Origin: Phyllobates terribilis
Taxonomy: Eukaryota
DNA: 64,000 nt
Assembly (NCBI RefSeq): GCF_046119375.1
Contig: NW_027362764.1
Coordinates: 799,180,001-799,244,000, forward strand
Direction of reading: 5' to 3'
Shown here: in pieces, positions 1 to 64,000 of the stretch
Numbering within the stretch: position 1 is the stretch's first letter
How the letters are laid out: each line of letters opens with the position of its first letter
Translations under genes and position numbers: made by a program
The notes under the pieces: model-generated
Database searches by the model: none
Told to the model about the DNA's origin: nothing
Seen by the model: the letters and a program-made list of their open reading frames with translations, nothing else

Positions 1-454
1 ATATTGGCGTGACCCCATGAATTTTGGGCTTAGGGCCAGCTGATAATACCAAGCTGGCCTTAACCCCTTTATTACCCAGTGAGCCACCGCACCAGGGCCC
101 TGGATGAGTTGGGTACAGCGCCAGAAGATGGCGCTTCAATGAACGCGCCATTTTCTGGGGCGGCTGCGGACTGCAATTTGCAGCGGGGGTGGCCCAGAAA
201 GCTTGGGTCTCCCTGCGCTGCGGATTCCAGCCCCCAGCTGCATAGTTGTATCTGGCTGGACACAAAAATAGGGCGAAGCCCCAAGCATTTTTTTTTTTAA
301 TTATTTCATGAAATTCATGGAATAATTAAGAAAAAAAGGGCTTCCCTATATTGTTGTGTCCAACCAGGTACAAATAGGCAGCTGGTGGTTGGGGGCAGCC
401 CATTCCTGCCTGCTGTACCTGGCTGGACACAAATATAGGGCGAAGCCCCACGTC

Positions 455-1480
455 AATTTTTTTTTAAATAAATCCTTTATTTTAACACTAAATGACATTT
501 GAGGAGTTAATAAAGATGCAGTCCCTAAATTATTATTTATTTTCTAATTAATTTTTCCCAAAACTTTTGACGTGGGCTTCGCCATATTTTTGTATGCCAG
601 CCAGGTACAGCATCCAGCTTCTATGAACGCGCCATTTTCCGGGGTGGCTGCGGACTGCAATTTTCAGCGGGGGGGGGGGGGGGGAGAAAGCTTGGGCCTC
701 CCTGCGCTGCAGATTCCATCCCCCAGCTGCCTAGTTGTACCTGGCTGGACACAAAAATAGGGAGAAGCTTCACGTATTTTTTTTTTTTAATTATTTCATG
801 AAATTCATGGAATAATTAAGAAAAAAAGGGCTTCCCTATATTGTTGTGTCCGGCCAGGTACAAATAGGCAGCTGGTGGTTGGGGGCAGCCCGTTCCTGCC
901 TGCTGTACCTGACTGGACACAAATATAGGGCGAAGCCCCACATAATTTTTTTTTAATTATTTCATGAATTTCCTGAAATAATTAAAAAAAAATTGACGTG
1001 GGGCTTCACACTATATTTGTGTCCAGCCAGGTACAGCAGGCAGGAACGGGCTGCCCCCAACCACCAGCTGCCTATTTGTACCTGGCCAGACACAACAATA
1101 TAGGGAAGCCCTTTTTTTCTTAATTATTCCATGAATTTCATGAAATAATTAAAAAAAAAAAAACGTGGGGCTTCTCCCTATTTTTGTGTCCAGCCAGGTA
1201 CAACTAGGCAGCTGGGGGATGGAATCTGCAGCGCAGGGAGGCCCAAGCTTTCTGCCCCCCGCTGAAAATTGCAGTCCGCGGCCGCCCCGGAAAATGGCGC
1301 GTTCATAGAAGCTGGATGCTGTACCTGGCTGGCATACAAAAATATGGCGAAGCCCACGTCAAAAGTTTTGGGAAAAATTTATTAAAAAATAAATAATAAT
1401 TTAGGGACTGCATCTTTATTAAGTCCTCAAATGTCATTTAGTGTTAAAATAAAGGATTTATTTTAAAAAAAAATGGCGTG
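455..1480. repeat. About 1-kb near-perfect palindrome (arms about 510 bp, axis at 969)
   Basis: 461-620 is the reverse complement of about 1320-1470. The centre AATTATTTCATGAA-T-TTCCTGAAATAATT (955-983) pairs around base 969 with one mismatch. About 135-460 is also a direct repeat of about 620-950. Confidence 0.88.
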
Positions 1481-2784
1481 GGATCCCCCATAATTTTAGT
1501 CTCTAGCGGAGGTTAAGCAGACGGCTGGGGCAGATGTTTGAAGCCTGGGAAGGGGGTAAAACCCACGGAGCTTCCCAGGCTACTAATATCAGCCCCCAGC
1601 TGAATACCTAGCCTTTACTAGCTATTAAAATGGGGGACCCCCCCCAAAAAAATGACGTGGGGTCCCCCCTATTTTAATAGCTAGCAAAGGCTAGGCAGAC
1701 AGCTGGGGGCTGATATTAATAGCTCAGGAAGGGTGCCATGAATATTGGCCCCCTCCCAGGCTAGAAACACCAGCCGTCAGCCGCCCCAGAAATGGCGCAT
1801 CCATAGGATGCGCCAATTCTGGCACTTAGCCTCGCTCTTCCACGCTGCCCTGGTGCGGTGGCAGGGGGTAATAGTGGTGGGGTTCATGTCAGCGCCAGCT
1901 GCCATGAAGCCCAGGTTAGTAATGATGGGTGTCTATAAGACACCCCCATTACTAACCTACAAAGTGTTAAAAAGAAAAAACACACTACACCCAGAAAAAA
2001 ATAATTTATTTGAAATAAAACACCATTTTATTTAATTCTTAGTTTACTAAAAAAAAATAGTTACCTGTCCACGTTCCTGCGCTGATCTCCCATGCACAGC
2101 TGTCACATCTGGAGATGGTGACAGCTGTGCATGGCTGCTGTAAGCTCACGCTGCCGGGAACACGTCCGCTCCCGGCAGCGGGAGCCCCTGACTGAGGTCA
2201 CCGGAGTGCATTCAGGCAGCGCAGCTCCGGAGACCTCCTTTACGGCAGTGCTGTACCGTGGGAATTTCTCACGATACAGCAGTGCCGTAAAGCAGCTAAC
2301 CGGAGCAGCGCTGCCTTAACTCTGGTGAACCCTTACGGCCCCGTCATTCTAGCGGCGGCAGCGGTTCAGAGCGGTCACATTCTATGTGGCTGCTCTGAAC
2401 TGGAGATCTTCGTGGGACACTCGTGGACTGCTACGGAGGGGTAAGGATAAGGTTGTGGTTTATTATTTTATATTTTATTACAGGAGATCGATGGCTTCGG
2501 GGAATTAGGTGTCTAGGTGAGTATAGGTGTAGTTTTTTATTTTTTACTTTATTTTAGGTGACGATCGGCGGGGACAGGTAATGTATAAACTAATTTCTTT
2601 TAGGTAACCACTGGCCACCAATGACATGTATTTAACATTTATTGGGGACACAGTAGGGCAATTTATATAGCAGGATCAGGCTGATGGGAACTACTGCTCC
2701 CATCGAGCTGATCCTGCTGGCACGAGTGGACGGGGGACAGACATAGGCCGATGGGAGTAGTAGTGTCACATCGGCCTATGTCTG

Positions 2785-2955
2785 NNNNNNNNNNNNNNNN
2801 NNNNNNNNNNNNNNNNNNNNNNNNNNNNNNNNNNNNNNNNNNNNNNNNNNNNNNNNNNNNNNNNNNNNNNNNNNNNNNNNNNNNNNNNNNNNNNNNNNNN
2901 NNNNNNNNNNNNNNNNNNNNNNNNNNNNNNNNNNNNNNNNNNNNNNNNNNNNNNN
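2785..2955. other. Assembly gap (171 N)
   Basis: Run of N from 2785 to 2955. Confidence 1.
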
Positions 2956-3589
2956 GTCTGGGAGGTGAGGCTGACCTGTGCGGCCGTGGGAAAGTTCATG
3001 TGAGTTCATGCAGTCAAGCATGAACTCACATGAACCCTCTGAGGGCACCGCGGCTACTTCAAATGAACAGCTGATCGGCATCACCTGATACCTCAGCTGT
3101 TCATTTGAAATAACCGGCGGGAAAGCGCAGCACAGAACGGGAAAGCCGGCGGTGAAGTCTTTTCACTGCCGGCTTCCCCGCCCGGGTCCTTCGCTCCTTG
3201 GTGCTGCGCTCCCCGCCCGGTCCTAATTTACGATTGGGATTGGAGGTGGCGGGGGGAGCGGAGGATCGGGGTGGGAGGCTGCGGGGAAGCAGTATGGGGC
3301 TGTGTGATTGTTTAAAAGCCGGCGGCTTTTTACCGCCCGCCGGCTTTTAAACAATCAGGAGAATTCTCCCACGCTGGGATGGCATTCTGATGACAAGCTG
3401 GATCGCAGCTGAGCGCTGCCATCCAGCTTGTCATCCTTCACAGACACTGCAGAGCGCAGGCATTATGGGAACTTCCGATTCCGGTATTCGATATTATAAA
3501 AGTATCGGAATTAAGTATCGGAATTCCGATACAGTGAATATCGGCCGATACCCGATATTTCAGTATCGGAATGCTCAACACTACTTATG

Positions 3590-3782
3590 ACCATAGGATA
3601 TTTCAGTTTTTCTTTTTTAATAAATTTGCAAAAATTTCTACATTTCTGTTTTTTTCAGTGAAGATGGGGTGCAGAGTGTACTTTAATGAGAAAAAAATGA
3701 ACTTTTTAGAATTTACCAAATGGCTGCAATGAAACAAAGAGTGAAAAATTTAAAGGGGTCTGAATACTTTCCGTACCCACTG
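3590..3782. mobile_element. Terminal fragment (one TIR) of a Tc1-like transposon
   Basis: Ends GGGGTCTGAATACTTTCCGTACCCACTG followed by TA (3783-3784). This reads CAGTGGGTACGGAAAGTATTCAGACCCC on the minus strand, a typical Tc1 terminus, preceded by AT-rich TIR-like sequence. Confidence 0.7.
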
Positions 3783-4816
3783 TAGGAGAAGAGCTACAGG
3801 GAGCAGAGCCACCGCAGTCCCCCCATACATTGCACACACTGGATATACAGTACAGACCAAAAGTTTGGACACACCTTCTCATTTAAAGATTTTTCTGTAT
3901 TTTCATAACTATGAAAATTGTACATTCACACTGAAGGCATCAAAACTATGAATTACCACATGTGGAATTATATACTTAACAAAAAAGTGTGAAACAACTG
4001 AAAATATGTCTTATATTCTAGGTTCTTCAAAGTAGCCACCTTTTGCTTTGATGACTGCTTTGCACACTCTTGGCATTCTCTTGATGAGCTTCAAGAAGTA
4101 GAAGAACCTAGAATATTAGAGATATTTTCAGTTATTTCACACTTTTTTGTTAAGTATATAATTCCACATGTGGTAATTCATAGTTTTGATGCCTTCAGTG
4201 TGAATGTACAATTTTTATAGTCATGAAAATACAGAAAAATCTTTAAATGAGAAGGTGTGTCCAAACTTTTTGTCTGTACTGTATAACAGGAGAGGAGCTG
4301 CAGGGAGCGGAGGTGCCTGTGTCCCCCATACACTGCACACACTAGATATAGATATATAACAGGAGAGGAGCTGCAGGAAGCGGAGCCGCCTGTGTCCCCC
4401 ATACACAGCACACACTGGATTTATATATGACAGGAGAGGAGCTGCAGGGAGCGGAGCTGCCTGTGTCCCCCATACACTGCACACACTGGATATATATAAC
4501 AGGAGAGGAGCTGCAGGGAGCGGAGCTGCCTGTGTCTCCCATACACTGCACACACTGGATATATATATAACAGGAGAGGAGCTGCAGGGAGAGGAGCCGC
4601 CTGTGTCCCCCATACTCTGCACACACTGGATATAGGTATAACAGGAGAGGAGCTGCAGGGAGAGGAGCCGCCTGTGTCCCCCATACTCTGCACACACTGG
4701 ATATAGGTATAACAGGAGAGGAGCTGCAGGGAGAGGAGCCGCCTGTGTCCCCCATACTCTGCACACACTGGATATATATATATAACAGGAGAGGAGCTGC
4801 AGGGAGCGGAGCCGCC
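3783..4816. repeat. Minisatellite A, 69-73 bp unit, about 8-9 copies, interrupted by a Tc1 MITE
   Basis: Unit CAGGAGAGGAGCTGCAGGGAGCGGAGCCGCCTGTGTCCCCCATACACTGCACACACTGGA(TA)nA starts at 4287, 4360, 4431, 4500, 4571, 4642, 4713 and 4786; one diverged unit lies at 3783-3847. Confidence 0.93.
3848..4281. mobile_element. Internally deleted Tc1-family element (MITE-like) with both TIRs and TA target duplication
   Basis: TA|CAGTACAGACCAAAAGTTTGGACACACC ... GGTGTGTCCAAACTTTTTGTCTGTACTG|TA. Inverted repeats are about 180 bp (3848 to about 4030, about 4100 to 4281). Same family as 16860-17187, which retains Tc1 transposase residues. Confidence 0.9.
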
Positions 4817-5150
4817 GTCTGTGTCTCCTTCCGGCCTCTCAGCAGATCCAGGTCGTCCTCACATCGTACAATCAGCTTCCTGCACGATACAGATCGGGGC
4901 ACAGATCCCGGTGATGGTGACCGGTGCCGGGAATAGAAGGGACGAGCTCCCGCAGCAGTTTTATCTCCGCAGATACACAGTGAGGTGCAGCCCGGGAGGA
5001 CTATGGGGAGATCCCGGCTCCTTCCTGCCTCCTCCTCCGCCAGTGACGGCTGTAGACATGTAGGGGAGATGTCAGGGAGGAGGAGGACACGGAGGAAGCG
5101 CGCTCTGCTGCCCGGTCCTGGCCGGTAATGGGCTCTTATCCCGGGCAGGG

Positions 5151-5275
5151 AAGCACAAAAGAGAGCGGAGCTTCACTTGGCTCAGACAGAAGGGGCGGGG
5201 CCTGTGTCCAGTGTCAGCCAATAGAAGCTCAGGAGGAAGCAGCCATTCAGTGCGCAGTGTGACTGTACATATAAG
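5151..5275 (+). promoter_or_regulatory. Histone H1 promoter (AC-box-like element, GC box, CCAAT, TATA)
   Basis: AAGCACA 5151-5157 (one mismatch to the H1 AC box AAACACA), GGGGCGGGG 5192-5200, CCAAT 5218-5222 and CATATAAG 5268-5275, in the order expected for vertebrate H1 promoters. Confidence 0.65.
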
Positions 5276-5343
5276 AGGCGCCTCCAGCTCCGTCCTCAGT
5301 GTTTTCCTTCCAGGAGATTCTTGTTTCTGTTCCTCATCACACA

Positions 5344-5979
5344 ATGGCAGAGACCGCGCCAGCCGCCGCTGCTCCTCCCGCCGAACCGGCCGCCAAAGCC
5401 AAGAAGCAGCCGAAGAAATCGGCCGCAGGGGGCGCCAAGAAGAGCAAGAAACCCTCCGGTCCCAGCGTGTCCGAGCTGATCGTCAAAGCCGTGTCCGCCT
5501 CTAAGGAGCGCAGCGGGGTGTCTCTGGCCGCCCTGAAGAAGGCTCTGGCTGCCGGAGGCTACGATGTGGAGAAGAACAACAGCCGCCTGAAGCAGGCCGT
5601 CAGGACTCTGGTCGCCAAGGAGTCCCTGCTCCAGGTGAAGGGCAGCGGCGCCTCCGGCTCCTTCAAGCTGAACAAGAAGCTGGAGACCAAGGACAAGCCG
5701 GCCAAGAAGAAGCCGGCGGCTGCTGCCAAACCCAAGAAACCCGCGGCAAAATCCCCAAAGAAGCCCAAGAAGGCTCCGACCGCGGCCAAGAAAAGCCCGA
5801 AAAAGGCCAAGAAGCCCGCAGCAGCCGCGGCCAAGAAAGCAACCAAGAGCCCCAAGAAGCCGAAGGCAGCTCCGAAGCCCAAGAAGGTGACTAAGAGCCC
5901 TGCTAAGAAGGCAGCCAAAGCTGCCAAGAGTCCGGCTAAGAAGGCAACTAAAGCCAAGAAGCCTGCGGCCAAGAAATAA
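5344..5979 (+). CDS. H1: Replication-dependent linker histone H1, 211 aa
   Basis: ATG at 5344 ([12 protein letters not shown]). Globular domain [44 protein letters not shown]...[13 protein letters not shown], Lys/Ala/Pro-rich tail with SPKK motifs, intronless, stem-loop downstream. Confidence 0.98.
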
Positions 5980-6008
5980 GCGGAGCCGCTCTGTCCTCCT
6001 ACCACAAA

Positions 6009-6049
6009 GGCTCTTATCAGAGCCACCACCTTGTTCCTGCAGAGCTGTA
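6009..6049 (+). terminator. H1 3' stem-loop plus HDE
   Basis: CAAA-GGCTCT-TATC-AGAGCC (6009-6024), then ACCAC, then AGAGCTGTA at 6041-6049, 16 nt after the stem. Confidence 0.95.
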
Positions 6050-6455
6050 TGATCAGTGCCACCACCTTGTCCCCGCAGAGCTGTATGATCAGTGCATCCA
6101 CCTTGTCCCCGCAGAGCTGTATGATCAGTGCCACCACCTTGTCCCCGCAGAGCTGTATTATCAGTGCCACCACCTTGTCCCCTCAGCTGTATGATCAGTG
6201 ACGCCACCTTGTCCCCTCAGAGCTGTATGATCAGTGACACCACCTTGTTCCCTCAGAGCTGTATGATCAGTGCCACCACCTTGTCCCCTCAGAGCTGTAT
6301 GATCAGGGCCACCACCTTGTCCCCTCAGAGCTGTATGATCAGTGCCACCACCTTGTCTCCTCAGAGCTGTATGATCAGTGCCACCACCTTGTCCCCTCAG
6401 AGCTGTATGATCAGTGCCACCACCTTGTCCCTGCAGAGCTGTATGATCAGTGCCA
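6016..6455 (+). repeat. Short array (about 12 units) of the 36-bp HDE-derived repeat
   Basis: The GATCAG register recurs at 6051, 6087, 6123, 6159 (variant), 6193, 6229, 6265, 6301, 6337, 6373, 6409 and 6445; one unit is 34 bp. Confidence 0.96.
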
Positions 6456-6804
6456 TGATGGAGCGGGCAGGGCTGATCTCATGTCAGAATACATAGTTAC
6501 ACTGCTCCTCTGTAGCTGCCGGTGATCGGTCTGAGCGCTGCCGTCAGTGCAGACCTGCGGCGGAACAATGCGCTGAACTCTATATCACACGCTTCCTTGG
6601 TAGTTTCTGGGCTCATTGAATGTTCCTTCAGATGACAGTTGTCCAGGTCAGAACAGATGCCCGAGCTGTAGACGATCGCAGTGACTGCAGGAGGTTGTTC
6701 TCTGTACAGGGGGGAGGGGCGGCGCAGCGTTCCGGTGTCTGCCGCAGTCTGCGCTGATATCAGGGGACGTGGAGATCTGCTGTGCAGAGCAAGATATAAA
6801 AGCA

Positions 6805-7290
6805 GCACTAATAGAGGATTATAGCCATTGTGTCAAGCACTAATAGAGGATTATAGCCATTGTGCCAAGCACGAATAGAGGATTGTAGCTACTGTGCCAA
6901 GCAGTAATAGAGGATTATACCCACTGTGCCAAGCACTAATTGAGGATTGTAGCCATTGTGCCAGCACTAATAGCAGGAATTATATCCACTGTGTCAAGTA
7001 GTGATAGAAGATTATACCCACTGTGCCAAGCACTAATAGAGGATTATAGCCACTGTGCCAAACACTAATAGAGGATTATAGCTACTGTGCCAAGCACTAA
7101 TAGAGGATTGTACCCACTGTGCCAAGCACTAATAGAGGTTTATACCCACTGTGCCAAGCACTAATAGAGGATTATATCCAGTGTGTCAAGCACTAATAGC
7201 AGGGATTATACCCACTGAGCTAAACACTAATAGCAGGGATTATACCCACTGAGCTAAACACTAATAGAAGGGATTATACCCACTGTGCTA
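6805..7290. repeat. Minisatellite B, 32-34 bp unit, about 15 copies
   Basis: Consensus GCACTAATAGAGGATTATAGCCACTGTGCCAA, tandemly repeated between H1 and H4. Confidence 0.93.
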
Positions 7291-7534
7291 TATCCACTTT
7301 CCCGCTGATTTCCCTCTGATGTCACACACCGTTTGCTCTCCAGGCCGGTGGAGGCGTCTGATCGATGATGATCTCCCAGAGATTGATCTATTTCCAGCCT
7401 GGATCTCCCGCTGTCATTATTGGAGCAGGCAGGATCTCCAGTCTCCGAGCAGCAGCGCCGAGATGAGGAGAGAAGCGGGAAAATTACAGCACAATGAGCG
7501 GGAAATTCAAAATCACCAACTGTTCTGTGTTCAG

Positions 7535-8005
<471 letters not shown>

Positions 8006-8037
8006 TTGTGTTCTCCGCTCCATCCTCACCCCCCAAA

Positions 8038-8080
8038 GGCTCTTATCAGAGCCGCCCACATGTACAGTGGAGAAGCTGTG
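8038..8080 (+). terminator. H4 3' stem-loop plus HDE
   Basis: CCAAA-GGCTCT-TATC-AGAGCC (8038-8053); purine-rich GGAGAAGCTGTG at 8069-8080. Confidence 0.9.
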
Positions 8081-8820
8081 ATTCCTGCTGGATGAATGCA
8101 GTAATGAGGTGACGGGATCTCGGGTCTGGAGCAGGAGGCGCCGCGGTGTTAGATCCGCTCCCTGCAGCGTCAGGTGCTGGGGACGGAGGGGAGAGATCAC
8201 TAATATCCGCGTCAGTGTAAAGTGCGGCCGGAGCAAATATCTCTAATTAGAAATGTAGTATAGTTCTTCTGATTCGCTATGTCTCTTTCCTCATGTGCAG
8301 GCAATACAGGACCTTATGTATCCATAAGGAAAGGAAGCGACATGTGAGAGTCCCCCCGGGCAGCTCCATCACCTGAGAGGCGGAAGAGTCTCAGATACAA
8401 GAAAACGACATCAAATATCCAGAAGTGATCGGCAGCGACCATCGCAGCGCGCGGGGGAGGATCTGCTCCAATCAGTGTCGCACATGAAGAAACCGACAGC
8501 AGCCTGAGATCACCACCTGCATCATCGTCATCATAGAGAGGATGTGATGGGCAGCAGCGGTCACCGGTCTGGAAGCGACGTGTGATGATGCATAAAGCTG
8601 AATAATAATCATCACCTGGACTGATCCAGCAAACAAGGATTGTGGACTATACAGTAGATTCCCATGAATTATTATCGGGGAGGGTTTTCATACATTTATT
8701 CTCCATAGATCAGTAGAAGTTTTCTCTTCGCATTTCTGCTCTTTATTTCTTGTATTTTTCTCACCATTCGCGAGTAGCGGGACAGATTCTTATGATAGCT
8801 GACAAAAGCATCGGGTGTTT

Positions 8821-9369
<549 letters not shown>

Positions 9370-9398
9370 ATCTGCCCGGGCCCCGAGAACAACACAAA

Positions 9399-9437
9399 GG
9401 CTCTTTTCAGAGCCACCAAATCCTCCAGGACGAGCTG
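9399..9437 (+). terminator. H3 3' stem-loop plus HDE
   Basis: CAAA-GGCTCT-TTTC-AGAGCC (9399-9414), ACCAA, then GACGAGCTG at 9429-9437. Confidence 0.93.
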
Positions 9438-10250
9438 ATCTCTATTACTCTGATCCCTCAGAAGCGGCCTGGGCTGCGGGATGTCGGTGCTGTTCTCACT
9501 GCTGCGGTTGCTGTCAGATTATACCTGTGATGGAGCTGAGCCCAGTGATGCGACCTGTATGCAGCTTTATAACTGGCAGTGGTTATATTGTAGGTGATCA
9601 GCAGGTGGCGCTCTCTCACATCTGGGGCTGATAAATGATCCGTGAAGTGTCTGCGGAGCAGAGAGATGTCCGCGCTCATCCGCCGCCTCCTCCGCACAGT
9701 CCTCCTCGGGACTCCTCGGTTCTGGCTGATATTACAGTAAGTTCTCGGTTCTGCTGCCGGTAGCCGACATTCTCCACCGCCCTCATATAGGACGTCAGAC
9801 ACTGAAGGGTTAATTCTGCCTCCGCTTTGCCGGTTTCTAGCTCGGTGCTGCTCGGCTGATCCCGCTTCTCCCGCTCTTTCTCTCCATGTAATATTTAGGG
9901 TCAGGACGAGCGTTTCTCGTGCGGTTCGTCACAATCTGTAATAACCGCTGAGAGGAGGCCGCACTGGATCAGGCGCCATCATGATGACAAAGGGTTAATG
10001 GCAGAAGAGATCGCTGCGCCAGTCCGTGTCTTAATGTAACCAGCAGAGCCTGAGGGGAGGGGGCAGGCGACGGCTCTGTGCTCCCGTATGTGAGCATAGG
10101 ACAGGCAAGGGTTAAGGATAAAGCCGCAGCGTCTGCACTCGGACGACGGGCAGGAAAGCAATCAGCCAGTAAAGAGTTAATGTAACGGCTTTCACGAGCA
10201 GCTGTGAAGAGGGCGGGTGGCGGTTGGGTGAGAAAGTCATCTGAACTACG

Positions 10251-10367
10251 TGACGTCACACGTCCCGCCCCTACAGCTGATTGGTGTTTTCTCAAGTCTG
10301 ATCTCCATAGGCGGCTTCAGATCTGTCCAATGAGAGGAGAGGAGGGCGGGGCAGCAGCTTATATAAA
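10251..10367 (+). promoter_or_regulatory. Histone H2A promoter (CRE, CCAAT boxes, TATA)
   Basis: TGACGTCA 10251-10258, ATTGG 10280-10284, CCAAT 10327-10331, TATATAAA 10360-10367. Confidence 0.72.
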
Positions 10368-10401
10368 CCTCCAGCAGCGCGGGCTCCTCACATTCTGCTG
10401 A

Positions 10402-10809
<408 letters not shown>

Positions 10810-10838
10810 GCGCTGCAGCCGATCTGTCCACAACCAAA

Positions 10839-10877
10839 GGCTCTTTTAAGAGCCACCACATCCTCCTGATAAGAGCC
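10839..10877 (+). terminator. H2A 3' stem-loop plus HDE
   Basis: CCAAA-GGCTCT-TTTA-AGAGCC (10839-10854), ACCAC, then AAGAGCC at 10871-10877. Confidence 0.92.
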
Positions 10878-10911
10878 GGCACCGCTGATCCTCCGTCTCC
10901 TATAGTGTGTA

Positions 10912-11826
10912 TTAGGTTATGTGCATACGCTGAGGTTTTTTGGCGGTTTTCGCTGTGAAAACACTACGTCATCAGATTGCCAGGTATTGTGGAAAAAACG
11001 CAGCCTGTCCATTGTGCGCTTGTATCCGCTGTGAATTTGCGCATATTGACTATACCTGCAGATTTGCCGTTTTAATTTAAAGCCAATGTGCGCAAATTCA
11101 CGGCAGAAACAAGCTGTGAGTGGTACCGGGGTCGGCAGAGGACTATTACGCCTCATCCCACCGCCGCTCCCGCTGATAAGTGTTGCGTCGCGGCAGAGGG
11201 GAGCAGTAGTTTCCTCAGCTGAGCCGGGTACCACGCGGTGCAAATAAAAAAAAAAAAAATGTAAAACTAACCAAAAAACCCACAATACTCATCTGTCCGT
11301 TGTCCTCAGTCCCCAGCGATCTTATCTGCCAGGACCTGCGCTGCTGAGTGCTGATCGTGGGTGGGGGGGCGTAGCAGAGCTGTGAGCTGTTAATAGCCAG
11401 GGACCATGTTTGCCTAATGGCTCCTACCTAGGCTGAAATAGCTCACAGCTGCTCCAGATATTACATGAATGGAAATGCTAATGAGATTGAGTAAATGGGA
11501 TTAGCTGACACCTTGTCATCACCAAACAAAAGATCTAGGTGTCAATCAAACCCTTTGACACCAAACCTAATTAAAGAGTTAAATAAATACACAGACACAG
11601 AGTAAACACTATTTAAAGAATGTGTCTGTTGCATTTCAATCATTTAAATTAACCAATATATTCGCCCCAGTTCTGATGGTAATCCTAAAACCAATGTCCC
11701 ACCAAATAACTTTTAGCTCCAAAAAGCATTCATTGATGTACAAAAACGCTTAAAAAATGCATCAAAAAGGCGTCAAAAAGGGTGGAAATTTCTGCTTCAA
11801 CTCCTGAATGTACGCGCATAGTCTAA
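10912..11826. mobile_element. Possible degenerate MITE (Harbinger- or Kolobok-like ends)
   Basis: The left end TTAGGTTATGTGCATAC and the reverse complement of the right end TTAGACTATGCGCGTAC match at 13 of 17 positions. The interior is non-coding and the TSD is not clean. Confidence 0.35.
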
Positions 11827-12274
11827 CACCGGTTATGGCCGCACTAGGCGATATATACTTGTATTTGTAGCCTATTTGGTTCCTGCACCAGTGATCGCTG
11901 ACTGTTAAGCGGATGATTATTTTTCCCCTATTTAAGGCTGTATGCCCCCCATATAGTGTCTCCCACTGGATTCCTGTGCCGTATACCATCAATATACTTC
12001 TGTATATCCCCATATAATTTTCTTTACCCCTGCACTAATGTGCTGTATACCAAGAGGGAAGGATGTAGGGTTATTGGGTTTTCTGATCTTCCCTGCACCC
12101 AGTGTGAGTGTTGGGGCCCAGGAGAATGTTCTGTGATTCCTGTACTAGATTCTCCCTATACAAAGTGTAGATCCTATAAGATCAGAGGAAGAAATAGGTA
12201 CCTGGGAGTTTGGGCGACCGCCTTATCACCAGACTCAGACGTTCTCCTTACTGTTTGCTTGCCTGAGGACGAGT

Positions 12275-12630
12275 TGGGCAATTATTGAGAAAATGTTCAG
12301 AGAGACCACAGTACAGAGTTCAAGATCTTGACTGTTTTTTCTCTACAACAGACCGGCAACTCTAACCTCCAATGGCTCCAGCTCCGGTAAATCGATCTGC
12401 TTCAGGGAAGTATAACGGGCAGCCTGCTGTTCAGCACGTCTCTCACGGATTCTGCGGTCCCTCCGTATAGCCAGAGAACAAGGGGCGTCATGAAGAACCA
12501 GAGCGTCTTTAAGAGTTTCAGAAAGGCTGTTGTAGACACCTGTGAGATGATGCAGAACTTCAGTGGACCACTGCTGGAAATCGCTGCTGTAGTCCTCAGC
12601 CATACGGCCCCCCTGTGCCAGGTTCATGAT
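12275..12630 (-). mobile_element. Ty3/Gypsy (sushi-like) gag remnant
   Basis: Reads SLSETLKDALVLHDAPCSLAIRRDRRIRERR...LEPLEV, resembling the gag C-terminus. YCGLSEHFLNNCP at 12313-12275 is the C-x4-H-x4-C part of a CCHC knuckle whose first Cys is out of frame. Confidence 0.62.
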
Positions 12631-12716
12631 CTTTGCCTCAGCGACTTGGATCCTGTCGGGTTTGTCTTAGGTCAGACACAAAGCTCAAAAAGGTGTCTAC
12701 AGAAGACCCTATATGT

Positions 12717-12808
12717 GAACTGGCTCTCTACCCCTTGGAGGTCCTGGCTTGCCCTGCCGCCAGCGTTTTGTCAGAGCAGGTTTTTAGTGCCGCTGGTCGA
12801 ATTATAAC
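12717..12808 (+). mobile_element. hAT transposase C-terminal dimerisation-domain fragment
   Basis: ELALYPLEVLACPAASVLSEQVFSAAGRII matches the hATC signature (CPAxSVxSERxFSxAG); it stops at the TIR at 12809. Confidence 0.82.
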
Positions 12809-13145
12809 TAGTGTTGAGCGAGCACTAAAATACTTGGGTGCTCGAAGCTCGGGCCGAGCTCACTGTGATACTCTGGTGCTCGACCCGAGCAACGAGCCCA
12901 ATGTTAGTCTATGGGAGACCCGAGCATTTTTGCGGTGGCACCCCCGGCAGTCTGTAGAAAGCCTAAAAAGTGCCCAAAACGCCCAAAATGCAAGCGTAAG
13001 TGTGCAGCCTTCCACCCACCCCCAGGCTGCAATACCATACTGCTAGTTTGCTTGCACTTGAAATTGGGCCTTTTAGGCATGTGGAGGCGGAATCTGGCCA
13101 CCACGCCACGGCTGCGGCGGCGGCCTGGTATCCATACTCAGTCCC

Positions 13146-13304
13146 CAGCCGCCCGGCAGCCGGTGTCCACGCTTAGTCCTCAGCCGCCAGGGGGCGGCCG
13201 GGTGTCCATACTCGGTCCCCAGCCGCCCCGCGGCCGGGTGTCCACGCACGGTCCCCAGCCGCCTGGGGGCGGCCGGGTGTCCTTAAACGATCCCCAGCCG
13301 CCCC
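13146..13304. repeat. GC-rich 36-40 bp tandem repeat, about 4 copies, inside the hAT element
   Basis: AGCCGCC...GGCGGCCGGGTGTCC...GGTCCCC repeated about four times. Confidence 0.8.
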
Positions 13305-13417
13305 TATTTGAAGGACAGCCTAACCACAAACACGTGGACAAGTGAATGTGGCCAGGGATGGTCCATCTGACTGACGCCTTCACACTGGGTTAATATTGTG
13401 GAAGCCGGGACACACCC

Positions 13418-13955
13418 AGAGAGGTTGTCAAAATTAGGCCTATTTACGTTGGAAAAGAGAAGGCTTAGGGGAGACCTCATAAACATGTATAAATACTTCA
13501 GGGGGCAGTACAGAGATCTCTCCCATGACCTGTTTATACCAAGGATGGTGACAAAGACGAGGGGGCACACTATGCGTCTGGAGGAAAGGAGGTTCCTGCA
13601 CCAGCATAGAAGGGGATTCTTTACGGTCAGAGCCGTGAGACTCTGGAACTCTCTGGGAGAGGAAGTGGTGATGTCCAACTCACTTAATGAGTTCAAGACA
13701 GGCCTGGACGCCTTTCTCGAGAGCAATAAAATTACATCTTATGCTTAGTTAATTAATCCAGGGATTTAATCTGACTGCCAGATTGGTGTCGGGAAGTGAA
13801 TTTTTCCTCAATGATGTAAATTGGCCTATACCGCATGGTTTTTTGTTGCCTTCCCCAGAATCAACGCTGCGGAATAGCTGCAGTGCACAAGAAATAGGCT
13901 GAACTGGATGGACGATTGTCTTTTTTCGGCCTTATAAACTATGTAACTATGTAAC
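13418..13955 (+). mobile_element. 5'-truncated CR1 LINE 3' end nested in the hAT element
   Basis: ERLSKLGLFTLEKRRLRGDLINMYKY...RGFFTVRAVRLWNSL...FKTGLDAFL is the CR1 ORF2 C-terminus. It is followed by a 3' UTR and an (AACTATGT)n tail at 13936-13955. Confidence 0.88.
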
Positions 13956-15408
13956 AGTTGGACACTGGGATGCAACACGTTCTCCAGACATAGAGGATTG
14001 CGGGTCCTGGGTCAATCAGGCTTCAACACAAAGTTCAGAAGGTAGACAACAGCAGTGGTCGGCCTCCTACACAACGAGTAAATTATTCATGATCATGAGG
14101 CCATCCATCTCCTTAGCTTTCTGTTCCTTGGAATGCAAGCACATGTATGTAGTAGCGGCTAGGCCTGAGGTGGTCAGCGTTTTGGCGCATATCCTACCTC
14201 CTCCGAGGATTGCTGGATGTTTTCCTGCCACTATCCCAGTTCTATGACTCCCGTTAAAACAAAGCTTCAGGTGATAAATGGTGGATGAGGTGGTGGCAAA
14301 GGAGAAAGAGCAGGAGGAACAGGGACCAGTCAAAAACACATGTCTTGTAGGATATGTTTCTGTAACAAAAGGAGCGGTTCGGCTACACAGTTATAGGGCA
14401 TACAGTGAGTGCAATGCCTACCAAAAATTTTGAGGCACTCCATTGAACAGGTACTACCGTCTACAGCGCATGATACCAGCTCCTGTTCTTCCTCCTCCTC
14501 CTCCTCCTCTCCCTCATTGTCCCTCAATGCACGTTGGGATGAGATGAGGCTGGGCTGTGTGTAATCGCCCGTTACGGCTTCTTGATCCATCTCATCATAC
14601 TCTGGCTGCAATGCCTCCTCTTTAATTCTCTGGAGAGAGCGTTGCAAAAGACAGACAAGTGGGATGCTGACGCTAATGATGGCGTCATTGCCACTCACCA
14701 TCTTGGTGGACTCCACTTGTATCTCTCGGGCCTACACCAGACTATTTTCAACAGATATATTTGTGTCTGAAAAATCAGAGACACACTTTTAAAGGTTAAT
14801 AAGACGGGTATTTGTACAGTGTGAAGGAGGAGAAAAAAAAGAGGATTTAGATGAAAAAAAAAAGATTTTTCCTGGCCCCCGACACCTGGTGCTAAGTCCA
14901 GTAATTTCAGCAACAGGAGCACACAGGACTGTAATGCAGCGTTTGCTGGTATAACCACTGTGTCTCCTATACAGCCTGCCTGCCTGCCTGATATCTGGGA
15001 TGGATATTAGTCCTGAAAAGGACTGTTTGTTTGATCTGGCAGCCTTTACAGACCCTACACTAACTATTTTGCAGGATATATCTCTCCATAACAGCAGCGC
15101 TGTCCCTACACTGTCTGATCCGGGGAGACTGTGTCCAAGATGGCGGCGCCCGGTTTTAAATACTCGAGGTGACGTTGTGCGGCCAGCCAATCACTGTAAT
15201 GCCCACAAACAACATGGCTGCAGCATTACAGTGACTGGCTGGCAATCCCTGCATGTTCATTGGCTCTGTAAAGAGCGCCAAACGTGCAGGAAGGAGACCC
15301 GAGCTCCCGCCCGAGTAACCCGGAAATGCTCGGTGCTCGCCGAAGATCCCAAGTAGCGTGATGCTCGGGCGAGTACCGAGCAGTGTCAAGCATGCTCGCT
15401 GAACACTG

Positions 15409-16221
15409 CTGAGGACCCCTCCTGGGGTACTCCTGATGCTTCCCTGACCCAGCCGGGTCACAAGGAACTTCCTGCAGGGGGTTATCCTTGGGGACGCGGT
15501 ACACCTGCAGGGCATACCAGCCACGTTCACCATGATGCCGGGTGAACGTGACATGATCCCCAGGATAGAGGTTCCGGTCGGGCTCCAACTCAGGCTCCAC
15601 ATCCCGCCGGTTTACGAAAATGTCCCGGTTAAAATCGGGACTTCGGATGAAGCCCCACCCCGCCTTGAGGTTGAACTTGACGATGAGGCCTTCCTCACGG
15701 GGGCTGGGGTTGGCGTCTCCGCCTGGCGGGTCTGTGCCTTGGCGGCTTTGTCTCGGGCCTCCAGGCGCTCACTGCGCACCTCCCGCGCGCGTCGCTCCCT
15801 CTTGAGCTGCCGGAGCTCCCGCCGGCAGAACTACTTCCTCTGCCGGGCAGCGGACTCTGTTTCATAAGAGAGCCCCATCAGATCTCCCCCCCCGGTTGTC
15901 CCAGCATATCTCTTCTCCGCCGGGGCAGGCAACTGGGGGTGCTGGCATTGGGAGGAGCGGGCATCACTGCTGGTCTTCGAAGTGGACGGACCAGTCGAAG
16001 ACTGGCACGCCGTAGACCCACTCTAGGGCCGGAGGTGGAGGTGGCGGGAGTGCTCCCAGTAATAGCCCCGCAGCTTCAGCACCCAGGATTAAAGGTTCCG
16101 GACAGGCGTTATGCATTTGACCTTCGGTGCAGCTCCCGGGGGCGGCAGTTCCGGGACGGCTCTTGGTGGGTGGCCCTATCCTGGTATATGCTCCCCCCTC
16201 ACCCTGGTCCATGCTCCCCAT
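15409..16221 (-). pseudogene. Disabled intronless ORF with a coiled-coil-like stretch and a cold-shock domain (CSD at 15690-15496)
   Basis: The minus strand reads GLIVKFNLKAGWGFIRSPDFNRDIFVNRRDVEPELEPDRNLYPGDHVTFTRHHGERGWYALQVYR, with RNP1-like AGWGFI, RNP2-like DIFV and GxxVxF...GxxG..A..V. There is a 1-bp frameshift just before the domain and a TAG upstream, and the ORF is cut by the hAT TIR at 15408. Confidence 0.75.
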
Positions 16222-16254
16222 GTCCGCATAGCTCGATATCTAGTTTCATTTGAA

Positions 16255-16521
16255 TGAATACAAATGTGCAGAGTGTATTCAGCAAAGTGGCCCAAAGTAC
16301 GCGCATGCGCATACCACACTGTCCACTTTGTCGAAGACACTGTTCATATTTGTCTTCACTAAAATAGCGCCGGAAATCGCAGAATGCGCAGTCGCCGATT
16401 CCGGTGCCACACTCCTCCCCCGGCCTCTCCAGAGATGACAGGACCGAACAGGTATGTGTTTATGGTGCCGGAGATCGCGGTATGCGCTCAGTGCTTATGC
16501 ATACCGCGATTTCCGGCGCCA
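16255..16521. repeat. Inverted-repeat-rich non-coding segment (probable MITE piece)
   Basis: Imperfect inverted repeat at about 16255-16357 around GCGCATGCGC; 23-bp-arm hairpin at 16463-16521. Confidence 0.55.
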
Positions 16522-16831
16522 CACTCCTCATCCCTGTCTGGGATGTGGATGTGTCTTTCTGTCTGCAGCCAGACTACGCAGGTATTGCGCTTGCACAATC
16601 TATAGAGGCTTCTGACAGAAGGACACATCCCTGATTATACTATAGATACCAGTCATGTATTGTCATATAGACTGTACAGGGCCATACCTAGGGGAATCAG
16701 GGGGGACATGTGACCTGGGTACATTCGTCAGGGGGGTGCCTCATGCGGTGGTCACAGGTGTCTCCCAGGTAGCTGCATTTTGCATTCGACCATTCTCTGA
16801 ACTGGCTGTGGAACCGACAGTCGATCAGAGA

Positions 16832-17745
16832 AGGGAGCTATGTACGGGCTCATATTGTACAGTACAGACCAAAAGTTTGGACACACCTTCTCATTTAAAG
16901 ATTTTTCTGTATTTTCCTGACTATGAAAATTGTACATTCACACTGAAGGCATCAAAACTATGAATTACCACATGTGGAATTATATACTTAACAAAAAAGT
17001 GTGAAACAACTGAAAATATGTCTTATATTCTAGGGTCTTCACAGTAGCCACCTTTTGCTTTGATGACTGCTTTGCACACTCTTGGCATTCTCTTGATGAG
17101 CTTCAAGAGGTAGTCACCGGAAATGGTCTTCCAACAATCTTGAAGGAGTTCCCAGAGAAGGTGTGTCCAACGGTTTGGTCTGTACTGTATATAGGGAGCT
17201 ATGTGGGTGGTCATACTGTATATAGGGAGCTATGTGGGGCTCATACTGTATATAGGGAGCTATGTACATGCTCATACTGTATATAGGGAGCTATGCGGGG
17301 CTCATACTGTATATAGGGAGCTATGTACGGGCTCATACTGTATATAGGGAGCTATGTACGTGCTCATACTGTATATAGGGAGCTATGTGGGGGCTCATAC
17401 TATATATAGGAGGCTATGCGGGGGCTCATAATGTATATAGGGAGCTATGTGGGGGCTCATACTATATATAGGAGGCTATGTGGGGGCTCATATTGTATAT
17501 AGGGGCTATGCGGGGGTTCATACTGTGTATAGGGAGCTATGTGGGGGCTCATACTATATATAGGAGGCTATGCGGGGGCTCATAATGTATATAGGAGGCT
17601 ATGCGGGGGCTCATACTGTATATAGGGAGCTATGTGGGGGCTCATACTATATATAGGAGGCTATGTGGGGGCTCATATTGTATATAGGGGCTATGCGGGG
17701 GTTCATACTGTATCTAGGGAGCTATGCGGGGGCTCATACTGTATA
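16832..17745. repeat. Minisatellite C, 30-31 bp unit, about 18-19 copies, interrupted by a Tc1 derivative
   Basis: Consensus TATATAGGGAGCTATGTGGGGGCTCATACTG from 17188 to 17745, with one unit left of the Tc1 at 16832-16858. Confidence 0.92.
16860..17187 (-). mobile_element. Tc1-family deletion derivative with TA target duplication
   Basis: TA|CAGTACAGACCAAAAG...GGTCTGTACTG|TA, with one long TIR and about 30 bp of the other. The minus strand encodes the Tc1 transposase C-terminus LWELLQDCWKTISGDYLLKLIKRMPRVCKAVIKAKGGY. Confidence 0.9.
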
Positions 17746-18022
17746 AATATGTCAGCATACTTAATTCTGCTCAATATTAAGTCATACAATTAATATAATT
17801 TTTTTATTATTTTGTTAATATTTTTAATATTGAGCACAATTAATTTCAGCCTATTGGTTCGGCCTCCACAACATGTGGCCCCTTGGGAACATTAATCTCC
17901 CACCGCTGCTTTACTATGAATAGCGCTATGTTATGTATAGGGCTGTGTACATAATGGTAAAAATTTCCATCATTTTCTGTCTATAGATGTAACCAAACAT
18001 CTGTGTGTTAGTCACATGACCT

Positions 18023-18713
18023 ATCATAGAATCATAGAATCATAGAATGGTAGAGTTGGAAGGGACCTCCTGGGTCATCTGGTCCAACCCCCTGCTCAAA
18101 GCAGGATTCACTAAATCATCTCAGACAGATGTCTGTCCAGCCTCTGTTTGAAGATGTCCATTGAAGGGGAACTCACCACCTCTCGTGGCCGCCTGTTCCA
18201 CTCATTAATCACCCTAACTGTCAAAAAGTTTTTTCTAATATCTAATCTGTGTCTCCTCCCATTTAGTTTCATCCCGTTGCTTCTAGTCTTTCCCTGTGCA
18301 AATGAGAATAAAGATGATCCTTCTACAATGTGACAGCCCTTGACATATTTGTAGACAGCTATTAAGTCTCCTCTCAGTCTTCTTTTTTGCAAGCTAAACA
18401 TTCCCAAATCCTGCAACCGTTCCTCATAGGACATGGTTTGCAGACCAGTCACCATTCTGGTCGCTCTTCTCTGAACTTGCTCCAGTTTGTCTATGTCTTT
18501 TTTAAAATGTGGTGCCCAAAACTGTACACAGTATTCCAGATGAGGTCTGACCAAAGAGGAGTAAAGACCGATAATGACTTCACGTGATCTAGACTGTATG
18601 CTTCTGTTAATACATCCCAGAATTGTATTTGCCTTTTTTTCTGCTGCATCACACTGTTGACTCATGTTCAGTCTATGATCTATTAGTATATCTAAGTCTT
18701 TTTCACATGTACT
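18023..18713 (-). mobile_element. 5'-truncated CR1 LINE 3' end
   Basis: ORF 18111-18665: LYSSLVRPHLEYCVQFWAPHFKKDIDKLEQVQRRATRMV...LQKRRLRGDLIAVYKY. The (ATTCTATG)n tail appears on the plus strand as ATCATAGAATCATAGAATCATAGAAT at 18023-18048. Confidence 0.92.
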
Positions 18714-18889
18714 GTTTCACATGATCTATCAAAGGGGATCAGGTGACATGTCACGTGATACATCGGGTACCTGTGGGGGGGGGGGCCCACACCTTCTAAA
18801 CTGCCCGGAACCCTGACTACTCTTAATCCACCCCTGGATGGCGGTCTTGCATGGTGGGAGGTGGTAAACCATGCCGCCAGGGATGTTAC

Positions 18890-19420
18890 AGAGTGATGAA
18901 GCTTCTTTCCAATTCTCCGGCCATATTAACAGACATAATTGTATTTACTGGTATAATGAGAACTTGCATTTAACATTAGGGCAACAACTAAATGAGCCCT
19001 GTGTCAATGTTCGGGGTGGTATTTCAAGTTTTGGTGTTTTAGAACCAATATTTTTTGATGGAACAGTCATAGGAGATAAGTATCTTGAATGAATCAAGTT
19101 GTTCCCCAGTTACAGCAACAGCCTAATTCACATGACCTTTATTTCCAACAAGATGGGGCCCCTCCACATTATTCAAGAGTGGTCCGCGAGTATCTTGATG
19201 AAACATTTCCTAATAAATGGATTGGCCGAAGAGGCCCCCTTGATTGGCCGGCACGTTCACCAGACTTGACCCCAATGGATTTATTCTTTTGGGGAGAACT
19301 CAAGGACAAAGTTTATAGTCGAAAACCAAAAAGTGTCAGTGATTTGAAAAATTACATAAGAGATGCATTTCAAGAAATTATTACCCAAAGAGACTTGTGC
19401 AAAAAAGTTTGTCGAAGCGT
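18890..19420 (+). mobile_element. Tc1/mariner DD41D (rosa/Visitor-type) transposase remnant
   Basis: SDEASF (first D at 18895), then after a frameshift near 19089, FQQDGAPPH...WPARSPDLTPMD. I count 41 residues between the second and third Asp. Confidence 0.8.
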
Positions 19421-19439
19421 AAGAGGTGACTTATATATA

Positions 19440-19813
19440 TATGGAGTGGAGCTGAAGGGAGCGGAGCCGCCTGTGTCCCCCATACACTGCACACACTGGA
19501 TATATACATATATATCACAGGAGAGGAGCTGCAGGGAGCGGAACCGCCTGTGTCCCCCATACACTGCACACACTGGATATATACATATATATCACAGGAG
19601 AGGAGCTGCAGGGAGCGGAGCCGCATGTGTCCCCCATACACTGCACAGACTGGATATACAGTATATATATAACAGGAGAGGAGCTGCAGGGAGCGGAGCT
19701 GCCTGTGTCTCCCATACACTGCACACACTGGATATATATATAACAGGAGAGGAGCTGCAGGGAGCGGAGCCGCCTGTGTCCCCCATACACTGCACACACT
19801 GGATATATATATA
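19440..19813. repeat. Second array of minisatellite A, about 5 copies
   Basis: Same unit and orientation as 4287-4816, ending immediately before the truncated H1. Confidence 0.93.
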
Positions 19814-19821
19814 ACGCCCTG

Positions 19822-20186
19822 AGGTGAAGGTCAGCGGCGCCTCCGGCTCCTTCAAGCTGAACAAGAAGCAGGAGACTAAAGGCAAGCCGGCCAAGAAGAA
19901 GCCGGCGGCTGCGGCCAAACCCAAGAAGCCTGCAGCCAAGAAAGCGGCCAAATCCCCGAAGAAGCCCAAGAAGGCTCCGACCGGAGCCAAGAAAAGCACG
20001 AAAAGGGCCAAGAAGCCCGCAGCAGCCGCGGCCAAGAAAGCAGCCAAGAGCCCCAAGAAGCCAAAGGCCGCTCCGAAGCCCAAGAAGGTGACGAAGAGCC
20101 CGGCTAAGAAGGCGGCCAAACCGAAAGCTGCCAAGAGTCCGGCTAAGAAGGCAACTAAAGCCAAGAATCCCGCGGCCAAAAAATAA
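19822..20186 (+). pseudogene. 5'-truncated histone H1 paralog (no promoter, no ATG, most of the globular domain lost)
   Basis: Homology to the intact H1 begins at AGGTGAAGG (19822, equivalent to 5633). It reads [22 protein letters not shown]...AKNPAAKK, stop at 20184-20186; upstream is minisatellite A. Confidence 0.92.
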
Positions 20187-20216
20187 GCCAAAGGCGTCCT
20201 GTTATTACACCACAAA

Positions 20217-20257
20217 GGCTCTTATCAGAGCCACCACCTTATCTCTGCAGAGCTGTA
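20217..20257 (+). terminator. Intact stem-loop plus HDE of the truncated H1
   Basis: CAAA-GGCTCT-TATC-AGAGCC (20217-20232), ACCAC, then AGAGCTGTA at 20249-20257; same 16-nt spacing as in the intact H1. Confidence 0.93.
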
Positions 20258-23200
20258 TGATCAGTGCCACCAACTTATCCCTGCAGAGCGGTATGATCAG
20301 TGCCAACACCTTATCCCTGCAGAGCTGTATGATAGTGCCACCGCCTTGTCCTTGTAGAGCTGTATAATCAGTGCCACCGCCTTGTCCTTGCAGAGCTGTA
20401 TAATCAGTGCCACCACCTTGTCCCTGCAGAGCTGTATGATCAGTGCCACCACCTAGTCCCTGCAGAGATGTATGATCAGTGCCACCACCTTGTCCCTGCA
20501 GAGCTGTATGATCAGTGCTACCACCTTGTTCCTGGAGAGCTGTTTGATCAGTGCCAACACCTGTCCCCGCATAGCTATATGATCAGTGCCACCACCTTGT
20601 TTCTGCAGAGCTGTATGACCAGTGCCCTCACTTTGTCTCTGCAGAGCTGTATGATAAGTGTCACCACCTTGTCCCTTCAGAGCTGTATGATCAGTGTCAT
20701 CATCCTTGTCCCTGCAGAGCTGTATCATCAGTGTCACCACCTTGTCCCTGCAGAGCTGTATGATCAGTGTCACCACCTTGTCCCTGCAGAGCTGTATGAT
20801 CAGTCCCACAACCTTGTCCCTGGAGAGCAGTTTGATCAGTGCCACCACCTTGTCCCCGCAGAGCTATATGATCAGTGTCACCACCTTGTCCCTGTAGAGC
20901 TGTATGATCAGTGCCACCACCTTGTCCCTGGAGAGCTGTTTGATCAGTGTCACCACCTTGTCCCCGCAGAGCTATATAATCCGTGCCACCACCTTGTCTC
21001 TGCAGAGCTGTATGATCAGTCACCTTGTCTCTGCAGAGCTGTATGATCAGTGCCCCCACCTTGTCTCTGCAGAGCTGTATGATTAGTGTCAGCGCCTTGT
21101 CCCTGCAGAGCTGTATGATCAGTGTCACCACCTTGTCTCTGCAGAGCTGTATGATCAGTGCCCTCACCTTGTCTCTGCAGAGCTGTATGATCAGTGTCAC
21201 CACCTTGTCCCTGCAGAGCTGTATGATCAGTGTCATCATCCTTGTCCCTGCAGAGCTGTATGATCAGTGTAACCACCTTGTCCCTGCAGAGCTGTATGAT
21301 CAGTGCCACAACCTTGTCCCTGGAGAGCTGTTTGATCAGTGCCACCACCTTGCCCCCGCAGAGCTACATGATCAGTGTCACCACTTTGTCCCTGCAGAGC
21401 TGTATGATCAGTGCCACCACCTTGTCCCTGGAGAGCTTATTTCGGACACTTTACTACTCTTCTAGTTAACTCTCTACCACTTCGTCTCCCGCCCACCGAT
21501 AACAGAATAAAATGCCTGTTGCGCCGCCAAACAAACCATTATAAACCTTTTCGTCCCGCAGTACCAAAGGACAATTATTCTATAACCATTCAAATTTTAC
21601 AATCTTAATAACAATTAACTCTCGAACAACCAGAACCTTCTTCAACGGGCCCCATCTGCTCTGATACGTTTTCCATTCTGATCCAGCCAAATTGTCGCCT
21701 CCTCAGGGGTCTGAAAAATGTGTACCCCTCCCAGAGCCACCACCCTTAATTTGGCCGGATATAGCATTGAGTAAGCGATCAGTGCCCTCACCTTGTCTCT
21801 GCAGAGCTGTATGATCAGTGTCACCACCTTGTCCCTTCAGAGCTGTATGATCAGTGTCATCAACCTTGTCCCTGCAGAGCTGTATGATCAGTGTCACCAC
21901 CTTGTCCCTGCAGAGCTGTATGATCAGTGTCACCACCTTGTCCCTGCAGAGCTGTATGATCAGTCCCACAACCTTGTCCCTGGAGAGCAGTTTGATCAGT
22001 GCCAACACCTTGTCCCCGCAGAGCTATATGATCAGTTCCACCACCTTGTCCGTGCAGAGCTGTATGATCAGTGCCCCCACCTTGTCTCTGCAGAGCTGTA
22101 TGATCAGTCACCATCTTGTCTCTGCAGAGCTGTAAGATCAGTGTCACATCCTTGTCCCTGCAGAGCTGTATGATCAGTGTCATCACCTTGTCTCTGCAGA
22201 GCTGTATGATCAGCGTCACCACCTTGTCCCTGCAGAGCTGTATGATCAGTGTCACCACCTCGTCCCTGCAGAGCTGTATGATCAGTGCCACCACCTTGTC
22301 CCTGCAGAGCTGTATGATCAGTGCCACCACATAGTCCCTGCAGAGCTGTATGATCAGTGCCACCACCTCGTCCCTGCAGAGCTGTATGATCAGTGCCACC
22401 ACCTTGTCCTTGCAGAGCTTTATGATCAGTGCCACCACCTTGTCCCTGGAGAGCTGTTTGATCAGTGCCACCACCTTGTCCCCGCATAGCTATATGATCA
22501 GTGCCACCATCTTGTCCCCGCAGAGCTATATAATCAGTGCCACCACCTTGTCCCTGCAGAGCTGTATGATCAGTGCCCCCACCTTGTCTCTGCAGAGCTG
22601 TATGATCAGTCACCACCTTGTCTCTGCAGAGCTGTATGATCAGTGTCACCACCTTGTCCCTGCAGAGCTGTATGATCAGTATCACCACCTCGTCGCTGCA
22701 GAGCTGTATGATCAGTGCCACCACCTTGTCCCTGCACAGCTGTATGATCAGTGCCATCACCTTGTCCCCGCAGAGCTGTATGATCAGTGCCACCATCGCG
22801 TCCCTGCAGAGCTGTATGATCAGTGCCACAACCTTGTCCCTGCAGAGATGTATGATCAGTGCCACCACCTTGTTCCTGGAGAGCTGTTTGATCAGTGCCA
22901 ACACCTGTCCCCGCAGAGCTATATGATCAGTGTCACCACATTGTCCCTGCAGAGCTGTATGATCAGTGCCACCACCTTGTCCCTGGAGGGCTGTTGATCA
23001 GTGCCACCACCTTGTCCCCGCAGAGCTATATGATCAGTGTCACCACCTTGTCCCTGCAGAGCTGTATGATCAGAGCCACCACCTTGTCCCTGGAGAGCTG
23101 TTTGATCAGTGCCACCACCTTGTCCCCGCATAGCTATATGATCAGTGCCACCACCTTGTCCCTGCAGAGCTGTATGATCAGTGCCTTCACCTTGTCTCTG

Positions 23201-26200
23201 CAGAGCTGTATGATCAGTGTCACAACCTTGTACCTGCAGCGCTGTATGATCAGTGTCATTATCCTTTTCCCTGCAGAGCTGTATGATCATTGTCACCACC
23301 TTGACCCTGCAGAGCTGTATGATCAGTGCCACAACCTTGTCCCTGGAGAGCTGTTTGATCAGTTCCACCACCTTGTCCCCGCAGAGCTATATGATCAGTG
23401 TCACCACCTCGTCCCTGCAGAGCTGTATGATAAGTGCCACCACCTTGACCCTGGAGAGCTGTTTGATCAGTGCCACCACCTTGTCCCCGCAGAGCTATAT
23501 AATCCGTGCCACCACCTTGTCCCTGCAGAGCTGTATGATCAGTGCCCCCACCTTGTCTCTGCAGCGCTGTATGATCAGTGTCACCACCTTGTCCCTGCAG
23601 AGCTGTATGACCAGTGTCACCACCTTCTCTCTGCAAAGCTGTATGATCAGTGCCCTCACCTTGTCCCTGCAGAGCTGTATGATCAGTGCCACCACCTGGT
23701 CCCTGCAGAGCTGTATGATCAGTGCCACCACCTTGTCCCTGCAGAGCTGTATGATCAGTGCCAAAACCTTGTCCCTGGAGAGCTGTTTGATCAGTGCCAC
23801 CACCTTGTCCTCGAAGAGCTACATGATCAGTGTTACCACCTTATCCCTGCAAAGCTGTTTGATCAGTGCCACCACCTTGTTCCTGGAGAGCTGTTTGATC
23901 AGTGCCACCACCTTGTCCCCGCAGAGTTATATAATCAGTGCCACCACCTTGTCCCTGCAGAGCTGTATGACCAGTGCCCCCACCTTGTCTCTGCAGAGCT
24001 GTATGATCAGTCACCAACCTTGTCTCTGCAGAGCTGAATGATGAGTGTCACAACCTTGTCCCTGCAGAGCTGTATGATCAGTGTCACCACCTTGTCTCTG
24101 CAGAGCTGTATGATCAGTGTCAACACCTTGTCCCTGCAGAGCTGTGTGATCAGTGCCACGACCTTCTCCCCTTAGAGCTGCTTGATCAGTGCCACCACCT
24201 TGTCCCCGCAGAGCTATATAATCAGTGCCACCACCTTGTCCCCTCAGAGCTGTATGATCAGTCACCATCTTGTCTCTGCAGAGCTGTAAGATCAGTGTCA
24301 CCACCTTGTCCCTGCAGAGCTGTATGATCAGTGTCACCACCTCGTCCCTGCAGAGCTGTATGATCAGTGCCAACCCTCGTCCCTGCAGAGCTGTATGATC
24401 AGTGTCACCACCTTGTCCCTGCAGAGCTGTATGATCAGTGCCACCACCTTGTCCCTGCAGAGCTGTATGATCAGTTCCACCACCTTGTTCCTGGAGAGCT
24501 GTTTGATCAGTGCCAACACCTGTCCCCGCAGAGCTATATGATCAGTGTCACCACATTGTCTATGCAGAGCTGTGTGATCAGTGCCACCACCTTGTCCCTG
24601 GAGGGCTGTTGATCAGTGCCACCACCTTGTCCCTGGAGAGCTGTATGATCAGTTCCCCCACCTTGTCTCTGCAGAGCTGTATGATCAGTTACCAACCTTG
24701 TCTCTGCAGAGCTGTATGATCAGTGTCACAACTTTGTCCCTGCAGAGCTGTATGATCAGTGTCACCACCTTGACTCTGCAGAGCTGTATGATCAGTGTCA
24801 ACACCTTGTCCCTGTAGAGCTGTATGATCAGTGCCACCACCTTCTCCCCTTAGAGCTGCATGATCACAGCCACCACCTCCTCCCTGCAGAGCTGTATGAT
24901 CAGTGCCACCACCTTGTCCCTGCAGAGCTGTATGATCAGTGCCACCACCTTGTTCCCTCAGAGCTGTATGACCAGTGCCACCACCTTGTCCCCTCAGAGC
25001 TGTATGATCAGTGCCACCACCTTGTCCCCGCGTAGTTGTATGATCAGTGTCACCACCTTGTCCCTGCAGAGCTGTAAAATCAGTGTCACCACCTTATCCC
25101 TGCAGAGCTGTATGATCAGTGCCACCGCCTTGTCCTTGCAGAGCTGTACAATCAGTGCCACCACCTTGTCCTTGCAGAGCTGTATAATCAGTGCCACCAC
25201 CTTGTCCCTGCAGAGCTGTATGATCAGTGCAAAAAACCTTGTCCCTGCAGAGCTGTATGATCAGTGCCACCACCTTGTCCCTGCAGAGCTGTATGATCAG
25301 TGCCACAACCTTGTCCCGCAGAGCTGTATGATCAGTGCCACCACCTCGTCCCTGCAGAGCTGTATGATCAGTGCCACCACCTTGTCCCTGGAGAGCTGTT
25401 TGATCAGTGCCACCACCTTGTCCCAGCAGACCTATATAATCAGTGCCAACACCTTGTCCCTGGAGAGCTGTTTGATCAGTGCCACCACCTTGTCCCTGGA
25501 GAGCTGTTTGATTAGTGCCTCCAACTTGTCCCCACATAGCTATATGTTCAGTGCCACCACCTTGTCCCTGCAGAGCTGTATGATCAGTGCCCTCACCTTG
25601 TCTCTGCAGAACTGTATGATTTGTGTCACCACCTTGTCCCTGCAGAGCTGTACGATCAGTGTCACCATCCTTGTCCCTGCAGAGCTGTATGATCAGTGTC
25701 ACCAACTTGTCCCTGCAGAGCTGTATGATCAGTGTCACCACCTTGTCCCTGCAGAGCTGTTTGATCATTGCCACCACCTTGTCCCCGCACAGCTACATGA
25801 TCAGTGTCACTACATTGTCCCTGCAGAGCTGTATGATCAGTGTCACCACCTTGTCCCTGCAGAGCTGTATGATTAGTGCCACCACCTTGTCCCTGCAGAG
25901 CTGTATGATCAGTGCCACCACCTTGTACCTGCAGAGCTGTGTGATCAGTGCCAAAACCTTGTCCCTGGAGAGCTGTTTGATCAGTGCCACCACCTTGTCC
26001 TCGCAGAGAAACATGATCAGTGTCACCACCTTATCCCAGCAGAGCTGTATGATCAGTGCCACCACCTTGTCCCTGCAGAGCTGTATAATCAGTGCCCCCA
26101 CCTTGTCTCTGCAGAGCTGTATGATCAGTCACCACCTTGTCTCTGCAGAGCTGTATGATTAGTGTCACAACCTTGTCACTGCAGAGCTGTATGATCATTG

Positions 26201-29200
26201 TCACCACCTTGTCTCTGCAGAGCTGTATGATCAGTGTCAACACCTTGTCCCTGCAGAGCTGTATGATCAGTGCCACCACCTTCTCCCCTTAGAGCTGCAT
26301 GATCACAGCCACCACCTCCTCCCTGCAGAGCTGTATGATCAGTGCAACCACCTTGTCCATGCAGAGCTGTATGGTCAGTGCCACCACCTTGTCCCCTCAG
26401 AGCTGTATGATCAGTGCCACCACCTTGTCCCCTCAGAGCTTTATGATCAGTGCCACCACCTTGTCCCCTCAGAGCTGTATGATCAGTGCCACCACCTTGT
26501 CCCCGCGGAGTTGTATGATCAGTGTCACCACCTTGTCCCTGCAGAGCTGTAAAATCAGTGTCACCACCTTATCCCTGCAGAGCTGTATGATCAGTGCCAC
26601 CGCCTTGTCCTTGCAGAGCTGTATAATCAGTGCCACCACCTTGTCCTTTCAGAGTTGTATAATCAGTGACACCACCTTGTTCCTGCAGAGTTGTATGATC
26701 AGTGCCACCACCTTGTCCCTGCAGAGCTGTATGATCAGTGCCACCACCTTGTCCCTGCAGAGCTGTATGATCAGTGCCACCACCTTGTCCCTGCAGAGCT
26801 GTATGATCAGTGCCATCACCTTGTCCCCGCAGAGCTGTATGATCAGTGCCACCATCGCTTCCCTGCAGAGCTGTATGATCAGTGCCACCACCTTGTCCCT
26901 GCAGAGTTGTACGATCAGTGCCACATCCTTGTCCCTGCAGAGCTGTATGATCAGTGCCACCACCTTGTCCCTGCAGAGATGTATGATCAGTGCCACTACA
27001 TTGTCCCTGCAGAGCTGTATGATCAGTGCCACCACCTTGTCCCTGAAGAGTTGTATGATCAGTGCCACCACCTTGTCCCCGCAGAGCTGTATGATCAGTG
27101 CCACCACCTTGTCCCTGCAGAGCTGTATGATCAGTGCCATCACCTTGTCCCCGCAGAGCTGTATGATCAGTGCCACCATCGCGTCCCTGCAGAGCTGTAT
27201 GATCAGTGCCACCACCTTGTCCCTGCAGAGTTGTATGATCAGTGCCACATCCTTGTCCCTGCAGAGCTGTATGATCAGTGCCACCACCTTGTCCCTGCAG
27301 AGATGTATGATCAGTGCCACCACGTTGTCCCTGCAGAGCTGTATGATCAGTGCCACCACCTTGTTCCTGGAGAGCTGTTTGATCAATGCCAACACCTGTC
27401 CCCACAGAGCTATATGATCAGTGTCACCACCTTGTCCCTGCTGTGCTGTATGATCAGTGTCACCACCTTGTCCCTGCAGAGCTGTATGATCAGTGCCACC
27501 ACCATGTCCCTGGAGAGCTGTTTGATCAGTGCCACCACCTTGTCCCCGCATAGCTATATGATCAGTGCCACCACCTTGTCCCTGCAGAGCTGTATGATCA
27601 GTGCCCTCACCTTGTCTCTGCAGAGCTGTATGATCAGTGTCACAACCTTGTCCCTGCAGAGCTGTATGATCAGTGTCATCATCCTTGTCCCTGCAGAGCT
27701 GTATGATCAGTGTCACCACCTTTTCCCTGCACAGCTGTATGATCAGTGCCACCATCTTGTCCCCTCAGAGCTGTATGATCAGTGCCACCACCTTGTCCCC
27801 TCAGAGCTGTATGATCAGTAACACCACCTTGTCCCCTCAGAGCTGTATGATCAGTGCCACCACCTTGACCCTGGAGAGCTGTTTGATCAGTGCCACCACC
27901 TTGTCCCCGCAGAGCTATATAATCCGTGCCACCACCTTGTCCCTGCAGAGCTGTATGATCAGTGCCCCCAACTTGTCTCTGCAGCGCTGTATGATCAGTG
28001 TCACCACCTTGTCCCTGCAGAGCTGTATGATCAGTGCCACCACCTTGTCCCTGCAGAGCTGTATGATCAGTGCCACCACCTTGTCCCCTCAGAGCTGTAT
28101 GATCAGTGCCAACACCTTGTCCCCTCAGAGCTGTATGATCAGTGCCACCACCTTGTTCCCTCAGAGCTGTATGATCAGTGCCACCACCTTGTCCCCGCGG
28201 AGTTGTATGATCAGTGTCACCACCTTGTCCCTGCAGAGCTGTAAAATCAGTGTCACCACCTTATCCCTGCAGAGCTGTATGATCAGTGCCACCGCCTTGC
28301 CCTTGCAGAGCTGTACAATCAGTGCCACCACCTTGTCCTTGCAGAGCTGTATAATCAGTGCCACCACCTTGTCCCTGCAGAGCTGTATGATCAGTGCCAC
28401 CACCTTGTCCCTGCAGAGCTGTATGATCAGTGTCACCACCTTGTCCCTGCAGAGCTGTACGATCAGAGTCATCATCCTTGTCCCTGCAGAGCTGTATGAT
28501 CAGTGCCACCACCTTGTCCGTGCAGAGCTCTATGATCAGTGCCACCACCTTCTCCCTGGAGAGCTGTTTGATCAGTGCCACCACCTTGTCTCAGCAGAGC
28601 TATATGATCAGTGCCAACACCTTGTCCCTGGAGAGCTGTTTGATCAGTGCCACCACCTTGTCCCTGGAGAGCTGTTTGATCAGTGCCACCACCTTGTCCC
28701 CGCATAGCTATATGATCAGTGCCACCACCTTGTCCCTGCAGAGCTGTATGATCAGTGTCCTCACCTTGTCTCTGCAGAGCTGTGTGATCAGTGTCACCAC
28801 CTTGTCCCTGCAGAGCTGTACGATCAGAGTCATCATCCTTGTCCCTGCAGAGCTGTATGATCAGTATCACCAACTTGTCCCTGCAGAGCTGTATGATCAG
28901 TGTCACCACCTTGTCCCTGCAGAGCTGTTTGATCATTGCCACCACCTGGTCCCTGCAGACCTGTATGATCAGTGTCAACACCTTGTCCCCGCATAGCTAT
29001 ATGATCAGTGCCACCACCTTGTCCCTGCACAGCTGTACGATCAGTGTCCTCACCTTGTCTCTGCAGAGCTGTATGATCAGTGTCACAACCTTGTCTCTGC
29101 AGAGCTGTATGATCAGTGTCATCATCCTTGTCCCTGCAGAGCTGTATGATCAGTGTCACCACGTTGTCCCTGCAGAGCTGTTTGATCAGTGCCACCACCT

Positions 29201-32200
29201 TGTCCCCTCAGAGCTGTATGATCAGTGCCACCACCTTGTCCCCTCAGAGGTGTATGATCAGTGACACCACCTTGTCCCCTCAGAGCTGTATGATCAGTGC
29301 CACCACCTTGTCCCCGTGGAGTTGTATGATCAGTGTCACCACCGTATCCCTGCAGAGCTGTATGATCAGTGCCACCGCCTTGTACTTGCAGAGCTGTATA
29401 ATCAGTGCCACCACCTTGTCCTTGCAGAGCTGTATAATCAGTGCCACCACCTTGTCCCTGCAGAGCTGTATGATCAGTGCCACCACCTTGTCCCTGCAGA
29501 GCTGTATGATCAGTGCCACCACCTTGTCCCTGCAGAGCTGTATGATCAGTGCCACCACCTTGTCCCCGCAGAGCTGTATGATCAGTGCCACCACCTCGTC
29601 CCTGCAGAGCTGTATGATCAGTGCCACCAACTTTTCCCTGGATAGCTGTTTGATCAGTGCCACCACCTTGTCCCAGCAGAGCTATATGATCAGTGCCACC
29701 ACCTTGTCCCTGGAGAGCTGTTTGATCAGTGCCACCACCTTGTCCCTGGAGAGCTGTTTGATCAGTGCCACCACCTTGTCCCCGCATAGCTATATGATCA
29801 GTGAAACCACCTTGTCCCTGCAGAGCTGTATGATCAGTGCCCACACCTTGTATCTGCAGAGCTGTATGATCAGTGTCACCAACTTGTCCCAGCAGAGCTG
29901 TATGATCAGTGTCACCACCTTGTCCCTGCAGAGCTGTATGATCAGTGCCACAACCTTGTCCCTGGAGAGCTGTTTGATCAGTGCCACTACCTTGTCCCCA
30001 CAGAGTTGTATGATCAGTGTCACCATCTTGTCACTGCAGAGCTGTATGATCAGTGTCTCCACCTTGTCCCTGCATAGCTGTATGATCAGTGCCACCACCT
30101 TGTCCCTGGAGAGCTGTTTGATCAGTGCCACCACCTTGTCCCCGCAGAGCTATATGATCAGTGTCACCACCTTGTCCCTGCAGAGCTGTATGATCAGTGC
30201 CAAAACCTTGTCCCTGGAGAGCTGTTTGATCAGTGCCACCACCTTGTCCCCGCAGAGCTACATGATCACTGTCACCACCTTGTCCCTGCAGAGCTGTATG
30301 ATCAGTGCCACCACCTTGTTGCTGGAGAGCTGTATGATCAGTGCCACCACCTTGTCCCCGCAGATCTATATAATCAGTGCCACCACCTTGTCCTTGCAGA
30401 GCTGTATGATCAGTGCCTCCACCTTGTCTCTGCAGAGCTGTATGATCAGTGTCACCACCTTGTCCCTGCAGAGCTGTATGATCAGTGCCAAAACCTTGTC
30501 CCTGGAGAGGTGTTTGATCAGTGCCACCACCTTGTCCTCGCAGAGCTACATGATCAGTGTCACCACCTTATCCCAGCAGAGCTGTATGATCAGTGCCACC
30601 ACCTTGTTCCTGGAGAGCTGTTTGATCAGTGCCACCACCTTGTCCACGCAGAGCTATATAATCATTGCCACCACCTTGTCCCTGCAGAGCTGTATAATCA
30701 GTGCCCTCACCTTGTCTCTGCAGAGCTGTATGATCAGTCACCACCTTGTCTCTGCAGAGCTGTATGATCAGTGTCACAACCTTATCCCTGCAGAACTGTA
30801 TGATCATTGTCACCACCTTGTCTCTGCAGAGCTGTATGATCAGTGTCAACACCTTGTCCCTGCAGAGCTGTATGATCAGTGCCACCACCTTCTCCCCTTA
30901 GAGCTGCATGATCACAGCCACCACCTCCTCCCTGCAGAGCTGTATGATCAGTGCCACCACCTTGTCCCTGCAGAGCTGTATGATCAGTGCCACCACCTTG
31001 TCCCCTCAGAGCTGTATGATCAGTGCCACCACCGTATCTCCTCAGAGCTGTATGATCAGTGCCACCACCTTGTCCCCTCAAAGCTGTATGATCAGTGCCA
31101 CCACCTTGTCCCCGCGGAGTTGTATGATCAGTGTCACCACCTTGTCCCTGCAGAGCTGTAAAATCAGTGTCACCACCTTATCCCTGCAGAGCTGTATGAT
31201 CAGTGCCACCGCCTTGTCCTTGCAGAGCTGTATAATCAGTGCCACCACCTTGTCCTTTCAGAGCTGTATAATCAGTGCCACCACCTTGTCCCTGCAGAGC
31301 TGTATGATCAGTGCCACCACCTTGTCCCTGCAGAGCTGTATGATCAGTGCCACCACCTTGTCCCTGCAGAGCTGTATGATCAGTGCCACCACCTTGTCCC
31401 AGCAGAGCTGTATGATCAGTGCCACCACCTCGTTCCTGCAGAGCTGTATGATCAGTGCCATCACCTTGTCCCCGCAGAGCTGTATGATCAGTGCCACCGT
31501 CGCGTCCCTGCAGAGCTGTATGATCAGTGCCACCACCTTGTCCCTGCAGAGTTGTATGATCAGTGCCACAACCTTGTCCCTGCAGAGCTGTATGATCAGT
31601 GCCACCACCTTGTCCCTGCATAGATGTATGATCAGTGCCACCACGTTGTCTCTGCAAAGCTGTATGATCAGTGCCACCACCTTGTCCCCACAGAGTTTTA
31701 TGATCAATGTCACCATCTTGTCCCTGCAGAGCTGTATGATCAGTGTCTCCACCTTGTCCCTGCATAGCTGTATGATCAGTGCCACCACCTTGCCCCTGGA
31801 CAGCTGTTTGATCAGTGCCACCACTTTGTCCCCGCAGAGCTATATGATAAGTGTCACCACCTTGTCCCTGCAGAGCTGTATGATCAGTGCCAAAACCTTG
31901 TCCCTGGAGAGCTGTTTGATCAGTGCCACCACCTTGTCCCCGCAGAGCTACATGATCACTGTCACCACCTTGTCCCTGCAGAGCTGTATGATCAGTGCCA
32001 CCACCTTGTTGCTGGAGAGCTGTATGATCAGTGCCACCACCTTGTCCCCACAGAGCTATATAATCAGTGCCACCACCTTGTCCTTGCAGACCTGTATGAT
32101 CAGTGCCCCCACCTTGTCCCTGCAGAGCTGTATGATCAGTGCCAAAACCTTGTCCCTGGAGAGCTGTTTGATCAGTGCCACCACCTTGTCCTCGCAGAGC

Positions 32201-35200
32201 TACATGATCAGTGTCACCACCTTATCCCAGCAGAGCTGTATGATCAGTGCCACCACCTTGTTCCTGGAGAGCTGTTTGATCAGTGCCACCACCTTGTCCC
32301 CGCAGAGCTATATAATCAGTGCCACCACCTTGGCCCTGCAGAGCTGTATAATAAGTGCCCCCACCTTGTCTCTGCAGAGCTGTATGATCAGTCACCACCT
32401 TGTCCCTGCAGAGCTGTATGATCAGTGTCACAACCTTATCCCTGCAGAACTGTATGATCATTGTCACCACCTTTTCTCAGCAGAGCTGTATGATCAGTGT
32501 CAACACCTTGTCCCTGCAGAGCTGTATGATCAGTGCCACCACCTTCTCCTCTTAGAGCTGCATGATCACAGCCACCACCTCCTCCCTGCAGAGCTGTATG
32601 ATCAGTGCCACCACCTTTTCCGGCAGCGCTGTATGATCAGTGCCACCACCTTGTCCCCTCAGAGCTGTATGATCAGTGCCACCACCTTGTCCCCTCAGAG
32701 CTGTATGATCAGTGCCACCACCTTGTCCCCTCAGATCTGTATGATCAGTGCCACCACCTTGTCCCCGCAGAGTTGTATGATCAGTGTCACCACCTTGTCC
32801 CTGCAGAGCTGTAAAATCAGTGTCACCACCTTATCCCTGCAGAGCTTTATGATCAGTGCCACCTCCTTGTCCTTGCAGAGCTGTATAATCAGTGCCACCA
32901 CCTTGTCCTTTCAGAGCTGTATAATCAGTGCCACCACCTTGTCCCTGCAGATCTGTATGATCAGTGCCACCACCTTGTCCCTGCAGAGCTGTATGATCAG
33001 TGCCACCACCTTGTCCCTGCAGTGCTGTATGATCAGTGCCACCACCTTGTCCCAGCAGAGCTGTATGATCAGTGCCACCACCTCGTCACTGCAGAGCTGT
33101 ATGATCAGTGCCATCACCTTGTGCCCGCAGAGCTGTATGATCAGTGCCACCATCGCGTCCCTGCAGAGCTGTATGATCAGTGCCACCACCTTGTCCCTGC
33201 AGAGTTGTATGATCAGTGCCACAACCTTTTCCCTGCAGAGCTGTATGATCAGTGCCACCACCTTGTCCCTGCAGAGATGTATGATCAGTGCCACCACGTT
33301 GTCTCTGCAGAGCTGTATGATCAGTGCCACCACCTTGATCCTGGAGAGCTGTTTGATCAATGCCACCACCTGTCCCCGCAGAGCTATATGATCAGTTTCA
33401 CCACCTTGTCCCTGCAGAGCTGTATGATCAGTGCCACCACCTTGTCCCTGGAGGGCTGTTGATCAGTGCCACCACCTTGTCCTCGCAGAGCTATATGATC
33501 AGTGTCACCACCTTGTCCCTGCAGAGCTGTGTGATCAGTGCCACCACCATGTCCCTGGAGAGCTGTTTGATCAGTGCCACCACCTTGTCCCCGCATAGCT
33601 ATATGATCAGTGCCACAACCTTGTTCCTGCAGAGCTGTACGATCAGTGCCCTCACCTTGTCTCTGCAGAGCTGTATGATCAGTGTCACAACCTTGTCCCT
33701 GCAGAGCTGTATGATCAGTGTCATCATCCTTGTCCCTGCAGAGCTGTATGATCAGTGTCACCACCTTGTCCCTGCAGAGCTGTATGATCAGTGTCACCAC
33801 CTTGTCCCCTCAGAGCTGTATGATCAGTGCCACCACTTTGTCCCATCAGAGCTGTATGATCAGTGACACCACCTTGTCCCCTCAGAGCTGTATGATCAGT
33901 GCCACCACCTTGTCCCCGCGGAGTTGTATGATCAGTGTCACCACCTTGTCCCTGCAGAGCTGTAAAATCAGTGTCACCACCTTATCCCTGCAGAGCTGTA
34001 TGATCAGTTCCACCGCCTTGTACTTGCAGAGCTGTATAATCAGTGCCACCACCTTGTCCTTGCAGAGCTGTATAATCAGTGCCACCACCTTGTCCCTGCA
34101 GAGCTGTATGATCAGTGCCACCACCTTGTCCCTGCAGAGCTGTATGATCAGTGGCACCACCTTGTCCCTGCAGAGCTGTATGATCAGTGCCACCACCTTG
34201 TCCCCGCAGAGCTGTATGATCAGTGCCACCACCTCGTCCCTGAAGAGCTGTATGATCAGTGCCACCACCTTGTCCCTGGAGAGCTGTTTGATCAGTGCCA
34301 CCACCTTGTCCCAGCAGAGCTATATTATCAGTGCCACCACCTTGTCCCTAGAGAGCTGTTTGATCAGTGCCATCACCTTGTCCCTGGAGAGCTGTTTGAT
34401 CAGTGCCACCACCTTGTCCCCGCATAACTATATGATCAGTGAAACCACCTTGTTCCTGCAGAGCTGTATGATCAGTGCCCTCACCTTGTCTCTGCAGAGC
34501 TGTATGATCAGTGTCACCACCTTGTCCCTGCAGAGCTGTATGATCAGTGTCATCATCCTTGTCCCTGCAGTGCTGTATGATCAGTGTCACCACCTTGTCC
34601 CTGCAGAGCTGTATGATCAGTGCCACCACCTTGTCCCTGGAGAGCTGTTTGATCAGTGCCACCACCTTGTCCCCACAGAGTTGTATGATCAGTGTCACCA
34701 TCTTGTCCCTGCAGAGCTGTATGATCAGTGTCTCCACCTTGTCCCTGCATAGCTGTATGATCAGTGCCACCACCTTGTCCCTGGAGAGCTGTTTGATCAG
34801 TGCCACCACCTTGTCCCCGCAGAGCTATATGATCAGTTTCACCACCTTGTCCCTGCAGAGCTGTATGATCAGTGCCAAAACCTTGTCCCTGCAGAGCTGT
34901 ATGATCAGTGTCACCACTTTGTCCCTGCAGAGCTGTATGATCAGTGCCACAACCTTGTCCCTGGAGAGCTGTTTGATCAGTGCCACCACCTTGTCCCCAC
35001 AGAGTTGTATGATCAGTGTCACCAACTTGTCCCTCCAGAGCTGTATGATCAGTGTCTCCACCTTGTCCCTGCATAGCTGTATGATCAGTGCCACCACCTT
35101 GTCTCTGCAGAGCTGTATGATCAGACACCACCTTGTCTCTGCAGAGCTGTATGATCAGTGTCACAACCTTGTCCCTGGAGAGCAGTTTGATCAGTGCCAC

Positions 35201-38200
35201 CAAATTGCCCCGCAGAGCTATATAATCAGTGCCACCACCTTGTCCCTGCAGAGCTGTATGATCAGTGCCCCCACTTTGTCTTTGCAGAGCTGTATGATCA
35301 GTCACCACCTTGTCTCTGCAGAGCTATATGATCAGTGTCACAACCTTGTCCCTGCAGAGCTGTATGATCAGTGTTACCGTCTTTTCCCTGCAGAGCTGTA
35401 TGATCAGTGCCACCATCTTGTCCGCTCAGAGCTGCATGATTACAGCCACCACCTCCTCCCTGCAGAGCTGTATGATCAGTGCCACCACCTTGTCCATGCA
35501 GAGCTGTATGATCAGTGCCACCACCTTGTCCCCTCAGAGCTGTATGATCAGTGCCACCACCTTGTCCCCTCAGAGCTGTATGATCAGTGCCACCACCTTG
35601 TCCACTCAGAGCTGTATGATCAGTGCCACCACCTTGTCCCTGCAGAGCTGTATGATCAGTTTCACCACCTTGTCCCTGCAGAGCTGTATGATTAGTGCCA
35701 CAACCTGGTCCCTGCAGAGCTGTATGATCAGTTCCACCACCTTGTCCCTGCAGAGCTGTATGATCAGTGCCAAAACCTTGTCCCTGGAGAGCTGTTTGAT
35801 CAGTGCCACCACCTTGTCCTCGCAGAGCTACATGATCAGTGTCACCACCTTATCCCAGCAGAGCTGTATGATCAGTTCCACTACCTTGTCCCTGCAGAGC
35901 TGTATAATCAGTGCCCCACCTTGTCTCTGCAGAGCTGTATGATCAGTCACCACCTTGTCTCTGCAGAGCTGTATGATCAGTGTCACAACCTTGTCCCTGC
36001 AGAGCTGTATGATCATTGTCACCACCTTGTCTCTGCAGAGCTGTATGATCAGTGTCAACACCTTGTCCCTGCAGAGCTGTATGATCAGTGCCACCACCTT
36101 CTCCCCTTAGAGCTGCATGATCACAACCACCACCTCCTCCCTGCAGAGCTGTATGATCAGTGCCACCACCTTGTCCCTGCAGAGCTGTATGATCAGTGCC
36201 ACCACCTTGTCCCCTCAGAGCTGTATGATCAGTGCCACCACCTTATCCCCTCAGAGCTGTATGATCAGTGCCACCACTTTGTCCCCTCAGAGCTGTATGA
36301 TCAGTGCCACCACCTTGTCCCCGCGGAGTTGTATGATCAGTGTCACCACCTTGTCCCTGCAGAGCTGTAAAATCAGTGTCACCACCTTATCCCTGCAGAG
36401 CTGTATGATCAGTGCCACCGCATTGACCTTGCAGAGCTGTATAATCAGTGCCACCACCTTGTCCTTTCAGAGCTGTATAATCAGTGCCACCACCTTGTCC
36501 CTGCAGAGCTGTATGATCAGTGCCACCACCTTGTCCCTGCAGAGCTGTATGATCAGTGACAACACCTTGTCCCTGCAGAGCTGTATGATCAGTGCCACCA
36601 CCTTGTCCCAGCAGAGCTGTATGATCAGTGCCACCACCTCGTCCCTGCAGAGCTGTATGATCAGTGCCACCACCTTGTTGCTGGAGAGCTGTATGATCAG
36701 TGCCACCACCTTGTCCCCGCAGATCTATATAATCAGTGACACCACCTTGTCCTTGCAGAGCTGTATGATCAGTGCCTCCACCTTGTCTCTGCAGAGCTGT
36801 ATGATCAGTGTCACCACCTTGTCCCTGCAGAGCTGTATGATCAGTGCCAAAACCTTGTCCCTGGAGAGCTGTTTGATCAGTGCCACCACCTTGTCCTCGC
36901 AGAGCTACATGATCAGTGTCAGCACCTTATCCCAGCAGAGCTGTATGATCAGTGCCACCACCTTGTTCCTGGAGAGCTGTTTGATCAGTGCCACCACCTT
37001 GTCCCCGCAGAGCTATATAATCAGTGCCACCACCTTGTCCCTGCAGAACTGTATAATCAGTGCCCTCACCTTGTCTCTGCAGAGCTGTATGATCAGTCAC
37101 CACCTTGTCTCTGCAGAGCTGTATGATCAGTGTCACAACCTTATCCCTGCAGACCTGTATGATCATTGTCACCACCTTGTCTCTGCAGAGCTGTATGATC
37201 AGTGTCAACACCTTGTCCCTGCAGAGCTGTATGATCAGTGCCACCACCTTCTCCCCTTAGAGCTGCATGATCACAGCCACCACCTCCTCCCTGCAGAGCT
37301 GTATGATCAGTGCCCCCACCTTGTCCCTGCAGAGCTGTATGATCAGTGTCACCATCTTGTCCCCTCAGAGCTGTATGATCAGTGCCACCACCTTATCCCC
37401 TCAGAGCTGTATGATCAGTGCCACCACCTTGTCCCCTCAGAGCTGTATGATCAGTGCCACCACCTTGTCCCCGCGGAGTTGTATGATCAGTGTCACCACC
37501 TTGTCCCTGCAGAGCTGTAAAATCAGTGTCACCACCTTATCCCTGCAGAGCTGTATGATCAGTGCCACCACCTTGTCCTTGCAGAGCTGTATAATCAGTG
37601 CCACCACCTTGTCCTTTCAGAGCTGTATAATCAGTGCCACCACCTTGTCCCTGCAGAGCTGTATGATCAGTGCCACCACCTTGTCCCTGCAGAGCTGTAT
37701 GATCAGTGCCACCACCTTGTCCCTGCAGAGCTGTATGATCAGTGCCACCACCTTGTCCCAGCAGAGCTGTATGATCAGTGCCACCACCTCGTCCCTGCAG
37801 AGCTGTATGATCAGTGCCATCACCTTGTCCCCGCAGAGCTGTATGATCAGTGCCACCATCGCGTCCCTGCAGAGCTGTATGATCAGTGCCACCACCTTGT
37901 CCCTGCAGAGTTGTATGATCAGTGCCACAACCTTGTCCCTGCAGAGCTGTATGATCAGTGCCACCACCTTGTCCCTGCAGAGATGTATGATCAGTGCCAC
38001 CACGTTGTCTCTGCAGAGCTGTATGATCAGTGCCACCACCTTGTCCCCACAGAGTTTTATGATCAGTGTCACCATCTTGTCCCTGCAGAGCTGTATGATC
38101 AGTGTCTCCACCTTGTCCCTGCATATCTGTATGATCAGTGCCACCACCTTGCCCCTGGACAGCTGTTTGATCAGTGCCACCACTTTGTCCCCGCAGAGCT

Positions 38201-41200
38201 ATATGATCAGTGTCACCACCTTGTTCCTGCAGAGCTGTATGATCAGTGCCAAAACCTTGTCCCTGGAGAGCTGTTTGATCAGTGCCACCACCTTGTCCCC
38301 GCAGAGCTACATGATCACTGTCACCACCTTGTCCCTGCAGAGCTGTATGATCAGTGCCACCACCTTGTTGCTGGAGAGCTGTATGATCAGTGCCACCACC
38401 TTGTCCCCACAGAGCTATATAATCAGTGCCACCACCTTGTCCTTGCAGACCTGTTTGATCAGTGCCCCCACCTTGTCTCTTTAGAGCTGTATGATCAGTG
38501 TCACCACCTTGTCCCTGCAGAGCTGTATGATCAGTGCCAAAACCTTGTCCCTGGAGAGCTGTTTGATCAGTGCCACCACCTTGTCCTCGCAGAGCTACAT
38601 GATCAGTGTCAGCACCTTATCCCAGCAGAGCTGTATGATCAGTGCCACCACCTTGTTCCTGGAGAGCTGTTTGATCAGTGCCAACACCTTGTCCCCGCAG
38701 AGCTATATAATCAGTGCCACCACCTTGTCCCTGCAGAGCTATATAATCAGTGCCCCCACCTTGTCTCTGCAGAGCTGTATGATCAGTGTCACAACCTTAT
38801 CCCTGCAGAACTGTATGATCATTGTCACCACCTTTTCTCAGCAGAGCTGTATGATCAGTGTCAACACCTTGTCCCTGCAGAGCTGTATGATCAGTGCCAC
38901 CACCTTCTCCCCTTAGAGCTGCATGATCACAGCCACCACCTCCTCCCTGCAGAGGTGTATGATCAGTGCCACCACCTTGTCCCTGCAGCGCTGTATGATC
39001 AGTGCCACCACCTTGTCCCCTCAGAGCTGTATGATCAGTGCCACCACCTTGTCCCCTCAGAGCTGTATGATCAGTGCCACCACCTTGTCCCCTCAGATCT
39101 GTATGATCAGTGCCACCACCTTGTCCCCGCGGATTTGTATGATCAGTGTCACCACCTTGTCCCTGCAGAGCTGTAAAATCAGTGTCACCACCTTATCCCT
39201 GCAGAGCTGTATGATCAGTGCCACCTCCTTGTCCTTGCAGAGCTGTATAATCAGTGCCACCACCTTGTACTTTCAGAGCTGTATAATCAGTGCCACCACC
39301 TTGTCCCTCCAGAGCTGTATGATCAGTGCCACCACCATGTCCCTGCAGAGCTGTATGATCAGTGCCACCACCTTGTCCCTGCAGTGCTGTATGATCAGTG
39401 CCACCACCTTGTCCCAGCAGAGCTGTATGATCAGTGCCACCACCTCGTCCCTGCAGAGCTGTATGATCAGTGCCATCACCTTGTCCCCGCAGAGCTGTAT
39501 GATCAGTGCCACCATCGCGTCCCTGCAGAGCTGTATGATCAGTGCCACCACCTTGTCCCTGCAGAGTTGTATGATCAGTGCCACAACCTTGTCCCTGCAG
39601 AGCTGTATGATCAGTGCCACCACCTTGTCCCTGCAGAGATGTATAATCAGTGCCACCACGTTGTCTCTGCAGAGCTGTATGATCAGTGCCACCACCTTGA
39701 TCCTGGAGAGCTGTTTGATCAATGCCAACACCTGTCCCCGCAGAGCTATATGATCAGTTTCACCACCTTGTCCCTGCAGAGCTGTATGATCAGTGCCACC
39801 ACCTTGTCCCTGGAGGGCTGTTGATCAGTGCCAACACCTTGTCCCCGCAGAGCTATATGATCAGTGTCACCACCTTGTCCCTGCAGAGCTGTGTGATCAG
39901 TGCCACCACCATGTCCCTGGAGAGCTGTTTGATCAGTGCCACCACCTTGTCCCCGCATAGCTATATGATCAGTGCCACAACCTTGTCCCTGCAGAGCTGT
40001 ATGATCAGTGCCCTCACCTTGTCTCTGCAGAGCTGTATGATCAGTGTCACAACCTTGTCCCTGCAGAGCTGTATGATCAGTGTCATCATCCTTGTCCCTG
40101 CAGAGCTGTATGATCAGTGTCACCACCTTGTCCCTGCAGAGCTGTATGATCAGTGCCACCACCTTGTCCCCTCAGAGCTGTATGATCAGTGCCACCACCT
40201 TGTCCCCTCAGAGCTGTATGATCAGTGACAGCACCTTGTCCCCTCAGAGCTGTATGATCAGTGCCACCACCTTGTCCCCGCGGAGTTGCATGATCAGTGC
40301 CACCACCTTGTCCCTGCAGAGCTGTAAAATCAGTGTCACCACCTTATCCCTGCAGAGCTGTATGATCAGTGCCACCGCCTTGTACTTGCAGAGCTGTATA
40401 ATCAGTGCCACCACCTTGTCCTTGCAGAGCTGTATAATCAGTGCCACCACCTTGTCCCTGCAGAGCTGTATGATCAGTGCCACCACCTTGTCCCTGCAGA
40501 GCTGTATGATCAGTGGCACCACCTTGTCCCTGCAGAGCTGTATGATCAGTGCCACCACCTTGTCCCCGCAGAGCTGTATGATCAGTGCCACCACCTCGTC
40601 CCTGAAGAGCTGTATGATCAGTGCCACCACCTTGTCCCTGGGGAGCTGTTTGATCAGTGCCACCACCTTGTCCCAGCAGAGCTATATTATCAGTGCCACC
40701 ACCTTGTCCCTCGAGAGCTGTTTGATCAGTGCCATCACCTTGTCCCTGGAGAGCTGTTTGATCAGTGCCACCACCTTGTCCCAGCAGAGCTATATTATCA
40801 GTGCCACCACCTTGTCCCTCGAGAGCTGTTTGATCAGTGCCATCACCTTGTCCCTGCAGAGCTGTATGATCAGTGCCACCACCTTGTCCCTGCAGAGCTG
40901 TATGATCAGTGCCACCACCTTGTCCCCTCAGAGCTGTATGATCAGTGCCACCACCTTGTCCCCTCAGAGCTGTATGATCAGTGCCACCACCTTGTCCCCT
41001 CAGAGCTGTATGATCAGTGCCACCACCTTGTCCCCGCGGAGTTGTATGATCAGTGTCACCACCTTGTCCCTGCAGAGCTGTAAAATCAGTGTCACCACCT
41101 TATCCCTGCAGAACTGTATGATCAGTGCCACCTCCTTGTCCTTGCAGAGCTGTATAATCAGTGCCACCACCTTGTCCTTTCAGAGCTGTATAATTAGTGC

Positions 41201-44200
41201 CACCAACTTGTCCCTGCAGAGCTGTATGATCAGTGCCACCACCTTGTCCCTGCAGAGCTGTATGATCAGTGCCACCACCTTGTCCCTGCAGAGCTGTATG
41301 ATCAGTGCCACCACCTTGTCCCCCCAGAGCTGTATGATCAGTGCCACCACCTCGTCCCTGCAGAGCTTTATGATCAGTGCCATCACCTTGTCCCCGCAGA
41401 GCTGTATGATCAGTGACACCACCTTGTCCCCTCAGAGCTGTATGATCAGTGTCACCACCTTGTCCCCGCGGAGTTGTATGATCAGTGTCACCAACTTGTC
41501 CCTGCAGAGCTGTAAAATCAGTGTCACCACCTTATCCCTGCAGAGCTGTATGATCAGTGCCACCGCCTTGTACTTGCAGAGCTGTATAATCAGTGCCACC
41601 ACCTTGTCCTTGCAGAGCTGTATAATCAGTGCTACCACCTTGTCCCTGCAGAGGTGTATGATCAGTGCCACCACCTTGTCCCTGCAGAGCTGTATGATCA
41701 GTGCCACCACCTTGTCCCTGCAGAGCTGTATGATCAGTGCCACCACCTTGTCCCCGCAGAGCTGTATGATCAGTGCCACCACCTCGTCCCTGCACAGCTG
41801 TATGATCAGTGCCACCACCTTGTCCCTGGAGAGCTGTTTGATCAGTGCCACCACCTTGTCCCAGCAGAGCTATATTATCAGTGCCACCACCTTGTCCCTG
41901 GAGAGCTGTTTGATCAGTGCCATCACCTTGTCCCTGGAGAGCTGTTTGATCAGTGCCACCACCTTGTCCCCGCATAGCTATATGATCAGTGAAACCACCT
42001 TGTTCCTGCAGAGCTGTATGATCAGTGCCCTCAACTTGTCTCTACAGAGCTGTATGATCAGTGTCACCACCTTGTCCCTTCAGAGCTGTATGATCAGTGT
42101 CATCATCCTTGTCCCTGGAGAGCTGTTTGATCAGGGCCACCACCTTGTCCCCACAGAGTTGTATGATCAGTGTCACCATCTTGTCCCTGCAGAGCTGTAT
42201 GATCAGTGCCACCACCTTGTCCCTGCAGAGCTGTATGATCAGTGCCACCACCTTGTCCCCCCAGAGCTGTATGATCAGTGCCACCACCTCGTCCCTGCAG
42301 AGCTGTATGATCAGTGCCATCACCTTGTCCCCGCAGAGCTGTATGATCAGTGACACCACCTTGTCCCCTCAGAGCTGTATGATCAGTGTCACCACCTTGT
42401 CCCCGCGGAGTTGTATGATCAGTGTCACCATCTTGTCCCTGCAGAGCTGTAAAATCAGTGTCACCACCTTATCCCTGCAGAGCTGTATGATCAGTGCCAC
42501 CGCCTTGCACTTGCAGAGCTGTATAATCAGTGCCACCACCTTGTCCTTGCAGAGCTGTATAATCAGTGCTACCACCTTGTCCCTGCAGAGGTGTATGATC
42601 AGTGCCACCACCTTGTCCCTGCAGAGCTGTATGATCAGTGCCACCACCTTGTCCCTGCAGAGCTGTATGATCAGTGCCACCACCTTGTCCCCACAGAGCT
42701 GTATGATCAGTGCCACCACCTCGTCCCTGCACAGCTGTATGATCAGTGCCACCACCTTGTCCCTGGAGAGCTGTTTGATCAGTGCCACCACCTTGTCCCA
42801 GCAGAGCTATATTATCAGTGCCACCACCTTGTCCCTGGAGAGCTGTTTGATCAGTGCCATCACCTTGTCCCTGGAGAGCTGTTTGATCAGTGCCACCACC
42901 TTGTCCCCGCATAGCTATATGATCAGTGAAACCATCTTGTTCCTGCAGAGCTGTATTATCAGTGCCCTCACCTTGTCTCTACAGAGCTGTATGATCAGTG
43001 TCACCACCTTGTCCCTTCAGAGCTGTATGATCAGTGTCATCATCCTTGTCCCTGGAGAGCTGTTTGATCAGTGCCACCACCTTGTCCCCACAGAGTTGTA
43101 TGATCAGTGTCACCATCTTGTCCCTGCAGAGCTGTATGATCAGTGTCTCCACCTTGTCCCTGCATAGCTGTATGATCAGTGCCACCACCTTGTCCCTGGA
43201 GAGCTGTTTGATCAGTGCCACCACCTTGTCCCCGCAGAGCTATATGATCAGTTTCACAACCTTGTCCCTGCAGAGCTGTATGATCAGTGCCAAAACCTTG
43301 TCCCTGCAGAGCTGTATGATCAGTGTCACCACCTTGTCCCTGCAGAGCTGTATGATCAGTGTCACAACCTTGTCCCTGGAGAGCTGTTTGATCAGTACCA
43401 CCACCTTGTCCCCACAGAGTTGTATGATCAGTGTCACCATCTTGTCCCTGCAGATCTGTATGATCAGTTTCTCCACCTTGTCCCTGCATAGCTGTATGAT
43501 CAGTGCCACCACCTTGTCTCTGCAGAGCTGTATGATCAGTCACCACCTTGTCTCTGCAGAGCTGTATGATCAGTGTCACAACCTTGTTCCTGGAGAGCTG
43601 TTTGATCAGTGCCACCAAATTGCCCCGCAGAGCTATATAATCAGTGCCACCACCTTGTACCTGCAGAGCTGTATGATCAGTGCCCCCACTTTGTCTTTGC
43701 AGAGCTGTATGATCAGTCACCACCTTGTCTCTGCAGAGCTGTATGATCAGTGTCACAACCTTGTCCCTGCAGAGCTGTATGATCAGTGTCACCGTCTTGT
43801 CCCTGCAGAGCTGTATAATCAGTGCCACCACCTTGTTCGCTCAGAGCTGCATGATCACAGCCACCACCTCCTCCCTGCAGAGCTGTATGATCAGTGCCAC
43901 CACCTTGTCCATGCAGAGCTGTATGATCAGTGCCACCACCTTGTCCCCTCAGAGCTGTATGATCAGTGCCACCACCTTGTCCCTGGAGAGCGGTTTGATC
44001 AGTGCCACCACCTTGTCCGCACAGAGCTATATGATCAGTGTCACCACCTTGTCCCTGCAGAGCTGTTTGATCAGTGCCACCACCTTGTCTCTGGAGAGCT
44101 GTTTGATCAGTGCAACCACCTTCTCCCCGCATAGCTATATGATCAGTGCCACCATCTTGTCCCCGCAGAGCTATATAATCAGTGCCACCACCTTGTCCCT

Positions 44201-47200
44201 GCAGATCTGTATGATCAGTTCCCACACCTTGTCTTTGCAGAGCTGTATGATCAGTCACCACCTTGTCTCTGCAGAGCTGTATGATCAGTGTCACCACCTT
44301 TTCCCTGCAGAGCTGTATGATCAGTGTCACCACCTTGTCCCTGCAGAGCTGTATGATCAGTGCCACCACCTTGTCCCCCCGAGAGCTGTATGATCAGTGC
44401 CACCACCTCGTCCCTGCAGGGCTGTATGATCAGTGCCATCACCTTGTCCCCGCAGAGCTGTATGATCAGTGCCACCATCGCGTCCCTGCAGAGCTGTATG
44501 ATCAGTGCCACCACCTTGTCCCTGCAGAGCTGTATGATCAGTGCCACAACCTTGTCCCTGCAGAGCTGTATGATCAGTGCCACCACCTTGTACCTGCAGA
44601 GATGTATGATCAGTGCCACCACGTTGTCTCTGCAGAGCTGTATGATCAGTGCCACCACCTTGTTCCTGGAGAGCTGTTTGATCAATGCCAACACCTGTCC
44701 CCGCAGAGCTATATGATCAGTGTCACCACCTTGTCCCTGCAGAGCTGTATGATCAGTGCCACCACCTTGTCCCTGGAGGGCTGTTGATCAGTGCCACCAC
44801 CTTGTCCCCGCAGAGCTATATGATCAGTGTCACCACGTTGTCCCTGCAGAGCTGTGTGATCAGTGCCACCACCATGTCCCTGGAGAGCTGTTTGATCAGT
44901 GCCACCACCTTGTCCCCGCATAGCTATATGATCAGTGCAACAACCTTGTCCCTGCAGAGCTGTATGATCAGTGCCCTCACCTTGTCTCTGCAGAGCTGTA
45001 TGATCAGTGTCACAACCTTGTCCCTGCAGAGCTGTATAATCAGTGTCATCATCCTTGTCCCTGCAGAGCTGTATGATCAGTGTCACCACCTTGTCCCTGC
45101 AGAGCTGTATGATCAGTGCCACCACCTTGTCCCTGGAGAGCTGTTTGATCTGTGCCACCGCCTTGTCCCCGCATAGCTATATGATCAGTGCCACCACCTT
45201 GTCCCTGCAGAGCTGTATGATCAGTGCCCTCACCTTGTGTCTGCAGAGCTGTATGATCAGTGTCACCACCTTGTCCCTGCAGAGCTGTACGATCAGTGTC
45301 ATCATCCTTGTCCCTGTAGAGCTGTATGATCTGTGTCACCAACTTTTCCCTGCAGAGCTGTATGATCAGTGTCACCACCTTGTCCCTGCAGAGCTGTTTG
45401 ATCAGTGCCACCACCTTGTCCCCGCACAGCTACATGATCAGTGTCACCACATTGTCCCTGCAGAGCTGTATGATCAGTGTCACCACCTTGTCCCTGCAGA
45501 GCTGTATGATCAGTGCCACCACCTGGTCCCTGCAGTGCTGTATGATCAGTGCCACCACCTTGTCCCTGTAGAGCTGTATGATCAGTGCCAAAACCTTGTC
45601 CCTGGAGAGCTGTTTGATCAGTGCCACCACCTTGTCCTCGCAGAGCTAGCTACATGATCAGTGTCACCACCTTATCCCAGCAGAGCTGTTTGATCAGTGC
45701 CACCACCTTGTCCCCGCAGAGCTATATAATCAGTGCCACCACCTTGTCCCTGCAGAGCTGCATAATCAGTGCCCCCACCTTTTCTCTGCAGAGCTGTATG
45801 ATCAGTCACCACCTTGTCTCTGCAGAGCTGTATGATCAGTGTCACAACCTTGTCCCTGCAGAGCTGTATGATCATTGTCACCACCTGGTCTCTGCAGAGC
45901 TGTATAATCATTGTCACCACCTTGTCTCTGCAGAGCTGTATGATCAGTGCCACCACCTTCTCCCCTTAGAGCTGCATGATCACAGCCAACACCTCCTCCC
46001 TGCAGAGCTGCATGATCAGTGCCACCACCTTGTCCCTGCAGAGCTGTATGATCAGTGCCACCACCATGACCCATCAGAGCTGTATGATCAGTGCCACCAC
46101 CTTGTCCCCTCAGAGTTGTATGATCAGTGCCACCACCTTGTCCCATCAGAGCTGTATGATCAGTGCCACCACCTTGTCCCCGCGGAGTTGTATGATCAGT
46201 GCCACCACCTTGTCCCTGCAGAGCTGTAAAATCCGTGTCACCACCTTATCCCTGCAGAGCTGTATGATCAGTGCCACCGCCTTGTTCTTGCAGAGCTGTA
46301 TTATCAGTGCCACCACCTTGTCCTTTCAGAGCTGTATAATCAGTGCCACCACCTTGTCCCTGCAGAGCTGTATGATCACTGCCACCACCTTGTCCCTGCA
46401 GAGCTGCATGATCAGTGCCACCACCTTGTCCCTGCAGAACTTTATGATCAGTGCCACCACCTTGTCCCCGCAGAGCTGTATGATCAGTGCCACCACCTCG
46501 TCCCTGCAGAGTTGTATGATCAGTGCCATCACCTTGTCCCCGCAGAGCTGTATGATCAGTGCCACCATCGCGTCCCTGCAGAGCTGTATGATCAGTGCCA
46601 CCACCTTGTCCCTGCAGAGCTGTATGATCAGAGCCACCACCTTGTCCCTGCAGAGCTGTATGATCAGTGCCACCACCTTGTCCCTGCAGAGATGTATGAT
46701 CAGTGCCACCACGTTGTCCCTGCAGAGCTGTATGCTCAGTGCCACCACCTTGTCCCTGCAGAGCTGTAAAATCCGTGTCACCACCTTATCCCTGCAGAGC
46801 TGTATGATCAGTGCCACCGACTTGTCCTTGCAGAGCTGTATAATCAGTGCCACCACCTTGTCCTTTCAGAGCTGTATAATCAGTGCCACCACCTTGTCCC
46901 TGCAGAGCTGTATGATCAGTGCCACCACCTTGTCCCTGCAGAGCTGTATGATCAGTGCCACCACCTTGTCCCTGCAGAGCTCTATGATCAGTGCCACCAC
47001 CTTGTCCCCGCAGAACTGTATGATCAGTGCCACCACCTCGTCCCTGCAGAGCTGTATGATCAGTGCCATCACCTTGTCCCCTCAGAGCTGTATGATCAGT
47101 GCCACCATCGCGTCCCTGCAGAGCTGTATGATCAGTGCCACCACCTTGTCCCTGCAGAGCTGTATGATCAGTGCCACCACCTTGTCCCTGCAGAGCTGTA

Positions 47201-50200
47201 TGATCAGTGCCACCACCTTGTCCCTGCAGAGATGTATGATCAGTGCCACCACGTTGTCCCTGCAGAGCTGTATGCTCAGTGCCACCACCTTGTTCCTGGA
47301 GAGCTGTTTGATCAGTGCCAACACCTGTCCCCGCAGAGCTATATTATCAGTGTTACCACCTTGTCCCTGCAGAGCTGTATGATCAGTGCCACCACCTTGT
47401 CCCTGGAGGGCTGTTGATCAGTGCCACCACCTTGTCTCCACAGAGCTATATGATCAGTGTCACCACCTTGTCCCTGCAGAGCTGTATGATCAGTGCCACC
47501 ACCTTGTCCCTGGAGAGCTGTTTGATCAGTGCCACCACCTTGTCCCCGCATAGCTATATGATCAGTGCCACCACCTTGTCCCTGCAGAGCTGTATGTTCA
47601 GTGCCCTCACCTTGTCTCTGCAGAGCTGTATGATCAGTGTCACAACCTTGTCCCTGCAGAGCTGTATGATCAGTGTCATCATCCTTTTCCCTGCAGAGCT
47701 GTATGATCAGTGTCACCAACTTGTCCCTGCAGAGCTGTATGATCAGTGTCACCACCTTGTCCCTGCAGAGCTGTATGATCAGTGTCACAACCTTGTCCGT
47801 GGAGAGCTGTTTGATCAGTGCCACCACCTTGTCCCCGCAGAGCTATATGATCAGTGTCACCACCTTGTCCCTGCAGAGTTGTTTGATCAGTACCACCACC
47901 TTGTCCCCGCAGAGCTATATAATCCGTGCCACCACCTTGTCCCCGCAGAGCTGTATGATCAGTGCCCCCACCTTGTCTCTGCAGCGCTGTATGATCAGTG
48001 TCACCACCTTGTCCCTGCAGAGCTGTATGACCAGTGTCAACACCATATCTCTGCAGAGCTGTATGATCAGTGCCCTCACCTTGTCTCTGCAGAGCTGTAT
48101 GATCAGTGCCACCACCTTGTTCCCGCAGAGCTGTATGATCAGTGCCACCACCTTGTCCCTGGAGAGCTGTTTGATCAGTGCCAAGGCCTTGTCCCCGTAT
48201 AGCTATATGATCAGTGCCACCACCATGTCCCTTCATAGCTGTATGATCAGTACCCTCACCTTGTCTCTGCAGAGCTGTATGATCAGTTTCACCACCTTGT
48301 CCCTGCAGAACTGTACGATCAGTGTCATCATCCTTGTCCCTGCAGAGCTGTATGATCAGGGTCACCAACTTGTCCCTGCAGAGCTGTATGATCACCAGCT
48401 GTAGGATCACCACCTTGTCCCCGCACATGATCAGTGTCACCACATTGTCCCTGCAGAGCTGTATGATCAGTGTCACCACCTTGTCCCTGCAGAGCTGTAT
48501 GATCAGTGCCACCACCTTGTCCCTGCAGAGCTGTATGATCAGTGCCAAAACCTTGTCCCTGGAGAGCTTTTTGATCAGTGCCACCACCTTGTCCTCGCAG
48601 AGCTACATGATCAGTGTCACCACCTTATCCCAGCAGAGCTGTATGATCAGTGCCACCACCTTGTTCCTGGAGAGCTGTTTGATCAGTGCCACCACCTTGT
48701 CCCCGCAGAGCTATATAATCAGTGCCACCACCTTGTCCCTGCAGAGCTGTATAATCAGTGCCCCCACCTTGTCTCTGCAGAGCTGTATGATCAGTCACCA
48801 CCTTGTCTCTGCAGAGCTGTATGATCAGTGTCACAACATTGTCCCTGCAGAGCTGTATGATCATTGTCACCACCTTGTCTCTGCAGAGCTGTATGATCAG
48901 TGTCAACACCTTGTCCCTGCAGAGCTGTATGATCAGTACCACCACATTCTCCCCTTAGAGCTGCATGATCACAGCCAAAACCTCCTCCCTGCAGAGCTGT
49001 ATGATCAGTGCCACCACCTTCTCCCCTTAGAGCTGTATGATCAGTGCCACCACCTCCTCCCTCCAGAGCTGCATGATCAGTGTCACCACCTTGTCACTGC
49101 AGAGCTGTATGATCAGTGTCACCGCCTTGTCCTTGCAGAGCTGTATAATCAGTGCCACCACCTTGTCCTTTCAGAGCTGTATGATCAGTGCCACCTTCGT
49201 GTCCCTGCAGAGCTGTATGATCAGTGCCACCATCTTGTCCCTGCAGAGCTGTATGATCAGTGCCACAACCTTGTCCCTGCAGAGCTGTATGATCAGTGCC
49301 ACCACCTTGTCCCTGCAGAGATGTATGATCAGTGCCACCACGTTGTCCCTGCAGAGCTGTATGATCAGTGCCACCACCTTGTTCCTGGAGAGCTGTTTGA
49401 TCAGTGCCAACTCCTGTCCCCGCAGAGCTATATGATCAGTGTCACCACCTTGTCCCTGCAGAGCTGTATGATCAATGCCACCACCTTGTTACTGGAGGGT
49501 TGTTGATCAGTGACACCACCTTTTCCCCGCAGAGCTATATGATCAGTGTCACCACCTTGTCCCTGGAGAGCTGTTTGATCAGTGCCACCACCTTGTCCCC
49601 GCATAGCTATATGATCAGTGCCACCACCTTGTCCCTGAAGAGCTGTATGATCAGTGCCCTCACCTTGTCTCTGCAGAGCTGTATGATCAGTGTCATCATC
49701 CTTGTCCCAGCAGAGCTGTATGATCAGTGTCACCAACTTGTCTCTGCAGAGCTGTATGATCAGTGTCACCACCTTGTCCCTGCAGAGCTGTATGATCAGT
49801 GCCAAAACCTTGTCCCTGGAGAGCTGTTTGGTCAGTGCCACCACCTTGTCCCCGCCGAGCTATATGATCAGTGTCACCACCTTGTCCCTGCAGAGCTGTA
49901 TGATCAGTGCCACCACCTTGTCCCCGCAGAGCTATATAATCCATGCCACCACCTTGTCCCTGCAGAGCTGTATGATCAGTGCCACCACCTTGACCCTGGA
50001 GAGCTGTTTGATCAGTGCCCCCACCTAGTCTCCGCAGCGCTGTATGATCAGTGTCACCACCTTGTCTCTGCAGAGCTGTATGATCAGTGCCCTCACCTTG
50101 TCTCTGCAGAGCTGTATGATCAGTGCCACCACCTTGTCCCCGCAGAGCTACATGATCAGTGTCACCACCTTGTCCCTGCAGAACTGTATGATCAGTGCCA

Positions 50201-53200
50201 CCACCTTGTCCCTGGAGAGCTGTTTGATCAGTGCCACCGCCTTGTCCCCGCATAGCTATATGATCAGTGCCACCACCATGTCCCTGCAGAGCTGTATGAT
50301 CAGTGCCCTCACCTTGCCTCTGCAGAGCTGTATGATCAGTGTCACCACCTTGTCCCTGCAGAGCTGTACGATCAGTGTCATCATCCTTGTCCCTGCAGAG
50401 CTGTACGATCAGTGTCACCACCTTGTCCCTGCAGAGCTCTTTGATCAGTGCCACCACCATGTCCCCGCACAGCTACATGATCAGTGTCACCACATTGTCC
50501 CTGCAGAGCTGTATGATCAGTGTCACCACCTTGTCCCTGCAGAGCTGTATGATCAGTGTCACCACCTGGTCCCTGCAGAGCTGTATGATCAGTGCCACCA
50601 CCTTGTCCCTGCAGAGCTGTATGATCAGTGCCAAAACCTTGTCCCTGGAGAGCTGTTTGATCAGTGCCACCGCCTTGTCCTCGCAGAGCTACATGATCAG
50701 TGTCACCACCTTATCCCAGAAGAGCTGTATGATCAGTGCCACCACCTTGTTCCTGGAGAGCTGTTTGATCAATGCCTCCACCTTGTCCCCGCAGAGCTAT
50801 ATAATCAGTGCCACCAGCTTGTCCCTGCAGAGCTGTATAATCAGTGCCCCCACCTTGTCTCTGCAGAGCTGTATGATCAGTCACCACCTTGTCTCTGCAG
50901 AGCTGTATGATCAGTGTCACTACCTTGTCCCTGCAGAGCTTCATGATCATTGTCACCACCTTGTCTCTGCAGAGCTGTATGATCAGTGTCAACACCTTCT
51001 CCCTGCAGAGCTGTATGATCAGTGCCACCACCTTCTCCCCTTAGAGCTGAATGATCACAGCCACCACCTCCTCCCTACAGAGCTGTATGATCAGTGCCAC
51101 CATCTTGTCCCTCCAGAGCTGTATGATCAGTGCCACCACCTTGTCCCCTCAGAGCTGTATGATCAGTGACACCACCTTGTCCCCTCAGAGCTGTATGATC
51201 AGTGCCACCACCTTGTCTCCTCAGAGCTGTATGATCAGTGCCACCACCTTGTCTCCGTGGAGTTGTATAATCAGTGTCACCACCTTGTCCCTGCAGAGCT
51301 GTAAAATCAGTGTCACCACCTTATCCCTGCAGAGCTGTATGATCAGTGCCACTGCCTTGTCCTTGCAGAGCTGTATAATCAGTGCCACCACCTTGTCCTT
51401 TCAGAGCTGTAAAATCAGGGCCACCACCTTGTCCCTGCAGAGCTGCATGATCAGTGCCACCACCTTGTCCCTGCAGAGCTGTATGATCAGTGTTACCACC
51501 TTGTCCCTGCAGAGCTGTATGATCAGTGCCACCACCTCGTCCCTGCAGAGCTGTATGATCAGTGCCATCACCTTGTCCCCGCAGAGCTGTATGATAAGTG
51601 CCACCATCGCGTCCCTGCAGAGCTGTATGATCAGTGCCACCACCTTGTCCCCGCTGAGTTGTATGATCAGTGCCACAACCTTGTCCCTGCAGAGCTGTGT
51701 GATCAGTGCCACCACCTTGTCCCTGCAGAGATGTATGATCAGAGCCACCACGTTGTCCCTGCAGAGCTGTATGATCAGTGCCACCACCTTGTTCCTGGAG
51801 AGCTGTTTGATCAATGCCAACACCTGTCCCCGCAGAGCTATATGATCAGTGTCACCACCTTGTCCCTGGAGAGCTGTATGATCAGTGCCACCACCTTGTC
51901 CCTGGAGGGCTGTTGATCAGTGCCATCACCTTGTCCCCGCAGAGCTATATGATCAGTGTCACCACCTTGTCCCTGCAGAGCTGTATGATCAGTGCCACCA
52001 CCATGTCCCTGGAGAGCTGTTTGATCAGTGCCACCACCTTGTTCCCGCATAGCTATATGATCAGTGCCACCACCTTGTCCCTGCAGAGCTGTATGATCAG
52101 TGCCACCACCTTGTCCCTGGAGGGTTGTTGATCAGTGCCACCACCTTTTCCCCGCAGAGCTATATGATCAGTGTCACCACCTTGTCCCTGCAGAGCTGTA
52201 TGATCAGTGCCACCACCTTGTCCCTGGAGAGCTGTTTGATCAGTGCCACCACCTTGTCCCCGCATAGCTATATGATCAGTGCCACCACCTTGTCCCTGAA
52301 GAGCTGTATGATCAGTGCCCTCACCTTGTCTCTGCAGAGCTGTATGATCAGTGTCATCATCCTTGTCCCAGCAGAGCTGTATGATCAGTGTCACCAACTT
52401 GTCTCTGCAGAGCTGTATGATCAGTGTCACCACCTTGTCCCTGCAGAGCTGTATGATCAGTGCCAAAACCTTGTCCCTGGAGAGCTGTTTGGTCAGTGCC
52501 ACCACCTTGTCCCCGCAGAGCTATATGATCAGTGTCACCACCTTGTCCCTGCAGAGCTGTATGATCAGTGCCACCACCTTGTCCCCGCAGAGCTATATAA
52601 TCCATGCCACCACCTTGTCCCTGCAGAGCTGTATGATCAGTGCCACCACCTTGACCCTGGAGAGCTGTTTGATCAGTGCCCCCACCTAGTCTCCGCAGCG
52701 CTGTATGATCAGTGTCACCACCTTGTCTCTGCAGAGCTGTATGATCAGTGCCCTCACCTTGTCTCTGCAGAGCTGTATGATCAGTGCCACCACCTTGTCC
52801 CCGCAGAGCTACATGATCAGTGTCACCACCTTGTCCCTGCAGAACTGTATGATCAGTGCCACCACCTTGTCCCTGGAGAGCTGTTTGATCAGTGCCACCG
52901 CCTTGTCCCCGCATAGCTATATGATCAGTGCCACCACCATGTCCCTGCAGAGCTGTATGATCAGTGCCCTCACCTTGCCTCTGCAGAGCTGTATGATCAG
53001 TGTCACCACCTTGTCCCTGCAGAGCTGTACGATCAGTGTCATCATCCTTGTCCCTGCAGAGCTGTACGATCAGTGTCACCACCTTGTCCCTGCAGAGCTC
53101 TTTGATCAGTGCCACCACCATGTCCCCGCACAGCTACATGATCAGTGTCACCACATTGTCCCTGCAGAGCTGTATGATCAGTGTCACCACCTTGTCCCTG

Positions 53201-56200
53201 CAGAGCTGTATGATCAGTGTCACCACCTGGTCCCTGCAGAGCTGTATGATCAGTGCCACCACCTTGTCCCTGCAGAGCTGTATGATCAGTGCCAAAATCT
53301 TGTCCCTGGAGAGCTGTTTGATCAGTGCCACCGCCTTGTCCTCGCAGAGCTACATGATCAGTGTCACCACCTTATCCCAGAAGAGCTGTATGATCAGTGC
53401 CACCACCTTGTTCCTGGAGAGCTGTTTGATCAATGCCTCCACCTTGTCCCCGCAGAGCTATATAATCAGTGCCACCACCTTGTCCCTGCAGAGCTGTATA
53501 ATCAGTGCGCCCACCTTGTCTCTGCAGAGCTGTATGATCAGTCACCACCTTGTCTCTGCAGAGCTGTATGATCAGTGTCACTACCTTGTCCCTGCAGAGC
53601 TTCATGATCATTGTCACCACCTTGTCTCTGCAGAGCTGTATGATCAGTGTCAACACCTTCTCCCTGCAGAGCTGTATGATCAGTGCCACCACCTTCTCCC
53701 CTTAGAGCTGAATGATCACAGCCACCACCTCCTCCCTACAGAGCTGTATGATCAGTGCCACCATCTTGTCTCTCCAGAGCTGTATGATCAGTGCCACCAC
53801 CTTGTCCCCTCAGAGCTGTATGATCAGTGACACCACCTTGTCCCCTCAGAGCTGTATGATCAGTGCCACCACCTTGTCTCCTCAGAGCTGTATGATCAGT
53901 GCCACCACCTTGTCTCCGCGGAGTTGTATAATCAGTGTCACCACCTTGTCCCTGCAGAGCTGTAAAATCAGTGTCACCACCTTATCCCTGCAGAGCTGTA
54001 TGATCAGTGCCACTGCCTTGTCCTTGCAGAGCTGTATAATCAGTGCCACCACCTTGTCCTTTCAGAGCTGTAAAATCAGGGCCACCACCTTGTCCCTGCA
54101 GAGCTGCATGATCAGTGCCACCACCTTGTCCCTGCAGAGCTGTATGATCAGTGTTACCACCTTGTCCCTGCAGAGCTGTATGATCAGTGCCACCACCTCG
54201 TCCCTGCAGAGCTGTATGATCAGTGCCATCACCTTGTCCCCGCAGAGCTGTATGATAAGTGCCACCATCGCGTCCCTGCAGAGCTGTATGATCAGTGCCA
54301 CCACCTTGTCCCCGCTGAGTTGTATGATCAGTGCCACAACCTTGTCCCTGCAGAGCTGTATGATCAGTGCCACCACCTTGTCCCTGCAGAGATGTATGAT
54401 CAGAGCCACCACGTTGTCCCTGCAGAGCTGTATGATCAGTGCCACCACCTTGTTCCTGGAGAGCTGTTTGATCAATGCCAACACCTGTCCCCGCAGAGCT
54501 ATATGATCAGTGTCACCACCTTGTCCCTGGAGAGCTGTATGATCAGTGCCACCACCTTGTCCCTGGAGGGCTGTTGATCAGTGCCATCACCTTGTCCCCG
54601 CAGAGCTATATGATCAGTGTCACCACCTTGTCCCTGCAGAGCTGTATCATCAGTGCCACCACCATGTCCCTGGAGAGCTGTTTGATCAGTGCCACCACCT
54701 TGTTCCCGCATAGCTATATGATCAGTGCCACCACCTTGTCCCTGCAGAGCTGTATGATCAGTGCCACCACCTTGTCCCTGGAGGGTTGTTGATCAGTGCC
54801 ACCACCTTTTCCCCGCAGAGCTATATGATCAGTGTCACCACCTTGTCCCTGCAGAGCTGTATGATCAGTGCCACCACCTTGTCCCTGGAGAGCTGTTTGA
54901 TCAGTGCCACCACCTTGTCCCCGCATAGCTATATGATCAGTGCCACCACCTTGTCCCTGAAGAGCTGTATGATCAGTGCCCTCACCTTGTCTCTGCAGAG
55001 CTGTATGATCAGTGTCATCATCCTTGTCCCAGCAGAGCTGTATGATCAGTGTCACCAACTTGTCTCTGCAGAGCTGTATGATCAGTGTCACCACCTTGTC
55101 CCTGCAGAGCTGTATGATCAGTGCCAAAACCTTGTCCCTGGAGAGCTGTTTGGTCAGTGCCACCACCTTGTCCCCGCAGAGCTGTATGATCAGTGTCACC
55201 ACCTTGTCCCTGCAGAGCTGTATGATCAGTGCCAACACCTTGTCCCCGCAGAGCTATATAATCCGTGCCACCACATTGTCCCTGCAGAGCTGTATGATCA
55301 GTGCCACCACCTTGACCCTGGAGAGCTGTTTGATCAGTGCCCCCACCTTGTCTCTGCAGCGCTGTATGATCAGTGTCACCACCTTGTCTCTGCAGAGCTG
55401 TAAGATCAGTGCCCTCACCTTGTCTCTGCAGAGCTGTATGATCAGTGCCACCACCTTGTCCCCGCAGAGCTACATGATCAGTGTCACCACCTTGTCCCTG
55501 CAGAACTGTATGATCAGTGCCACCACCTTGTCCCTGGAGAGCTGTTTGATCAGTGCCACCGCCTTGTCCCCGCATAGCTATATGATCAGTGCCACCACCA
55601 TGTCCCTGCAGAGCTGTATGATCAGTGCCCTCACCTTGTCTCTGCAGAGCTGTATGATCAGTGTCACCACCTTGTCCCTGCAGAGCTGTCCGATCAGTGT
55701 CATCATCCTTGTCCCTGCAGAGCTGTACGATCAGTGTCACCACCTTGTCCCTGCAGAGCTGTTTGATCAGTGCCACCACCATGTCCCCGCACAGCTACAT
55801 GATCAGTGTCACCACATTGTCCCTGCAGAGCTGTATGATCAGTGTCACCACCTTGTCCCTGCAGAGCTGTATGATCAGTGTCACCACCTGGTCCCTGCAG
55901 AGCTGTATGATCACTGCCACCACCTTGTCCCTGCAGAGCTGTATGATCAGTGCCAAAACCTTGTCCCCGGAGAGCTGTTTGATCAGTGCCACCGCCTTGT
56001 GCTCGCAGAGCTACATGATCAGTGTCACCACCTTATCCCAGAAGAGTTGTATGATCAGTGCCACCACCTTGTTCCTGGAGAGCTGTTTGATCAATGCCAC
56101 CACCTTGTCCCTGCAGAGCTATATAATCAGTGCCACCACCTTGTCCCTGCAGAGCTGTATAATCAGTGCCCCCACCTTGTCTCTGCAGAGCTGTATGATC

Positions 56201-59200
56201 AGTGTCACAACCTTGTCCCTGCAGAGCTACATGATCAGTGTCACCACCTTGTCCCTGCAGAACTACATGATCAGTGCCACCACCTTGTCCCTGGAGAGCT
56301 GTTTGATCAGTGCCACCGCCTTGTCCCCGCATAGCTATATGATCAGTGCCACCACCATGTCCCTGCAGAGCTGTATGATCAGTGCCCTCACCTTGCCTCT
56401 GCAGAGCTGTATGATCAGTGTCACCACTTTGTCCCTGCAGAGCTGTACGATCAGTGTCATCATCCTTGTCCCTGCAGAGCTGTACGATCAGTGTCACCAC
56501 CTTGTCCCTGCAGAGCTGTTTGATCAGTGCCACCACCATGTCCCCGCACAGCTACATGATCAGTGTCACCACATTGTCCCTGCAGAGCTCTATGATCAGT
56601 GTCACCACCTTGTCCCTGCAGAGCTGTATGATCAGTGTCACCACCTGGTCCCTGCAGAGCTGTATGATCAGTGCCACCACCTTGTCCCTGCAGAGCTGTA
56701 TGATCAGTGCCAAAACCTTGTCCCTGGAGAGCTGTTTGATCAGTGCCACCGCCTTCTCGCAGAGCTACATCATCAGTGTCACCACCTTATCCCAGAAGAG
56801 CTGTATGATCAGTGCCACCACCTTGTTCCTGGAGAGCTGTTTGATCAATGCCTCCACCTTGTCCCCGCAGAGCTATATAATCAGTGCCACCACCTTGTCC
56901 CTGCAGAGCTGTATAATCAGTGCCCCCACCTTGTCTCTGCAGAGCTGTATGATCAGTCACCACCTTGTCTCTGCAGAGCTGTATGATCAGTGTCACTACC
57001 TTGTCCCTGCAGAGCTTCATGATCATTGTCACCACCTTGTCTCTGCAGAGCTGTATGATCAGTGTCAACACCTTCTCCCTGCAGAGCTGTATGATCAGTG
57101 CCACCACCTTCTCCCCTTAGAGCTGAATGATCACAGCCACCACCTCCTCCCTACAGAGCTGTATGATCTGTGCCACCATCTTGTCCCTCCAGAGCTGTAT
57201 GATCAGTGCCACCACCTTGTCCCCTCAGAGCTGTATGATCAGTGACACCACCTTGTCCCCTCAGAGCTGTATGATCAGTGCCACCACCTTGTCTCCTCAG
57301 AGCTGTATGATCAGTGCCACCACCTTGTCTCCGCGGAGTTGTATAATCAGTGTCACCACCTTGTCCCTGCAGAGCTGTAAAATCAGTGTCACCATCTTAT
57401 CCCTGCAGAGCTGTATGATCAGTGCCACTGCCTTGTCCTTGCAGAGCTGTATAATCAGTGCCACCACCTTGTCCTTTCAGAGCTGTAAAATCAGGGCCAC
57501 CACCTTGTCCCTGCAGAGCTGCATGATCAGTGCCACCACCTTGTCCCTGCTGAGCTGTATGATCAGTGTTACCACCTTGTCCCTGCAGAGCTGTATGATC
57601 AGTGCCACCACCTCGTCCCTGCAGAGCTGTATGATCAGTGCCATCACCTTGTCCCCGCAGAGCTGTATGATAAGTGCCACCATCGCGTCCCTGCAGAGCT
57701 GTATGATCAGTGCCACCACCTTGTCCCCGCTGAGTTGTATGATCAGTGCCACAACCTTGTCCCTGCAGAGCTGTATGATCAGTGCCACCACCTTGTCCCT
57801 GCAGAGATGTATGATCAGAGCCACCACATTGTCCCAGCAGAGCTGTATGATCAGTGCCACCACCTTGTTCCTGGAGAGCTGTTTGACCAATGCCAACACC
57901 TGTCCCCGCAGAGCTATATGATCAGTGTCACCACCTTGTCCCTGGAGAGCTGTATGATCAGTGCCACCACCTTGTCCCTGGAGGGCTGTTGATCAGTGCC
58001 ATCACCTTGTCCCCGCAGAGCTATATGATCAGTGTCACCACCTTGTCCCTGCAGAGCTGTATGATCAGTGCCACCACCATGTCCCTGGAGAGCTGTTTGA
58101 TCAGTGCCACCACCTTGTTCCCGCATAGCTATATAATCAGTGCCACCACCTTGTCCCTGCAGAGGTGTATGATCAGTGCCACCACCTTGTCCCTGGAGGG
58201 TTGTTGATCAGTGCCACCACCTTATCCCCGCAGAGCTATATGATCAGTGTCACCACCTTGTCCCTGCAGAGCTGTATGATCAGTGCCACCACCTTGTCCC
58301 TGGAGAGCTGTTTGATCAGTGCCACCACCTTGTCCCCGCATAGCTATATGATCAGTGCCACCACCTTGTCCCTGAAGAGCTGTATGATCAGTGCCCTCAC
58401 CTTGTCTCTGCAGAGCTGTATGATCAGTGTCATCATTCTTGTCCCAGCAGAGCTGTATGATCAGTGTCACCAACTTGTCTCTGCAGAGCTGTATGATCAG
58501 TGTCACCACCTTGTCCCTGCAGAGCTGTATGATCAGTGCCAAAACCTTGTCCCTGGAGAGCTGTTTGGTCAGTGCCACCACCTTGTCCCCGCAGAGCTGT
58601 ATGATCAGTGTCACCACCTTGTCCCTGCAGAGCTGTATGATCAGTGCCACCACCTTGTCCCCGCAGAGCTAAATAATCCGTGCCACCACCTTGTCCCTGC
58701 AGAGCTGTATGATCAGTGCCACCACCTTGACCCTGGAGAGCTGTTTGATCAGTGCCCCCAACTTGTCTCTGCAGCGCTGTATGATCAGTGTCACCACCTT
58801 GTCTCTGCAGAGCTGTAAGATCAGTGCCCTCACCTTGTCTCTGCAGAGCTGTATGATCAGTGCCACCACCTTGTCCCCGCAGAGCTACATGATCAGTGTC
58901 ACCACCTTGTCCCTGCAGAACTGTATGATCAGTGCCACCACCTTGTCCCTGGAGAGCTGTTTGATCAGTGCCACCGCCTTGTCCCCGCATAGCTATATGA
59001 TCAGTGCCACCACCATGTCCCTGCAGAGCTGTATGATCAGTGCCCTCACCTTGTCTCTGCAGAGCTGTATGATCAGTGTCACCACCTTGTCCCTGCAGAG
59101 CTGTCCGATCAGTGTCATCATCCTTGTCCCTGCAGAGCTGTACGATCAGTGTCACCACCTTGTCCCTGCAGAGCTGTTTGATCAGTGCCACCACCATGTC

Positions 59201-62200
59201 CCCGCACAGCTACATGATCAGTGTCACCACATTGTCCCTGCAGAGCTGTATGATCAGTGTCACCACTTTGTCCCTGCAGAGCTGTATGATCAGTGTCACC
59301 ACCTGGTCCCTGCAGAGCTGTATGATCAGTGTAACCACCTTGTCCCTTCAGAGCTGTATGATCAGTGCCACAACCTTGTCCCTGGAGAGCTGTTTGATCA
59401 GTGCCACCACGTTGTCCCCGCAGAGCTATATGATCAGTGTCACCACCTTCTCCCTGCAGAGCTGTAGGATCAGTGACATCACCTTGTCCCTGGAGAGCTG
59501 TGTGATCAGTGCTACAACCTTGTCCCCGCAGAGCTATATGATCAGTGCCACCACCTTGTCCCTGCAGAGCTGTATGATCAGTGCCCCCACATTGTCTCTG
59601 CAGAGCTGTATGATCAGAGTCACCACCATGTCCCTGCAGAGCTGTATGATCAGTGTCACCACCTTGTCTCTGCAGAGCTGTATGATCAGTGTCACCACCT
59701 TGTCCCTGCAGAGCTGTATGATCAGTGCCACCACCTTGTCCCCTCAGAGTTGCATGATCACAGCCACCACCTTTTCCCTGCAGAGCTGTATGATCAGTGC
59801 CACCACCTTGTCCCTGCAGAGCTGTATGATCAGTGCCACCACCTTGTCCACTCAGAGCTTTATGATCAGTGCCAATAACCTCGTCCCCTCAGACCTGTAT
59901 GATCAGTGCCTCCACCTTGTCCCTTCAGTGCTGTATGATCAGTGCCACCACCTTGTCCCTGCAGAGCTGTATGATCAGTGCCACCACCTTGTCCACTCAG
60001 AGCTTTATGATCAGTGCCAATAACCTCGTCCCCTCAGACCTGTATGATCAGTGCCTCCACCTTGTCCCTTCAGTTCTGTGTGATCAGTGTCACCACCTTG
60101 TCCCTGCAGATCTGTATGATCAGTGCTACCACCTTGTCCCTGGAGAGCTGTTTGATCAGTGCCACCACCTTGTCCCCGCAGAGCTATATAGTCAGTGCCA
60201 CCACTCTGGCCCTGCAGAGCTGTATGATCAGTGCCCCCATCTTGTCTCTGCAGAGCTGTATGATCAGTGTCACCACCTTGTCTCTGCAGAGCTGCATGAT
60301 AAGTGTCCTCACCTTGTCTCTTCAGAGATCTATGATCAGTCTCACCACCTTGTCCCTACAGAGCTGTATGATCAGTGTCATCATCCTTGTCCCTGCAGAG
60401 CTGTATGATCAGTGTCACCACCTTGTCCCTGCTGAGCTGTATATTCAGTGTCACCACCTTGTCCCTGCAGAGCTGTATGGTCAGTGTCACAACCTTGTCC
60501 CTAGAGAGCTGTTTGATCAGTGCCACCACCTTGTCCCCGCAGAGCTGCATGATCAGTGTCACCACCTTGTCCCTGCAGAGCTGTATGATCAGTGCCACCA
60601 CCTTGTCCCTGGAGAGGTGTTTGATTAGTGCCACCACCTTGTCCCCGCAAAACTATATAATCAGTGCCACCACCTTGTGCCTGCAGAGCTGTATGATCAG
60701 TGCCCCCACCTTGTCTCTGCAGAGCTGTATGATCAGTCACCAACTTGTCTCTGCAGAGCTGTATGATCATTTTCACAACATTGTACCTGCAGAGCTGTAT
60801 GATCAGTGTCAACACTTTGTCTCTGCAGAGCTGCATGATCACAGCCACCACCTCCTCCCTGCAGAGCTGTATGATCAGTGCCACCACCTTGTCCCTGCAG
60901 ATCGGTATGATCAGTGCCACCAACTTGTCCCCTTGTCGCCTCAGAGCTGTATGATCAGTGCCACCACCTTGTCCCCTCAGAGCTGTATGATCAGTGCCAA
61001 CACCTTTTCCCATCAGAGCTGTATGATCAGTGCCACCACCTTGTCCCCGCAGATTTGTATGATCAGTGTCACCACCTTGTCCCTGCAGAGCTGTATGATC
61101 AGTGTCACCACCTTGTCCCTTAACAGCTGTATGATCAGTGCCACCACCTTGTCCCTGGAGATCTGTTTAATCAGTACCACCACCTTGTCTCTGCAGAGCT
61201 GTATGATCAGTGTCACCACCTTGTCCCTGCAGAGGTGTATGATCAGTGTCAGCATCCTTGTCCCTGGAGAGCTGTTTGATCAGTGCCACCACCTTGTCCC
61301 CGCAGAGCTATATGATCAGTGCCACCACCATGTCCCTGCAGAGCTGTATGATCTGTGCCCCCACCTTGTCTCTGCAGAGCTGTATGATCAGTGTCTCCAC
61401 CTTGTCTCTGCAGAGCCGTATGATCAGTGTCACCACCTTGTCTCTGCAGAGCTGTATGATCAGTTCCACCACCTTGTCCACTCAGAGCTGCATGATCACA
61501 GCCACCACCTCCTCCCTGCAGAGCTGTATGATCAGTGCCACCACCTTGTCCCCTCAGAGCTGTATGATTAGTGTCACCACCTTGTCCCATCAGAGCTGTA
61601 TGATCAGTGTCACCACCTTGTCCCAGCTGAGCTTTATGATAAGTGTCACCACCTTGTCCCTGCAGAGCTGTATGATCAGTAGAACCACTTTGTCCCTGGA
61701 GAGCTGTTTGATCAGTGCCACCACCTTGTCCCCGCAGAGCTGTATGATCAGTGCCACCAACTTGTCTCTGCAGAGCTGTTTGATCAGTGCCACCACCTTG
61801 TCTCTGCAGAGTTGCATGATCAGTGTCACCACCTTGTCCCTGCAGAGCTGTATGATCAGTGCCCCCACCTTGTCTCTGCAGAGCTGTATGATCAGTGTCA
61901 CAACTTTGTCTCTGCAGAGTTGTACGATCAGTGTCTCCACCTTGTCCCTACAGAGCTGTATGATCAGTGCCACCACCTTGTCCCTGCAGAGCTGTATGAT
62001 CAGTGCAACCAACTTGTACCCGCAGAACTATATGATCAGTGCCACCATCATGTCTCTGCAGAGCTGTTTGTTTAGTGCCCCCACATTGTCTCTGCAGAGC
62101 AGTTTGATCAGTGCCACCACCTTGTCCCTGCAGAGCTGTATGATCAGTGCCACCACCTTGTCCCTGCAGAGCTGTATGATCAGTGCCACCACCTTGTCCA

Positions 62201-64000
62201 CTCAGAGCTGCATGATCACAGCCAACACCTCCTCCCTGCAGAGCTGTATGATCAGTGCCACCAACTTGTCCCTGCAGATCTGTATGATGAGTGCCACCAC
62301 CTTGTCCCCTCAGAGCTGAATGATCAGTGCCACCACCTTGTACCCTCAGGGCTGTATGATCAGCGCCACCACATTGTCCCCTCAGAGCTGTATGATCAGT
62401 GCCACCACCTTGTCCCCGCAGAGCTGTATGATCAGTGTCACCACCTTGTCCCTGCAGAGCTGTTTGATTAGTGTCAGCGCCTTGTCCCTGCAGAGCTGTA
62501 TGATCAGTACCACCACATTGTTCCTGGAGAGCTGTATGATCAGTGCCACCACCATGTCCCTGCAGAGCTGTATGATTAGTGCCCCCACCTTGTCTCTGCA
62601 GAGCTGTATGACAGTGTCACCACCTTGTCTCTGCAGAGCTGTATGATCAGTGTCACCACCTTGTCCCTGAAGAGGTGTATGATCAGTGCCACCACCTTGT
62701 CCCTGGAGAACTGTTTGATCAGTGCCACCACCTTGTCCCCACAGAGCTATATAATCAATGCCACCACCTTGTCTCTGCAGAGCTGTATGATCAGTCACCA
62801 CCTTGTCTCTGAAGAGCTGTATGATCAGTGGCACCGCCTTGTCTCTGCAGAGTTGTATGATCAGTGTCACCACCTTGTCCCTGCAGAGCTGTATGATCAG
62901 TGTCATTATCCTTGTCCCTGGAGAGCTGTTTGATCAGTGCCACCACCTTGTCCCCGCAGAGCTGTATGATTAGTGCCCCCACCTTGTCTCTGCAGAGCTG
63001 TATGACAGTGTCACCACACTTGTCCCTGCAGAGCTGTATGATCAGTGTCACCGCCTTGTCCCTGCCGAGCTGTATGATTAGTGCCCCCACCTTGTCTCTG
63101 CAGAACTGTATGATCAGTGTCACCACCTTGTCTCTGCAGAGTTGTACGATCAGAGTCACCACCTTGTCCCTACAGAGCTGTATGATCAGTGCCACCACCT
63201 TGTCCCTGCAGAGCTGTATGATCAGCGCCACCACCATGTCCCCGAAGAGCTATATGATCAGTGCCACCAAAATGTCTCTGCAGAGCTGTATGATTAGTGC
63301 CCCACCTTGTCTCTGCAGAGCAGTTTGATCAGTGCCACCACCTTGTCCCTGCAGAGCTGTATGATCAGTGCCACCACCTTGTCCCTGCAGAGCTGTATGA
63401 TCACAGCCACCATCTCCTCCCTGCAGAGCTGTATGATCAGTGCTACAACCTTGTCCCTGCAGAGCTGTATGATCAGTGCCACAACCTTGTCCCCTCAGAG
63501 CTTTATGATCAGTGCCACCACCTCGTCCCCTCAGACCTGTATGATCAGTGCCACCACCTTGTCCCTTCAGTGCTGTATGATCAGTGCCACCACCTTGTCC
63601 CTGCAGAGTTGTATGATCAGTGCCACCCCCTTGTCCCATCAGAGCTGCATGATCACAGCCACCACCTCCTCCCTGCAGAGCTGTATGATCAGTGCCACCA
63701 CCTTGTACCTGCAGAGCTGTATGATCAGTGCAACCACCTTGTCCCCTCAGAGCTGTATGATCCGTGCCACCACCATGTCCCCTCAGAGCTGTATGATCAG
63801 TGCCACCACATTGTCCCCTCAGAGCTGTATGATCAGTGCCACCACCTTGTCCCCGCAGAGCTGCATGATCAGTGTCCCCACCTTGTCTCTGCAGAGCTGT
63901 ATGATCAGTTTCACAACTTTGTCTCTGCAGAGTTTTACGATCAGTGTCACCACCTTGTCCCTACAGAGCTGTATGATCAGTGCCACCACCTTGTCCCTGC
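20224..64000 (+). repeat. 36-bp satellite, about 1,200 head-to-tail monomers, derived from the H1 3'-processing signal; continues past the window end
   Basis: Consensus GATCAGTGCCACCACCTTGTCCCTGCAGAGCTGTAT in a single orientation. (43,777 - 339)/36 is about 1,207. Each consensus monomer has PstI, AluI and BclI sites. The first monomer overlaps the H1 stem-loop. Confidence 0.99.
21438..21776 (-). mobile_element. Internal L1 fragment (ORF1 C-terminus plus inter-ORF sequence) inserted in the satellite
   Basis: Minus strand IAYSMLYPAKLRVVALGGVHIFQTPEEATIWLDQN...stop (21776-21642) resembles the L1 ORF1p C-terminal YPAKL...F.TPEEA..WL motif. There is no polyA tail. This is the only non-satellite insert I saw in 44 kb. 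Confidence 0.75.

What the first reader, a model, noticed from the sequence alone, without database searches (positions are those of the whole stretch)
20217..64000. A satellite of more than 43 kb built from the histone mRNA 3'-processing signal: about 1,200 tandem U7 snRNP binding sites
Seen: the array starts inside the H1 stem-loop. The gene reads GGCTCT-T-ATCAGAGCC-ACCACC-TTATCTCTGC-AGAGCTGTA-TG and the monomer reads ATCAGTGCC-ACCACC-TTGTCCCTGC-AGAGCTGTA-TG. Each 36-mer therefore contains the loop end and 3' arm, the ACCAC cleavage region, the native spacer and the HDE, but not the 5' arm, so it has no SLBP hairpin. Some monomers still read ATCAGAGCC (about 23068, 46628, 51738). Established (recalled): the vertebrate U7 5' end contains GUUACAGCUCUUUU, so AGAGCTGTA gives 9 contiguous base pairs; U7 measures the CPSF73 cut from the HDE. 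Inference: a sense transcript would be a polymer of correctly spaced SLBP-less processing cassettes. It could sequester or concentrate U7 snRNP, be cut into 36-nt pieces, or act as a repeated terminator. I know of no described satellite with this origin. Origin from the H1 3' end is strongly supported; function is untested and neutral expansion remains possible.
Basis: partly seen in the sequence, partly recalled or inferred. Interest (0 to 1): 0.93.

Follow-up and report, generated by a model that had tools for sequence, protein, structure and literature searches.

The report
Satellite grown from histone H1 tail
A block of at least 43.8 kb made of a 36-base repeat was copied from the RNA-processing signal just behind a histone H1 gene; the origin is real and apparently undescribed, but every test I could run points to ordinary neutral satellite DNA, not a working array of U7-binding sites.

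Summary
A head-to-tail 36-bp array of 1,218 units fills 20224-64000 and runs off the window. Its first unit is the native H1 3' end, from the last three loop bases through the 3' arm, ACCAC, the spacer and the U7-complementary core AGAGCTGTA.

The H1 in front of the array is a 5'-truncated pseudogene. An intact, diverged H1 at 5344-5979 carries the same repeat in 12 copies, so the repeat is older than this locus.

The functional reading is not supported:
- **Conservation:** the U7-pairing core is 93.5% conserved, against 93.2% expected from base composition.
- **Recent changes:** between duplicated blocks they hit the core at the neutral rate (60 of 266, 66.5 expected, p=0.40).
- **Intact cores:** only 713 units (59%) keep the 9-nt core, and 511 (42%) also keep ACCA and the native spacing.
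- **Hairpin:** no unit beyond the first has the SLBP hairpin.
- **Growth:** the array grew by multi-kb block duplication.
- **RNA:** no listed RNA run holds the array. Short repeat contigs in RNA libraries cannot be told from DNA carry-over.

My best reading is neutral, gene-derived satellite DNA (0.72). First-stage notes, unchecked, report similar arrays behind other H1 and H2B genes of this genome.

The parts
20224..64000 (+). 36-bp satellite, 1,218 units, cut by the window end. Consensus: ATCAGTGCCACCACCTTGTCCCTGCAGAGCTGTATG.
   Evidence: TRF; wrap-around alignment and per-position table.
20217..20232 (+). Histone stem-loop of the truncated H1 (GGCTCTTATCAGAGCC, loop UAUC). It is the only hairpin in the whole array region.
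   Evidence: Rfam Histone3: 32.8 bits, E=4.5e-6 at 20212-20258. It was the only hit in 20200-64000 at E<=10.
20224..20259 (+). Founding unit, which is the native H1 3' signal: loop end plus 3' arm, ACCACC, spacer TTATCTCTGC, HDE core AGAGCTGTA, then TG.
   Evidence: Sequence. Duplex with the mouse U7 5' end is -14.0 kcal/mol with 9 contiguous pairs.
19824..20186 (+). H1 remnant holding the C-terminal lysine-rich tail only (120 codons). Promoter, N-terminus and globular domain are missing.
   Evidence: Alignment to the intact H1 starts at about 19826; mean column identity is 90% over the whole alignment. No Linker_histone domain was found.
19443..19813 (+). 77-bp minisatellite that abuts the broken H1. 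The related 71-bp array lies about 530 bp upstream of the intact H1, so the junction here marks a deletion.
   Evidence: TRF; alignment.
5344..5979 (+). Intact histone H1 gene (211 aa), a diverged paralogue of the remnant.
   Evidence: ORF; Pfam Linker_histone 2.1e-22; covered by contigs of RNA runs.
6016..6455 (+). The same 36-bp repeat in 12.3 copies, directly behind the intact H1 and starting inside its stem-loop (6009-6024). It ends in unique sequence at 6456.
   Evidence: TRF; sequence. Its variant mix differs from the big array: CCCCTCAG and CCCCGCAG dominate.
49471..59432 (+). Zone of block duplications of about 74 and 95 units (2.7-3.4 kb) at 98.5-98.9% identity, showing how the array grows.
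   Evidence: Lagged unit-by-unit comparison.
7694..10879 (+). H4 (7694-8005), H3 (8959-9369) and H2A (10423-10809), each with its own stem-loop and a single HDE-like core at the same distance. Used as the internal comparison.
   Evidence: ORFs; Pfam; Rfam Histone3 hits at 8033, 9394 and 10834; duplex energies of -14.6, -10.5 and -13.9.

Best explanation
This is satellite DNA of genic origin. A 36-bp piece of the H1 3' flank, from loop base 2 of the histone stem-loop to two bases past the U7-pairing element, was duplicated in tandem. The cause was probably slippage or unequal exchange at short homology around the ATCA/ATGAT junction (inferred). H1 genes of this genome carry the resulting minisatellite as a short array; 12 copies behind the intact H1 are shown here. 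Behind a 5'-truncated, promoter-less H1 remnant the array expanded to at least 43.8 kb by repeated unequal exchange in multi-kb registers (shown). Sequence change inside the array is neutral with respect to the U7-pairing core (shown).

As RNA, the units would be hairpin-less cassettes with a 9-bp U7 match. Published biochemistry predicts weak binding and little or no cleavage for such substrates (inferred). I conclude that the array has no required RNA-level role. Its persistence needs only the usual gain-and-loss dynamics of tandem repeats, in a region where 13% of the flanking 20 kb is already minisatellite.
For: - **Origin and direction:**
- **Older than this locus:** two H1 paralogues with diverged coding sequence (about 90% mean column identity over the aligned stretch) and diverged 3' UTRs both carry the repeat.
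- **Neutral core:** HDE conservation is 93.5%, against 93.8% for the 3' arm, 92.4% for ACCACC and 89.7% for the spacer. Base composition predicts 93.2%. Rare variants average 29.4 per position in the core and 29.9 elsewhere. Differences between recently duplicated blocks fall in the core 60 times of 266, with 66.5 expected (p=0.40).
- **Satellite dynamics:** there is no higher-order period. 64% of units lie in duplicated blocks of at least 15 units at 97% identity or more. The array edge is more diverged (89.4%) than the interior (about 93%).
- **No promoter:** the H1 in front is truncated.
- **RNA:** no listed RNA run holds the array, at 0.01-0.02 of sampled words. No contig links H1 mRNA to the repeat.
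- **Local base rate:** six unrelated minisatellites cover 12.8% of 1-20216. Short-monomer tandem repeats are reported as typical of frog genomes (PMC12054243).
Against: - RNA run X26 holds short (48-66 nt) contigs of the repeat at word depth 40-142, above its H1 coding depth of 1-21. Some transcription is therefore not excluded.
- 59% of units still carry a perfect 9-nt core, so the array would be highly multivalent for U7 if it were transcribed.
- Unchecked first-stage notes report HDE-containing arrays behind H2B genes too, with another period. If those arose independently, recurrence would call for either a mutational hotspot at histone 3' ends or selection.
- A function that needs only many approximate sites would leave no per-position signal.
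Confidence: 0.72

Rival explanations
1. U7 concentrator or sponge. The array is transcribed, for example by read-through on lampbrush loops or in early embryos. The multivalent HDE RNA then binds U7 snRNP, either anchoring or enlarging the histone locus body ('sphere') at the locus or buffering free U7.
For: - 713 perfect 9-bp sites; the duplex energy of -14.0 kcal/mol is like that of the window's functional H4 and H2A sites.
- Amphibian oocyte spheres sit at histone loci and contain U7 snRNP (PMC12046345; PMC3648425).
- Satellite read-through transcription is known on lampbrush chromosomes (PMC2114352).
- Repeat transcripts with excess splice-donor motifs nucleate snRNP condensates in chicken oocytes (bioRxiv 10.64898/2026.03.19.712899).
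- Repeat words are present in RNA run X26.
Against: - The core is not conserved above background.
- There is no promoter in front of the array.
- No listed RNA run holds the array.
- The X26 signal is compatible with DNA carry-over, given the roughly 10^3-fold or higher genomic word depth of the repeat.
- Histone locus body assembly is initiated by NPAT/Mxc and FLASH and does not need U7 snRNP (PMC10730174).
- This species' U7 sequence was not checked.
Confidence: 0.1
2. Fail-safe processing or termination array. The short arrays behind working H1 genes give U7 snRNP extra chances to cut read-through transcripts and trigger CPSF73 5'-3' degradation and Pol II release. On this view the 43.8-kb block is a runaway expansion of that useful element after the gene in front was broken.
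For: - The intact H1 keeps 12 units, each with ACCAC and native spacing to the core.
- First-stage notes (unchecked) give 10 and 16 units behind other H1 genes.
- Processing is coupled to termination in the histone locus body (PMC4896052, abstract).
Against: - Without a stem-loop, and with only 9 bp, cleavage is expected to be very poor.
- H4, H3 and H2A in the same cluster manage with a single HDE.
- The RNA contigs gave no read-through evidence.
- Similar copy numbers can result from concerted evolution alone.
Confidence: 0.12
3. Assembly artefact. The repeat is real but the 43.8-kb length and internal order are mis-assembled or inflated.
For: Long low-complexity arrays are error-prone. I could not lay reads on the big array itself, because only one read-laying run is allowed.
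Against: There are 535 distinct unit sequences, about 14% divergence between units, and structured block duplications instead of a collapsed or perfect repeat. A DNA run shows very high word depth for the repeat.
Confidence: 0.04

Closest known systems
PcP190 satellite of frogs, derived from 5S rDNA (Vittorazzi et al. 2011, as cited in PMC12191414)
   Same: It is a satellite family born from part of a tandemly repeated multigene family, and it was then amplified into large blocks.
   Different: The source here is a 36-bp RNA-processing signal (half a hairpin, the cleavage site and the U7-pairing element) from a histone gene flank, not a transcribed RNA gene. The array is still attached in register to its parent gene.
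Newt (Notophthalmus) histone clusters embedded in satellite 1, transcribed by read-through on lampbrush loops. Diaz et al. 1981 and Gall et al. 1981 are listed in the references of PMC2114352. The details of this arrangement come from my own knowledge.
   Same: Histone gene clusters are flanked by tens of kb of satellite, and the locus type is the one that carries U7-rich spheres in oocytes.
   Different: As far as I know, newt satellite 1 (a unit of about 220 bp) is unrelated in sequence to the histone genes. Here the satellite is itself a copy of the histone 3' signal. Transcription is not shown here.
Canonical histone pre-mRNA 3' processing signal (stem-loop, ACCCA, HDE)
   Same: The units keep the ACCAC region, the native 11-nt spacer and a 9-nt core complementary to the vertebrate U7 5' end.
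   Different: The 5' arm is absent, so there is no SLBP hairpin. The 3' arm reads AGTGCC instead of AGAGCC. Only 42% of units keep all the remaining parts.
Repeat-derived architectural RNAs, for example the chicken LL2R repeat (bioRxiv 10.64898/2026.03.19.712899)
   Same: It is a tandem array whose transcript would carry one snRNP-binding motif per unit.
   Different: For LL2R, transcription, a promoter and condensate formation are shown. Here none of these is shown, and the motif is not under detectable constraint.

Membership tests
Histone 3' processing signal | 16-nt stem-loop (6-bp stem, 4-nt loop) that binds SLBP | tested here: not met
   Only the native first unit scores with Rfam Histone3 (32.8 bits at 20212-20258). 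No other hit in 20200-64000 at E<=10. The units lack the 5' arm.
Histone 3' processing signal | ACCCA-type cleavage region directly after the stem, with the HDE about 11-12 nt further on | tested here: met
   ACCACC is 86-96% conserved per position and the spacing is native. 511 of 1,218 units keep ACCA, the exact core and an undeleted spacer.
Histone 3' processing signal | [quoted passage not shown] | tested here: inconclusive
   There are 9 contiguous pairs at -14.0 kcal/mol with the mouse or human U7 5' end taken from PMC7026596. The species' own U7 gene is not in the window and could not be fetched. The HDE cores of the window's H4, H3 and H2A imply a similar U7.
Histone 3' processing signal | Cleavage by U7 snRNP/CPSF73 | not testable with these tools
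   Published data argue against efficient cleavage of substrates with 9 bp and no stem-loop (PMC7026596).
Satellite DNA | Long head-to-tail array of one unit, abundant in the genome | tested here: met
   1,218 units in at least 43.8 kb. DNA-run word depth on the repeat is 33,000-114,000, against 18.4 on unique flank. That depth is a summed measure, not a copy number.
Satellite DNA | Growth and homogenisation by unequal exchange: block duplications, and edges more diverged than the interior | tested here: met
   Blocks of 74-177 units at 97.8-98.9% identity, and 64% of units in such blocks. The first tenth is 89.4% identical to consensus, the interior about 93%.
Satellite DNA | No position-specific selective constraint | tested here: met
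   Core conservation is 93.5% observed against 93.2% expected. Recent differences in the core number 60 of 266, with 66.5 expected, p=0.40.
Gene-derived satellite (PcP190-like) | Unit homologous to part of a multigene-family member | tested here: met
   The unit is collinear with the H1 3' end at two H1 loci.
Architectural or sponge repeat RNA | The array is transcribed, with strand specificity | tested here: inconclusive
   No listed RNA run holds the array. Short repeat contigs in RNA run X26 cannot be separated from DNA carry-over. The contigs are unstranded, and no satellite control could be laid.
Architectural or sponge repeat RNA | The RNA recruits its binding partner into a body | not testable with these tools
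   This needs FISH or immunostaining, or RIP.

The most novel reading that the evidence does not exclude
In oocytes or cleavage-stage embryos the H1-derived arrays, and perhaps the reported H2B-derived ones, are read through. Their RNA is a polymer of hairpin-less HDE cassettes. It holds U7 snRNP at the histone loci, helping to size or anchor the U7-rich spheres (histone locus bodies) or to buffer U7 supply. This would be a natural case of a processing signal turned into an architectural repeat.
Probability: 0.08. Interest if true: 0.85.

Novelty: new variant of a known kind. Interest (0 to 1): 0.45.

Why it matters
The array gives a cleanly documented birth of a satellite. The founding unit, its boundaries, the parent gene and the growth mode are all visible in one window, and the source element is an RNA-processing signal. 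My literature searches found no description of a satellite with this source. Those searches cover a limited library, so this is not proof of absence.

The array is also a natural substrate for two questions. Can U7 snRNP engage HDEs without SLBP in vivo? Does repeat RNA contribute to the U7-rich bodies at amphibian-type histone loci? If it is neutral, as I think, the value is for satellite evolution and for annotation. Gene finders will call ORFs of up to 827 aa in the array, and motif scanners will call hundreds of false histone 3' ends.

Tried and rejected
- **Higher-order repeat:** none. Lags 1-119 all give 86-88% identity.
- **Hidden hairpins or other RNA families in the array:** none on either strand at E<=10. 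A consensus trimer folds only into a generic structure.
- **Coding repeat:** ORFs up to 827 aa exist, but 36 bp is 12 codons and four of the six consensus frames are open. I rejected them as mechanical.
- **Reverse origin** (H1 borrowed its signal from an older satellite): rejected. The unit contains the universal stem-loop 3' half plus ACCAC.
- **TE-borne array:** rejected. The array is continuous with H1 coding sequence at two loci.
- **Xenopus U7 sequence:** PMC46907 and PMC307171 are not held. The alignment in Marz et al. is a figure.
- **Taxon:** the atlas search gave only 'Chordata'.
- **Literature search for the unit sequence:** no paper.
- **Fuzzy-regex segmentation:** my first attempt failed. 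I replaced it with wrap-around dynamic programming.
Full report
**What is there.** Tandem Repeats Finder reports a single array at 20224-64000 with period 36, 1217.7 copies and 86% matches. I aligned the stretch to a cyclic copy of the consensus. This gave 1,218 units with only 88 inserted and 148 deleted bases and no foreign insertion. Mean identity to the consensus is 92.3%. Only 75 units are exact and 535 unit sequences are distinct. The array runs off the window, so 43.8 kb is a minimum. A DNA run of the same organism gives summed word depths of 33,000-114,000 on 36-mer bins of the 12-copy array, against 18.4 on the adjacent single-copy flank. This is not a copy number, but it shows that the repeat is real and very abundant in the genome.

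**Origin.** The array begins inside a histone stem-loop (GGCTCTTATCAGAGCC, 20217-20232). This is the only Rfam Histone3 match in 20200-64000, even at E<=10. The first unit (20224-20259) is the native H1 3' signal: the last three loop bases, the 3' arm, ACCACC, a 10-nt spacer, AGAGCTGTA and TG. Later units differ from it by drift; for example the 3' arm reads AGTGCC. The unit contains the universally conserved 3' half of the histone hairpin plus the ACCAC cleavage region. The direction is therefore from gene to satellite, not the reverse.

- The H1 in front of the array is a remnant. Homology to H1 starts at about 19826, in the middle of the coding sequence and directly after a 77-bp minisatellite. 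The 120-codon remnant has no linker-histone domain. It has no promoter.
- An intact H1 lies at 5344-5979 (Pfam Linker_histone 2.1e-22; covered by RNA-run contigs). It carries the same repeat in 12.3 copies at 6016-6455, again starting inside its stem-loop.
- The two H1 copies show about 90% mean column identity over the aligned stretch, with in-frame indels and dissimilar 3' UTRs. The repeat therefore predates this locus, or has spread among H1 genes.
- The two arrays have different variant mixes, as expected for locus-wise homogenisation.
- The rest of the cluster is H4, H3 and H2A on the same strand. Each has one stem-loop and one HDE-like core at the same distance.
- Six unrelated minisatellites occupy 12.8% of the first 20.2 kb. 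Tandem duplication is evidently common in these spacers.

**U7 pairing.** The human and mouse U7 5' ends printed in PMC7026596 contain GUUACAGCUCUUUU. AGAGCUGUA pairs with it over 9 contiguous Watson-Crick pairs at -14.0 kcal/mol. That is similar to the window's H4 (-14.6) and H2A (-13.9) sites and stronger than H3 (-10.5). Random 46-mers from the window average -9.1 kcal/mol, with a first percentile of -16.2, so the energy alone is not exceptional. The exact 9-nt core is present in 713 units (59%), of which 35 pair over 10 contiguous bases. ACCA, the core and the undeleted spacer are all present in 511 units (42%). I could not obtain the species' own U7, nor a Xenopus sequence from the held papers. 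The premise therefore rests on conservation of the U7 5' box among vertebrates and on the HDE cores of the neighbouring genes.

**Test of constraint.**
- Per-position conservation is 93.5% for the core, 93.8% for the loop and 3'-arm part, 92.4% for ACCACC and 89.7% for the spacer.
- C and G sites are generally more mutable than A and T sites here. Allowing for that, the core's expected conservation is 93.2%.
- Rare variants average 29.4 per position in the core and 29.9 elsewhere.
- As a cleaner sample of recent changes, I compared seven pairs of recently duplicated blocks. Of 266 differences, 60 fall in the core, with 66.5 expected (binomial p=0.40).
- The best-conserved stretch is ATCA at unit positions 1-4 (97-99%), not the HDE.

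There is thus no sign of selection on U7 pairing. A role that needs only many approximate sites would escape this test.

**Growth mode.** No higher-order period exists, and unit-to-unit identity is 86-88% at all lags. Even so, 64% of units lie in blocks of at least 15 units that recur at 97% identity or more. One zone at 49471-59432 is built from blocks about 74 and 95 units apart, at 98.5-98.9% identity. The edge next to the gene is more diverged (89.4%) than the interior (about 93%). These are the usual marks of unequal exchange in a satellite.

**RNA evidence.**
- With a 2-kb piece of the array as query, no listed RNA run held it. RNA runs of the same species had 0.01-0.02 of the sampled words.
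- I laid three RNA runs and one DNA run on 5200-6800. The H1 coding region is covered in the RNA runs, and the unique flank after the 12-copy array has depth 0.
- Run X26 has short (48-66 nt) repeat contigs at depth 40-142, above its H1 depth of 1-21.
- The repeat's genomic word depth is 10^3-fold or more above single copy, so a trace of DNA in the library would give the same picture.
- The contigs are unstranded, and none bridges H1 mRNA into the repeat.

I rate transcription as unresolved, with no positive evidence.

**Expected behaviour as RNA.** PMC7026596 reports three relevant results:
- Strong duplexes can be processed without SLBP.
- A substrate reduced to 9 uninterrupted pairs is cleaved under 5% even with its stem-loop. 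[quoted passage not shown]

The units here have 9 pairs and no hairpin. Cutting into 36-nt pieces, or efficient repeated termination, is therefore unlikely. Transient U7 binding remains possible.

The histone locus body review states that NPAT/Mxc and FLASH initiate body assembly and that U7 snRNP is dispensable for it (PMC10730174). This lowers the prior for a nucleating role. Amphibian oocyte spheres do sit at histone loci and contain U7 snRNP (PMC12046345; PMC3648425). Repeat RNAs with snRNP-binding motifs can build condensates on lampbrush chromosomes. The architectural reading is therefore not excluded, and I give it about 0.08-0.10.

**Comparison with known cases.**
- The nearest kind is gene-derived satellite DNA, such as the frog PcP190 family from 5S rDNA.
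- The nearest genomic arrangement is the newt histone cluster embedded in satellite 1. Its references are listed in PMC2114352; the details are from my own knowledge.
- What is new is the source: a histone 3' processing signal, still attached in register to its parent gene.
- My searches found no description of such a satellite or of its sequence. The library is limited.
- First-stage notes of this scan, which I could not check, list the same 36-mer behind other H1 genes (10, 16 and about 320 copies) and HDE-containing arrays of another period behind H2B genes. If the H2B arrays are independent, the recurrence deserves a genome-wide test.

**Verdict.** The functional proposals are unsupported and partly contradicted. 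The most likely reading is neutral satellite DNA of genic origin that expanded behind a dead H1 copy (0.72). It is a new variant of a known kind, of moderate interest.

Noticed in passing
window 6016-6455: The intact H1 (5344-5979) is followed by 12.3 copies of the same 36-bp unit. The array ends in unique sequence at 6456, after a partial unit (ATCAGTGCCA then TGATGGAG). This suggests that the ancestral flank continued ...GCTGTATGATGGAG, and that short ATGAT/ATCA homology lay at the duplication boundary.
   Followed up: partly
window 4282-4816 and 19443-19813: A 71/77-bp minisatellite precedes both H1 copies. At the second locus it abuts the H1 mid-coding sequence, marking a deletion of about 0.8 kb that removed the promoter and the N-terminal and globular half.
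   Followed up: partly
window 6804-7288, 13118-13304, 17183-17745: Three further unrelated minisatellites (32 bp; 39/75 bp; 31 bp with a 185-bp higher-order period). With the others, they make 12.8% of the first 20.2 kb tandem repeat.
   Followed up: no
window 6009-6024, 8038-8053, 20217-20232, 10839-10854: The H1 and H4 stem-loops have loop UAUC instead of the usual UUUC, and H2A has UUUA. The H4 signal scores only 26.6 bits with Rfam Histone3 (gathering score 34).
   Followed up: no
window 5344-10809: The cluster reads H1-H4-H3-H2A, all on the + strand. No H2B ORF of 80 aa or more was seen in 1-20300.
   Followed up: no
window 728-871, 922-1017, 1068-1210, 1606-1696: Long, near-perfect hairpins give sub-threshold hits to plant miRNA families in Rfam. 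They look like MITE-type inverted-repeat elements, not miRNA genes.
   Followed up: no
window 18111-18665 (-) and 19089-19442 (+): Transposon debris lies just upstream of the broken H1. One is a 184-aa ORF with no Pfam hit; from its sequence alone I read it as the tail of a reverse-transcriptase-type element. The other is a DDE_3 transposase fragment (E=0.001, below the Pfam cut-off).
   Followed up: partly
window 2785-2955: A run of 171 N (assembly gap or masked), left as it is.
   Followed up: no
window 20300-64000: ORFs of up to 827 aa run through the satellite, because 36 bp is 12 codons and four of the six consensus frames lack stops. Gene finders may mis-call them.
   Followed up: yes
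window 6075 and 6451 (loose ends in DNA run X1): DNA contigs leave the 36-bp repeat into sequences that differ from this window. The repeat therefore borders other sequence elsewhere in the genome.
   Followed up: no
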